Shown one piece after another: positions 1-64,000 of a stretch of 64,000 bases of DNA. The stretch covers positions 8,554,985-8,618,984 of the forward strand of contig NC_057753.1 in NCBI RefSeq assembly GCF_004010195.1, read 5' to 3'. This stretch comes from Chiloscyllium plagiosum (Eukaryota). The notes beneath the pieces were generated by a model. The model was not told the origin of the DNA. It saw nothing but the letters and a program-made list of their open reading frames with translations, and ran no database searches. The position numbers and the translations under genes were made by a program. Within the stretch, counting starts at the first letter, position 1, and the number at the start of each line of letters is the position of its first letter.

Positions 1-292
1 TATTTTATTTTCAGCTTCTGGCAACAAATCGCCACAAATCGATCAAAGGTGAAAGCGACCGTCAACCAAGCAGAACTGTCTATGGCTTCATAAATTAATG
101 CAACACGAAGACTGCATACTGGTGTGATGGACAGAAAACTCAATGGGAAGAAAATTCCAGCAATGCGACTTAATATCACAGCCGTGATAATGACCTGGAG
201 ATCTGTCACTGCCATGGACACCAGATAATATGTGATACATTTAGAGAGCCCGCATGTTTTTCGAGACAATATCAGTATTACCGCCAAGTTTG
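1..292 (-). CDS. GPR139-like orphan class A GPCR, paralogue A, coding exon 2 (partial; continues past the left edge)
   Basis: Reverse-complement translation after the acceptor ttttttttcgattgcag: (A)NLAVILILSRKTCGLSKCITYYLVSMAVTDLQVIITAVILSRIAGIFFPLSFLSITPVCSLRVALIYEAIDSSAWLTVAFTFDRFVAICCQKLKIK. It contains TM1 N, TM2 MAxxD, C3.25 and a DRF motif, with no stops. The phase-1 junction is compatible with the exon at 2649-2718. Confidence 0.9.
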
Positions 293-1246
293 CTGCAATC
301 GAAAAAAAAGCGAGGGTAAAATACAATTAATATCCTTCAGAGATCGAACATGAAAACATGTAGTTTAACCTCCATTAAAAATTTTCAGAGCGTTTAATCA
401 ATTGTGTATCTCCAAAACAGTGACCTGTATTAACAAATATCTCTTGTATAGCAATGTTTCTCCATTTGGTACAATCAACCAACTTAAAAGTAAATTAGCA
501 TAATGATGCAGCGAAGTCAGTAGTGAAATATAATAGAAACACGTAGTTAATACAAAAAAATCTTCAAAACCAAAAGTAGAATAGGTAAAATGAATTACCA
601 AATGGGAGAAAGAAATCGAGGAATAATGCGTCGAATGTGTGACACGCAAGGAACAAAAACAACAGTAAGTCAAGAAAAATTATATGTTTTGAGTTTCAAA
701 AATAGCGATATTCATCAAATTATTTGTTTGAAATGCCTGTAATCAACTTTGACAAAACAAAAACCTCATGAGGAACGGCAGAACGGACAATTGACATATT
801 TTTGAGTTTGCAATGAAAAGACTGGTTAGAATGCAACAAAGTATCTAACTCTTCCCATGACAGTCACTTGGAACTGTTCATGTCGAACTGAACCACTGTA
901 GTGTAGAGATAATGAGATTTCATTCAGAGAAATGTCTGTTTCTAAATGTATAATCTTAAAGTTGCAAGGTGTTGTGTGAGATTTTTATTCATATAATGGG
1001 AATTTGAAATCAAAAATTCTAGTCTCAGTTATGAGACATTTCAACTGCTCTAGCTTTATTCATTCTAGAGAGAAAAAGAACGAAAATGATACTGGTTGCA
1101 ATATTACGAAGTGAACGGAGCAAGAAAACGTTTGTGGAGTTCAATGCATGGAAGTCAGAAAATCAACTAATCGGGAGAACAGAACAAAACGACAATGTGG
1201 TCTAACCAGCTACGATTCGTACAGAGATTCTTGGAATTGATTGTTC

Positions 1247-1338
1247 AGAGTCGAGAGTGTGGTGCTAGAAAAACCCGTCAGGTCATACAACATCCGAGGA
1301 GCGGGAGAATTGACGTTTTGGGCATTAGCCTTTTCAGA
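1247..1338 (-). mobile_element. Penelope-like element terminal fragment with decayed hammerhead core, in the intron of paralogue A
   Basis: The minus strand reads ctgaaaaggctaatgcccaaaacgtcaattctcccgctcctcggatg..., resembling the termini at 16070-16235 and 49111-49220. Confidence 0.6.
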
Positions 1339-1606
1339 TCGAGTCAAATGTTAATGATTCTATAAACGAGAACTCCTGCATTTATCCTGCATCCTGCCAA
1401 AACCACACCTCCTTTGATACCAATTTAATGACTTCATTCGGTAAATTTATAAGCCAGTTAAACATTTAATTCTCCTGTTCAATCAGTTAATTGTGTGAAG
1501 TGCTACGCTACAATGAATGTCAGCAACAGAATATAACTTGCGTTTAACATGTCTTGAGCAGGAGTACAAATAACATAATAAATGTACACTTACACTGAGA
1601 CGATTA

Positions 1607-1842
1607 TAGAACATAGAACATAGAACAATACAGCACAGAACAGGCCCTTCGGCCCACGAAGTTGTGCCGAACATTTGTCCTAGCTTAAGCACCCATCCAT
1701 GTACCTATCCAATTGCCGCTTAAAGGTCACCACTCCCACAGGCAGCGCATTCCATGCCCCCACCACTCTCTGGGTAAAGAACCCACCCCTGACATCTCCC
1801 CTATACCTTCCACCCTTCACCTTAAATTTATGTCCCCTTGTA
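1607..1842 (-). mobile_element. CR1 LINE 3' end with (ATAGAAC)n tail
   Basis: Tandem 7-bp tail and 3' UTR nearly identical to the copy at 52814-53015 in the opposite orientation. Confidence 0.85.
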
Positions 1843-2648
1843 ATAAGGTATCACATGTAACATTAAAAATGCAACAATAGATATATGTTTATTAAGGCAT
1901 GATAGATATTATGAAACGTAAGTCCCAAAAAACAAGCCAGTAGCACACGTTAATTACATATGATAACTGAAAGAATATTCACACAGAGCAACTGTGACAT
2001 TAACACAGTGGAATTAAACTTGTAACATAGCATCTCTACAGTCACTGAATAGTAATAGAATTTTGAACAGTAAAATATAACCTGTTTTCACTGTGAAATT
2101 AGTTTCAGATTCATGAAGCACCCAGCCCAAGTAGTCAAAATCAAAAGTGCGAGAAATTACATTTGTGAAGGGTGAATATTTTTCCCCTCATAGGTAAATG
2201 ACAAATAATTAAAGCGGGATAAAAATAATGTGAATAGAGTAAGTTGTTGAGAACCGGCTTGATGTCCTAACTTCTCCACATGCGTGTCATAATATGTTGG
2301 AACATGTTCATGAGAAATAATGCATAGACTAAGCTAATGAATGGGGAAGCGACGCTGCTACTGTAGAATACTTTTACATATGTTAACAATAAATTGTGGG
2401 AATGAACGAAATAAATTATACCCTCAAAATGTGGAACTAGTATGCTTCATAAGATATATAAGAAAAAAAGTAATGTGAAGAAAAACGTCTGCCAATTAAG
2501 AAGAAATTCTGGCTGAACTAGCTAAACATGCTGTTATAGTTCAGGGAATGAATACCAGTATCGCAAAGATTCGCAAGTGGTGATTCGGAAAACTAATTCA
2601 ATAAACCAGCACTTCATGAAACTCCAATTAAATAAAATATACTTCTAC

Positions 2649-2718
2649 CTGGAAAGCCGATAACTGCAAGAGCAGGATAGTAGATTTCGAACAGGAGACC
2701 TTGTGGTGACACATGCAT
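2649..2718 (-). CDS. GPR139-like GPCR paralogue A, coding exon 1
   Basis: ATG at 2718 reads MHVSPQGLLFEIYYPALAVIGFP+G|gtagaa (70 nt, phase-1 GT donor). Length and phase match exon 1 of paralogue B. An in-frame upstream ATG at 2739 would add MHRTSIE, with an in-frame TAA just upstream of it. Confidence 0.85.
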
Positions 2719-2766
2719 TTCTATAGAAGTTCTATGCATTTGTTACACTCCGGTTAACATTGTCAC

Positions 2767-2773
2767 ATTTATA
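2767..2773 (-). promoter_or_regulatory. Candidate TATA box of GPCR paralogue A
   Basis: TATAAAT on the minus strand about 50 nt upstream of the ATG at 2718. The context is AT-rich, so a chance match is possible. Confidence 0.25.
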
Positions 2774-4289
2774 CATTATTTCATGCTCTAGGGATACAAT
2801 TAGAAAGTCTGATATTTTCTCCTTGATTACATTTTTATTTGTAATAAATGAGTGTAGTTGCTGTGACGATGGCATATACCTTTTCAGACAAAGTTACGTT
2901 TCCTGAACTGGATTTGAATAAAACCTCAAGTGAGGTATTCAGCGACAACAGAATGGTGCAATTATATGTGCTTACACAATATGAAACGGGCCTGAAATTA
3001 TAAAGGGAACAATCAATGCAGAGGCATTTTCTAATGACCACAAAGTGTAAATAACACTTCTTTGAATCCCTGTTATCAGTATTGATTCAAGTCTCTGACT
3101 ATTTTATGGTTTTATGGGAACAGGTCGTAGAAATGGAGCAAGGATGCCAAATCCAGTAAACACTTCTGCCCCAGTGATGCTGCCAGTTGAACACAGCTTC
3201 GTCCCAACAATCTGAATGAGAGTCTAATCATTAATGTTATCGTTATTGCATCAAAAAAAATCTTTTTAAGCATGCGCATTTGTTGAATAATTTGGATATT
3301 TCCAAAAGTTTTATCAGGCATCTAAACATTCAGTGACACATAAATGCACGCTGTAAAATTCCTATGTGAAAAGACTCAAATTGATTTGTATTCAATAAAT
3401 TGATGCATCATGTGCTATTAAATGTTAATGTCCATCATTAACTAAATAGTTCATGGAAGTATATTAAGCTGCCTAATACGTTTGTGCTCACTGCGGTGCC
3501 AAGTGTCCACTACATTCCCAAGCAGGACAAGTTCTATGGGTAAATCAATTTTGTGGATAATGTTCTTTGTGGTGGCATAAATTTGCTGAGAGGAAAACAG
3601 ACTGGCTCACAAAGAGATCTCCAGGAGATAAGTTTTATTATTTTTTCCCTAAAGGCATCGGACCTCAAAATGAATTGGGCATCTTCCAGTTATTTATTTC
3701 ATTACGCAAGATCTCTGCGAGTGCTTATACTTCTGCTTGAGCAACGAATAGCCCAGAAGACTTAACACTGAGTTCTCCAATTTCAAAATGCTCCCGTCCC
3801 ATCCCACGACTCCGTTTCCAGCCCTTCCCCCGCCTTTTATTCCTCTCATTAACCAATCCTTCCAGATACCAACTGAATCAATTCCTCCCATCGAACAACC
3901 AGGTCGTACCGCTTACCTGCGTTCACCTTTTCCTACCTCATTTAATCAGTTGAGAGGTAATTTTATAGGATGGGCTGAAGGGCTAAATCTGTTGATGATA
4001 TTTGACAGCTGCATGATCTTGAATGAGCCATATGATTTTTTTTTCTGTGCCACAGATAGCATAATGAAAATTGATTTTGTGTACTGCCCATTTGTTACAC
4101 TATATACGAAGGAGTTTCGTTACAAGTCATCAAACTTCACCTTGGAACGGGATAATGCAAGTTGGTAGGAATGAACCTAAGCCTGCAGACCATCCATCGA
4201 TCTAAGTGTCCACGACATGGAGGAGGGATTGGGGGAGACCTAGCCTTGACGACACACGTTACATTCAACAACCAAATATATGAAACAGA

Positions 4290-5390
4290 TCAATGAAATA
4301 CCTTTCGTCTTTCCCATTTCTGGGTTCATAGCAGAAACAGCGATGCAAAGATTGAAACAAACAGCTCTCGGCAAATCCAGTGCAAACTCTGGATCATATA
4401 CGAAGATGACACTTTTGAAAAAATCATTAAGAGAATACACACCAGATTAGCAGCACCGTAATTGCAAGGATCAGATTTCTGAAAGAGAAACAAGCCAACA
4501 ATCGACTCCCATTTCTGGATGTGTACAAGAACACAGAATATTGAATGCACCACAAAAGTGAGCAAGAAAGCCACACATAACGACCATGTCCTTAATTACT
4601 GTAGAAACACCCAAACATGTGCAAGAGAGGCTGCAATTATCCCTACTCAAATGGGCTTCAGTGTACTGCAACACTCCGACCGTCGAAGGGAAGAACAGCT
4701 CTACAATGTATTTGTCAAGAACGATATCCCTGCAACTTCATCTGCCGCTGCCTAACAGACGAACAACACGTCGAGGGCATGCCACGACATAACTCACTGG
4801 CCTCGCTAACTTACATGAAAAGGTATCAGAACTGATTGCCAGACTTCACCGAACAGTCGGATTCACAACAGACCATAAACTGACAGCCAGACTCAGACAT
4901 CTACTCACGAGAACAAAATACCCTGTACCCATCATGTACAAGACAGACATAATTTGCAGAATTCTATAGAAAGACTGCACAAAACACTACAAATTGGAAA
5001 AAAAGCATGCAACTAACAACCTGCATCCATGTACAGCAACTTCCACTAAATGTCACAACCAGTTGTGATAACCAAGACCATGAATTCGATTGAGATTGCA
5101 CAATGATCATAGGAAAAGCTAAACGTAGGTCAGCCACAGAATTCCTAGAAGCATGGCAGCCAGCCACAGACCGCATCAACAAGCACATTGATCAAGATCC
5201 AATATACCGGTCACTACAGTGAACGACTGGAAACGGCAGCTGGAAGAACAAATACGGAACCAAATACATTCCATAAGGTGCAGTACAGCAGCGTTTCACA
5301 AAAGGACCCAAAGCACCAAAGAGGTCAACTAGACAGGTGATGAAACGTCTGCAAATCGAATTCCCATCTCGGTGGACATACCCACTTGAC
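4290..5390 (+). mobile_element. Decayed Penelope-like element (RT C-terminus, GIY-YIG remnant and terminal repeat)
   Basis: Frameshifted pieces LWIIYEDDTF, NNRLPFLDV, KATHNDHVLNY and EFLEAWQPATDRINKHIDQDPIY. The 3' part is homologous to 61296-61650. Confidence 0.8.
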
Positions 5391-5892
5391 AGTAGAGATG
5401 GATGTCGTTCTTATGTGCACGAAATTACTCCCCAACCCCTTTCGTTTACCCGTAGTTGATTAATACCAACTAACCCATTCTACTTGATGTGGAATGGATA
5501 AACCTGATTTTTCCTTTTAGAAAATAGAAACACTGAAGTCTGAACCTATTTGTAGAATTTCAACTTCGAATTATAGTGATTCATGAGGCAACCTCAACCC
5601 ATAAAGCCATTCATCAATAACATTTCTGTGTTGGAGAAGTAGAGTGGGAAAACATCATTGCAGTGAACATCAGGAATCTCGAATGCACTGAGCCTGGGTA
5701 CACTTCCATACATCCTGATAAAAATTACGTTAAATCTCAAATGCCTTGATATTCTAAAACGTCTAAATGCAATAATTACCTTAACATTTAAAGGGATTCT
5801 GGGAAGTAATAAAATGCATGCACACAGTCTCAATGGTTTCAGAAGAGGAAAATGGAAGTGACTTCGATGTAACAAACACAATGTTGATTTAG

Positions 5893-7345
5893 ATTCATAG
5901 AGTCGTATGGAGACAGCATGGAGGCAGGCCCATTCGCCCAGACTGGTCCGTGCTGACAAAAGTGTCTGTCCACGCCACCCGCATTATCCTGCTCTTGGTC
6001 CATATCCTTCTAAGCATTTGCGATCCATGTATTTGTCCAAATGCCTTTTAATAGTTCTTGATGTACTCGACTCAATCGCTTCCACTAGCAATTCATTCCA
6101 TATGTGTACCAACTTCTGTGTAAAAAACAGTGGCCCCTCGGGTTCCCTTTTATTCTTTCCCCTTGAACCTTACACTCATGCCTTCTTATCTTCTCTTCCT
6201 CAATCCTGGGAAAAATACTGAGTACATTCATCCTATCCATGTCTCTCGTGATCTTATACAGCTCTACACGACCCGCCTCCCTCAGTCTCCTATACTCTGA
6301 AGAAAAGTGTCCCAGCTTGTCCGATATCTCCCTATAACTCAGACTTCTAAGTCCAGGGAACATCCTTGTAAATTTCTTCTGCATTCTTTCCAGCTTAATA
6401 ACATCCTTCCTAAAGTAAGATGAACAAAACTGAGCACAATACTCTAATTGCATACTTAGCAACGTCCCGTGTAACTACAACTAAACTTCACAACTTCTAT
6501 GGTCAATGCCCTGATTGATGAATTTCAGCATGTGAACTGGCCTCTCCATCGGCGACTCGACTTTATGAGGACTGTGAGTCTGAAGTCCAAGATCACTCTT
6601 TTACACTACTCATCTTAAAGTTGTGTCATTCACCCTGAAACACCTAACTGATTTGATTTTCTAAAATGCATTACCTCACATTTATGTACATTAAACTCTA
6701 TTTTCCATTTCTCAGGCAACTTTCCCAGCTGATCAAGGTTCTGCTGCATCTTCTGATAACTTTCCTAACTTTGCACGATACTGCCTATTTTCCTGTAATC
6801 TGCAAACTTACTAATCATGCTTTGTACGTTGTCATTGAAAGCATTGATACAGATAGCAAACAATAATGGGCCCAGCAAAGAACCCGAACGCATTCCACTA
6901 GTCACAGGCCTCCAAACCGACAAGCAGCTTTCCATTATTATCGTCTGCTTCTTATCATCAAGCCTATTTTGTATCGAATTTGCCAGCTCGCCTTGGGTTC
7001 CATATGATCTAAACTTCCAGAGCAGCCTACCATGTTGAACGTTATTAAATGCCTTATTTGAATCCATGTACACTACTCCTACATCTTTGGTCTCGTGAAC
7101 ATTGCTGGTCTCTTCATCAAAGAACTCTGACAAATTTGTAAGGCATGACCTTCCAGATACAAAGCCATGTTGTCTATTCCTAATCAAAACCTGCTTTTCC
7201 AAATTTTTGTTCATCTCATCCTTCAGAATGTTCTCAAGAGACTTACACACTACAGATGTTGAGCTGACGAATTTATAATCTCTAATATTTTCTTGGCGGC
7301 ACTTCTTGAGTAATAGCACAACATATGCTACACCTCAGTCTTCCA
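5893..7345 (-). mobile_element. CR1 LINE, 5'-truncated and decayed (RT region to 3' tail)
   Basis: ORF 6765-7319 contains QHGFVSGRSCLTNL, VYMDSNKAF, VTSG..GSLLGPLLF and SKFAD; ORF 6085-6462 contains LEYCAQF and LERMQKKFTRM. Confidence 0.9.
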
Positions 7346-7359
7346 GGACCAATATGTAT

Positions 7360-8965
7360 TTGTCAGGCAGGAAAGAAGTGGTCGAGCGAGAGTGCCACGG
7401 TTTATTAAAGAATTTGTATCTCTTGTCAAGAGGAAAAAGAAGTATTATGTAAAGATGAGACGTGAAGTCTCAATTAGGGCGCTTGAGAGTTACATGTTCG
7501 CCAGGAAGGACCAAAACAGACAGTGAAGAAGAGCCAGGAGGGGATACAAGAATTCTTTGGCAGGTACAATCAAGAAAAACCCTAAAGCTTTCTTTCAGAA
7601 TGTCAGGAATCAAAGAATGACGAGAGTAAAGTTAGTGCCAGTCAAGGTCAGTATTGGAAACTTGGACGTGGTGTCCTAGGACATAGGAGAGGAGCTAAAT
7701 GCATATTTTTCGCCAGTATTCACACTGGAAAATGACAATGTTGTCAAGTAGATTACTGAGATACAGGCTATTAGTCTAGATGTGGTTGAGTTTCATAAGG
7801 AGGTGGTTTTGCAATCCTTGAACGTGTGAAAATAGATAAGCACGCTGGTTTGGATAAGAGCTTTCCTTGGATTCTCTGCTAAGCTAACGATGAGATTGTA
7901 GAATATTGAGCTTGGATCTTTATGTTATCATTTTCTGCAGGAATAGTCCAGAAGACTGGAGAGTAGCAAACGTTACCCACTTGATCAAGAAAGTGACTAG
8001 GGACAACACTGCTAATTATTGATCAGTGAGCCTTGTTTCAGTTGTAGTTGAAGTGTTGGAAATGATTATAAATGATTATATGATTATAGGATTTATAATC
8101 ATATCGAAAGGATTGATTTGATTAGAGGTAGCCAACACGGTTTTGTGATAGGTAGATCGCGCCTCGCGATTTTTAAGAGCTGGGCTGAGTGGCGGCAAAT
8201 GCAGTTTATTGTGGAAAATGCCAGGTGAATCATTGTTGAAGGAGTAACAAAAACACAGTATTCGGCTAATGGTAAGATTCTTGGTCGTGTGGATGTGCAG
8301 AGAGATTTGGGTCTCCATGTATGTAGATCCCTGAAAGTTGCTACCCAGATTGATAGAGTTGTTAAGAAGGCATACGGTGTGTTAGCTTTTATTGTTAGAG
8401 AGATTGAGCTTCTGAGCCGTGAGGTCATGTTGAAGCTGTGCAGACCTCTGGTGTGGCTGCACTTGCAGTATTTCTGGAAGGAAGGGAGTATAAACATTGG
8501 AAAGGATGCAGAAGAGATTTATCAGGATATTGCCTGGTATGGAGAAAACATCTTACGAGGAACGTCTGAGGGATTGAGGCTGCTTTCATTAGATATGAGG
8601 TTGAAAGTTGACTTAATAGAGACATACAAGATGAGCAGAGCTATCGATCGGATGGAGAGTGAGAGTCTTTTGCATCGGATGGTGATGGCTAGCACATAAG
8701 GACATACATTTAAATTGGGGGATGATGGATATCGGACAGATGTCAAAAGTAGTGTCTTTACTCAGAGAGTAGTAAGGGCATGGAATGTTCTGCCTGCAAC
8801 AGTAGTAGACTCGTCAACTTTGAGGGCATTTACATGGTCATTGGATAAACATATGAATCATAATGGAATAGTGTACGTTAGGTAGGCTTCAGATTGTTTT
8901 TATGGGTCGGTGCAACGTCGGGGACTGAAGTTCTTGAACTAGGCTGCAATGTTCTATGTTCTAAG
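7360..8965 (+). mobile_element. CR1 LINE, decayed ORF2 with internal deletion and 3' tail
   Basis: QRDLGLHVCRSLKVATQIDRVVKKAYG (ORF 8289-8699); tail gttctatgttct near 8960. Confidence 0.85.
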
Positions 8966-10640
8966 AGGAGGTTCTGGATATCTTAAAAGGCATAATCGTA
9001 GATAAATTCCTAGAACCTGATCAAGTCTACCCAAGGTATTATGGAAACTTGGGAAGTAATTGCCGGCCCCTTGCTGAGATATTAGTATCATGACAGCCAC
9101 GGGTGTGGTGCTAGAGAATGGTGGTTAGATAAAGTTGCCCAAATATTTACGAAAGACTGCAAGGAAAAGCCATGACCCTACATACTGGTGATACTGACAT
9201 CAATAGTGAGTGCTTTGTTGGGGGGGGATTCTGAGAGACAGACTGCATATGCATTTGGAAAGCTAAGGACTGAGTTAGACTCCTGAACATGCTTTTGTGT
9301 GTGTGGTGAATCGTGTCTGTCCATCTACATACTGGTGAGGCTGACATCACTAGTGATACATTGTTGGAGGGGACTCTGAGAGATAGGATCCATATGCATT
9401 TGGAAAGCTAACGACTGATAAAGAATCCTGAACATGCTTTTGTGTGTGCTCAATCTTGTCTGTCTATCTTGACCCAGTTTTTGAAGAAGTGATCAAGAAG
9501 GTCAATGAAGGCAGACAATAGATTTGATCTACACGGACATTCACAAGGTCTTCGACATGGCACAAGTTGGTAGACTATTTAGTAGGATGATTATTATGGG
9601 ATCAGGAACAGCTGGCGGTAGGAGACAGAGTGTGATGGTAATCGCTTGTTGTTCAGACTGGAAGTTTGTGATCAGCGGTATGCCACAAAGATTCATTCTA
9701 GATCGACTGTTATTCATTATTTATATATATATGATTTGGATGAGAAAGTGTGAGATATTGTCCCAAGTTTGCAAATGAGACAAAAATTGTTAGACAGTGA
9801 AGAAATTTATCTCAAAGTACAAAGAGATTTATCTCTACTTTCAGTGGGCTACAGACTGGCAGGTGAAGTTTATTTTTTATGAATTGAGAGACTGATATAT
9901 TTTAGTAATGAAAACCAAAGCAGAACTTACAACAGTTAATGATACAGCCCTAAGAGGGCTTGTTGAACAGAGAATGCAAATGGTGCAGGTATATAGTTCT
10001 GTGTGAGTGGTGGCACAGATAGAAAATATGGTGAACGTGCTGGGCACACTTCATTGGTCAGAGTACTGAGTGTAGGAGTTAGGACATCATGTTACCCCTG
10101 CACAAGACATTCAGAAGCCTAGATTTGGAGGACTTCATACAATTCTGGTCGCTCCACTATCGGAAGGGTGCTATCAAACTGTTGAAGGTGCAAAAATAAT
10201 TTCATAGATTTTACTGGAAGTGAAAAGTTTGAGTTAGAATGAAAGCCTGAATAGGCTGGCACTCTTTTCTGCTGAAGTGTGGGATGTTGAGTGGTGACCT
10301 TCTAGATGTATATAAAATCATGAAGGGTATAGATAAGATGAATAGACAAGGTACTTTCCCCTAAGGGAGGTATTCCAAAAGATGAGGCATAGTTTCAACA
10401 TGAGAAAGAAAAGTTGAAAATAAGGGACTAGAGCGGCAACATTTTCACAGAGTTCGGAGAATACATAGAAAAATGTATCAAATGAAGTTGTCAAGATGAG
10501 CACAATTAGAGCATTAGCAAAACACTTGGGCAAGTGCGTAGGTAGGCAAGTTTTAGAAAGAATGGGCAACTGTTTGGAAATTAGACGACGTTAACTTAGC
10601 AATCCTGGCCGAGTTGGACCAAAGAGTCTTCACCCTTTCT
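8966..10640 (+). mobile_element. Older CR1 LINE fragment with an internal ~147-bp tandem duplication
   Basis: Decayed IYTDIHKVFD and RRQSVMV..CCSDWKFVISGMPQ motifs; 9178-9324 is repeated at about 9325-9470. Confidence 0.75.
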
Positions 10641-11049
10641 GAAAGATACACATATGGCCTTTCAAGATGATTCCTGCACGATGTTCTCTCTTTGTACAGC
10701 TGTGACTTCCTTCTTGATCAACATTCTAACTACCACAACACTTTTACATCTCTCGTATCACTCTTGAAAAATCTATGTCTTAATAAATTGAACATCCAGT
10801 CCTGTCCTTCTGTTGACCGATTTTCTGTAATGACGACAGCATCGTAGTTACATGTAATATTCCATTTTGTAATCTCATCTCGTTTATGTGTTATTCTGCT
10901 TCCATGAAAATAAATACATTCCAGAGCTCAGTCCTGCTGTGTTCATTACTCTGGACCTGTTATTCTTCATATTATGCATTCTCGATTTAGCTTCTCTCTT
11001 CTATTCACACATTCTATATGTTGAATTATTTCTCTGGTTTTCTTCCCTC

Positions 11050-11945
11050 AATCACAATATTTTAACGTGTCTCTCCAACGCCGAATGACACAAGCCAACG
11101 TCTCTGTTAGGATATTGGAGCGCCTCTAGTTTAACTTCAACTGGCTACTCTTGCACAGACACCACATGCTCTGGAATATATCCCAGTGATACAGATGCTT
11201 ATAACTCTCTCACCTACATAACTTCCTTAATTACACATTTAACTGAATTGTTTTCCCAGTTGTAGCCTCAATAGCACGTGGCACAGGGATTAATAATGAT
11301 ATCACAAGCCGAGAAATCTTGATTTTACATTTTCTATTCAATACCATCAATTTTCATTTCAGGACCTTATCTGTCTTTCTGCCGATGTTGTTTGCAACAG
11401 TACGGACCACATGTGTTCAGAATGGCCTGTGCCCATTCAGATATACCTTTGACTCTGGTGTCAGGGCACAACGCACCATTGTGGAGTCTCAGTCAGAGTT
11501 ACAGAAATGCTTCTCTGTTTTTCGTTTGTAAATCCACTATGAACACTGATCGACTAGGATTCGACACACATTACTTGCTAAATCTTCGTGATGCTAGTGA
11601 CCTGAATGCGCCAGTTGCTTTATCCGAGTGGCTATCCTTCCAAGTGTTATCCATCTGTAAATCGCGTTGAACTGAAATACTGTCCGCATTACATAAATAC
11701 TGAAAATAAGACAGACATTGTAGTAATTCACTTTCATGAACTCCATTCCTTTCGAACTATGCAAGTGGCAGTGTCTGATTCGAATCCAAACTAATTACCA
11801 CCTCGAGCAGTAACTTTGCCATGAGCTGACTTCATCCGCCATAATATCTCTAGCAGCAATCCTGTCTCCCATCAGCTCCATAACATCCTCAGTCTCCACC
11901 CTGTCTCAGTCCAGATGCTGAATAAACCATCAACTGAACATTTGT
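11050..11945 (-). mobile_element. Highly decayed CR1 ORF1/5' region remnant
   Basis: Weak resemblance to the CR1 ORF1 regions at 16290-17190 and 26170-26780. Confidence 0.4.
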
Positions 11946-12049
11946 TTTGTTTAAATTTAGATGAGCAAATTTCTTCTGGCCACACTTACAAGTGTGCATA
12001 ATACAACTAGAAATGCCACATTCTCTTCAATGTTTTATAGGGAGACGGA

Positions 12050-12415
12050 GGGATTGGTGTAATGTCACTGTAGTTGTCGCCCAGAGATCCACGCAAATAC
12101 TATGGAAACATAGGCTCAAAGTCCCCTCTAGCAAATGGTAAAATTTACTACATAACAGTGCTAGCCATTACTGGGAGTAGATTTTAGTGAATTTGTTTGA
12201 AATTTGGTGGTTCATCTATGCCCTATACAAAAAAATGGCATTTGCATTCCTTGCCCAATCTGCATTATCGGCAACTCCAGATGAGAAACAATGTCATTGG
12301 CTCTGAGCTGGTCTTTCTAATGGCCGAACAAGCCACACAACTGAAGGAAATTCGGTACTCACAACAAGATCTGGTCTTGCCAATATTGCCTACATGTCAT
12401 GAATGAATATTGAAA
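12050..12415 (+). mobile_element. Old Deu-domain (SacSINE1-like) SINE
   Basis: tRNA-like head (gtaatgtcactg...ccagaga...caaa), a Deu-like core (ggttca..tgccct....tccttg....actccaga...caatgt...tggcc..acaagcca) and an L2-like tail ending catgaatgaata. Confidence 0.55.
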
Positions 12416-13544
12416 AGAAAGAAGAATCTCATTCCTACAGACATAGCGTCATACAGGCCGTAAACAAATCGATCGGTCCACTCTGAACATAACGCCACAA
12501 CAAAGTAGCCCCACCTGCCTGTTCCTGGCACAGATCCGCTAAACCATTCCCATTCATGTAATTATCCAAAAGCCCTTTGTTTTGTACCCAATCCATCATT
12601 TCCGCAGCAGGTTTGTTCGACATGAGAATCACATTCTGTTTAAAACAAAGGCCCCTTCTATTTTTCTACATCAATTTTCCTGGAAATTCTTTTCTGTTCA
12701 TTATGCATCCAGTTCGTGACCAAACGTGAAATCGTTTCCCTCGCTTTCTCTCCCTTGAACATGGTATCAATCTCCACAGTTCTACTGATGCTGACGTTGG
12801 GGATGATGAATTACAGAAAATGGTGCGTGTTAAGATGTGAAAGAATTCTATGTCGCGATGAGGCGTCAAGTATTCCTTTGTTCAGGCTGTTGGGAATAAG
12901 TGCAGAAAGGAAAACGAGCAGAACAGTAAAAGGAAAGGGAAGGAAACTGTTTTGAACATGTGCGGAATTTTACATATTTCTGTCATTAGAACGTTAGTGG
13001 ATCTTCTTTGGATGGTTGATTGTGAGCTTCTGCAAAGGTTTAGTGAGAATCTGCAACATAACTGGTAAATTGGGAAGAGACTGCATGTATGGGGAAGATT
13101 TGTAACAATGGAGAAGGCGCAATGTGATTTACATCAGAAACATGAGGCAGTTTTGACTCGCCCCAAACGCTCACCGAGTTTTTCAGGAACGCTTGTCCAA
13201 CGACTCGGTAAACTAGAGCACGTCGTGAGACAAATGCATTTCATACAAGAGGTGGTGTCAAAGCTGGACGACCCCTTTCACAACACGTGGAGTCTCAACC
13301 AAATGTGGAATTTGGTCTCGGTAGCCATGAAATTCACAGAATTTATTTGAATTTCTTTGGTCCGCAACTTGCCAGCCAGGAGTTGATGTGATATGCGTTG
13401 TCTCCCAGGATGCTGTCCATCGATGTAACAAACTTTTGAAGGAGGTCACCTACTGCAGGCGATGTGCACACATTGTTTCTTTTCACATGGACATGAGAAT
13501 GAAAATCACCCAGAAATATTAGCGTACGTAATAGTTTGACTTGT

Positions 13545-13895
13545 TTTCAATTCATTCGAGGACGTGGTGTCATAGCCCGAGTCGGCATTTATTGCCAATC
13601 CCTGGTTTTCTTGGAACAAAAGTGGTAGCCTGTTGCATTCTTCGCCTACTGCGGTCTGTTTGTTGCACATGGATCCAAAATATCATGTTGGAGAAAACTT
13701 CAGAATTTTGATCCAGTGTAACTAATAGAGCTATGATTCATTTCCAAGTGAGGTTGTTGATGGCTTGAAAGAGAACTTGCAAGTCATGGTATTCGGATAC
13801 ACCTGTTAACATTGTCATTTTCAATGCATGTACTTGCATTTTAGAGGATGCTGCTGAAGGAGCCTTGGTGAATGTCAACTATGCATTTCATATAT
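13545..13895 (-). mobile_element. L2-clade LINE 3' end remnant
   Basis: The minus strand ends ...gggattggcaataaatgccgac...cacgtcctcgaatgaa, the typical L2/Deu-SINE tail. Confidence 0.5.
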
Positions 13896-14009
13896 TTTAC
13901 TTAATTGCCAGCAATTTTATGAAGTATGAAAGAAAAGGAGACAGATGATAAAAAGTATACAGAAAAATGCACACAACCTAGAAGCAGAAGTGGGCTTTCG
14001 CACCCCTTG

Positions 14010-14375
14010 AGTTCTGACACTCAATAAGAATGAGGTTGCCGAGCAGGAGGCAGGGCGAACACAGCAATCCAGATAGTATCAGGAGATGGAGAATTCGACG
14101 TTTCAGGTGTAACCTTCTCCATAACTTGGCAGTGGGCGCAAGGGGAACTGCAGATAAAGGGTGATAGGACAGGATGGTGAGGTGGGGATATGTGGAGACA
14201 GGTGGAGTGTACAATCTGTTTGGTGGATTGGAGGGATGACTCTGGTTGGTGGCTTAAAGAAATGTAAGGGAGGGTGAGGGGCTGGAAGGGAGTTAGGGAA
14301 TGGGAAGTGAGGTTATTTGAAAGTGGATAATTCAATGTCAAGACCTCTGGGCTCTAGGCGGCCGATGTGGAAGAT
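14010..14375 (-). mobile_element. Penelope-like element 3' fragment with decayed hammerhead
   Basis: The minus strand has a GIY-YIG C-terminal remnant (ggtcttgacattgaatt), a pyrimidine-rich UTR and ...gaaggttacacctgaaacgtcg. A related remnant lies at about 3760-3950 (+). Confidence 0.55.
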
Positions 14376-14639
14376 TCCCATTTCCTACACCAGTGCCTCT
14401 AAAATATCTTTGTAGTTTCATTAGCTGAGATCTTTGCTTCATTGATGGGGCCCTGTTGTATAAACATTGCATGTGCTCAAATCACCCGAAGTCTGTTCTC
14501 TGTAGGGCCATGGGAAGTTGTCATTCCTCACAAGATTTATAGCCGCCATTTTAACGTTCGACAAGTCACCTGTCATCATTTACAGCAGGTCCAGTTTGTC
14601 ACGGGAAAATATAGTATTTCCACCTTTCTGCCATTATGG

Positions 14640-15195
14640 TGTTGAGGCTACTTGTGGAGTGCAATGTACAATTCAGATTGTACTGGCGTAGGCAGAACAT
14701 TATTAAATTTGAGAGGTTTCAGTAAATATTGACAAGAATGATACTGGGATTGTCGTGTTTTGGTGATAAGGAGAAAAAAAATGAGTAAGCTAGGACCTTT
14801 CTCAATGTAGCGCAGGAGGTGGAGTGATGATCGTATAGAAGTTTATAAATCATTAGGGTATACAGAAGGGATTAGGGAGGTTATTTCCTTTGGGTAGGAG
14901 AGCTCAAAATTAGAAGACACATTTTAAGACAGAACCGAAGGACTTAAAAGGGACCTGATGTGCAACATTTTCACAGAGAGGGTGGATCGAACGTGGAATG
15001 AACAGCCTGAGAGAGTGGTAGATGCAGGTAAAGTTACAACATTTAGAATATATTTATTTGGAAATATACATGATAGGAAAGGTTTAGAGGGTTATGGGCC
15101 AAACGTAGGCAAATTGGATTCCTATGTTCGTGAAAAATGGTCGAATGACAAGTTAAACAGAAGGGTTTGATTTCTATGCTGTGTGACTCTGTGAC
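14640..15195 (+). mobile_element. Old CR1 3' fragment
   Basis: NIFTERVDRTWNEQPERVVDAG and a typical 3' UTR ending ctatgctgtgtgactct. Confidence 0.7.
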
Positions 15196-15332
15196 CAATA
15201 AACCCTTTCTTTTCCCCCTTGGACCCAGTACATAACTGTACAAACATATGAGATTGAACGGCAATGATGCAGTCTCTGGTTAGATGCACACTCTACGGGA
15301 TTTTCACAGAGTTATTGTTTGTTGCTATATTT

Positions 15333-15458
15333 GGGTGGCACAGTGGCACAATGGTTGGCACTGCTGCCTCACAGCACCAGGGGCCCGGGTTCAATTCCCG
15401 CCTCAGGCAATTGTCTGTGTGGAGTTTGCACATTCTGCCGTGTCTGCGGGGATTTCCT
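15333..15458 (+). mobile_element. HE1/V-type tRNA-derived SINE, 5' half (3' half at 19935-20133)
   Basis: A box gtggcacaatgg and B box ggttcaattccc. Matches the intact copy at 27175-27500 up to ...gtgtctgcgggg atttcct. Confidence 0.85.
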
Positions 15459-16067
15459 AACTCTGCAGGGGCATGGGAACCCAGACTGTAGCTTTAGGGT
15501 GCAGGACCTGGAGTGTAGGGAGGTTAGGAACATGGCATCAATTTCAAAGGAGGGTGCCTGTAAACAGGAAAGTGGCTTGAAGTGTGTATACTTCAATGCA
15601 AGAAGTATACGAAATAAGGTAGGTGAACTTGCAGCGTGGGTTGGTACCTGGGACTTCGATGTTGTGGCTATTACGGAGACATGGGTAGAACAGGGACAGT
15701 ATTGGCTGTTGCAGGTTCCAGGGTTTAAATATTTTAGTAGGATCAGAGGTGGGGGTAAAAGAGGGGTAGGTGTGGCATTGCTTGTCAAAGATAGTATTAC
15801 AGCTGTGGAAAGGACGATGGATGAAGACTCGCCATCTGAGGTAGTTTGGGCTGAGGTTAGGAATAGGAAAGGTGAGCTCACCCTGTTAGGAGTTTTTTAC
15901 AGGCCTCCTAATAGTCCTAGAAACGTAGAAGAAAGGATTGCGAGGATGATTCAAGAGAAGAGTGAAAGTAATAGGGTGGTTGTTATGGGGGACTTTAACT
16001 TTCCTGATAATGATTGGGAAAGCTATAGCTCAAGTTCGTTAGATGGGTCAGTGTTTGTACAATGTGT
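15459..16067 (+). mobile_element. Young CR1 ORF2 5' part (apurinic-like endonuclease)
   Basis: CVYFNARSIRNK, VVAITETW, GGKRGVGVALLV, LGVFYRPP and VVMGDFNFP. Near-identical to 31940-32175 of the young CR1 copy. Confidence 0.92.
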
Positions 16068-16235
16068 TATTTATCTCTCCACCCTGGAGGCTCCCCGCTT
16101 CATTCCTCTTGAAGGGCTTTTGCCCAAAAAGTCAATTTTCCTGCTCCTCGGATGCTGCCTGACCTGCTGTGCTTTTCCAGCACCACTCTAATCTTGATTC
16201 TGATCTCCAGCATTTGGAGTCCTCAATTTCGCCCC
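16068..16235 (+). mobile_element. Penelope-like terminal fragment with mutated hammerhead core
   Basis: cctcttgaagggcttttgcccaaaaagtc...cggatgctgcctgacctgctgtgcttttccagca. Confidence 0.7.
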
Positions 16236-16289
16236 GTAACAAGATGTGACTCTGTTTAATTGATATTCTGTGTCCCCTCCCCCTGCCAG

Positions 16290-17195
16290 ACTAGTTTAAA
16301 CTCCTCCCAACAGCACTAGTAAACCTACCTGCAAGGACGTTGGTCCCAGTGATCCGGGTGTCGACAGTCCCATGTGTACATGTCCCACTTTCGTCAAAAA
16401 TGGTCCCAGTGATCCAGGAATCTAAAACCCTCCCTCTTGCACCGACTCTAGAACCACACACTATTTTGCTGTTTCTAAACTTGCAAGCATGTGGCACTGG
16501 GAGTAGTCAATTCAGGTCCTGCTTTTTAACCTACTGCCTAGCTCTCTCCATTCTTGATGAAAAACCTCATTCCTCACTTTGCCCATATCATTGGTACCAC
16601 TATGTACCATGACCTCTAACTTATCACCTTCCCCTTTTCAGGATGCCCTGTAGCTGTTCAGTGACATCCCTGATCTTGGCATCAGGGAGGGCAACACAAC
16701 ATCCTCGAGTCACGTCTTCAGCTGCGGAAATGTCTGTTTTCTCCCTGGATTAACAATTGCCGTATTACTGCTCTTTGTCTCTTCTTCCTCACCTTCAGCA
16801 CCCACCCCACCCTGCAGCCCCACAGTCACACCACCTGTGGTGCTAGAAGCTTTGCCTCTATCTGCACTCCACAGAGTCCACCCTTATCAGCTTCCAAAAT
16901 GGAATACCAGTTTTGAGTGGGACCCCCAAGTGACTCCTGCACTATCTGCCTATTCCTTTTGGACTGTTTGGTGGTACACATTCCCTTCTTTCTTCTGGTC
17001 TGTTGAGCTGTGATGTGACCACCTCTCCAACCATGTTATCCAGGTAACTCCCAGCCTCGCTGATGTGCTGCAGCATCTCCAACCACTGCTCATGCTCCGA
17101 GATCTGGATCTCCAGCTTCTACAGCTGGGAACACTTCCTGTACCCATCGTCATCTAGGACATGGGCAGCATCTAGGACTCCCCCACGTGACAGAC
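16290..17195 (-). mobile_element. Decayed CR1 ORF1 region
   Basis: Similar to the CR1 ORF1 end (ggaggagtttaaactag) and to an esterase-block remnant (CCPP.A...VHSGTND-like). Confidence 0.55.
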
Positions 17196-17445
17196 TACAT
17201 ATTTGCCCCTCTATTTCCTGATGAGTCTTTGGGGGGCTATAATACACTTCCAGCAAAGTAGCTGTCCCCTTAATATTCCTAAGTTCTACTCACAAAGCTT
17301 CATTTGAGGACCCTTCCAATATAAAGTCGGTTCTGCTACAAAGGGGTGTTTCCATTCTCATGCAATCCCATGTGATAAGAAAATTGCTTGGCTGGTCTCT
17401 TAAACTTACAATTAACACGTTAGACTAGAATTATTAGTCTTAGCG

Positions 17446-17525
17446 AGTTTTGAAAGATTTGTAACTCAGGTTGAGGTTCTGGATGTAGGTTTGCTCACTT
17501 AGCTCAGCGAGCAAGCCTACACCCA
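17446..17525. repeat. Short inverted Penelope-terminus footprint
   Basis: tgtaggtttgctcact...agcgagcaagcctaca hairpin. The left part resembles the reverse complement of the terminus at 61640-61700. Confidence 0.55.
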
Positions 17526-18984
17526 TTATTAGTCTTATTTTATTAGACTTCCTACTCTATTACTACGGTTCAGAGGTCCTTTCTAAAGTCACCCATGAAT
17601 GATTTGGCTCTGATGATAAATTTCTGCTGCATTTTGTTAACTCTTGTACCAGAGAAAATAAATTTTGTTTGAGATAATTAAATAATTCAGTCAGCACAAC
17701 ACACACCTCACTCCTTCATCTACTATACACACACGATATGGACTGTACAACCTGGCTCCATAATTTATTCCTGTTAGCTCCACAGTATTCCGGTAGAACT
17801 CTTCAGTCATTAGGTAAAGAAATCTCTCCTGAATTCCTTTCTGGATTTATTCATGACTATCTCCTGTTTAAGGCCTTCGGATTTTTAAGTTAATACAATT
17901 CCATACAATCCGAAAGACTCTGTCAGGCTACCTCATAGCCACTGCTTTTCTGGAGAAAGGAGCCCTCAACCTGTTTGGTCTTTTTAGCAAATGCATTTAT
18001 ATTCCCTAGATGCAGTTTCTCTGTCAATGAGCTTGCCCCCGAATTAGCATTTGTCTTGTAGTCTCTGCTCCCGTTGTGACCTTACCTTTGGATTATGTCT
18101 GAAGTGCTTTTCTTACAAGCTGCCTGTCAGAACAAGCTTTACGTCCAGTACTCCGTTCTCCTTGGTGCCTGCTGTGTGAATCAATTCAGTTCTCCCAATA
18201 ACCCCGAGCTGATTTCTCCTGTCTGTCTGTCAGTCAGTCACTCAATCATTGTGTCCCCAAATCATGGTCCCTGTTGCAGGCACCTCCAGAACAATTCTGG
18301 TGTGTCTGTGAAACAATAGATTTTTCAACTCTGACTGTGTGTGTAAAACAGGATTCAAGTGAATACCTTTCAAGGGATGGTTACATCCTGCATGATTGGA
18401 CTGTTTGTATATTTTAATGAGAAGCATTGTAAAAATGAGACACAATCGTGTACTGCTTTTCCCAGGTTTGACCTTGGGGCACGGTTAAATCACCAAGTTC
18501 TTGGCACTTGCCTTGTGCGACCATACAGATCTGAACGGCAGCTGCTGTAAACACATTAGTCCATTCATTGACAGGAACCAGGACTTAATCCAGGTCTCAT
18601 GACCCTGATCCAAAACCTGCCATTCAGAGCAGGCCGTGCTTACAGATTTCTGAACTCTAAGCTCTGAAATTCTCCCGAAACGTCTCTTTCTTTCTAATTT
18701 TGTAAGATGCTGTTTAAAACAAACCTTTTCTGTCCATACTTTTTGGACTCCTGTTGTAATATCTACGTATGTCACTCAGTGTCAAGTTTTGTCTGATGCA
18801 GTGTCAGGTTTCTGTACCTTTACAGAATGCGATATGTGTGTGTGTTGCTGTTGTCTAAGCCATGGCCCATTAAGGACAGGCAGAATCTGCTGAAAAAGAT
18901 CTATATTAATGAATTTTAATTTACCTGTATATCGAGATAACTTGCACCTTAAAATCCATCTCTCATTGTGTTTATGAGACACTG

Positions 18985-19543
18985 AGATAGAAATATAGAA
19001 ACTAGAAGCAGGAGTAGGCCATTCTGCCCATCAAGCCTGATCTGTCACTCAGAGTGATCATGGCTGAACCTCTATCTCAATGCCATATTCCTGCTTTCTC
19101 TCCAAACCCCTTGATTCTTTTAAAACTTAACAAAAAGATCTGACTCTTTCTTGATGATATTCAATGATTTGGTGTCCGCAGTCTCCTGTGTGAGAGATTT
19201 CTACAGATTCACTGCCTTTGAGTGAAGAAATCTTTCCTCATCTCAGTCCGAAATGGTCTGTCCTGTATCCTGAGACTGTGTCCCCAGTCCTAGACTTCCC
19301 AACCAGAGAAACATCCTGCCTGCATCTGGTCTGTCTAGACCTGTTAGAATTTTACACCTTTCAACCAAGTCATTCCTCTAAACTCAGGTGAATACAGGCT
19401 CAGTTGTTGTAAACTCTCCTCACGGGACAGTCTTGCCATTCCTAGTATCAGCCAAGTGAACCTCCACTGCAGTCACTCTGTGGTGAGTAAATCCTTCCTG
19501 AGATAGGGTGATCAAAACTACTTGCAATACCCCAGGTATAGTC
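18985..19543 (-). mobile_element. Older CR1 3' fragment
   Basis: Tail tagaaatatagaaactagaagcaggagtaggcc followed by decayed ORF2 C-terminal sequence on the minus strand; truncated abruptly at about 19543. Confidence 0.7.
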
Positions 19544-19544
19544 T

Positions 19545-19934
19545 TTGGGGTTGTTTTCATTGGAGAAAAGATGGTTTAGGGGTGACTTGATAGAGGTGTA
19601 CAAGATGATTAGGGGTTTAGATAGGGTCGACAGTGAGAATCTTTTTCCACGTATGGAGTCATTTATTACAAGGGGGCATAGCTTTAAATTAAGGGGGGGG
19701 GTAGGTATAGGACAGATGGTACGGGTATGTTCTTTACTCAGCGAGTCGTGAGTTCATGGAATGCCCTGCCAGTAGCAGTGGTGGACTCTTCCTCATTATG
19801 GGCATTTAAGCGGGCATTGGATAGGCATATGGAGGATAGTGGGCTAGTGTAGGTTAGGTGGGCTTGGATCGGCGCAACAACGAGGGCCGAAGGGCCTGTA
19901 CTGCGCTGTATTTTTCTATGTTCTATGTTCTATG
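19545..19934 (+). mobile_element. Young CR1 3' end with (TTCTATG)n tail
   Basis: GLFSLEKRWFRGDLIEVYKMIRGLDRVDSENLFPRMES; near-identical to 29311-29700 in reverse. Confidence 0.92.
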
Positions 19935-20133
19935 TTCCTCCAGGTGCTCCGGTTTCCTCCCACAGTCCAAAGATGTGCAGGTTAGATGAATTGGCCACTC
20001 TAAATTGCTGGTAGTTTAAGATGAAGGGGTAAATGTAGGTGAATGGGTCTGGGTGGGTTGCTCTTTGGAGGGTCGGTGTGGACTTGTTGGGGCAAAGGGC
20101 CTGTTTCCACACTGTGAGTAATCTAATCAAATA
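19935..20133 (+). mobile_element. HE1/V-type SINE, 3' half
   Basis: ttcctccaggtgctccggtttcctcccacagtccaaagatgtgcaggttag...gggcctgtttccacactgt...aatctaatc continues the SINE exactly where 15458 stops. Confidence 0.85.
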
Positions 20134-20747
20134 TCCTTGTTGCAAATCAGCGCGAGTAACACGCTAATTCAGCAAGTCAGCAATCTGTGGTCTGTTTCAG
20201 CACCGTGTAGAACTGTTAAAACAGTGGGTCTGGCTCTAGGTCGCTCCAGGGGCAATTTTGGCATATGGGAGGGTTGGGGGCTGGGGAGAATTTTGCACCA
20301 AATATTTCAGAACCCAAGATTAGAGAAAGTAGATCTTTTTTTTTATTTCTAACTGGAATATCAGAGTTAACATTGACACCAGGTGTCCCTGTCTAAGAAT
20401 GCTTCCTCTGACCAAAAGTGGCCAAATTCTTCTCCAGATTCCTCACTGCAGCTTACAGTTCTAGTTTGGAGAAACTGATTCCAAAGGCATATTTTAAGAT
20501 TATTTTGAATCTGCAACTGTAAAACTGGAAATCTAGACTCCCAAAACTATAGTGGTAAAGAAATGAAGTGTACTTAATCATAGAGATAGTGCCATGAACC
20601 AATATTAAAAATCAATGGATGATCTGAATGATGGAATTCTAGGACCTCAGAATGGGTAGACGAAGCCTAATCTTCAGGATTTTCAACGCATCAAGTCAGG
20701 GATTGTCAATCAAAAATTCTGTTCCGTACTGTCCATGGTAGGTATCC

Positions 20748-22065
20748 ATGATGCAGAGGTGCCAGTTTTGCACTGAGGTGGACAAAGTTAAAAGCCACAC
20801 AACACCACGTTATGGTCCAATAGGTTTATTTGCAATTACAAGCTTTCAGAGTTCTGCTTTTTTGTCAAGCAGCTAGTGGAGCAAGATCATAGGACACAGA
20901 ATTTATCGTATAACTGATGTGATATATTGAACAAACCTTGATTGCTATTAAGTTTTTAATCACCAAGGCATGGTATATTGGTGAGACGGTGTCACAGACG
21001 CTACGAAAATGGATGAATGGACACCGCACAACAATCGTCAAATATGGATATTCCCTCGCAGAGGGGGAACACTTCAGCAGTCAAAGGATATTCGGCCTCA
21101 GAGTTTCAGGTGGCAGTCCTCCAAAGTGTGCGTCAGGATACGCAACAACCAAGAGTCATGGAACAGACGCTGATCGTCAATTTTGGTACACATGAGAATG
21201 GCCTCAACGTGGATCTTGGGTTCTTGTCACACTACAAGTGTCCCCACTACGCTATACACTTCACATGCACTCAAACACACGTAAACATACATATACTTAC
21301 TGTTACACATGATCACACTCACACACTCACACAGATCCTCTCCCATGCACACGATCTGTCTCAGATACACAGAAACGCACTCAAACTCACATGCACACTC
21401 TCACAGGCATGCCCTCCCTCACACTTGCACACACATTCTATCACTCACGTACACATGCTCATGCGCACGCATGAGCCCACACAGAAGCACACACATTTTA
21501 TCCCTCTTCTCTCATACAGACGCATTCCCTAACTATCTCTCTCCCTGACACGCATTCATACACACACGTAGAAGACTATGGAGTGAATCTGCATTAATAG
21601 ATTTACATTTGCAGATACATTTTTTAAAAAAAACATGCATTTTGGACGTGGTCTGTCCATGTGAATTTCCTCAATTCCTACTTTAGGGATAGAACCATTC
21701 TGCCTCTAGGTTCGAATGCAGATAGATCCTAACGTCGCAGCTTTAATACATTGTCTGAGCTCGGATGTATTTTTCTTAAAAACCTTGCGTTATATTAGGC
21801 TGTGACATGAAGGATTTTCTAGAATTTACATGTTAATGCATCAAAACCTGCAAACCGATTCAAAGTGATTAAAGAGTAAACAGCAATCTAGGTGTGTTCA
21901 ATATATCGCATTAGTTCCATGACACTTTGATCTTTTACTATAAATTTTGTGTCCTAAGCTCCTGCCCCACGAGCTACCTGATGAAGGAACAGTGGTCCGA
22001 AAGCTTGTACTTCTACATAAACCTTTTGGATGATAACCTGTTGTGGTGTGAATTTAACATTGTAG
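20748..22065 (+). mobile_element. 5'-truncated Penelope-like element: inverted terminal segment, GIY-YIG remnant, CA-rich tract, terminal repeat with hammerhead
   Basis: AWYIGETVSQTLRKWMNGHR and EQTLIVNFGTHENGLNVDLGFLSHY. 20748-20955 is the reverse complement of about 21870-22065. Confidence 0.85.
21975..22009 (+). ncRNA. Minimal type I hammerhead ribozyme motif (Penelope-associated)
   Basis: tac-CTGATGA-aggaacagtggtcc-GAAA-gctt-gta: intact core boxes, stem I tac/gta, imperfect stem II and a palindromic AGCT stem III. Confidence 0.65.
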
Positions 22066-22380
22066 GCATCGACAATATCGTCGTCTCTGGTGTCTTTGTG
22101 TCGAGAGTGAGGACAAATAAAAACAGCTGGCCATAATAAAGTGGGTATGAGAAGGTGAAATCAGAGGGTGGCTATCACCGAGGGGCCACTCCATTTTGTA
22201 CAATATCCAGCAAGGTTGGAAATAAACGGTTTTCAGACGGTTAGAGCTTGTTAGGATCATAGATTCCTGCAGCTCAGAGACAAGTTCTTTAGCCAAAACT
22301 GATGCATGACAACCATCCACGATAACCCCAATTCCATGCGCATGGTAAATATCCTTCCAAATATTTCCTATCCTTTAAAT

Positions 22381-22536
22381 ATCACACAACGCCAGATTGT
22401 AATCCAACAGGTTTATTTGGAAGCATTTGCTTTCGGAGTGCTGCTTATACTCCACAACCACCTAATCAAGTAGCAGCGCTCCAAAAACGAGTGCTTTCGA
22501 ATAAACCTGTTGGACTGTAACCTGGTGCTGTGTGAT
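22381..22536. repeat. Inverted pair of Penelope terminal fragments (about 65-bp arms)
   Basis: atcacacaacgccag..tccaacaggtttattt..agca..ctttcggagtgctgct pairs with agcagcgctcc..tgct..aataaacctgttgga..ctggtgctgtgtgat. Confidence 0.8.
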
Positions 22537-25500
22537 AGAACATAGAACATAGAAAATTACAGCACATAACAGGCCTTTTGGCCCACGATGTTGTGCCGTG
22601 GTTTAAGCCGAATGTAAAACATAATAACTTAACCTACGCACCCCTCAACTCACTGCTACCCATGTGCATGTCCAGCAGTCGCTTAAATGTCCTCAATAAC
22701 TCTGCTCCACCACCACAGCTGGTAACGCATTCCATGCATTCACAACTCTCTGCAGAAAGAACCTAATTCTGACGTCTCCTTTATACCCTCCTTCAAACTA
22801 TGACTCCTCGTACCAGTCAATTCTCCCCTGGGGAAAAAGTCTCTGTTTATTGACTCTATTTATTCCACTCATTATCTTCTATACTTCGATCAGGTCTCCT
22901 CTCTTCTCTTTCTCTTCACAGAAAAAAGTCCGAGCTTCTTCAACCATTCTTCATAAGACAAACCCTCCAGTCCAGGCAGCAAAAACTTTCTTTGTACCCT
23001 CTCTAACGCCTCTGTATCTTTCCTATAGTAGGGCGACCAGAACTGGACACAATGATACAAGTGTGGTCTCACCAGGGACTTGTAGAACTGCAGCAAAACC
23101 TTACGGCTCTTAAACAAATTCCCCCGTTAATGAAAGCCAAAACAACGTATGCTCTCTTAACAACCCTATCCACTTGGGTAGCAACTTTGAGGGAGCTATG
23201 TAATAGACAATAGACAATAGGTGCAGGAGTAGGGAATTCTGCCCTTCGAGCCTGCACCACCATTCAATATGATCATGGCTGATCATCCTTAAGCAGTATC
23301 CTGTTCCTGCCTTATCTCGATAACGCTTGATTCCACTATCCTTTGCTTCTATACTCAATCCCTCTTGCTATGAAGGCCAGCATGCTATTAGCCTTCTTCA
23401 CTACCTGCTGTACCTGCAGGAGAACCGTCATTGACTGGTGTACAAGAACACCCATATCTCGTTGTACTGCCCCTTTACCTAAATTGATTCCATTTAGGTA
23501 GTAATCTCCCTTCCTGTTCTTGCTACCAAAGTGGATAACCATACATTTATCCACATTAAACTGCATTTGCCATGCATCTAACCACTCACCTAACTTGTCC
23601 AGGTCACCCTGTAATCTCCTAACATCCTCATCACACTTCACCCTGCCACCCAGCTTAGTATCATCAGCAAATTTGCTCCTATTATTGCTAATACCATCTT
23701 CAATATCATTAACATATATTGTAAAAAGCTGCGGTCCAGTGCTGATCCCTGCGGTACCCCACTGGTCACTGCCTGCCATTCCGAACCGGAGCCGTTTATC
23801 ACTATTCTTTGTTTCCTGTCAGCCAACCAACTTTCAATACAAGTTAGTACTTTGCCACAACTCGATCCCCCTGTTAATGTACTTGCTCACTCAGATCTCT
23901 CAGTTCCTCCACACTGCCAAGAGTCCTGTCTCTAATCCTATATTCATCATTTGAGTTCGACCTTCCAAAATGCATCACTTTGCACTTATCCAGGTTGAAC
24001 TCCATCTGCCATTTCTCAGCCCAGCTCTGCATCCTATCTATGTCGCGCTGCAGTCTGCAGTAGCCCTTTATACATTGTTCGACACCTCCAAACTTTGTGT
24101 CATCTGCAAATTTACTAATCCACCCCTCAACCTCCTCTTCCAAGTCATTTCTAAAAAACCTACAAAGACCAGAGGCCAGGAACAGAGCCCTGTCGGACCC
24201 CACTCAACACTGACCTCCAGACTGAATACTTTCCATCTAAAACCATTCTCTGCCTTCTGTCAGCCTGCTAATTCTGAATCCAGATAGCCAAATCTCCCTG
24301 TATCCCATACTTCCTGACTTTATGAATGAGGCAACCATGGAGAACCTTAGCAAATGACTTGCTGAAGTCCATATACATCACATCCACAGCTCGACCCGTC
24401 GTCAACCTGTTTTTACACCTCCTCAAAGAACTCAATAAGATTTGTAAGGCATGACCGACCCCTCACAAAGCCATGCTGACTCATTAATCACACTATGCTT
24501 TGCCAAATAGTCATAAACCCTACTCTTCAGAATTATTTCCACAACTTTGCTGACCACAGACGTAAGACTGACTGGTCTGTAATTACCAGGTATTACCTTA
24601 TTACCCTTCTTGAAAAGAGGAACAACATTCGCCTCCTTCCAATCCTCCGGTATGACTCCCATGGAGAGTGAGGAGGCAAATATCCTCGCCAGCGGCTTAG
24701 TAACCTACTTTCTCGCTTCCTGGAGCAGCCCAGGATAAATCTGGTCTGGACCCGGGGACATATCAATCTTAATGTTATCCAAAATTTCTGGCATATCAAC
24801 ATCATCAATCTTGATCTGGTCAAGACTGCAGCCCCAGCTCCTCAAAGTTTTAATTCACAACAAGTTCCCTTTCCTTGGTGAAAACCGAAGCTAAAAACTC
24901 ATATTGGACTTCCCCTATCTGCTCAGACTCCACGCACAAGTTCCCTCCGTCATCCATGATCAGTCTTCTCTTCACGCTGATCATTCTCTTATTCCTCACG
25001 TATGAGTAAACTGCCCTTGGGATCTCCCTAATCCTTCTTGCCAAGCCTTTTTCGTGTCCCCTTCTGGCTCTCCCCTGGCCATTTCTGAACTCCTTTCTAG
25101 CAAACCTGTAATCCTCTAAAGCTGTACTAGATCCTTGCTTCCTCCACCTTACGTAAGCAGCCGTCTGCCTTTTTACGAGAAACGCCCCTGTTCTCGTCAT
25201 CAAAGGTTCCTTAATCTTACCCCTTCTTACCTGTCTCAGAGCAAAAAATCCGTGCATCACTCGCAACAACTGTTTTTAAATAGTCTCCACATGTCGGCTT
25301 GCCCTTTCTGTGGAACAATTGCTCCCAATCTGTACTTCCCAACTCCTATCTGATAGCGTCATAATTTCCTTTTCCCCAATTAAATATCTTCCCTCGGTAA
25401 CTGCTCCTGTCACTCTCCAAGGCTATGCTAAATGTGAGGCAGTTGTGATCACTGTCACCAATCTGACACCTATCTTGGCTCGTTGCCGATCACCAAATCC

Positions 25501-26780
25501 AAAATGGCCTCTTCCCTTTCGGTCTGTCTACATGCTGAGTAAAAAAACACTCCTGAACACATCTGACAAAGAAGCGGTTCCATCCAAACCATCTGCATTA
25601 GGAGGCTCCAGTCGATATTGCGAAGTTGAAATTACACATAACAACAACTCTGTTACATCTGCATTTTTCCAGAATCTGCACGCCTATGTGTTCTTCAATC
25701 TCTACTGCTATTCGGTGGTCTATAGAAAACCCCAATGCGGTGGCTGTTCCCTTGCTGTACCTAACTTCCACCCATACTGACGCAGTAGACAAACCTTCCT
25801 CAACAACCTTCGTTTCTGTACCGGAGATGCACTCTCTGATTAGCAATGCTACACTCACTCCCTTTTTCCCACCCTGCCTGTTCTTTTTAAACGATCTAAA
25901 CCCTGGAATATCAAGCGACCATTTCTGCCCCTGTGAAACCCACGTCTCCGTTATGACCACAACATCAAAGCCCCAAGTACTGATCCATGTTCTAAGTTCA
26001 TCACTCTTATTTTGGACACTCCTTGCATTATAAAAGACACACTTTAACCGATACCTTTGTTTCATCGCGTGATAAACCATTCTGTTGGATTCAATACATC
26101 CTGTCACTGTCCCATCTGCAACTGTCCCCCTCTCAGACATGTGGCTCTGATTCCCAAACCCCTGCCAAACAGTTTTAAACCCTCCTGAATCACACGAGCA
26201 AATCGTCCACCCAGGACATTTTTGCCCCTCCAGTTCAGGTGCAACCCGTCCTTCATGTACAGATCTCACCTTCCCCAGAAGGTATCCCAATGGTCTAGGT
26301 ATCTGAAGCCCTCCCTCCTGCACCAGCCTCGCAGCCACGGGTTAAGTTGCATACGCTGATTGTTTCTCATCTCACAATCTCATGGCACCGGTATCAAGCC
26401 TGAGATCACTACTCTTCTCATCCTACACTTCATCTTCCAACCTAACTCTCTGCAGTCACTTTACAGCTTTTCCATCCCTTCCTGGCTATATCATTGGTGC
26501 CAATATGTATCACGCTTTCTGGCTGCTCACCCTCCCCTTTCAGAACGTTGTAAACCCGATCAGCGACATCCCGCACCTTGGCACTGGGGAAGCAACATAC
26601 CTTCTGGGAGTCCCGTTCCTGACCACAAAATCTCCTGTCAATCCGTCTAACTATTGAGTCCCCTACCACTAGCGCTTTTCTACTTTCCCCACTTCCCTTC
26701 TGAACCACAGTTCCAGGCTCAGTGCCAGAGACCTGACAACTATGGCTTTCACCAGGTAGGCTGTCCCCAGCAGCAGTATC
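22537..26780 (-). mobile_element. Near-full-length decayed CR1 LINE (ORF1 SGNH-esterase-like domain; ORF2 endonuclease and RT), interrupted at about 23203-23879
   Basis: ORF1: LVVGDSIVR...CCFPSAKV...IHIGTND. ORF2: CVFYNARS, VVITETW, PEDWKEANVVPLFKKG..NYRPVSLTS, ISKFADDTK and LVRPHL..VQFWSPY. (ATAGAAC)n tail at 22537; many frameshifts. Confidence 0.92.
23203..23860 (-). mobile_element. Internally deleted CR1 copy with (ATAGACA)n tail nested in the 22537-26780 element
   Basis: SKFADDTKLGG...WQMQFNVDKC is joined directly to a 3' UTR at about 23342. The host CR1 sequence resumes at about 23880. Confidence 0.8.
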
Positions 26781-27174
26781 CAAATGATGTTTAACTTTGT
26801 ACAACCCAGTCCAAAACCAGCACCTCCAAGTCATCATTTCCTGTCTGTGTATTTGTCCAAATGTCTTTTATTGTTAATGTACCCGCCTCCACCACCTCCG
26901 CGTACAGCTCATTTTATATGCGTGCTACCCTCTGTGTAAAAAAAGGTTGCCCTCTGGTTAATTTTATTTTTCCCCTCGAGCCTTAAACTGATGCACTCTC
27001 ATCTTCGATACTTCAGCCCTGGGAAAAAAGATTGAGTGCATTCACCCTATCCATGCCTCTCATGATCATGTATACCTTCACAAAATTCCCGCTTATTCTG
27101 CGGCCCTGTAGAGTAAGTAATCCTCAATTGTCTAAACATCCTATAACTCAGACCGTTGAGTTCGAACATAGAAC

Positions 27175-27500
27175 ACGGTGGCACGGTGGTTGAGTGGCAC
27201 GGTGGCACTGCTGCCACACAGCGCCAGGGTCCCAGGTTCAATTCCAGCCTTGGGTAACTGTCTGTGTGGAGTATGCACATTCTCCCTGTGTCTGCGTGGG
27301 TCTCCTCCGTGTGCTCCGGTTTCCTCCCACAGTCCAATGATATGCAGGTCAGGTTAATTGGCCATGCTAAATTGCCCATTGTGTAAAGTGCATTAGTCAG
27401 ACTGAAATGGGTCCGGGTGAGTTACTCTTCGGAGGGCCAGTGTGAACTGGTTAGGCCGGAGGGTCTGTTTCCACACTGTAAGGAATCTAATCTAAAAAAA
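27175..27500 (+). mobile_element. Full-length HE1/V-type tRNA-derived SINE
   Basis: B box ggttcaattcc, V-domain-like gtgctccggtttcctcccacagtcc..gatatgcagg and tail aatctaatct. Flanked by CR1 3' fragments (about 26840-27170 and 27503-27705). Confidence 0.85.
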
Positions 27501-27889
27501 GAGCATAGAACAATACAGTGCTGAACAGGCCCTTTGGCCCTCGATGTTGCGCTGACCTGTGCACTATTCTCAGCTTGTCCCCCTACACTATTTCAAAATT
27601 ATCCAGGTGCTTATCTAAGGATTGTTTAAATTTCCCTAATGTGGCAGAGTTGACGACATTAGCAGGTAAGACATTCCATGTCCTTACCACTCTCTGCGTA
27701 AAAAACATTTTCTCTGCATTTTCTCCAACAGCCTACCATGTGGAACCTTATCAAAGATTTTACTGAAGTTCATGAATACCACGTCAACTGCCCTACTCTG
27801 ATCTGCATGTATGGTCACCTTCTCAAAAAGCTCAATGGGGTTTGCGAGACACGACTTGCCCTTGACGAAACCATGCTGACTATCTGAAG

Positions 27890-28559
27890 AAAATCCTGGA
27901 CTAGGATTCCCAAGTCCTTTTGCAGTTCAGATTTATGAATTTTCTCCACATTTATAACATAGCATATGCCTCTATTCTTCCAACCAAACTGTACGACCAC
28001 CCAAGTTGGATTCCATCTGACATTTCTTTGTCCGCTCTCCTAACCTGACTAAATCCTTCTGCAGCCTCTCCACCCCCTCAATATTACCTGTCCCTCCACC
28101 AAGCTGTGTCTCATCTGAAACCTTCGCCAAAATGCCCTCAGTTCCTTCATCGAGATCATTAATGCATAAAAAGAAAATTTGTGGTCCAAAACTAGTATTC
28201 CGGAACTCCACCAGTATCCATATGCGATCTTGAGTAAGACTGTCCCCACTCTCTGCTTTATGTCAGATAGAGAAGATTATATCCATGCGAGCATTTTGCC
28301 TTTACCACATTGGGCACTTATCCTACTCAGCACCACCTGTGTGCCATCTTGTCAAAGGCCTTCTGTTGGTCCAAATCAATAACATTCATTGACTCCTCTT
28401 TGTCAAACCTGTTAGTTACGTCCTCAAATGGTTCAACAGACTTGTCAGCCATTATCCCCCTTGATGAAGCCACGCTAACTGTGTCCTATTTTAACGTGCA
28501 CTTCCAAATATTCAGAAATCCCATCCTTTACAATGGACTGCAAAATGTAGCAAACGACC
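27890..28559 (-). mobile_element. Old CR1 RT fragment, outer layer of a nest (continues at 33689-34455)
   Basis: CINDLDEGTEGILAKVSDETQLGG; the frame logically continues into the NYGLISLT-like region at 33690. Confidence 0.7.
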
Positions 28560-31500
28560 TACTCGAGGAAATAAGGCAGGGCATGTGACTGAGGTGTCAG
28601 TAGGGGAGCACTTTGGGGTCAGCGACCATAATTCTATTCGTTTTAAAATAGTAAGGGAAAAGGATAGACCAGATCTAAACGTTGAAGGTCTAAATTGGAG
28701 AAAGGCCGATTTTGACGGTATGAGGCAATAACTTTCGAAAGCTGATTGGAGGCAGATGTTCGCAGGTGAAAGGACGGCTGGAAACTTGGGAAGCCTTCAG
28801 AAATGAGATAACAAGAGTCCAGAGAAAGTATATTCTTGTCAGGGTGAAAGGAAAGGCTGGTAGGTATTGGGAATGCTGGATGACTAAAGAAATCGAGGGT
28901 TTGGTTAAGAAAAATAGGTAAGCATACGTCAGGTATAGACAGGATAGATCGAATGAAACCTTCGAAGAATATAACGGAAGTAGGAGTATACTTAAGTGGG
29001 AAATCGGAGGGCAAAAAAGGGACATGAGATAGCTTTGGCAAATAGAGTTAAGGAGAATCAAAAGGGTTTTGGCAAATATATTAAGGACAAAAGGGCAAAC
29101 TTGGGAGAGATTAGGGCCCCTCAAAGATCAGCAAGGCTGCCATTGTGTGGAGCCACAGAAAATGGGAGAGATACTAAACAAATATTTTGCATCAGTATTT
29201 ACTGTGGAAAACGATATGGAAGATATAGACTGTAGAGCAATAGATGGTGGCATCTTGCAAAATGTTCAGATTACAAAGGAGGAAGTGCTGGATGTCTTGA
29301 AACGGGTAAACATAGAACATAGAACATAGAAGAATACAGCGCAGTACAGGCCGTTCGGCCCTCGATGTTGCGCCGATCCAAGCCCACCTAACCTACACGA
29401 GCCCACTATCCTCCATATGCCTATCCAATGCCCGCTTAAATGCCCATAATGAGGGAGAGTCCACCACTGCTACTGGCAGGGCATTCCATGAACTCACGAC
29501 TCGCTGAGTAAAGAACCTACCCCTAACATCTGTCCTATACCTACCCCCCCCCCCTTAATTTAAAGCTATGCCCACTTGTAATAGCTGACTCCATACGAGG
29601 AAAAAGATTCTCACTGTCGACCCGATCTAAACCCCTAATCATCTTATACACCTCTATCAAGTCACCCCTAAACCTTCTTTTCTCCAATGAAAACAACCCC
29701 AAGTGCCTCAGCCTCTCCTCATACGATCTTTCTNNNNNNNNNNNNNNNNNNNNNNNNNNNNNNNNNNNNNNNNNNNNNNNNNNNNNNNNNNNNNNNNNNN
29801 NNNNNNNNNNNNNNNNNNNNNNNNNNNNNNNNNNNNNNNNNNNNNNNNNNNNNNNNNNNNNNNNNNNNNNNNNNNNNNNNNNNNNNACCCTATCTAACCC
29901 CCTGATCATCTTGTACACCTCAATCAAGTCACCCCTAAACCTTCTTTTCTCTAGTGTAAACAGCCCCAAGTGCCTCAGTCTTTCCTCATACGATTTTCCT
30001 TCCATACCAGGCAACATCCTGGTAAACCTCCTCTGCACCCGTTCCAGTGCCTCCACATCCTTCCTATAGTATGGCGACCAAAACTGCACACAATATTCCA
30101 GATGCGGCCGCACCAGTGTCTTATACAACTGCATCATGACCTCCGGACTCCGGAACTCAATTCCTCTACCAATAAAAGTCAGTACGCCATATGCCTTCCT
30201 CACCGCACTATTTACCTGGGTGGCAACTTTCAGAGATCTGTGTACATGGACACCAAGATCCCTCTGCTCTTCCACACTACCAAGTATCCGACCATTAGCC
30301 CAGTACCCCATCTTTTTGTTATTCTTCCCAAAGTGAATCACCTCACACTTAGCTACATTGTATTCCATTTGCCACCTTTCTGCCCAGCTCTGCAGCTTCT
30401 CTTTATCCTGCTGTAACCTGCCACATGCTTCCTCACTGTCAACAACTCCTCCGACTTTCGTATCTTCCGCAAACTTGCTCACCCAACCTTCTAACTCCTC
30501 TTCCAGGTCATTTATAAAAATGACAAACAGCAATGGTCCCAAAACAGATCCTTGCGGAACACCGCTAGTGACGGCACTCCATGAAGAAACTTTGCCATCA
30601 ACTACTACCCTCTGTCTTCTTCCATCCAGCCAATTCCTAATCCAAACCTCCAACTCACCCTCGATGCCATATCTCCGTATTTTCTGCAGTAGCCTACCAT
30701 GGGGAACCTTATCAGACGCCTTACTAAAATCCATATATACCACATCTACCGCTTTCCCCTCATCAACCTCCTTTGTCACCTTTTCAAAGAATTCAATAAG
30801 GTTTGTGAGGCATGACTTGCCCTTCACAAAACCATGCTGACTGTCCTTGATCACATTATTCCTATCCAGATGTTCATAAATCCTATCCCTTACAATTCTC
30901 TCTAAGACTTTGCCCACAACAGAAGTGAGACTCACCGGCCTATAGTTACTAGGGTTATCCCTACTCCCCTTTTTGAACAAGGGAACCACATTTGCTATCC
31001 TCCAGTCTTCTGGCACTACTCCTGTAGACAAAGAGGACATAAAAATCAAGGCCAATGGCTCTGCAATCTCCTCCCTTGCTTCCCAGAGAATCCTAGGATA
31101 AATGCCATCAGGCCCAGGGGACTTATCTATTTTCACCTTTTCCAGGATTTCCAACACCTCTTCTCTACATACCTCCAAGCCATCCATTCTACTTATTTGT
31201 GCCTCAGTATTCTCATCGACAACAATGCCCTGTTCCTGAGTGAATACTGAAGAAAAGTATTCATTCAGTGTCTCCCCAATCTCTTCCGCCTCCACACGCA
31301 ACTTCCCACTACTATCCTTGACTGGACCTATTCCTACCCTAGTCATTCTTTTATTCCTAACATACCTATAGAAAGCCTTAGGGTTTTCCCTAATCCTACC
31401 GACTAAGGACCTTTCATGTCCCCTCCTTGCTGCTTTTAGCTCTCTCTTCAGGTCCTTCCTGGCTACCTTATAACTCTCAATCGCCCCAATTGAACCTTCA

Positions 31501-33690
31501 CGCCTCATCTTTACATAGGCTGCCCTCTTCCATTTAACAAGGGATTCCAATTCCTTATTAAACCACGGCTCCCTCACACGACCCTTTCCTCCCTGCCTGA
31601 TGGGTACATACTTATCAAGGACACTCAATAGTTGCTCCTTGAACAAGCTCCACATATCAATTACACCCTTGCCTTGAAGCTTACTTTTCCAGGGCACACA
31701 TCCTAAGTCATGCCTCACAGCATCATAATTTCCTTGCCCCCATCTATAACTCTTGCCCTGTAGTGCACACTTATCCCTCTCCATCAGTAGAGTAAAAGTC
31801 ACCGAATTGTGGTCACTGTCCCCAAAGTGCTCACCTACCTCTAATTCTAACACCTGGCCTGGTTCATTACCCAGAACCAAATCCAGTATGGCCTCACCTC
31901 TTGTTGGCCTATCTACATATTGTGTCAGGAAACCCTCCTGCACACATTGGACAAACACTGACCCATCTAACGAACTTGAGCTATAGCTTTCCCAATCAAT
32001 ATCAGGAAAGTTAAAGTCCCCCATAACAACCACCCTATTACTTTCACTCTTCTCTTGAATCATCCTCGCAATCCTTTCTTCTACGTTTCTAGGACTATTA
32101 GGAGGCCTGTAAAAAACTCCTAACAGGGTGACCTCACCTTTCCTATTCCTAACCTCAGCCCAAACTACCTCAGATGGTAAAGGTGGATAAATCCCCAGGA
32201 CCTGATCAGGTGTACCCGAGAATTCTGTGGGAATACAGAGAAGTGATTACTGGGCCTCTTGCTGAGATATTTGTATTAGCGATAGTCACAGGTGAGCTGC
32301 CGGAAGATTGGAGGTTGGCAAACGTGGTGCCACTGTTTCAGAAGGGCGGTAAAGACAAGTCAGGGAATTATCGACCGGTGAGCCTGATCTCCGGGGTGGG
32401 CAAGTAGTTGGGGGGAATCCTGAGTGAGACGGTGCACATATATTTGGAGAGGCAAGGACTGATTGGGGATGGTAAACATGGCTTTGGGCGTGGGAAATCA
32501 TGCCTCATATACTTGATTGAGTCTTTTCTTAAGAATTAACAAAGAAGATTGCTGAGGGCAGAGCAGTAGATGTGATCTATATGGACTTCAGCACGGCGTT
32601 CGACAAGGTTCCCCATGGGGTTCTGATTAGCGAGGTTAGATCTTATGCAATGCAGGGAGAACTAGCCATTTGGATACAGAACTGGCTCAAAGGTAGAAGA
32701 CAGAGGGTGGTGGTGGAGGGTTGTTTTTCAGACTGGAGACCTGTGACCAGTGGAGTGCCACAAGGATCAGTGCAGGTTCCTCTATTTTTTGTCATTTACA
32801 TAAATTATTTGGATGCGAGAATAAGAGATACAGTTAGTAAGTTTGCAGATGACACCAAAATTGGAGGTGTAGTGGACAGTGAAGAGGGTTACCTCAGATA
32901 ACAACAGGATCTGGACCAGATGGGCCAATGGACTGAGAAGTGGCAGATGGAGTTTAATTCAGATAAATGCGAGGTGCTCCATTTTTGGAAAGCAAATCTT
33001 AGCAGGACTTATACACTTAATGGTAAGGTCCAAGGGAGTGCTGCTGAACAAAGAAACCTTGGAATGCAGGTTCATAGCTCCTTGAAAGTTGAGTCGCAGG
33101 TAGATGTGATAGTGAAGAAGGCGTTTTGGATGCTTTCCTTTATTGATCAGAGTATTGAGTACAGGAGTTGGGAAGTCATGTTGCGGCTGTATAGGACATT
33201 GGTTAGGCCACTGTTGGAATATTGCGTTTAATTCTGGTCTCTTTCCTATCGGACCGATATTGTGAAACTTGGAAGGGTTCAGAAAATATTTACAAGAATG
33301 TTGCCAGGGTTGAAGGATTTGAAATATAGGGAGAGGCTGAACAGACTGGGGCTGTTTTTCCTGGAGCGTCGAGGCTGAGAGGTGACCTTATAGAGGTTTA
33401 AAAACTTATGAGATGCATGAATAGGATAAATAGGCAAAATATTTTCCCTGGTGTCGGGGAGTCTAGAACTTGCGTGGTATGTATGGAATGAGCTGCCAGA
33501 GGAAGTGGTGGAGGCTGGTACAACTTCAACATTTAAGAGGCATTTGGCTGGGTATATGAATATGAAGAGTTTGGAGGATATGGGCTGGGTGCTGGCAGGT
33601 GGGACTAGATTGGGTTGGGATATCTGGTCGGCATGGATGGATTGGACCGAAAGGTCTGTTTCCATGCTGTACATGTCTACGACTCTGTGA
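28560..33690 (+). mobile_element. CR1 LINE (middle layer), split by a young CR1 at 29311-32175
   Basis: EILNKYFASVFT..EEVLDVLKRV|KVDKSPGPDQVYPRILWE..NYRPVSL..SKFADDTK through to the 3' UTR. Contiguous once the insert and one GGTAAA are removed. Confidence 0.9.
29311..32175 (-). mobile_element. Young 5'-truncated CR1 LINE with a long open ORF2 (partial endonuclease and RT), (ATAGAAC)n tail and 6-bp TSD GGTAAA
   Basis: ORF 29541-32063 has no stops apart from the N gap. TSD at 29305-29310 and 32176-32181. The catalytic motif reads FAEDTK rather than FADDTK. Confidence 0.95.
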
Positions 33691-34455
33691 CCAAGGTCAG
33701 ACTAATTAGCCCGTAATTTCCAGTCTTTTGCCTCACTTCCTTATTAAACAAAAGGTTTCAATTAGAGATTTTAAACTCCTCTGGGACCCTCCCTGTCTCC
33801 CTGAAAGATCGACACTAACGCCTCCACTGTTTCTTTAGCTATATCCTTGAGATCTTTAAGGTGAACTCTATCTGGTGATTTATTCATCTTCAGTCCTCAG
33901 ATACCTTCGTACCTTCTCCTTGTGATAGCCACTATATTCACGTATGTCCCCACACTCCCTCTCCGGCTCTCTTGAATGTTTTTGGCTGTTACCCACATTT
34001 TCCAACGTGAAAACAAAGCACTTGTTCTGTTCCTCCAACACTTCTTTGTTCCCATTACTACTTCTTCAGCATTATTTTCCAGTGGTCCAAGCCTCACTTT
34101 TGCATCTCTTTTGCCTTTTATATACCTGAAGAAACTCTTCCAATCTCCTTTTACATTCCTGGCACCATAACCCTCATATTTAATCTTATCGCTACTTATT
34201 TCTTTTATAGTTGCCTTCTACTGTCTTTTGTTGGTATCCCAAACCGGTCGCATCACATGTCTTTTCACCACAACGTATGATTTCTCTCTTTTCTTTTATG
34301 CTGTCCCCGACTTCCTCTGTCAGGCAAAGTGCCTCGTCCTTCTTTCTCCTGAGAATGGATTTTTGCTGTGTCTCCCGAATAACTCACAGAAATTCCTGCC
34401 ATTGCTGGTCCACTGTCTTTCCTGCTAGATTCCTCTCTGAGTCAATCCTGACCAC
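33689..34455 (-). mobile_element. Old CR1 fragment, outer layer continuation
   Basis: RLGPLENNAEEVVMGTK and related decayed ORF2 linker sequence. Confidence 0.7.
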
Positions 34456-34829
34456 ATCCTCCTTGTCTGAAGAGCTGTCAAATATGCCGTGGTCAAGGTG
34501 CAATATTGATCAGTGTTTAAGCAGAAGACAAAACGACAGAAAAACGAGAGAATTAGCATTGGTCGATCCATTAATGGAGAAAACCTGACCGGCAGAAACA
34601 ACAAAAAGTTGGTCTGAACTCCAAATCTTCGCAGGTCTTGATCAAGGGGAACATTAGGAAAGATATGGGAGGGAAGGAGATGTCATGGAATGGTGAGCCA
34701 GATACATAGAACATGAGTAATTCAAGGGCATCGAATGGAATCTTGATTTTCAAAATGAGAAGCAAATCAAATTGTAAACGCTTGTTATTATAAAAGCAGA
34801 ATTGCATAATAAGTATTTTAATGATTAAA

Positions 34830-35207
34830 TAGATTTTTGAGATTACAAGTACAAAACAATGTACCCCAAATAATTAAAAAAAACCAATCCACCCTCATGT
34901 AGAAATGCATAAATATATATAGAAAAATATACAACTAAAAAAAAACCAAACTGGATGTTTAACTAAATAAATAAATGACCAACAACAAACAAATAACTCA
35001 GCCCAGGCTAACAAAACGCTCATACATTCCCTGTATATTGGACTCGTAAAACATAATCGTTACGGCTATATAAAAGTCCTTGTTGGTGTGGCAGATAAAT
35101 CTGTTTCAAGCTATTCCAAAAAGGGCTGCTATGTCTTGTAAAAATACTCAGTATTGTGGTGTACCATATTTGTGAGAAAATCTAGGGGAATATACTCCAT
35201 AACGATC
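34830..35207 (-). mobile_element. L1/Tx1-clade LINE 3' end
   Basis: The minus strand reads IVMEYIPLDFLTNMVHHNTEYFYKT*QPFLE*LETDLS, resembling the L1 ORF2 C-terminal F.K.W.PF motif, followed by a T-rich 3' UTR. Confidence 0.6.
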
Positions 35208-35694
35208 CCAGCTGGTGCCATTACTAGTCAAGTTGGATCCCAGTCTGAAATGTGGTTTGGCAGATCATATCTTGTTTTGTTTTAATATTGGCAAGATGGT
35301 ATCTCAATGAAAGATAGGCACGCAGCCCTGCAGATTCTTTTAAGAAAGGAATAGAGGTGTTTATTAAAGAGAATTATAGATAATAAAATGAAATAAGGTG
35401 TTATGCAGGTAGATTCAAACATTTCAAAACACACTTTACACGGAAAACTCCATCAATTATATTATTGAAGTTTTTCTCAGTTCAGAACAATGAAAATAAA
35501 TCCTTTATGAAACAAACAAAATAACTCATTGAACAGCACTGATCCCAGAATTCTGCTCTTTTATTAATTTAAGTAAACATCATGTCACCTGTGCCACTTT
35601 TAAAAAAAAAGTAGATAGTTAATTACTGGGGCAATGCAACAATAACGAAAGGCAGGGAAAGCGAAATGGCAGGGAACTAATTTAAAACGAAAAT

Positions 35695-36490
35695 TTAAAG
35701 AAGTGCTGATACTGTAAATCAGAAACAAAAACAGAAATTGCAGTAAAAGTAACTCAAAAGGTCGTGAACATCTGTAGAAAGAAAACAGACCTGTTGAGAC
35801 GGGTCCAGTGACTATTCTTCAGAACTGATTGTTGCTGGGAAGACGTTTGGTATTCATACTGAGGAAGAAGTCGGGGAAGGGAAAGTAGGAAATGAGAGAT
35901 GGAGATAGAGCCCAGAGAGAGAGAGAAAGAAAGCGTTTGGCAGACAACAGCACTGGTAAGGATCAAACAAGAAGAACGAATCGTTAGTATTCGTGACAAT
36001 TTGTGGCTGAAAATGATTTTTTTTTATGTGTTAGCAACGCTTATGATGACAAGTCCTTGTGTATGTGGGTTAGGCTAGTGACATGGGAGAAGACGCTCAA
36101 GCTTTAAAATTATTCAACTCAGTATGCATGCAGAAAGCTACAAAGACCGGCAGAAAAAAAATACGATGTTATTCTTCCAATTTGAGCTGCTCCAGTAAGC
36201 AAATATTCATTCTCAGAAGCTGACATTTTCCCATTCCTTTCTCTGCCCAACTGTGTTGTTGTTCCGACTCTGTGCTCCATATCCAGTTGTATTTTACTTC
36301 AACCCTCCTCCCCAATACCTTCATCAGCACATACACCAAACTTTTCCCAGCTACAAACACCTCTAAAGAAGGATCAAAAGGAACTGAAATTGCAATCTCT
36401 CAATAGATGCTGCGAGGTCTGCTGAGTGATATTTTTCCCGCAATTTCTGTTTCAGATCGTGATTTCCAGCATCCACAGTTGTTCTTCTTG
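35695..36490. mobile_element. Decayed Penelope-like remnant with inverted termini
   Basis: 35700-35830 (gctgatactgtaaatcagaaac..acagaaattgc..actca..aggtc..catct) is the reverse complement of about 36360-36480. Both have eroded CTGAAGA cores. Confidence 0.55.
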
Positions 36491-37439
36491 TTGTTTAGTG
36501 TTTAACTCACTGCTACATCTCTTCCAGTTGTGCCCAACTGGAAGACGTCCTTCTCCTCTCACTGACAGGATTTCCGTTTTTTTTTAATTTTCTTGATCAC
36601 CCTCCTTACCTTTTGCGGCCGAATTGGCCACCTGAAATAATGTACTTATGATGGACAGTGATAAATTTAACATGGAGTTTCAGAAGGTGCACAATGATGA
36701 AAGCATGCTGGGAAATAGAACTCAGCCTTGACTAAAGTGACTGTTCAAACCACATGCTGCAGAATCCAAACTGGTTGCTGCTGCCCACAGGCGGTTTGTA
36801 AACAAACTTGATAGCTGCAGACCCTGCAAAACACACCTGAAGTTGGACTTGAACGGGACAATGGAATGTCACCTTTGGGACAATCGGGAGCATTGAGTCA
36901 TTCACTAGACACGGAGGCACCTGACACCCTTATCTGGAGGAGGCTGTTTACATCTACCGCCTACCATAATGAACACCTAAAGGCACCCTGACATTAATGC
37001 ACGAACATCTTGTTGGCTCTGATAGATCTGGGCAATCCAACCTGATCCATCACTTGGCAGATCGTCAAGACCATCCTAAAATGGCGTGAAGATTCGGAAG
37101 GATAATAATCACCACAAAACCTTACTCAGCGCGGTAAATCGGAAAAAAACACTGAAAGAGAAGACAAATCCAAAACGATCAGTAGTAGAAGAAGAATACA
37201 TCACCACATGGAGCCCGGCCAAGTTCCAGAGTAATGGTATAAAGTTAAGTTAAAGCATACGGGAATTTGCAGTGTGCATCGGTTGTTTATAATTTAATTT
37301 ATTGTCCTAATATTAATTGTGTTCAATAAACGAATATTATTGTTAATAAGAGTCCACTCACGGTTCTTTTGTTGAATATGCGAATTGAAACACATTGTGT
37401 GGCAAGTACAACACTTCGTCAACACTCCTGGTGCTTGAC

Positions 37440-38760
37440 AGTGTAATTTCTGAAATTCGCTTCTATACCCACGTCACATTCCCTATTGACTGCCTGCAAC
37501 TCAATCTATTCCCATGTGAATTGCAAAAAATGTTTCATGCTTCATGTTTTGAATCCACCCAGGATGACGGAGATCTCTGAGACGTTAAACATTTTTCAGA
37601 CAGTTGTTCGTGTTGCTTTCTGAGATTCACACTCAATTCCATGCGTCGTCATACGCACACCTTCGACCTCTTTACTCATCAGCATCACCCTAAGCTTGCT
37701 CTGAGCTGTGCTGTCGTCCAGTTCTACTTCAGTCTGCAGCTCAATGTTCCAACAACAAAAATTTTCATTTCTTTTCAGCCATTAAGGAACACAATATGTA
37801 ATCACTCGGAGATATACTAACTTCCCCCACAGGAGCTATCACATCTCCTATTTCCTCTACCATGTACTCTCCCAGCCAATGTTCTGTACGTAATTATCAT
37901 CCCTTCTGACCTTCGGTTGTCTGATGCTGAACGTTATATACTGAACAAAACACAGTTCTACCCCTCTGCATTCCCAATTTTGAATTTCGGGCACAAATTG
38001 ACGGTGAGTTCTTCTTCCATTGTTTGTGCCTCTGGGACCATTTCTTCAAACAAGAGTCTTCCCCTCTCCCACAGACTGCTTCACTTTCTTAAGTCCGCTC
38101 TCTAACACTGGAGCTCTCCCTCGAGTCTTCTACCTGCAGTTGACCTGTTAATCTGGAAGCAATGATATGAGAATGGCCCCGTTCATTTCAAACTGTCTCC
38201 CTCCGAACTGACTGCATGCTATGTTCTGAGATCCAGACGGACGTTGTAATCAAGTCTACCGCCAAATTAGTGTTGTGGTTGTCCGGAATACAGACCTGTA
38301 CATTGTTGAAGTTCAGCACCAACTTTCACATGCTTCCCTCAATTTTCTCTGGACCATGACCTCACCATGACACACTCGGCGGTTGTATCCACGATGGGTC
38401 ACTAATCTCATTTCATCAAGTGATTTGTCCCCAAATACCCTAAAGCTCACAGAACCCTAAATTCATTTATTCTGCTTCATATCTCTTCCCAAAATCCGCT
38501 GACAGGGCTGCTTTGACAGACCAATTGTTTCTGCATGTTCCTTACCCACAGAATTCTTGTCTTCCTACTGAGCCTCGACTGCTTTCTCCCCTTGTCTAGT
38601 CACTTCCCACTTAGATACATAATTCTTCTTAAACCTTACATAAGTTTCAGAATTTCCTATTCACGGGCTCCAGCCAGCTGCTCTTCACGACAAACCTGTA
38701 ATCCCTTTACATGTCCACCAACCACAATCCACACCCCAAGATGATCTCAGGGCTTCTGTC
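37440..38760 (+). mobile_element. Decayed Penelope-like element, N-terminal and RT region
   Basis: Remnants of DVVIK.....VVVV.NTDLYIVEVQHQLS, LPKI....DRPIVSACS and SLY...P..DLRA, typical of Penelope RT. Confidence 0.6.
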
Positions 38761-39534
38761 TGGGAGAAAAAAGGGGCTAAACTGTTCCGACCTATCACCA
38801 ACATTGGGCAGATGGAAAAAACACGTCTGATTTCTGGATAGGTCAGAGTTAACCTTCCAGAACGCAGTGTATTAAAAAGTTCTGCAATGTCTCTCCATTT
38901 ATCTAATGTACTATCTTCCATTCTTCGTGATAATTGACATGTTCACACTTACCTACATTTCATTCCACGTATGAAACTGTTGTCCATCAAATGAACCTGA
39001 GTGTATCCATTTGTGGATACACTATCTTCTCTTGATAATTTTATTTCTTGCCTAACTTCATCTCAATACCACACTTAACAATATAGTTTTCCACTCCTGG
39101 AAATTATTGATACACGGTGCAAATATTTGAGGACTCAGCACTGCCAGTCACCGTGTCAAAGTTAGAAAGACTGACTTTTCCTAAAGTCTGCTTCTTGTTT
39201 GAATGAATGGAAAGAAAATATCACATTCCCTTTGCCTTCCTAATTATGAGGTGTTCCTAAAACTTAATGTGATTCATATCCCAGGACACCCAGATCTCGG
39301 TGTTCTTAAACAAGTCTTCCATTAAATGGAAGGCTTTTTCTAAAGTTTCATGTCAAACATTACTCGTTCCTCTTTATGCTGCATTTGTCAATGTTTTACC
39401 CATTCACTTCGCATCTCCTACATCACGTAACATGAATACCCGTCTTTATAATTAACTCTCTTTTTTTTAAATGTAAGACTGATCTTATCTGAAAACTTTT
39501 GGAGTACATCTTTCTGTCTATCTCTGTCCCTTGG

Positions 39535-39535
39535 G

Positions 39536-39570
<35 letters not shown>

Positions 39571-39572
39571 GT
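39535..39572. repeat. (TG)n microsatellite
   Basis: Directly visible, with one interruption. Confidence 0.9.
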
Positions 39573-40244
39573 GGTTTCTGCCTCCTCTCTGGCCATATCT
39601 GTGCATTATCACATATATCCATTGGTCTTTTTGAGTTTCATTGTGTTCATTCTGTACCGCAAATTCCTGTCCAGGCATAACAAAACTTCCTTAGTTTCCT
39701 CGTGCGATCCCTTGAAGTTGCAGATAAACCCTCAGTTGTATTACTTTTACAGTTGTCACAGGTGGTCACTTTATCTTCTTAACATTCTGTGGTGATGAAC
39801 AGGGTCTCTAAACTAGATCCCCTTCCCCCCGACAATAATTTTGAATGACTTTACAAGTACGAAGGGAATAATATCTCTCCGCTAATTATGCATTGAACTG
39901 ATGACAGACGGATGTACTGAAACACGCAGACGCAGACAAGTATGCACACACATACAGCACACACAGAAACAGTGACGTATAATAACAAAATAAGGATAAT
40001 AATTGCTTTCTACTAACCTGTCCATGCCCTCCATAATAGCACATACTTCAATCAGGCCAGCCCTCCTTGGAAAACAGCTCAGGATTATCTCGCTTCTCTT
40101 AACAGCTAAGAGCTCAATTTCTGGTAACTTGCATTGAATCTCGTCCAATACTATGTGATTCATCCTCTTGTGACATTTAGAACTGCGCAGAACATTGGCC
40201 TCAGTCTCAATGTGATAAAGTCAAACAAATACCTTATTTTAAAA

Positions 40245-40560
40245 TGTGTTCAGTGCATGTGAGCATGATTGAAAGGCCAATAGTTATTGCACTTTTCTTA
40301 ATTGCCCAGAGGGCGGTAAAGTGCAAACCACATTGATGCGGGTCTAGATTCACTTATAGGCCAGACTAAATAAGGACAACAGATTCCTTCCCTTAAGGAC
40401 ATTATTGAATAAGACGTGTTTTCCACTTCCATGGCAGTGATTTCATGGTCAGCATTATCCTCTTAATTCCAGATTATTTGTAAATAAAAAGTTCAAATTC
40501 TGCCATCTGTCCTGGCCAAATTCGATCACAGATCTCCAGAACGTTACCTAATATTCCTCA
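40245..40560 (-). mobile_element. Deu-domain (SacSINE1-like) SINE
   Basis: The minus strand contains cagatggcagaatttgaac, taatgtccttaagggaaggaatctg..gtcctta..tctggccta..gtga.tctagacccgca.caatgtggtt and gggcaattaag. Confidence 0.65.
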
Positions 40561-43500
40561 GTCGAAAACGAATGGCTATCACCTGCCTCTGACTTCACTC
40601 CAAAGCATAGAGTGATATGGCGTAATGACGAGCGCTGCTGTTGCTCATTGTCAGGGAGCCGGGTTCGATTCTAGCCTCGAAGGCTGCCTGTTCCGAGTTT
40701 ACCCTAATTCCTCGTGTCTACATGTGTTTGATCCCACAGTCCGAAGAATGCTCAAGCCATTGTTCTGATGAGGGGTGGTGGTACAGTGTTAGGTGTGGTT
40801 CAAAACCGAGTCGGTGCATTTTCAATTAGCTGAATGACTTCTTTCAGTGCTGTAGGAATTCTATGGTCCCTTGATTGTCATTTTATAGAGAGAAATTCTA
40901 TCATGCTTGGTTTTCTTTGAATGAAAACAATACACACAATTCCAAAAACAGTTCCCTGTGCATTAATAAGAATATTCGAATGCACACAAATGCACTAGAC
41001 TGCAAGCCTAACAAACAAGCTGAAATTTATTCTCAGTATAACTCTCACCAACTCAGTACTATTTAGCAAATATTGTTCAAACACAAATACGAACGTAATG
41101 TTGTACGTTGTGGTTAGAGTTTTGCAAGCAGTGCTTCCTTTGGAAAAGCCAATTCGTTTTTTGAAACAAAAATCACGGACGTGACGAGAGAAATTTAGCA
41201 GCTCAGCATCTAGATTAACTCATCCTTCAAACGACTGCACTCTCTTAATGTTACCACTGAATTCATTGAACAATTATAGACATTGGTTATTTTACCATAT
41301 CCTTCAGTTGTTTTCTGAACTTAGTTCAGTTGGCGTTGTAAATGCATGCATATATGCAGTAAACCATAAGGTGGATGATAAAGCCCGTTTTGATTACAGC
41401 AAAATCTAAAGCCACAAACTCAAAACCAAAGAAAACAATATAATCATTAGCGGTCAGCCCCCCCAAAAAAGGAAAACCATACGTTATGTTTCAACAAAAA
41501 GGAAAATTAAAGTACATTCCATCTCCTCCCTATCCATGGGTCTCTGAGATGCGATCAAATCAATGGGTTTGCAATCATCAAAAGGTTTTGCTGCTCATTG
41601 ACTGGCCTCTGATGATGATAACGTTTGGGAAAAACAGATTTGAAGACCAATTGGGGCGGGTGAGAGGAAAGAGATAGGTAAAAATGGAATGGACAATCTT
41701 GATTACTCCCCAGCAAGTTGAGAATAGAACATGTTGTGACGTTGCTGTCATTTTAACAAGGTTATTCTGGTACTTGGTATTTCTTCAGAGAGTTCGTAAA
41801 GGCAGACGTATAGAAATGTTTGAGCATGAGCCTAATTTACCAATGGCTGGCGAGTGGACAGTTCTCCCCATTCAGAATTTTTCTAGTTCCGTTTAGTTGC
41901 AATGGTAAGAACCTGTTTGGAGTGCAGAAAGGTTACAAGCTTCAATGGATACTTCCTGACTGTCTTTGACTCTGATATTGTTTTGCAAGGTGTTTCCTCC
42001 TGCCTGAAAGAACCTGAGTTTGGATTTACCTTTTGCGAAGGGGTGTATCAATGGGATTTGACGGGAATTGGAACAGCTCCTTAGTCAAGTTGTGGTATCG
42101 AGTCGGATGAGTTTTTAAACAGTTAAGTTATTCTAAATGCTGACTTTTTCTGTTCGAGTTTCAACTGTACTGTTGCAATACATTCTGCATCATTTCTGAA
42201 ATATCCACTTCGCACCTGCCTTTAAAATAAGAACAAAAATAGTGCCTTCTTGAAATATTTTGAGGGTGAATGGCCGGATCCATAACAGTCTGTAGTTTAT
42301 CAGTAAAATGATTTCGTTTTCTGAAACGTCCACTCAGCATTAATCAGCAAATACCAGAAAACTGACGGCTAGTTGTTCTTATTGCTCTTCTTCAGTGTTG
42401 TTAATGAACCCATGCTCGCAAATCTCATGGAGTTGTATCCAGAAAGTGACATGTTTGCACAGCAAGACTGCAAATGCTCTTCAATTCCGACCGTGCTGAG
42501 AACGGTACTAACAAACAGTCTAAGATTAATAGTGTATTGCAGTCAGACTACATGCTGCATATCCTCACGAACAGGGCCCTGCATCGAGCAAACATTAAGC
42601 ACAACTAAAGCATTACTCCTGCTTCACTCAACAAAATTTGTGGTCACAGTTATTTCCCCAAGGCCTCGAGCAACCAGAATGGACATGCTTGTTTGAAACT
42701 TAATGATTTGCGCTTAATCGTTTCTCTGATAAATTACCTAAAGACAATATTTTCCTTTAACTACTACTCTCTGTCTCCTGTGCCTCGACCAGTTCTTTAT
42801 CCACCTAGCTAGAACACCATAAATACCATGTGAACTTCACTTTCTCTATTAGTTTACACTGGGGAACCTTATCAATCGCCTTACTAAAGTCCATGTATGT
42901 GACATCTATAGCCCTTCCTTCATCTATCAACTTGGTCACTTCCTCAAATAACTCTGTTAGCTAAATATGACACTTATTAAAAAGATTTCCCTATTTATTT
43001 CCCCACTTTCTCTGGTTTCTATATGCTACACCATAATTACGACTTCAGCAAAAAAATTCAGTATCTCCTTCGTCTCCAATGGTTCCAGACAGAGGCAATG
43101 TTCATTTTTAAGGTACCTTATTTTCTGTCCTACTTTCTCTTTTGTCCTAAATGCACTTGTTGAAACTCTTTAGATTCTCCTTAACACTATTTGCTGCAGT
43201 TATCTCATGTCCCGTTTTAGCTCTGATGATTTTCCTCTCATGGTTGCTCTCATAATTTAGGAATACTCCCACTTCCCTTAAAAATTTCTGGTCGTTCACT
43301 TGAGCCCTGCTGTTTATATGTGAAATACGATTCCTTCCTATTGTTGACAAGAGCCACAATTTCCCTAATCGTCCAGCATTCTCTGCATCAACAAGCCTTG
43401 CCTTCAACATGAAAAGTACGTCTGTCCCTGGAATCTCGTTTACTCATTTTTGAAAACTTCTCACCTCCCAGCGTTATCGTTACCTGTGAATATCCGCTCC

Positions 43501-43608
43501 TGATCAATGACACAAGGTTTTTGTGTAATACTGTCATAATTGGCCTTCCTCCAATTTAGAACTCTAACTTTTAGATTAAATTTATCCTTTTCCATAACTA
43601 TTTAAAAC

Positions 43609-45547
43609 TATGATTTGGAGATGCCGGTGTTGGACTGGGGTGTACACAGTTAAAAATTTCGCAACACCAGGTTATAGTCCAACATGTTTAATTGGAAGCA
43701 CACTAGCTTTCGGAGCGACGCTCCTTCATCAGGTGATAGTGGAGGGCTCGATCGTAACACAGAATTTATAGAAAAAATTACAGTGTGATGTTACTGAAAT
43801 TATACATTGAAAATTTGATCGTCTGTTAAGCCTTTTAACTATTAGAATACAGTGATCGTTTCACTTCTTTCATGTGTAAATCACAAAACCTTTTTTAAAG
43901 TTGCATTCTCGGGTTAGCTATAAACAATGGTGATAGCTAGACAATATGTTGAAGGTGTCAGCCCCCGTGTTCTCTGTCTATGCCCTGATGTTTAGATTGA
44001 TTCTAATCTAAAAAGTGAGATAACAGAGTTTTACATAAATTCATGCAGTTTTTGAGCTCGGAGTTCTACATGAATGCATGCAGTTTTTGATCAAAGTGCA
44101 ATGTAACTCTGCAAGTACAAATTCACCCCACAAAATATATGTGTGCATGTGGGTCTTTGTCTGTTTCTGTGTGTCAGTCTGGGGTGGGGGTTGTGAGTGT
44201 GAGAAAGTGTGTGTGTGTGCGTGTAGTGAGTGCAGAGTGGCTGAAGTCTGTGAGGGAATGTGTGTGTCTATAAGGATGTGTGTGGGTGTCTGTGTGCGCG
44301 TCTGTGTGTACCTGTGTCCGTTTGTATATGAGTGTGTATGTGCGTGTAGGAATATCTGTGTGTGTGTGTAGTGCAATGGTGATCACCTGTAATGTGACAT
44401 TAACCAAGGTCCCGGTTGGGGCCCTCCCTATGGGTACCAAACTTAGCTATCAGCCTCTGCTCGGCCACTTTTCTCTGCTGCCTGTCCCGAAGGTCACCTT
44501 GGAGAATGGTCACCCAAAGGTCCGAGGCTGAATGTCCTGGATCACTGAAGTATTCCCCAACTGGGAGGGAACCCGCCTCTCTGTTGATTGTTGAGCAGTG
44601 ACCATTCATCCATTGTCGTAGCCTTTGCTCGGTTTCCCCAATGCACCATGCCTCCGAGCATCCTTGCGTGCAACATATAAGATAGACAACGTTGGCTATC
44701 ACATGAGTACCTGCCATGTACAAGGTGGGAGGTGTTCCCACGCGTAATAGTGGTATCTATGTCCACAATCTGACACGTCTTGCAGCGTCCACCGTGACAG
44801 GGTTGTATGGAGTTGTTCTGAGAGTCGGGCAGCTTGCTACGAACAATGATCTGTTTGAGGTTTGGCGGTTGTTTAAAGGCAAGTAGTGGAGGTGTTGGGA
44901 AGGTCTTGGTGAGGTGCTCATCCTCATTGATAATGTGTTGCAGATCACGAAGAGCATGGCGTAATTTTTCAGCCCCTGGGAAGTACTGAACAGCGAAGGG
45001 TACCCTGTCAGGTGCAGCACGTGTCTGTCTCCTGAGGAGGTCATTACTGTTCCTTGCTGTGGCACGTCGGAACAGGCGGTCGATGAGTTGAGCATCGTAC
45101 CCAGTTCTTGTGAGGGCATCCTTGAATACTTCCAGGTGTCCGTCGCGTTCCTCCTCATCTGAGAAGATCCGGTGCATGCGTAGGGCTTGTCCATAAGGAA
45201 TGGCTGTTTTAATATGTTTTGGGTGGAAGCTGGAGAAGTGTAGCATTGTGAGGTTGTCTATGGGTTTGCGGTAGAGTGTGACTCTGAGGTGTCCATCCTT
45301 GATGGAGATGCATGTATCCAAGAATGATACAAAAAATCCTGGGTTTGATGGTGGGATGAAACTTGTTGATGTCACTGTGTAGTTTTATCAGTGACTCCTC
45401 GCCATGGATCTAGAGGAAGAAAATGTCATCAATGTGCCTGGTGTACAATGTTGGTTGGAGATCCTGCATAGAGAAGAAGTCTGTGTTTAACCTGTGTTTA
45501 AATATGTTGGCATATTGGGGTATGTACAGGTGCGAACAAGACTTCTT
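43609..45547 (-). mobile_element. Penelope-like retroelement (Neptune-type Cys linker), 5'-truncated, with 11-bp TSD CTATTTAAAAC
   Basis: PQYANIF...LYTRHIDDIFF, VSFLD..LYRKP..HPKHIKTAIPYGQALR, PCHGGRCKTC and NVVYLICC..AWCIGETEQRLRQWMNGH (GIY-YIG). TSD at 43598-43608 and 45548-45558. Confidence 0.93.
43701..43735 (-). ncRNA. Minimal type I hammerhead ribozyme motif (Penelope-associated), intact core
   Basis: Minus strand cac-CTGATGA-a-ggagc-gtc-gctcc-GAAA-gcta-gtg: stem I cac/gtg, perfect 5-bp stem II, palindromic AGCT stem III and a CUA site. Confidence 0.8.
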
Positions 45548-46059
45548 CTATTTAAAACGTGTACAATAATAGCCATTAGAGCTGCTTAACTTCCCAAGAA
45601 TAGGTCAAGCTTTGCTCCTTCTCTGGTAGGTACATCCAAATACTGATTAAGAAAACTTCCTACATGCACTTAACAAATGTGTCTCCATCCGAACGCTGCG
45701 GCAGTGCTAAACTGTCTTTGGAAATTAAACTTCCCTACCATTACAAAAGCATTATTCTTAAGATGACTGAGATCTCCTTATAAATTTGCTTCTCAATTTC
45801 TCACTGAAAATTAGGGCATGACGAACATGTCTGCCTGATGAGGCAAATGTTTAAAAGCAGTTCATCATCTCTTTCCTTTTTTTCAAGTATCTACTGGCAG
45901 AAATTAGCTTGCTTATTTTATTGCCCAAAAACTCATACTTTAATTTTAAAATGATCCTTCGTTGTTTAACTCTTTACGCAACAATACTCAGTAAAATGAC
46001 ACATACTTTGCAACATTGATTTCTTAATTCATCCAAATTTCCTCCAGCATTAATTCAGA

Positions 46060-46392
46060 ATTTGATTTCCTGTAGTGTGGAAATAGGCCCTTTGGCCCAG
46101 CAAGTCCACACCGCCCTTCCTAACAGTATCCCGCCCAGACCCATTATCCGACATCTCCCATGACTAATGCGCCCTAACCGACACGTCCCTGAACACCATG
46201 GGGCAATTTAGCATAACCAATTCACCTAACATGTACATCTTTGGATTGTGGGACAAAATCGAAGCACCTGGAGGAAACCCATGCAGACACGGGGGAGAAC
46301 GTGCAAACGCCACACAGTTGCCCGAGGGCAGAATTGAACTTGAGTCCCTGCTGCTGCGAGGCAGCAGTTCTAACCACTGAGCCACTGCGCTG
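46060..46392 (-). mobile_element. HE1/V-type SINE
   Basis: The minus strand begins gcgcagtggctcagtggttagaactgctgcctcgc..caagttcaattc. Homologous to 27175-27500. Confidence 0.85.
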
Positions 46393-48974
46393 CTGATGCT
46401 TACTTCACTTTACCTCATTTTATCTTAAAACACATTTAATCACTACTTCTCACTTTAATCTGATAAACTTGGCTTGAAACAGATGCTACCCTGATTCGAA
46501 TGAAGTGGCCATCGTTTGCTCTCAATGTAGATCTTGCTTCTTGGTTTTCTTCTCCGTGAAGATAACTTTGAGGCATGTGCTTCTCAAATATTGGTCTCCA
46601 AGGCTCACTCCTCTCAAAACCGTGTCTTGCTCCCTTTTATTACAGATTTTGCTTGGTTTCCATAAAGTTGTCTGGCAGTCAATCAATGGATTGACTAAAC
46701 CTTGATTGGAATATTCGATCCAGACAATTGGACTTTACTGTTAAACCAGACCTAAAATGTTTACATGTGTTATACGCAGCCACATTCGACACGAATATAT
46801 GGTGACACGCTACCTAGCAGACCACGACTTCATTTCACAAATTAGACCAATACAGGAAACCATAGGTCACAGGTCAGAGGACATGTCTCAACATGTCCTG
46901 GCTTCAGTTTTAACCGAGGTTAGATGTTAAACTAGCGTCACCAAACTTCCCAGCAGGCTTGTGTAGTATCTTTTAATTCGTCTCGTAGCCATTTCTCTTA
47001 CATATTGACCACGTTATTGTTTCTTTTATGCCCTTGGTAAACTTAAGGCGAGTTGAAATACTCGATTTATTTGCACTGTGAGGTCTCATGTTCCCTCTAT
47101 CCAACACGGATTGACGGTGCACAGAGAAGAGTATTGAATTCTTGAAGTTTTGGAGTGAGGAGCTATGATTGAAAAAGGCTGGGCTGCACCACAACAGGGT
47201 TCAGACGAGGGTGCAAATAATTCCACGAATTGCGGATTTCGAAATGGCATGGATTTAAAAACTGAAAACTCAGCCTCGTTTATTATTGAATAAAAGAAAT
47301 TGACGTAATCATAATTGAGGTAAGAGGATTCCAGAGAAACCATAGACCTGTCAAGGTGGACGGCAAAGCTGTTTGAGGCAGAAAATACAGAATGACGATG
47401 GAATTTATGGCTCTTGCAAAGAAGAAGGACGCATATTCCAGGTATCGATAGCAGGTTTCAAGTGAACTCTTAGAGGAGTATAACGACAGTAGCAGTATAA
47501 ATAAGAAGGAAATCAGGAGGACACGTACTGGGCATGAGTTATTACTGTTATTCCCCTGTAGAAGACGGGATTGAGTTGGATGGTCAGTCACGATCGTAAT
47601 AAATGGTACAGCGAGCTCTCGGGCCGAATAGTCAAACCCTCCTTTGATGTTTGGGATCATAATCTTGTTCAAGGAAATTCCTAGAGGTGAGCGAGTCCAC
47701 ATTCCAGGGAGGTGTTTCGAACATATCGGTCAACTGCTCAGAGTTGACGTTGCTTGTTATAGCCTTCACAGCCAGAATGGAACAGTTCGTGCACCTTGAA
47801 AAGTTTCACCACCACAAAACCCAAATTTACCCTTGCTGGCTACACAAAGCTATCATTGCTTTAACTTTTGATCTCACTACAATTCTAAACTCAGTAAGCT
47901 AATTCCGTTACTGGAGATGAAACTCTTCTCCACCATATTTATGACAACTAAAAATCCACCTCTGGCCATGGGCTGCCCCCACATATTCCGTTCATATTTT
48001 CCATAATTTAACCATAGCCTTTTATGCCTCCATTTGCAAGTGCATATCTATGTACCGCCTTTGTATGATTGGGCACGTACAGATCATGTACTTAATATGT
48101 GCTGCCGTGGGATCTTTGAACATTTGATCCAGTTCACTTTGTCGATGAGACGTCCTGCTGCTGCCATTGTGCACCTTTCTGGAAGGAATGAATATTGAAG
48201 CTGTTGGTTCACATTGAGCTGCACAGAATCACGATGTTACTCACAGGAGTAAGACATTTGCAGCCTCGAATCTGGTCCACTATTCAAAGCAATAATCACT
48301 GATCAATAGCCTCATCCCGACCACCATGACGCGCTTCCCCTGTGCCAGCACCAAACATATCCCTTGATCTCTTTAGCCATAACGGTTTTATCAACTTCTA
48401 TAGTGAAAACACATGTTTGACTTCAGCTGATTTCGCAAGTTGGGAATTCTGAATTGTTAACACTTTCTAGGTCAAAACATATCTATTCACCTCACTTTCA
48501 TTAGGTTTTCGCCTACTCATTCAATTATGACTACAGGTTCTCGATTCCATCACCATCAGGAGTATCCTTACTGCATTTACCCTGTCTAGAATTGTTAGAG
48601 ATTTTCTACATTTCTGTGACATTCCCCCGCTCCCGTCTCATTCTCCTGAACTCCAGTGAATGAAACCTTAACGGAATCAGTCACTCCTCATACGCCAAAC
48701 ATCACATGTCATCACAGGAATAAATTTGCTGCAATTGATTATTCCCTATCACGATACAGTTTTGCAACGAAGTCAAAAGAAGAAAAGACAAGCATCTACG
48801 GGGCAAGAAGTGCTAAGAAGGGAAATTTGGACTAAGATGTTCAATCTTTGATTTTTCCCAAAGTAGAAGACAGAAAGAACCACATTATAGAAGAAGAAAG
48901 CAAGATGCCCAAAAGATATACTATTCATAGTATGGGAATTCATAGTATGGGAAATTCGTATTATGGGAATATTA

Positions 48975-51060
48975 ACTGTAGAGGATGGGGGCAATTGAAA
49001 TATGGAGCTTCTTCAAGGAACAGCTACAGTGCATAATTGATAAGTATGTTCCTGTCACGTAGGGACGAAATGGTTGAGTGAGAGAATGGTGGTTCACTAA
49101 AGAAGTTGAAGCTGAAAATGTGTTGCTGGAATAGCGCAGCAGGTCAGGCAGCATCCATGGAACAGGAGAATCGACGTTTTGGGCATAAGCCCTTCTTCAG
49201 GAATGAGGAAAGTTTGTCCANNNNNNNNNNNNNNNNNNNNNNNNNNNNNNNNNNNNNNNNNNNNNNNNNNNNNNNNNNNNNNNNNNNNNNNNNNNNNNNN
49301 NNNNNNNNNNNNNNNNNNNNNNNNNNNNNNNNNNNNNNNNNNNNNNNNNNNNNNNNNNNNNNNNNNNNNNNNNNNNNNNNNNNNNNNNNNNNNNNNNNNN
49401 NNNNNNNNNNNNNNNNNNNNNNNNNNNNNNNNNNNNNNNNNNNNNNNNNNNNNNNNNNNNNNNNNNNNNNNNNNNNNNNNNNNNNNNNNNNNNNNNNNNN
49501 NNNNNNNNNNNNNNNNNNNNNNNNNNNNNNNNNNNNNNNNNNNNNNNNNNNNNNNNNNNNNNNNNNNNNNNNNNNNNNNNNNNNNNNNNNNNNNNNNNNN
49601 NNNNNNNNNNNNNNNNNNNNNNNNNNNNNNNNNNNNNNNNNNNNNNNNNNNNNNNNNNNNNNNNNNNNNNNNNNNNNNNNNNNNNNNNNNNNNNNNNNNN
49701 NNNNNNNNNNNNNNNNNNNNNNNNNNNNNNNNNNNNNNNNNNNNNNNNNNNNNNNNNNNNNNNNNNNNNNNNNNNNNNNNNNNNNNNNNNNNNNNNNNNN
49801 NNNNNNNNNNNNNNNNNNNNNNNNNNNNNNNNNNNNNNNNNNNNNNNNNNNNNNNNNNNNNNNNNNNNNNNNNNNNNNNNNNNNNNNNNNNNNNNNNNNN
49901 NNNNNNNNNNNNNNNNNNNNNNNNNNNNNNNNNNNNNNNNNNNNNNNNNNNNNNNNNNNNNNNNNNNNNTCCTCCTGGGAGCAGATACGGCGGAGGCGGA
50001 GGAATTGGGAATACGGGATGGCATTTTTGCAAGAGGTAGGGTGGGAGGAGGTGTAGTCCAGGTAGCTGTGGGTGTCGGTCGGTTTGTAGTAGATGTCCGT
50101 GTTGATTCGGTCGCCTGAGGTAGAAATAGATAGGTCGAGGAAGGGGAGGGAGGAATCTGAGACTGTCCAGGTGAATTTGAGGTCGGGGTGGAAGGTGTTG
50201 GTGAAGTGGATGAACTGTTCAACCTCCGCGTGGGAAGTTGAATGTCTTGTCAAGAGGAAGAATGGAGCTGATGTAAAGATGAGTTGCTGAGTTAGGGCGC
50301 TTGAATGTTACAAGTGAGCCAGGTAGGACCTAAATGGAGAGAGCTAATACTAACCAGGAGGGGATATGAAAAGCCTTAGTAGGCAGATAGGATCGAGGAA
50401 AACCCTAAATATTCGTACATGTATGTGACGAACAAAAGACTGACTAGAGCAATATTGGGGCCTGTCAAGGACAGCAGTGGGAAGTTGTGCACGGAGTCGC
50501 AAGAAATTGGAGAGGCGCTAATGCATATTTTTAGCCAGTATTCACAAAAGGAAAAAAAACGACATTGGCAAGGAGAATACTGACATACAGGCTATTAGTC
50601 GAGACGGGATTGACGTTCACAAGGAGGCGCTGTTAGCAATTCTGGTTAGTGTGAAAATAGACAGGTCATCTGGCCAGATGGAATTTATCCCAGCGTTCTC
50701 TGGGAAGCCAGGGAGGAGATTGCAGAGGCTTTGGCTGTGATCTTTATGTTGTCATTGTCTGCAGGAGTAGTTGCAGAAGATTGGTGGATAGCAAATGCTG
50801 TCCTCTTGTTCAAGAATGAGAGGAGAGTCAGCACTGGTAATTATAGACCAGTGACCCTTTTTTCGGTTGTGGATAAAGTGTTGAAATGTATTAGAAGAGA
50901 TAGGATTGATAATCACCTAGAAAGGAATAATTTGATTAGTTATAATCAACACGGTTTTGTTTAAGGGAGGTTCTGCTTCACAAACCGTTTTGAGTTGTTT
51001 TAGACGGTGACCAAACAGGTGGATGAGGGTAAAGCGGTTGATGTGTTGTATATGGATATG
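48975..51060 (+). mobile_element. Decayed CR1 ORF2 fragment split by a Penelope-like insertion
   Basis: WFTKEVE|CLVKRK continuity across the insert; AEDWWIANAVLLFK..GNYRPVTL..QHGFV. Confidence 0.8.
49111..50233 (-). mobile_element. Young Penelope-like element (mostly within the assembly gap), with 9-bp TSD GAAGTTGAA
   Basis: FHPDLKFTW..SLPFLDL..TDIYYKPTDTHSYLDYTSSHP..CKNAIPYSQFLRLRRICS. The terminus has CTGAAGA-agggcttatgccc-aaaacgtc. TSD at 49102-49110 and 50234-50242. Confidence 0.9.
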
Positions 51061-52356
51061 AATCCGTCTTTTATCTATCATCCCTCAACTTAAAGCTTTG
51101 CCAAATCGTGGGGAAAAAGAACTCCCACTACTAACTGTATGCAATCCTCTGATTATCTTACATTTCTCAATTAAATAATGTGTCAACCTTCTCTCCAACG
51201 AAAACAGCCTCATGTATCTCAAACTGCCCTCATGAGACATATCTTCCATAACAAGAAACATCCTAGTAAATCTCCTTTGAACTATTTCCAGCGCTTCCAT
51301 ATCTGACCTATAATGTGGTAACCAGAAATTTATGCTTTACTCCAAGTGTGGCCACACCAGAGATTTGCACAGCTGCAGCACGATCTCGTGGCTCCGAAAC
51401 TCAATCCTTGTATCAATATAAGCTAACATACCGCATGACCTATTATAGAACATATAGAACATTACAGCGCAGTACAGGCCCTTCGGCCCTCGATGTTGCG
51501 CCGACCGGAAATACCAATCTGAAGCCAATCTAACCTACACTATTCCATGTACGTCCAGAAGCGTGTCCAATGACGACTTAAATGTACTTAAAGTTGGCGA
51601 ACCTAATAACGTTTCAGGCGACGCTTTCCATACCCCTGACTACTCTCTGAGTAAAGAAACTACCTCTGACATCTGTCCTATATCTATCACCCCTCAATTT
51701 AAAGATATGCCCCATCGTGCTCGCCGTCACCATACTTGGAAAAAGGCTCTCCCTGTCCACCCTATCTAACCCTCTGATTATCTTATATGTCTCTATTAAG
51801 TCACCTCTCAACCTTCGTCGCTCTAACGAAAACAGCCTCAAGTCCCCCAGCCTTTCCTTTAAGACCTTCCCTCCATACCAGGCAACATCCTCGTAAATCT
51901 CCTCTGCAACCTTTCCAAAGCTTCCACATCCTTCTTATAATGTGGTGACCAGAACTGTACACAATACTCCAAGTGCGGCCGCACCAGAGTTTTGTACAGC
52001 TGTAGCATAACATCATGGTTCCGGAACTCGATCCCTCTATTAATAAAAGCTAAAACACTGTATGCCTTCTTAACGACCCTGTCAACCTGGGTGGCAACTT
52101 TCAAGGATCTGTGTACCTGGACACCGAGATCTCTCTTCTCATCTATACTCCCAAGAACCTTACCATTAACCCTAAGTAGCAACATTCAGTGATCTATGTA
52201 CATGGACACGGAGATCTCTCTGCTCATCTACACTACTAAGACCCTTACCATTAGCCAAGTACTGTTTATTGTTGTTGCTTCTTCCAAACTGTATCACCTC
52301 ACACATTTCCGAATCAAACTCAATTTTCCATCTCTCAACCCAGTTCTGCAGCTGTT
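51061..52356 (-). mobile_element. Two nested CR1 3' fragments (inner copy about 51445-52174 with ATAGAAC tail)
   Basis: Inner: RDLGVQVHRSLKVATQVD..LVRPHLEYCVQFWSP. Outer pieces at 51061-51444 and 52175-52356. Confidence 0.85.
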
Positions 52357-52484
52357 GTGGAAGTATCACTCAATATTCACTTAAAAATACAAAGAGACGC
52401 AGAACATCCCTCGAGAAATTAAAATTTAATCATGCAAATTCAAAGTTGCGGCAGCAAGACAAATGTCTTCCTTTATTGCTCGCA

Positions 52485-53015
52485 ATTTAGATATGATGCA
52501 GAGCTGGGCTGAGGAGTGGCAGATGGAGTTCAACCCTGCCAAGTGTGACGTTGTCCATTTTGGAAAGACAAATAGGAATGCAGAATACAGGGTTAACGGT
52601 AGGGTTCTTAGTGAGGTGGAGGAACAGAGGGATCTTGGGGTCTATGTTCATAGATCTTTGAAAGTTGCCACTCAGGTGGATAGAGCTTGTAAGAAGGCCT
52701 ATGGTGTATCAGCGTTCATTAGCAGAGGGATTGAATTCAAGAATCGTGAAGTGATGTTGCAACTGTACAGGACCTTGGTAAGGCCACATTTGGAGTACTG
52801 TGTGCAGTCCTGGTAGGGGTGGGTTCTTTACCCAGAGAGTGGTGGGGGCATGGAATGCGCTGCCTGTGGTAGTGGTAGAGTCAGAATCTTTGGTGACCTT
52901 TAAGCGGCAATTGGATAGGTACATGGATGGGTGCTTAAGCTAGGACAAATGTTCGGCACAACATTGTAGGCCGAAGGGCCTGTTCTGTGCTGTATTGTGC
53001 TATGTTCTATGTTCT
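52485..53015 (+). mobile_element. CR1 3' fragment with an internal deletion at about 52813
   Basis: WAEEWQMEFNPAKC..LVRPHLEYCVQSW is joined directly to the 3' terminal region and (TATGTTC)n tail. Confidence 0.88.
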
Positions 53016-53699
53016 TTGTTCTGCTCCAGTTTATGGTCCCGTGCTTATCGGATAACATTAGCATAGCCAATCATGCTGGCTTGCTTTATCTTTCTAAACT
53101 AACCATCGTCTGCCACACTGGTTCCCGCCATCACACTTAACCTATCACATTACAAGACCATCATCTTCAGCATTAGCTCATCTCCCATCATCTCTGATTT
53201 AAGTAACCTATCACGATGCAATACCATTATCTTTTACTGAAGCCCTATAATATGATCCCGGGCATACGTTGCAACACTACATTAACTAGATGCCTGCCAT
53301 AATAGCTTTCATGTATTCCCACATTTGAGACCAACAGGTCTCACACAGAGGGAGAATAAAAGGAAGCCGAGCACACAAAGGCCAAATAATAGACAGATCC
53401 CCAAAAGCGGGCCACAACAATTTCCAGTGTCCAAACCTCAAAGGATGCTCCCTCAGCACTTGGAGCCTCAGGCCAAAAACACGTCCCAAAATAACTGAAA
53501 CAAGAAAAAAGACCAAAAGACAAGCAGGAGAAAGGTTTCCTTCCAGAAAAGCATCACCGATGTCACGGAAGCTCCAGCTCTCTTTCACCAAGTGCACAAT
53601 GCTCCATAAAGGAGTGACGGGCCTCAACACGCCGTTTCAACCATCGCAGCCCCTTCTCGGCCTTCACAAACCTCAACCCAGGAGTCCGTCTGTGCCCGT

Positions 53700-55640
53700 A
53701 GGAGCATCCTAATACAGTGCATAAGATGATATCATGCGGATCGACCCACCATTGGAACGGCAGCAGCTGATGTTCTGGTTACTGTAACGGGACCCTCTTT
53801 CCTCGGCTCGTTCCACTCTCTCCAGAAGGACTGTACATACACCAGTTTTCCAGATCCAATACGCCCATTCCTGTTACGAGAAACTGGTTCCCTCAGCATT
53901 TCCATATGTCGATAGACTCATAAATCATAGTTAGCTGTTGCATATACTGCATAAATTCAAGTTCCAATCGTTCCAAGTCACACCCGTCAAATGGACCTCT
54001 CCAGTTAGGCACTGACATAGGTCTACCGGTAAACATTTCATGCAGTGTCAAGTTAGTCAAACAGTTAGTCTGCGCACGGTAGTCCATTATTAATAGCAGC
54101 AGTGCTTCAAATCAGGTACGATAGGGATTTGCACAAATTGTAGTAAACTCAGCTTGGAAAGGACTAACAATCTGTTCCACCACACCCTGCGACTGGGGAT
54201 GATACACACAGTCAAACCTCTGATTAATCCGCAAGGTCAGCAGCACCAACTGAACCACCTTCTGGGTAAAGGCAGACCCATGTTCCGAACTGATCTCAGA
54301 TGGTATCCAAAACCAATGAATATCTTCAGTTGTCAAAAACATCAACACAGCGCCTGCCCCTGAGTCTCTTGACGGGGTTGCTTCTGCACATCTACAAAAC
54401 CAGTTATTGACCACAAACATATACATCTACTTTCCCACCGTCCTTATCAGGACCACATAGTCGATCACCAAATCCTGCAAATAAAGTGACCAAAAGCCAT
54501 CCCCAATTATGCCTCTCTGCACTTCACCTCAAGCACAGTGATCCAAGGCATGTGCCTCTGAGATAAGAATGGGCAACAAAGGGGTAGGTGCCACCCACAA
54601 ATCTTCCTCTGTGCGCCGCAGGCTTTCTTGGTTACGCCTGGTGTCTCTTTGTCCCCACAACAGCTACTCAGCTAAGGTTGCCTCACCTCGTATCGCAATG
54701 ACGTTGGCTGTGGATGGCTCCGGATCTAAACACACCTGGGTGCAATGACAGCCGAAGCTACCCAGAAGCCAGTCTAGCCACTTCATCTGCTGCCTGATTA
54801 CCCTTCACCACCAAATCACAACCTACCACGTGTGGCCGCTATTTTATAATAACTAACGCTTTAGGCATCATCAATGCAATCGCCAACTCAATAATCTGCT
54901 GACAATGTTGTATGGGATCCCCATGGCTCTTCCGGAAGCCCCTTTGCTTCCAGACAGGGGCTTCCAGACAGAATCATACAAATGACAGACTCCATGGGAA
55001 TCGGCAGAATCAGTATTTATATCTGCCTTCTCACCTTCCACCAACATTCAGGCAGCAGTGAGGGTCGAAAGCTCAGCGAGTTGTGCCGAACAAGGCTGTA
55101 GACAGGCCTCCAATATAACCGTCTTTAACTGAGACTCCTCCTGCCGGACAGCTGCAAACACTGCATGAATCCCATCTTGTCTTTTTTGGCATGAACCATC
55201 TACAAAAATGTTATCATCTGTCCACCTGTAGCAGGCCTGGGAGCTCGAGTTATAGCCTCAATCTGATCAGATGCTATCACCTTACTGCCCTTTGCTATCA
55301 ACCTACCCAAATACTTATTCTGCTGCTTACAGGATTGCAGCTACTGCCTGGACACCTTATGGCCGCCATATGCTAACCGCTCCAAAAGAGATATGATGTC
55401 ACGCTCACATTGTCCTTGACTCTCAGAGCAAACGAGCAAATCATCAGCATAGTTGATTAGTGTACTCTCCAATGGCACACACTCCAGCTCCAACTTCAAC
55501 ATCTGATTAAATACATGCGGCGAATGCTTAAATCCCTGTGGTACTCGATTATGAGTACACTGTCTTCCTCTGAACGTAAAAGCAAACAAATATTGGCAGT
55601 CCTCCACCAACGTAACATTAAAGAAAAGCATGAACACAAG
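53700..55640 (-). mobile_element. Endogenous retrovirus pol remnant (RT, RNase H, integrase), probably class I/epsilon-like
   Basis: RT: LFAFTFRG..RVPQGFKHSPHVFNQ..INYADDLLV. RNase H: IFVDGSC..SAQLAEL..INTDS..KGNQAADE. Integrase: IPSEISSEHGSAFT..CVYHPQSQGVVE. Stops and frameshifts present. Confidence 0.8.
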
Positions 55641-55739
55641 TCTATACTATCTATTGCCTCATCGCATCATAAATGTCTTTATCCCAGCTACAGATCTTGC
55701 TGTTCGGTGTGTAAATGTCTATTTCTAACGTTAAAGTGA

Positions 55740-56830
55740 CTTTAACCGAATTGTACTCACCTACCTTCACATTTAAAATCTGGCCCAGATTGTGGCCTCG
55801 CCTCCTGTTGGCCTATCTGTGCTCGCTATGAAGAAAGATTGAGAGGTTAGGTTTATTTTCATTAGAAAAAAAGGCGATTGGGGTGGGGGGGACCTGATTG
55901 AGGTTTACAAAATCATGAATGGTATAGACAGGGTGGATAGAGACAAACTTTTTCCCAGGATGATAGATTCAATAACGAGATTTCACGCTTTCAAGGTGAG
56001 AGGTGGAAAGTTTAAGGGGGATACACGCGGCAAATACTTCACACAGGGGGTGGTGGGCGTTTGGAACGCGTTTCCAGCAGAGGTGGTAGAGGCAGGCACG
56101 ATAGATTCATTTAAGATGCATCTGGATAAATGCATGGGTAGGTGGGCAGCAGAGGGATACAGATGCACAGGAATTGACCGACAGGTTTAGAGAGTACATT
56201 GGGATAGGCTCAGGCTTGGAGGGCCGAAGGGCCCGTTTCCGTGCTGTAAATTTTCTTTGTTCTTTGTATCTATATACTGTGTCAGGAAACCCTCCTGCAG
56301 ATATATCGTTTCCAGTCTGTGTTAGAAAAGTAAAAGCCCCCATAACAATTCCCCTGTTACTTTCACTCCTATCCAGAATTATCTTTGCAATCCTTTACAC
56401 TACACTTTTGATTTTTTTTAACGCCTCTCCTTAACTGTTTCTATACTCAGCCCATACTACCTCAGTCGAAGTGTCCTCATCAAATGCCCGTTTTGCTACT
56501 CTAAGACTGTCCTTGACTAATAATGCCTCATCTCCCCCTTTTACCAACTTCCCCTATCTTACTGAAACATCTAAACCACAAAACCTGAAACAAACATTCT
56601 GCGAAATGGCCTCAACATGGAAGTCCCTGGTACAAACCTATGCTGCAAATTCACACACCATATTCGGGATTCTCCTGGCGTTGATGTCGACTCATTTGAA
56701 ACCATCTTCCTGCCAGTCGGTGGACTCCTGTGACCTTGATACCTTATTCATGACCTCACTACCCTCATCTTCCTCTACATTGGAGCTAGAATTCCGGTTC
56801 ACATCCCCTTGATGAATTAGTTTAAATTTT
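55740..56830 (-). mobile_element. CR1 endonuclease remnant (-) interrupted by a CR1 3' end (+, about 55820-56266)
   Basis: Inner: GIDRVDRDKLFPR..YFTQGVVGVWNAFP with a (TTCTTTG)n tail; TATCT is repeated at both junctions. Outer: IVMGAF.F and GFK*VDINAR remnants. Confidence 0.75.
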
Positions 56831-57500
56831 AAGGAGATGGTTAGGTGCTTGTAGAGGAAATGGAATTATTGTATAATGTAGATACTGAAGGGATGACAGA
56901 GGTAACGATGAGTGGAGGAGTTGGATGAGGTTATAGAGAAAAGGAAGGGCATCGGGGCTAAAGGATATTACAGAGATAGGAAGTGCTGTAGGTGCTCGAG
57001 TGAGTTAAAGCAATACAGATGGCTGGGAAAGATTGTAGGGGATTAGAAAGAATGAGGTACAGCGGGCTTGGAGGAGGTTAAAAAATATGAATGATGTAGC
57101 AGCTGGAGAAAGTTGCAGATAAAAGGATGGCGTAGAATGTGAAGGAAGCTACACTGATATGGCGGGATACACTCCTATCCAGAAGAGTGTACAGAGACAA
57201 GGAGTGCACATGCTGCGATGGTTACAGCCAAAATTAACCAGTTAGGCACTGGAGAAAGTTACAGAGCTCAGGATCTGGGGTCTGGGGAATGTTACAGAGA
57301 TAGTGAAAGAGTGCAGGTGCTGGAGGAGATTATAGAGGTAGGAAGGGGAGTAGGTGTGGGAAGAAAATCAGAAATTAGGGCAGCTCTAGTAACTGGAGCA
57401 GATTACAAAACTAATGAGGGCTGTAAGGGTGGGAGGAGATTAATATAGAATGATAAATGTAGGAGCTGGAGAAAGGTACAGAAATAGAAGGGTGTAGATG
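56830..57500 (+). repeat. Degenerate purine-rich tandem array with a recurring gttacagagatag-like core
   Basis: Variants ggttatagaga, attacagagatagg, gtgtacagagacaagg, gttacagagctcagg, gttacagagatag and ggtacagaaatag, with strong G/A strand skew. Confidence 0.55.
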
Positions 57501-59034
57501 ATTGAATGAGTGATTTATTTATTGTCACTTGCATCTTACAGTCAATTTTACAGTAAAGTTGAAAAGCTTCAACTGTCAGAATAATCTGGCACAATTTTTA
57601 AGAATAGAAGAATGAAAAGAATAAAAGATACATGGGAAAGATAGTCCTGAGCCGACTCAAGAAACGCATGAGCCATTGGAAACGAGGAACCTTGGCTCGA
57701 CTGCCAGACCAAGCTGCCACCGCCGTTTTGTCAAGAGTCCCTCCCCGACATCCCTCCTCCACAATGTCGCCTTGTCTTGAAATATCTGCTGCTACCAACT
57801 CAACCTCTGATCATGGGACATGTTTTTCTGCTACTGCCACCTCCGGCTCTGAACGTCGAGGGGATTTACTGCTGCTGCTGCCTCCACAGTCGTTGTCACT
57901 ACCACACTCAGTCAACATGAGGAGCCGCACCTCCCGCTGTTTCTGAAAGCTAAGAAGTGTTGCCATTACGCGCATGGCCTGCTTGAGATGCCACGCCAAT
58001 TTGCTGACTAATCCACCACAAAAGACTTCAAAGAAAGAAGAACAAAAGATAAAAATTGAAAGAAAAAGGGCAGAAGTGAAAAGAAAATAAAGGAAGTGTG
58101 TGGGAGAGTATGAGCCCTGGGCAAGACCCGTAAACAGCCCGAGGAAAATTGCCTCAATATTTACAATTTCTCACATACTCTTGAAGTTTTGATATTTAGA
58201 TGGCTAGTCAAATTCAGTTTCTGGTGCATGATGGTCTCCAGGCAGTTGATGGTATGCCTGCAACTATGCCAATGCCATTTAATGATGACAGAAAATGGTT
58301 AGATTTTCCATATGTAGACATTGCCATGTGGATGAAACAAATTTTGAACGGCAACTGTCAGCCGAGAACCACGTGTTGTCCAGGCCTTTCTGCATATGGC
58401 GAGAGAATCCTTCAACATCTGGAAGCTGCGAATGATGCTCAACATCATGCAATAAACGAATATCCCCACTCTGGCCGAAAGTTAAGGGAATACTCTTTGA
58501 TCAAGCAGCTAAGGATGATTGGGCCGAAGATACTAAATTACTACATATTGATTGAGTATTTCTGCATTTCTTTCAAAGTTCTATGAAGTTATGAACTTCA
58601 CAAAATTCTCTAATGCTTATTTGAATCTTGTTCCCTTTTGATGTTGGCCAGATGTGTGGCTGAACATAAAGGAAAGATGCCTGGATTATCTATCATTGAA
58701 GTTGCCCTTTTTCTTTCTACTGTGTGGCGCGCTATCTCTCCAACCGACGCCCCAACACTTAACATAATCTGCTGGATTTTTTCTTTAGCCTTTACAATTC
58801 GGGCAGAGTGGGAGGTGTTCACAAATCTTTTTTGTTGATTAACGTGATCTATGTATAGCACATTACTTCACACCTAGACATACAGTACATTCTCCTCGTT
58901 GTTTTTGTAATGTGGTGCTATTTCATCAACGGTTGAAAAGATTGTCATCAGCAGCATGCATCATTACCAATACTTAAACTGAAACCATGAGATGTCATGA
59001 TAGACATAAGCAATATTGAGGCCTCCCAGGTCCT

Positions 59035-60320
59035 TTATTTGAATATTATCGGGAAATTGATGATTACGTTATGACAGCAGGCTGCATAAACCTCACATGC
59101 TATTGCTTATGTATAGATTAAGACAACATGGTCAGTTGTTGTATTTGAAGTAAATAGACAAATTGGGACATTTTTATGTTCATCTGGCGGAACTAAATCA
59201 AAGACGGATAAACAAATTCTCTCCTCAGTTCCATACATTGCCCCCACATCATTTTATCTTTAAATCTTAATTAATAAATGAAAGGCATTGGCTTAAAGGT
59301 AGCCAATAAAACACAACGAGAAAGACAGGATGAACTTATTTCTGAGGCATGTCTCACAATCTTGGCACAATTCGTTACATACATCTAAGTAAAACACTTA
59401 GGGTGAACTTAACTAGGCGTGTCGGATTTCTTTCTCGTCAGTATGCCTCGATCAAAACCCAATAACCCTCCCACGATTTTAAACGTTCTTGTATAATTTT
59501 GACATAATCTATCGGCTTGCCTATCCATTTAAGGAACTATCAACAATTGAACTAGATGCTCATATATAAGTTTATGGGCATGGAGTATGTATAATCAAGA
59601 ATTACTCTTTATTCAATAAAATAAAACGTGATCATATAACAAAAACATGCTCCCGTTCTTCAGTTTCAAAAATGTCATTGCAAAGCAATTGGTTAGCTTC
59701 TCCATTAAATGACAGAAAGTGGAATTCATGATGATATAGCATAACCTGTTTGTTCAGTGGCTTTAACTAATGTAATGGTAATTGCCCTCTGCATGTCTCC
59801 TGAAGCGTGAACGTCACGTTAAAAGGGGATATTTCCTGAAAACCATTCAAAGCAATTTAGCACTCCTGGATAAGTATTGATTCTTCGCAGAGAAAATGCA
59901 CGCTCCTCCCACAGGACTGCCATATGCTATTTACTATACTTCCCTTGCTTTAATCGCTGTCCCAGGTAAGATATGCATATACTTAATGAATTTATCTCAA
60001 AGACAATGGTATATGAATAAGAGAAATTTAACTTTTATGTGTCTAAGGCACTTATTAAAAGTGTTCTTTAATTCAGCAATCAGTTCTGTTGAATGTCGCT
60101 GTAGAAGGACATACCGAATTTAGAAAAGCTAGAAACTGCATTTATGTAAATGTTATCGAGAAATTGATGGCTAAGTTATGACAGCTGGCTGCATATACTT
60201 CACATGCTATTGCTTATGTATAGAATAATATAAGGCCATTAGTTGTTGCATTTGAAGTGAACAGACAAATTGGGTCATGTTTATGTTCATCTGGCGGAAC
60301 GAAATCAAAGAATGATAAGA
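59035..60320 (+). repeat. Diverged direct repeat of about 175 bp (about 59035-59210 and 60141-60318) flanking exon 1 of paralogue B
   Basis: Shared blocks gaaattgatg, gttatgacagc, cacatgctattgcttatgtataga, agttgttg.atttgaagt, agacaaattggg and ttatgttcatctggcggaac.aaatcaaaga. Confidence 0.85.
59896..59965 (+). CDS. GPR139-like GPCR paralogue B, coding exon 1
   Basis: MHAPPTGLPYAIYYTSLALIAVP+G|gtaag with a canonical donor at 59966. In-frame TGA at 59878 upstream. Homologous to the exon at 2649-2718. Confidence 0.88.
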
Positions 60321-60911
60321 TTGACGTTTGAAAAATTGTTTCCGTTTAGACCAATTTAAATTTGGAACTAATGTTGCCTGTAATGTCAACTTAAAAAGTC
60401 AAAAATCAGAGTTAAGGAATTTCTTTAGTCAATAATCAGAATTCTCTGAATCAAAATGGATAACGCAGCCATTTTAAGAAACTCATATTTTGACATTTCT
60501 ACTTCCAAACTAATGCACTATTTAGAGTCATAGAATAAAAGAACAATAAAGTAACATTAAAGTATGGAAGAAGTCCCTTTGGATATTGTGTCACCTCATA
60601 TTTTTCAGGATATCATTCCATTCTCATAGTTCTGCCTATCTCACTTGGCAATCTATGTTGTCACTTATTCTAAGATTTGTTCCTTACTATTTCACACAAC
60701 ATAAATTTTCAGTGTCATCTGCTAACTTAGCAGTTGTTCCGCCTAACATCATTTCTAGAGAACACAAATGAGGATTTTTTGGCTTACTGGACTCGTGGCA
60801 TTACCATTACACCATTGCTTTTCTATAGGGCACTGAAGCAACACTTAATACTCACATCGGGTTTCGAACCACTTCTTTTTATATGATAGATAAACAACGC
60901 AATAAAACTCC

Positions 60912-61701
60912 CGTTCGCCGAGCTGGACGTTTTTGTTGCAAACGTTTCGTCCCCTGTCTAGGTGACATCCTCAGTGCTTGGGAGCCTCCTGTGAAGCGCT
61001 TCTGTGGTGTTTCCTCCGGCATTTATAGTGGCCTGTCCCTGCCGCTTCCGGTTGTCAGTTTCAGCTGTCCACTGTAGTGGCCGGTATATTGGGTCCAGGT
61101 CTATGTGTTTGTTGATGGAGTTTGTGGATGAGTGCCATGCTTCTAGGAATTCCCTGGCTGCTCTTTGTTTGGCTTGCCCTACAATGGTAGTATTGTCCCA
61201 GTCAAATTCATGTTGCTCTTCGTCTGCGTGTGTGGCTACTAGGGATTGCTGGTCGTGTCGTTTCGTGGCGAGTTGATGTGACATCAACGACACGACACGA
61301 AACGACATGACCAGCTATCCCTAGTAGCCACACACGCAGACGAAAAGCAACATGAATTTGACTGGGACAACACTACCATTATAGGGCAAGCCAAACAAAG
61401 AGCAGCCATGGAATTCCTAGAAGCATGGCACTCATCCACAAACTCCATCAACAAACACATAGACCTGGACCCAATATACCGGCCACTACAGTGGACAGCT
61501 GAAACTGACAACCGGAAGCGGCAGGGACAGACCACTATAAATGCCGGAGGAAACACCACAGAAGCGCTTCACAGGAGGCTCCCAAGCACTGAGGATGTCA
61601 CCTAGACAGGGGACGAAACGTTTGCAACAAAAACTTCCAGCTCGGCGAACAGAACCACAGCAACGAGCACCCGAGCTCCAAATCTTCTCACAAACTTTGA
61701 A
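60912..61701. mobile_element. Palindromic Penelope-like insertion (two inverted 3' ends) with 12-bp TSD CAATAAAACTCC, in the intron of GPCR paralogue B
   Basis: Arms 60913-61267 and 61296-61650 are near-perfect reverse complements and encode EFLEAWHSSTNSINKHIDLDPIY on both strands. TSD at 60900-60911 and 61702-61713. Confidence 0.93.
61586..61625 (+). ncRNA. Minimal type I hammerhead ribozyme motif, sense to the GPCR pre-mRNA (mirror copy at 60938-60977, minus strand)
   Basis: gca-CTGAGGA-tgtcacct-agac-aggggac-GAAA-cgtt-tgc: CUGANGA and GAAA cores, stem I gca/tgc, stem II gtc.cct/agg.gac, palindromic ACGT stem III and a GUU site. Confidence 0.75.
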
Positions 61702-62116
61702 CAATAAAACTCCAACAAAAATCAGCATCGCTGCTGTGGAAGATGCACCTACATTATAATAACACTGGAAATGGCCTCTGCATTATCCAACTCCACACAA
61801 TTCCAATAATTCAAAACTTGCATAAGATAATTACTTAATTAAAAAGAACTGGTCGTCATGTTTAATAAGTAACATGCTGCGACAAGCTATCAGCATCATG
61901 TTATCGAATGAGAATTATAACTTAATGTGTATTAATAGTAAAATATTTTGATGTAAATTACAGTACTAATTAAGAAACCATAATCTCGAGATGCTTTCCA
62001 TGTGAAAGCCTTACTCACATTTGAAGTTTTCAACATTATTGGCACACACGCAATTTCGGGATTTAAAAAAAAATCTATTTCTATTCATTGCAATGTCTTT
62101 GTTACCCTGCCAATTT

Positions 62117-62667
62117 AAGAACAAAGAACAAAGAAAATTTACAGCCCAGGAACATGCCCTTCGTCCCTTCATGCCTGAGCCGATCCAAATGTACTGTCGA
62201 AACCTGTCGGTCAATTCCTAAGAATTTGTAACCCCACCTACGCATGCATCTGTCCAGATGCATCTTAAATGCCTCTTCCACCTCTGCCTGCAAAGGGTTC
62301 CAAACGCCCACCACCCTCTGTGTGAAGTATTTGCCCCCCCCCCCCCCCCCGCCCCCTTTAACTTTTCACTTCTCACCTTGAAAGCAAAACCTCTGGTTAT
62401 GGAATCCTTTACTCTGCGAAAAAGCTTGTCTCTATCCACCCTGTCTATACCCTTCCTGATTTTGTAAACCTCGGTCAGCCCCCCCCTCAATCTCGTTTTT
62501 TCTAGTGAAAATAAACCTAAGCTACTCAACCTGTCTTCATAGCTAGCACCTTCCATACCAGCTAATATCCTCGTAGACCTTCTCTGCACCTTTTCCAAAG
62601 CGTCCACTTCATTTTGGTAATGTGGCGACCAGAACTGTAAACAATAATCTAAATGCGGCCGAACCAT
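62117..62667 (-). mobile_element. CR1 3' end with (AAGAACA)n tail in the intron of paralogue B
   Basis: VRPHLDYCLQFWSPHY..LEKVQRRSTR; same family as 55820-56266. Confidence 0.88.
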
Positions 62668-63685
62668 GTATTTTTACTTTCTTATTTTCCAAATATAGGG
62701 AATAGGTACGTTACAATAATAAAGTCATTTACGTGACACAGTTAACTTTAAGTTCATTATTTTCCAGCAGCTGATATCTTTGTTTGTATCATCCAGCCAC
62801 GTTGAAAGTCGTATTTTTAATTGATCTAGAAATAAAGTCCACAGTATGGTTGCACTTCATCTGCCCTCACAGCAATTAAATATTTTTTCATGCACTGGCT
62901 GACATGCATGTATTCATAGTTGTGCAATTTCAGTTATGTCAGTCACGCTTTAATCTCTTAGTCTTAGATTTATCACTTTAAACCCACACTCTAAGACCTT
63001 AATGAATGGTGCAAATATCCCTGGCTGATGTTTTAAGTCTGTGGGATTTGTGGCATTCTTTCTTCCATGCTTGCATACTTCATGTTTAAAGAAGGACGAT
63101 GTCTTCTGGGTAGCATGGAGATTCTAGAATTTTAACCCATGTCACAATTGTTCTACAAGTGAGTTAAAGGCTGCCAGGCTACTCACAGGACATGGTACAT
63201 AAATATTGATCACTCAGTCAGACAAGATGAAATAGCTCAGCTACATTAAGCACCCGATGAGAAGGTTACATCCGAAAAATGGCTTCAAAATCTCAGTTCT
63301 GTTCTTTGTCATATTGATGAAAACGTTTTGTATTTGTTTGCACCATTGTTAACATCTTCTTTATTTGACTCTGAAAGGAATGAAAATAAATCTATGTTGT
63401 TACCTTATTAAAATGTTGATCATTTTAAAAGAAAATTTGCAAATATGTTAAAATCCATCAAATCAAATATATATTGTGCTATCATTTCTATTTGTCCCAT
63501 CAGTTGGCTTTCTTCTTCCATCCTTTCTAACTTAAATGATCAGTTTTAGCTGAAACTTCAACAAATGTCAATATTTGTTTACTTAAGTATGGCAATTGAA
63601 CAAGTGCTAAAACATTAAATAACGTATTTCATTTCGCTCTCTCTCCCAAACCCATCTTTGTCTCTGTATTCACTCCTCTTGACAG

Positions 63686-64000
63686 TTAACTTTCTGGCAA
63701 TTGTTATCCTAGTACGACGAAGGTGTGGTTTGTCAAATTGTGTTACACTATACCTGGTGTCAATGGCAGCAACAGACCTCCTGGTCATTATCACTTCCGT
63801 GATCATCAGCCGTCTCAGTGAGATTTATTTCCCAGGTAGTTTTTTGACCATTACACCAGTGTGTAGTCTCAGCATTACACTAACTTATATAGCACGAGTC
63901 TCTTCTGTCTGGTTAACAGTTAGTTTCACTTTTGATCGATTCATGTCAATTTGTTATCAAAACCTGAAAGTGAAATATTGCACTGAGAAAACGGCAACTG
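63686..64000 (+). CDS. GPR139-like orphan class A GPCR, paralogue B, coding exon 2 (partial; continues past the right edge)
   Basis: After a pyrimidine tract and ...cactcctcttgacag: (V)NFLAIVILVRRRCGLSNCVTLYLVSMAATDLLVIITSVIISRLSEIYFPGSFLTITPVCSLSITLTYIARVSSVWLTVSFTFDRFMSICYQNLKVKYCTEKTAT. TM1-TM3 and DRF motif present; the frame is open. Confidence 0.9.

Follow-up and report, generated by a model that had tools for sequence, protein, structure and literature searches.

In a stretch of 64,000 nucleotides of Chiloscyllium plagiosum DNA (hereafter designated the window), two receptor genes pointing away from each other (genes A and B) raise the question of whether they are shark counterparts of GPR139 and GPR142, a specially arranged pair, or two members of a larger repertoire, and of what such receptors would detect. 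The features of the window are as follows.

2718-2649, minus strand: gene A coding exon 1 (70 nt, GT donor), encoding the N-terminus and the first half of TM1
293..2648, minus strand: gene A intron, phase 1 (2,356 nt, GT..AG)
1..292, continuing past the window edge, minus strand: 5' part of gene A exon 2 (AG acceptor), from the end of TM1 to intracellular loop 2
2719..59895, no strand: repeat-rich interval of LINE ORF2-like and self-repeated sequence
about 41266..41442, minus strand: remnant of a decayed third family member, covering TM7 and helix 8 and broken by two in-frame stop codons
59896..59965, plus strand: gene B coding exon 1 (70 nt, GT donor)
59966..63685, plus strand: gene B intron, phase 1 (3,720 nt, GT..AG)
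63686..64000, continuing past the window edge, plus strand: 5' part of gene B exon 2, from the end of TM1 to the start of TM4

Structure of genes A and B

The earlier note had described two divergent two-exon GPCR genes, each with a 70-nt exon 1 and a phase-1 intron interrupting TM1, and the coordinates and splice sites agree with this description for both genes. Recomputation reproduced the gap-free alignment of the spliced products with 74/120 identical residues (242/362 nt), and the ATGs, said to lie about 57 kb apart, are separated by 57,178 bp; the N-termini of both genes are free of N-glycosylation sequons, also as claimed. The window holds the TM1–TM3 region of each gene, the 3' parts lying beyond it. 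Genes A and B are class A (rhodopsin-like) GPCRs: the class A anchors of TM1–3 are found in both, and the exon 2 pieces match Pfam 7tm_1 with E values of 1.4e-7 (gene A) and 2.2e-9 (gene B), the scores of the two pieces being 37.6 and 31.7 bits at a curated cut-off of 30.5. Among 180 proteins of the family to which they belong, N1.50, D2.50, C3.25, D-R3.50, P5.50 and Y7.53 are present in more than 90%. Moreover, the spliced N-termini match the database gene models of relatives over their full length from residue 1 (81% in either gene), and hence the splice reading is not due to chance. Gene A has an alternative in-frame ATG at 2739, 7 codons upstream, and the intron of gene B contains high-copy repeats (about 60.9–62.7 kb). 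A predicted model of the close relative P0005 has the full seven-TM fold (pLDDT 88.8), in which TM1 would begin at residue 6.

A large chondrichthyan family

The family automatically labelled 'probable GPR139' is a large expansion across sharks, rays and chimaeras: of 665 candidates, 480 belong to it at E<=1e-5, and clustering at 50% identity gives 119 groups with E<=1e-30. All 120 family matches listed are of elasmobranch origin (19 species), and the 20 deep representatives that were looked up are all chondrichthyan, two of them from chimaera. The earlier note had named a mere handful of copies genome-wide as grounds for rejecting its idea; counting gave 39 or more different proteins in a single shark, and the copies there probably number far more than 39, all these counts being lower bounds taken from a capped sample of database proteins. 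By hand count, 24 of 36 matches in Heterodontus, 13 of 13 in Rhinoraja and 11 of 12 in Hemitrygon fall on one contig in each case. The family tree, from which 83 of the 299 fetched proteins were left out as too partial, contains shark–ray orthologous groups alongside lineage bursts; these, together with the relic in the window, indicate birth-and-death evolution, so that the expanded and clustered family proposed in the earlier note holds.

Genes A and B nest within this expansion. In trees built without true GPR139 or GPR142 sequences, gene A groups with P0101/P0102 (support 100/100) and gene B with P0005/P0012 (100/98), both inside a 10-row group (100/98) of the monophyletic chondrichthyan family (91/95). 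The sister clade is an amphibian/sturgeon orphan receptor (100/99), which displaces GPR139 as the nearest kin that had been suggested. None of 20 N-termini of this apparently single-copy relative carries a sequon, and short sequon-free N-termini also occur in coelacanth, teleost and amphioxus relatives. The near-absent N-terminus, which had been taken as a sensory hallmark, is thus an ancestral trait and no evidence for a sensory repertoire.

Relation to GPR139, GPR142 and GPR210

Judged from sequence, the family would belong to the wider GPR139/142/GPR210-like group, with GPR139 as its nearest human receptor (top match, 107 bits versus 88 for the next). Human GPR139 is also the best match among solved structures by both sequence and fold. 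A family member scored only 52 bits against human GPR139, with 21% identity in the fold alignment, versus 144 bits against the amphibian orphan. Catshark carries a GPR139 distinct from the family, 81.3% identical to that of mouse, and likewise a separate GPR142 (58.7%) (PMC13200729 supplement), and identity of GPR139 among vertebrates is 70–96% (PMC7318219). Furthermore, of the six residues of the GPR139 Trp/Phe pocket (E3x32, F3x33, H5x43, W6x48, R6x51 and N7x38; PMC7318219), at most three are kept in any of the 180 family proteins; E3x32 occurs in 0/180 and R6x51 in 6/176, residue 3x32 being I in gene A and T in gene B. With these polar residues not kept, Trp/Phe sensing does not carry over to the family. 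One-to-one orthology to GPR139 or GPR142 is refuted by the separate catshark genes, the 21% identity and the differing pocket.

Coelacanth, teleost and lamprey proteins sit next to the shark family. They are probably the named non-mammalian orphans GPR210A/B, which PMC6504862 sets alongside GPR139/142 for coelacanth, gar and teleosts, and NMOGPR or 'Orphan 139-like', listed in a table of PMC5207463. The words 'shark' and 'cartilaginous' have zero occurrences in the main text of PMC6504862, and the available portions of the GPR210A/B and NMOGPR papers describe no expansion, unlike what is seen in sharks. No GPR139-family entry is present in the supplementary files of PMC10115646 (3 files), PMC13188829 (8 files) and PMC8455134 (12 of 24 files), and no published description of the chondrichthyan expansion was found in a search that lay largely outside the subscription literature. 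The large family appears to have gone unnoticed behind an automatic label.

Divergence of the predicted ligand pocket

The pocket positions are generic ones for class A receptors and are predicted for this family. Across 180 family proteins, their relative rate was 1.00, versus 0.59 at other TM sites (p 2e-4), whereas in 22 amphibian orthologues it was 0.12 versus 0.38. Within the family the pocket was not significantly faster than other TM sites of the extracellular half (p 0.20), and the case therefore rests on the contrasts between orthologues and paralogues and with amphibians. Predicted pocket identity is 98% among the amphibians and 56% among shark paralogues. All 66 shark–ray reciprocal best pairs, a non-independent set drawn by similarity to gene B and sharing genes, retain more of the pocket than equally diverged paralogues do, with a mean excess of 0.163 that was matched by 0/200 draws in each of three controls. 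Heterodontus has 38 distinct pockets among 39 proteins, and genes A and B are identical at 3/11 pocket positions versus 71/109 others (p 0.021). The scaffold residues are conserved in more than 90% of the 180 proteins. This pattern, conservation between shark–ray orthologues and divergence between paralogues, appears to be the signature of a ligand-diversified repertoire and upholds the earlier suggestion of a diversifying one.

The interval between the genes

LINE ORF2-like and self-repeated sequence makes up at least 41% of the window. The relic at about 41266..41442 is matched by 71 of 299 family and outgroup proteins (E<0.01) and has a profile score of 20.1 bits (i-E 4.6e-6), the best match in the reversed window being 9.0 bits. 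It was absent from the earlier note. A TM2-like match beside it (41,702-41,649; E 0.7) was taken as chance, and the remaining tblastn matches in the interval stem from transposon pieces fused into database gene models. No tandem array with a period of 26 bp occurs in the window, either at TRF score 30 or in a lag scan.

Since the relic lies between them, genes A and B are not directly adjacent. Alignments of 150, 400 and 1000 nt upstream of the two genes were no better than shuffles (159, 114 and 97 of 200 shuffles, respectively, reached the score), and no promoter or intron element shared by A and B stood above shuffles. A bidirectional pair with a shared promoter is argued against by the 57 kb spacing, the intervening relic and the lack of common upstream sequence. 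Comparison of A with B gave dN 0.27, dS 1.2–2.3 and dN/dS of about 0.12–0.23; overall selection between them is purifying, and the pair is an old subfamily split. On all these grounds, the head-to-head arrangement stressed in the earlier note loses any special meaning. The locus is an unremarkable part of the chondrichthyan family.

Expression data and published receptor counts

With 2–6% of each run read, from unlabelled tissue, an RNA-like assembly and two single-cell runs gave 0 reads on the 5' exons of gene B, too thin a sample to weigh for or against expression. At the same partial coverage, these runs (X5, X6 and X7) gave 218, 0 and 1376 records over the gene B region, all repeat-derived and none of them a splice read. 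A DNA run covered 30/30 bins of 59,000–64,000. A catshark study gives 8 OR or OR-like, 3 ORA, 3 TAAR, 2 TARL and 32 V2R chemoreceptors, and its 50 top genes of a brain-plus-olfactory library include no GPCR (PMC11979771). Shark genome papers likewise note comparatively few GPCRs and olfactory families of very small size (PMC8455134; PMC11979771).

What the family may detect

We consider that genes A and B are best explained as two old paralogues from an expansion, throughout the chondrichthyans, of a single orphan receptor related to GPR139, in which the G-protein-facing scaffold is conserved and the ligand pocket varies between subfamilies. The small ligands bound most likely differ from one subfamily to the next, a step strongly suggested by the pockets. 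By descent from the GPR139 and W/Y/Famide receptor group, these ligands may be amino-acid derivatives or short peptides, and signalling might proceed via Gq-type proteins. The role would most likely be chemosensory, for outside or luminal chemicals, conceivably in the nose, taste buds, solitary chemosensory cells of skin and gill, or gut. We give this reading as a whole a probability of roughly 45%; the small size of the known shark chemoreceptor families, as described in PMC11979771, speaks for it. A bolder form is tentative: that the family arose independently out of a neuropeptide-receptor-like orphan and adds one more to the vertebrate chemoreceptor families, with sparse expression in olfactory or other sensory cells and more members than the described shark OR, TAAR, V1R and V2R genes combined. 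If true, it would resolve why animals whose chemical senses are keen seem to have so few receptors. The site of expression can be tested directly with existing tissue RNA-seq.

The expansion and pocket pattern would be just as much at home in an immune or a reproductive receptor repertoire. Immune surveillance by receptors on leukocytes or barrier cells that recognise peptides from microbes or damage, resembling FPRs or MRGPRs, would draw on that same pattern and on the rank of peptide and chemokine receptors after GPR139 among structural and sequence matches, and the absence of MAS1-related receptors in cartilaginous fishes, reported in PMC8455134, would leave a niche. The chemokine-receptor matches are generic (15–21% identity), and a pocket kept across the shark–ray split is easier to reconcile with stable ligands than with an arms race against pathogens, so that we regard this role as unlikely.

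Similarly doubtful is a set of receptors for a diversified range of the shark's own reproductive, endocrine or neuronal peptides, the paralogues having divided ligands or tissues among themselves. W/Y/F-amide neuropeptides activate the protostome receptors that are sister to GPR139/142 (PMC8557429), and for a snail an expansion of FMRFamide-like receptors is reported, selected members of which were detected in reproductive glands and larval ectoderm (PMC11589774). The near-invariant pocket of the amphibian relative is also what one endogenous ligand would lead one to expect. Tens to hundreds of pockets, with ongoing bursts and relics, would nevertheless need a matching expansion of peptides, and we know of none.

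That the copies arose mostly by neutral duplication in repeat-rich clusters, many being redundant or decaying, is improbable. The repeats, the relic and the many partial proteins are in keeping with it, but the low dN/dS between A and B, the conserved scaffold and the subfamily pockets retained between sharks and rays largely refute it for the family; for A or B it could still apply, should the 3' part of the gene prove broken. Finally, that A and B are the shark GPR139 and GPR142 or recent duplicates sensing Trp/Phe, as database names and the structural match to human GPR139 might suggest, can hardly be maintained beside the separate catshark genes, the closer amphibian orphan and the differing pocket residues.

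Comparison with known systems

The chemosensory reading preferred here likens the family to vertebrate chemoreceptor repertoires, a likeness in gene evolution and predicted pockets. The OR, TAAR, V1R/ORA, V2R/OlfC and FPR/MRGPR families combine clustered birth-and-death evolution with compact coding structure, as the shark family does, and in ORs, too, orthologues keep the pocket and paralogues vary in it. The ancestry differs from that of these repertoires, as the shark family comes from the neuropeptide-receptor-like GPR139 group; no OR, TAAR or FPR was among its best matches by profile, sequence or fold. The intron of GPR139 presumably lies at the same TM1 codon as that of the family, and most family members share with GPR139 and GPR142 an atypical TM7 without the NPxxY proline. 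GPR139 has two exons (PMC7318219), like genes A and B, but GPR139 and GPR142 are single conserved genes, whereas the shark family is a repertoire.

The next look-alikes in Atlas are the protostome FMRFamide-like/Srw clusters, exemplified by the snail (PMC11589774), which belong to the same wider receptor group as GPR139/142 (PMC8557429); these expansions are independent, lie in other phyla and are mostly unproven in function too. The amphibian/sturgeon orphan, also auto-labelled 'probable GPR139' (XP_069092602.1, Pleurodeles; RXM35349.1, Acipenser), is 35% identical to P0005 and has intracellular-loop motifs and a very short sequon-free N-terminus in common with the shark family. We know of no function for it. 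At 90% identity each named species (20 amphibian, 1 sturgeon) contributes a single cluster to it, and its amphibian pocket is near-invariant, in contrast to the many shark and ray paralogues with their variable pockets, and this apparently single-copy amphibian sister gene offers a handle on the ancestral ligand.

Receptor genes A and B and the interval between them

Recheck of the two class A receptor genes lying divergently at the ends of the window bore out their earlier description, that is, the exons, splice sites, sequence identity, ATG spacing, and absence of a sequon. The receptor features are as follows.

Receptor features in the window (coordinates; strand; description)
2718-2649; minus; gene A exon 1, 70 nt, TM1 start, GT donor
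292 to window edge; minus; gene A exon 2 (5' part), AG acceptor
59896-59965; plus; gene B exon 1, 70 nt, GT donor
63686 to opposite window edge; plus; gene B exon 2 (5' part), AG acceptor
about 41,442-41,266; minus; decayed TM7/helix-8 fragment of a third family member, two in-frame stops

Both introns are GT..AG and phase 1 and lie within TM1, the exon-2 pieces of both genes exceed the Pfam 7tm_1 cut-off, and 57,178 bp separate the two ATGs. The spliced products, in which no N-glycosylation sequon was found, align without gaps with 74/120 identical residues; the window covers only the TM1–TM3 part of A and B. Database gene models of relatives share this N-terminal start and match A and B at 81% over full length. 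A splice-acceptor-like AG with a pyrimidine-rich tract lies 2–5 nt before each ATG (2719-2740, minus; 59875-59895, plus), and the relatives' models P0081, P0106, and P0107 contain equivalent in-frame residues preceding the start. The acceptor-like sequence suggests a non-coding upstream exon, so that the true promoters may sit deeper in the interval.

The third-member fragment was matched by 71 of the 299 fetched proteins at E<0.01, and the family profile scored 20.1 bits on it (i-E 4.6e-6); on the reversed window its best match reached 9.0 bits. Repeats occupy at least 41% of the window (self-match plus LINE ORF2 similarity), and, between A and B, neither the sequence upstream nor that at the intron ends aligned better than shuffles. 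Because of the intervening fragment, the repeat-rich interval, and the lack of upstream likeness, A and B are regarded as two cluster neighbors and not as a bidirectional unit, and the head-to-head orientation pointed out in the earlier note is given no special significance.

Among the repeats, a long, nearly unbroken LINE ORF2 with endonuclease and reverse transcriptase (29544-32246, minus; assembly gap 29734-29886) is a young insertion. Broken pieces of LTR-type retroelement sequence (54115-55646, minus) match reverse transcriptase (E 1e-13) and, weakly and below the cut-off, integrase (E 8e-4). In the gene B intron, a very high-copy element is present twice in inverted orientation (60937-61700), and sequence at about 5,080-5,350 is related to it. 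Gene B exon 1 is flanked by two copies of a 178-nt segment (59034-59211 and 60141-60318) that are 85% identical. Neither TRF (score 30) nor a lag scan showed a tandem array of 26-bp period in the window. A 749-N assembly gap inside a repeat (49221-49969) may mask a further feature.

A large chondrichthyan receptor family

The family is real, large, and undescribed in the literature found. No description of the expansion was found in the searched literature, which largely excluded subscription papers, nor was there a relevant passage in the accessible parts of PMC7677710 and PMC12208981. With gene B exon 2 as a query, 480 of 665 candidate proteins matched at E<=1e-5; all 120 among the matches listed were from sharks and rays (19 species), and nearly all were auto-named "probable G-protein coupled receptor 139." One contig per species holds 24/36 Heterodontus, 13/13 Rhinoraja, and 11/12 Hemitrygon matches listed (hand count), the Heterodontus contig carrying A-type and B-type genes together as in the window. 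These matches support the expanded, clustered family proposed earlier. An exhaustive search with P0005, a full-length close relative, gave 119 clusters at 50% identity (E<=1e-30), many of them partial or fused models, and the 20 deep representatives looked up were all chondrichthyan, including two from the chimaera Callorhinchus. These counts, taken from clustered lists, are lower bounds; isoforms may inflate them slightly, but 38 distinct pocket strings occur among 39 Heterodontus proteins. Median pairwise identity within the family is 55%.

Many automatic models of the family, among them P0001, P0002, P0084, P0105, P0110, P0129, P0164, and P0173, have transposon-derived sequence fused to the N- or C-terminus, contain a half in duplicate, or go under an unrelated name (CCR3-like, GPR15-like, capa receptor-like, vasopressin V2-like). 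Because the models are chimeric or wrongly named, the family is hidden in name-based surveys.

Relatives and mode of evolution

Human GPR139 was the top match among solved structures in both sequence and fold, as "GPR139-like" had implied, but the match is weak (52 bits; 21% identity when the folds are aligned). The nearest proteins outside the chondrichthyans are those of an amphibian and sturgeon orphan (144 bits, 35%). Moreover, the catshark has its own GPR139 (81.3% identity to mouse) and GPR142 (58.7%), according to an orthologue table in the supplement of PMC13200729; the label is therefore misleading, and orthology to GPR139 is highly implausible.

A search with the orphan gave 25 matches among 1,675 candidates, namely, 20 amphibian clusters, one sturgeon, and four elasmobranch, with none from reptiles, birds, or mammals. 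Each amphibian cluster bears a different species name, which suggests a single-copy gene. The orphan (P0229 and its relatives) is conserved: N replaces D at position 2.50 in 22/22 of the amphibian proteins, and the pocket, which has basic residues in TM6, is near-invariant. In the IQ-TREE analysis (46 rows), the amphibian/sturgeon clade is sister (100/99) to a monophyletic chondrichthyan family (91/95), outside of which lie coelacanth/teleost, teleost/lamprey, and amphioxus clades. These outer clades are probably GPR210A/B (PMC6504862) or NMOGPR/"Orphan 139-like" (a table of PMC5207463), as far as the available parts of these sources go. Both trees were built without true GPR139 and GPR142, the root being a long unnamed branch.

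A FastTree analysis took in A, B, and 216 of the 299 proteins, the other 83 being too partial to include. It revealed groups shared by sharks and rays together with bursts confined to a species or lineage in Heterodontus, Heptranchias, Rhinoraja, and stingrays/mantas. Together with the decayed third member, this agrees with the birth-and-death evolution suggested in the earlier note. In the IQ-TREE analysis, gene B groups with Heterodontus and ray members (100/98), whereas the group of gene A consists of sharks only, catshark and whale shark among them (100/100). With dN of about 0.27 and dS of 1.2–2.3, A and B split long ago and are under purifying selection.

Divergence of the ligand pocket

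The pocket was defined by 29 positions, which we take to be the generic class A set, numbered from anchor residues of P0005, whose predicted model has seven helices (pLDDT 88.8). In 180 family proteins, the median rate of pocket sites is 1.00, above the 0.59 of 170 other TM positions (p 2e-4), but the excess over the rest of the extracellular half is not significant (p 0.20). The 22 amphibian orthologues show the opposite, with pocket sites the slowest of all (0.12 vs 0.38, p 3e-5). When pairs are matched at 60–70% background identity, the pocket is 98% identical between amphibian proteins and 50% identical between within-species paralogues. From 123 named near-complete proteins, 66 shark–ray reciprocal best pairs were picked by their non-pocket sites; all 66 exceed the paralogue trend in pocket identity, by a mean of +0.163, although the pairs depend on one another and B-like genes are over-represented in the sample. 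This mean was reached in 0/200 draws each of random extracellular, TM4-7-only (outside the search query), and rate-matched sites. Between A and B, 3 of the 11 visible pocket positions are identical versus 71/109 elsewhere (p 0.021), and there are charge swaps in TM3. The signaling scaffold is conserved, paralogues are many, and subfamily-specific pockets are held over the shark–ray split; a neutral expansion is disfavored and quite improbable. The Trp/Phe pocket of GPR139, comprising six residues including E3x32 and R6x51 (PMC7318219, accessible part), is not kept in the family (E3x32, 0/180; R6x51, 6/176; at most 3/6 residues).

Possible functions and comparison with known systems

Our best guess from these sequences is that the family may serve as an external or luminal chemosensing repertoire, with a probability of roughly 0.45. 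Immune surveillance and endogenous peptide signaling are live rivals, each rather unlikely. Each subfamily probably responds to a set of ligands of its own. Judging from descent, these may be small aromatic molecules or peptides, given that W/Y/F-amide peptides are bound by the receptors forming the protostome sister group of GPR139/142 (PMC8557429), and coupling may be Gq as in GPR139 (PMC7318219).

The near-absent N-terminus, formerly taken as a sensory sign, is no argument for such a role. Sequons were found in 0/91 short-N family models and 0/20 amphibian models, and the proteins of coelacanth, teleost, and amphioxus relatives begin equally near TM1; the short, sequon-free N-terminus is ancestral. 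Two single-cell runs and one RNA-like assembly (tissue unspecified; 2–6% of raw runs read; 5' exons only) contained 0 gene B exon reads and repeats only. The top 50 brain-plus-olfactory genes of the catshark include no GPCR in the accessible part of PMC11979771, which has little bearing on sparsely expressed receptors.

Public annotations already contain the family genes, but wrongly named. Passages of papers on shark genomes emphasize how few GPCRs there are (PMC8455134) and how small the olfactory families are (PMC11979771); the receptor expansion reported for a snail in the available part of PMC11589774 parallels the chondrichthyan one.
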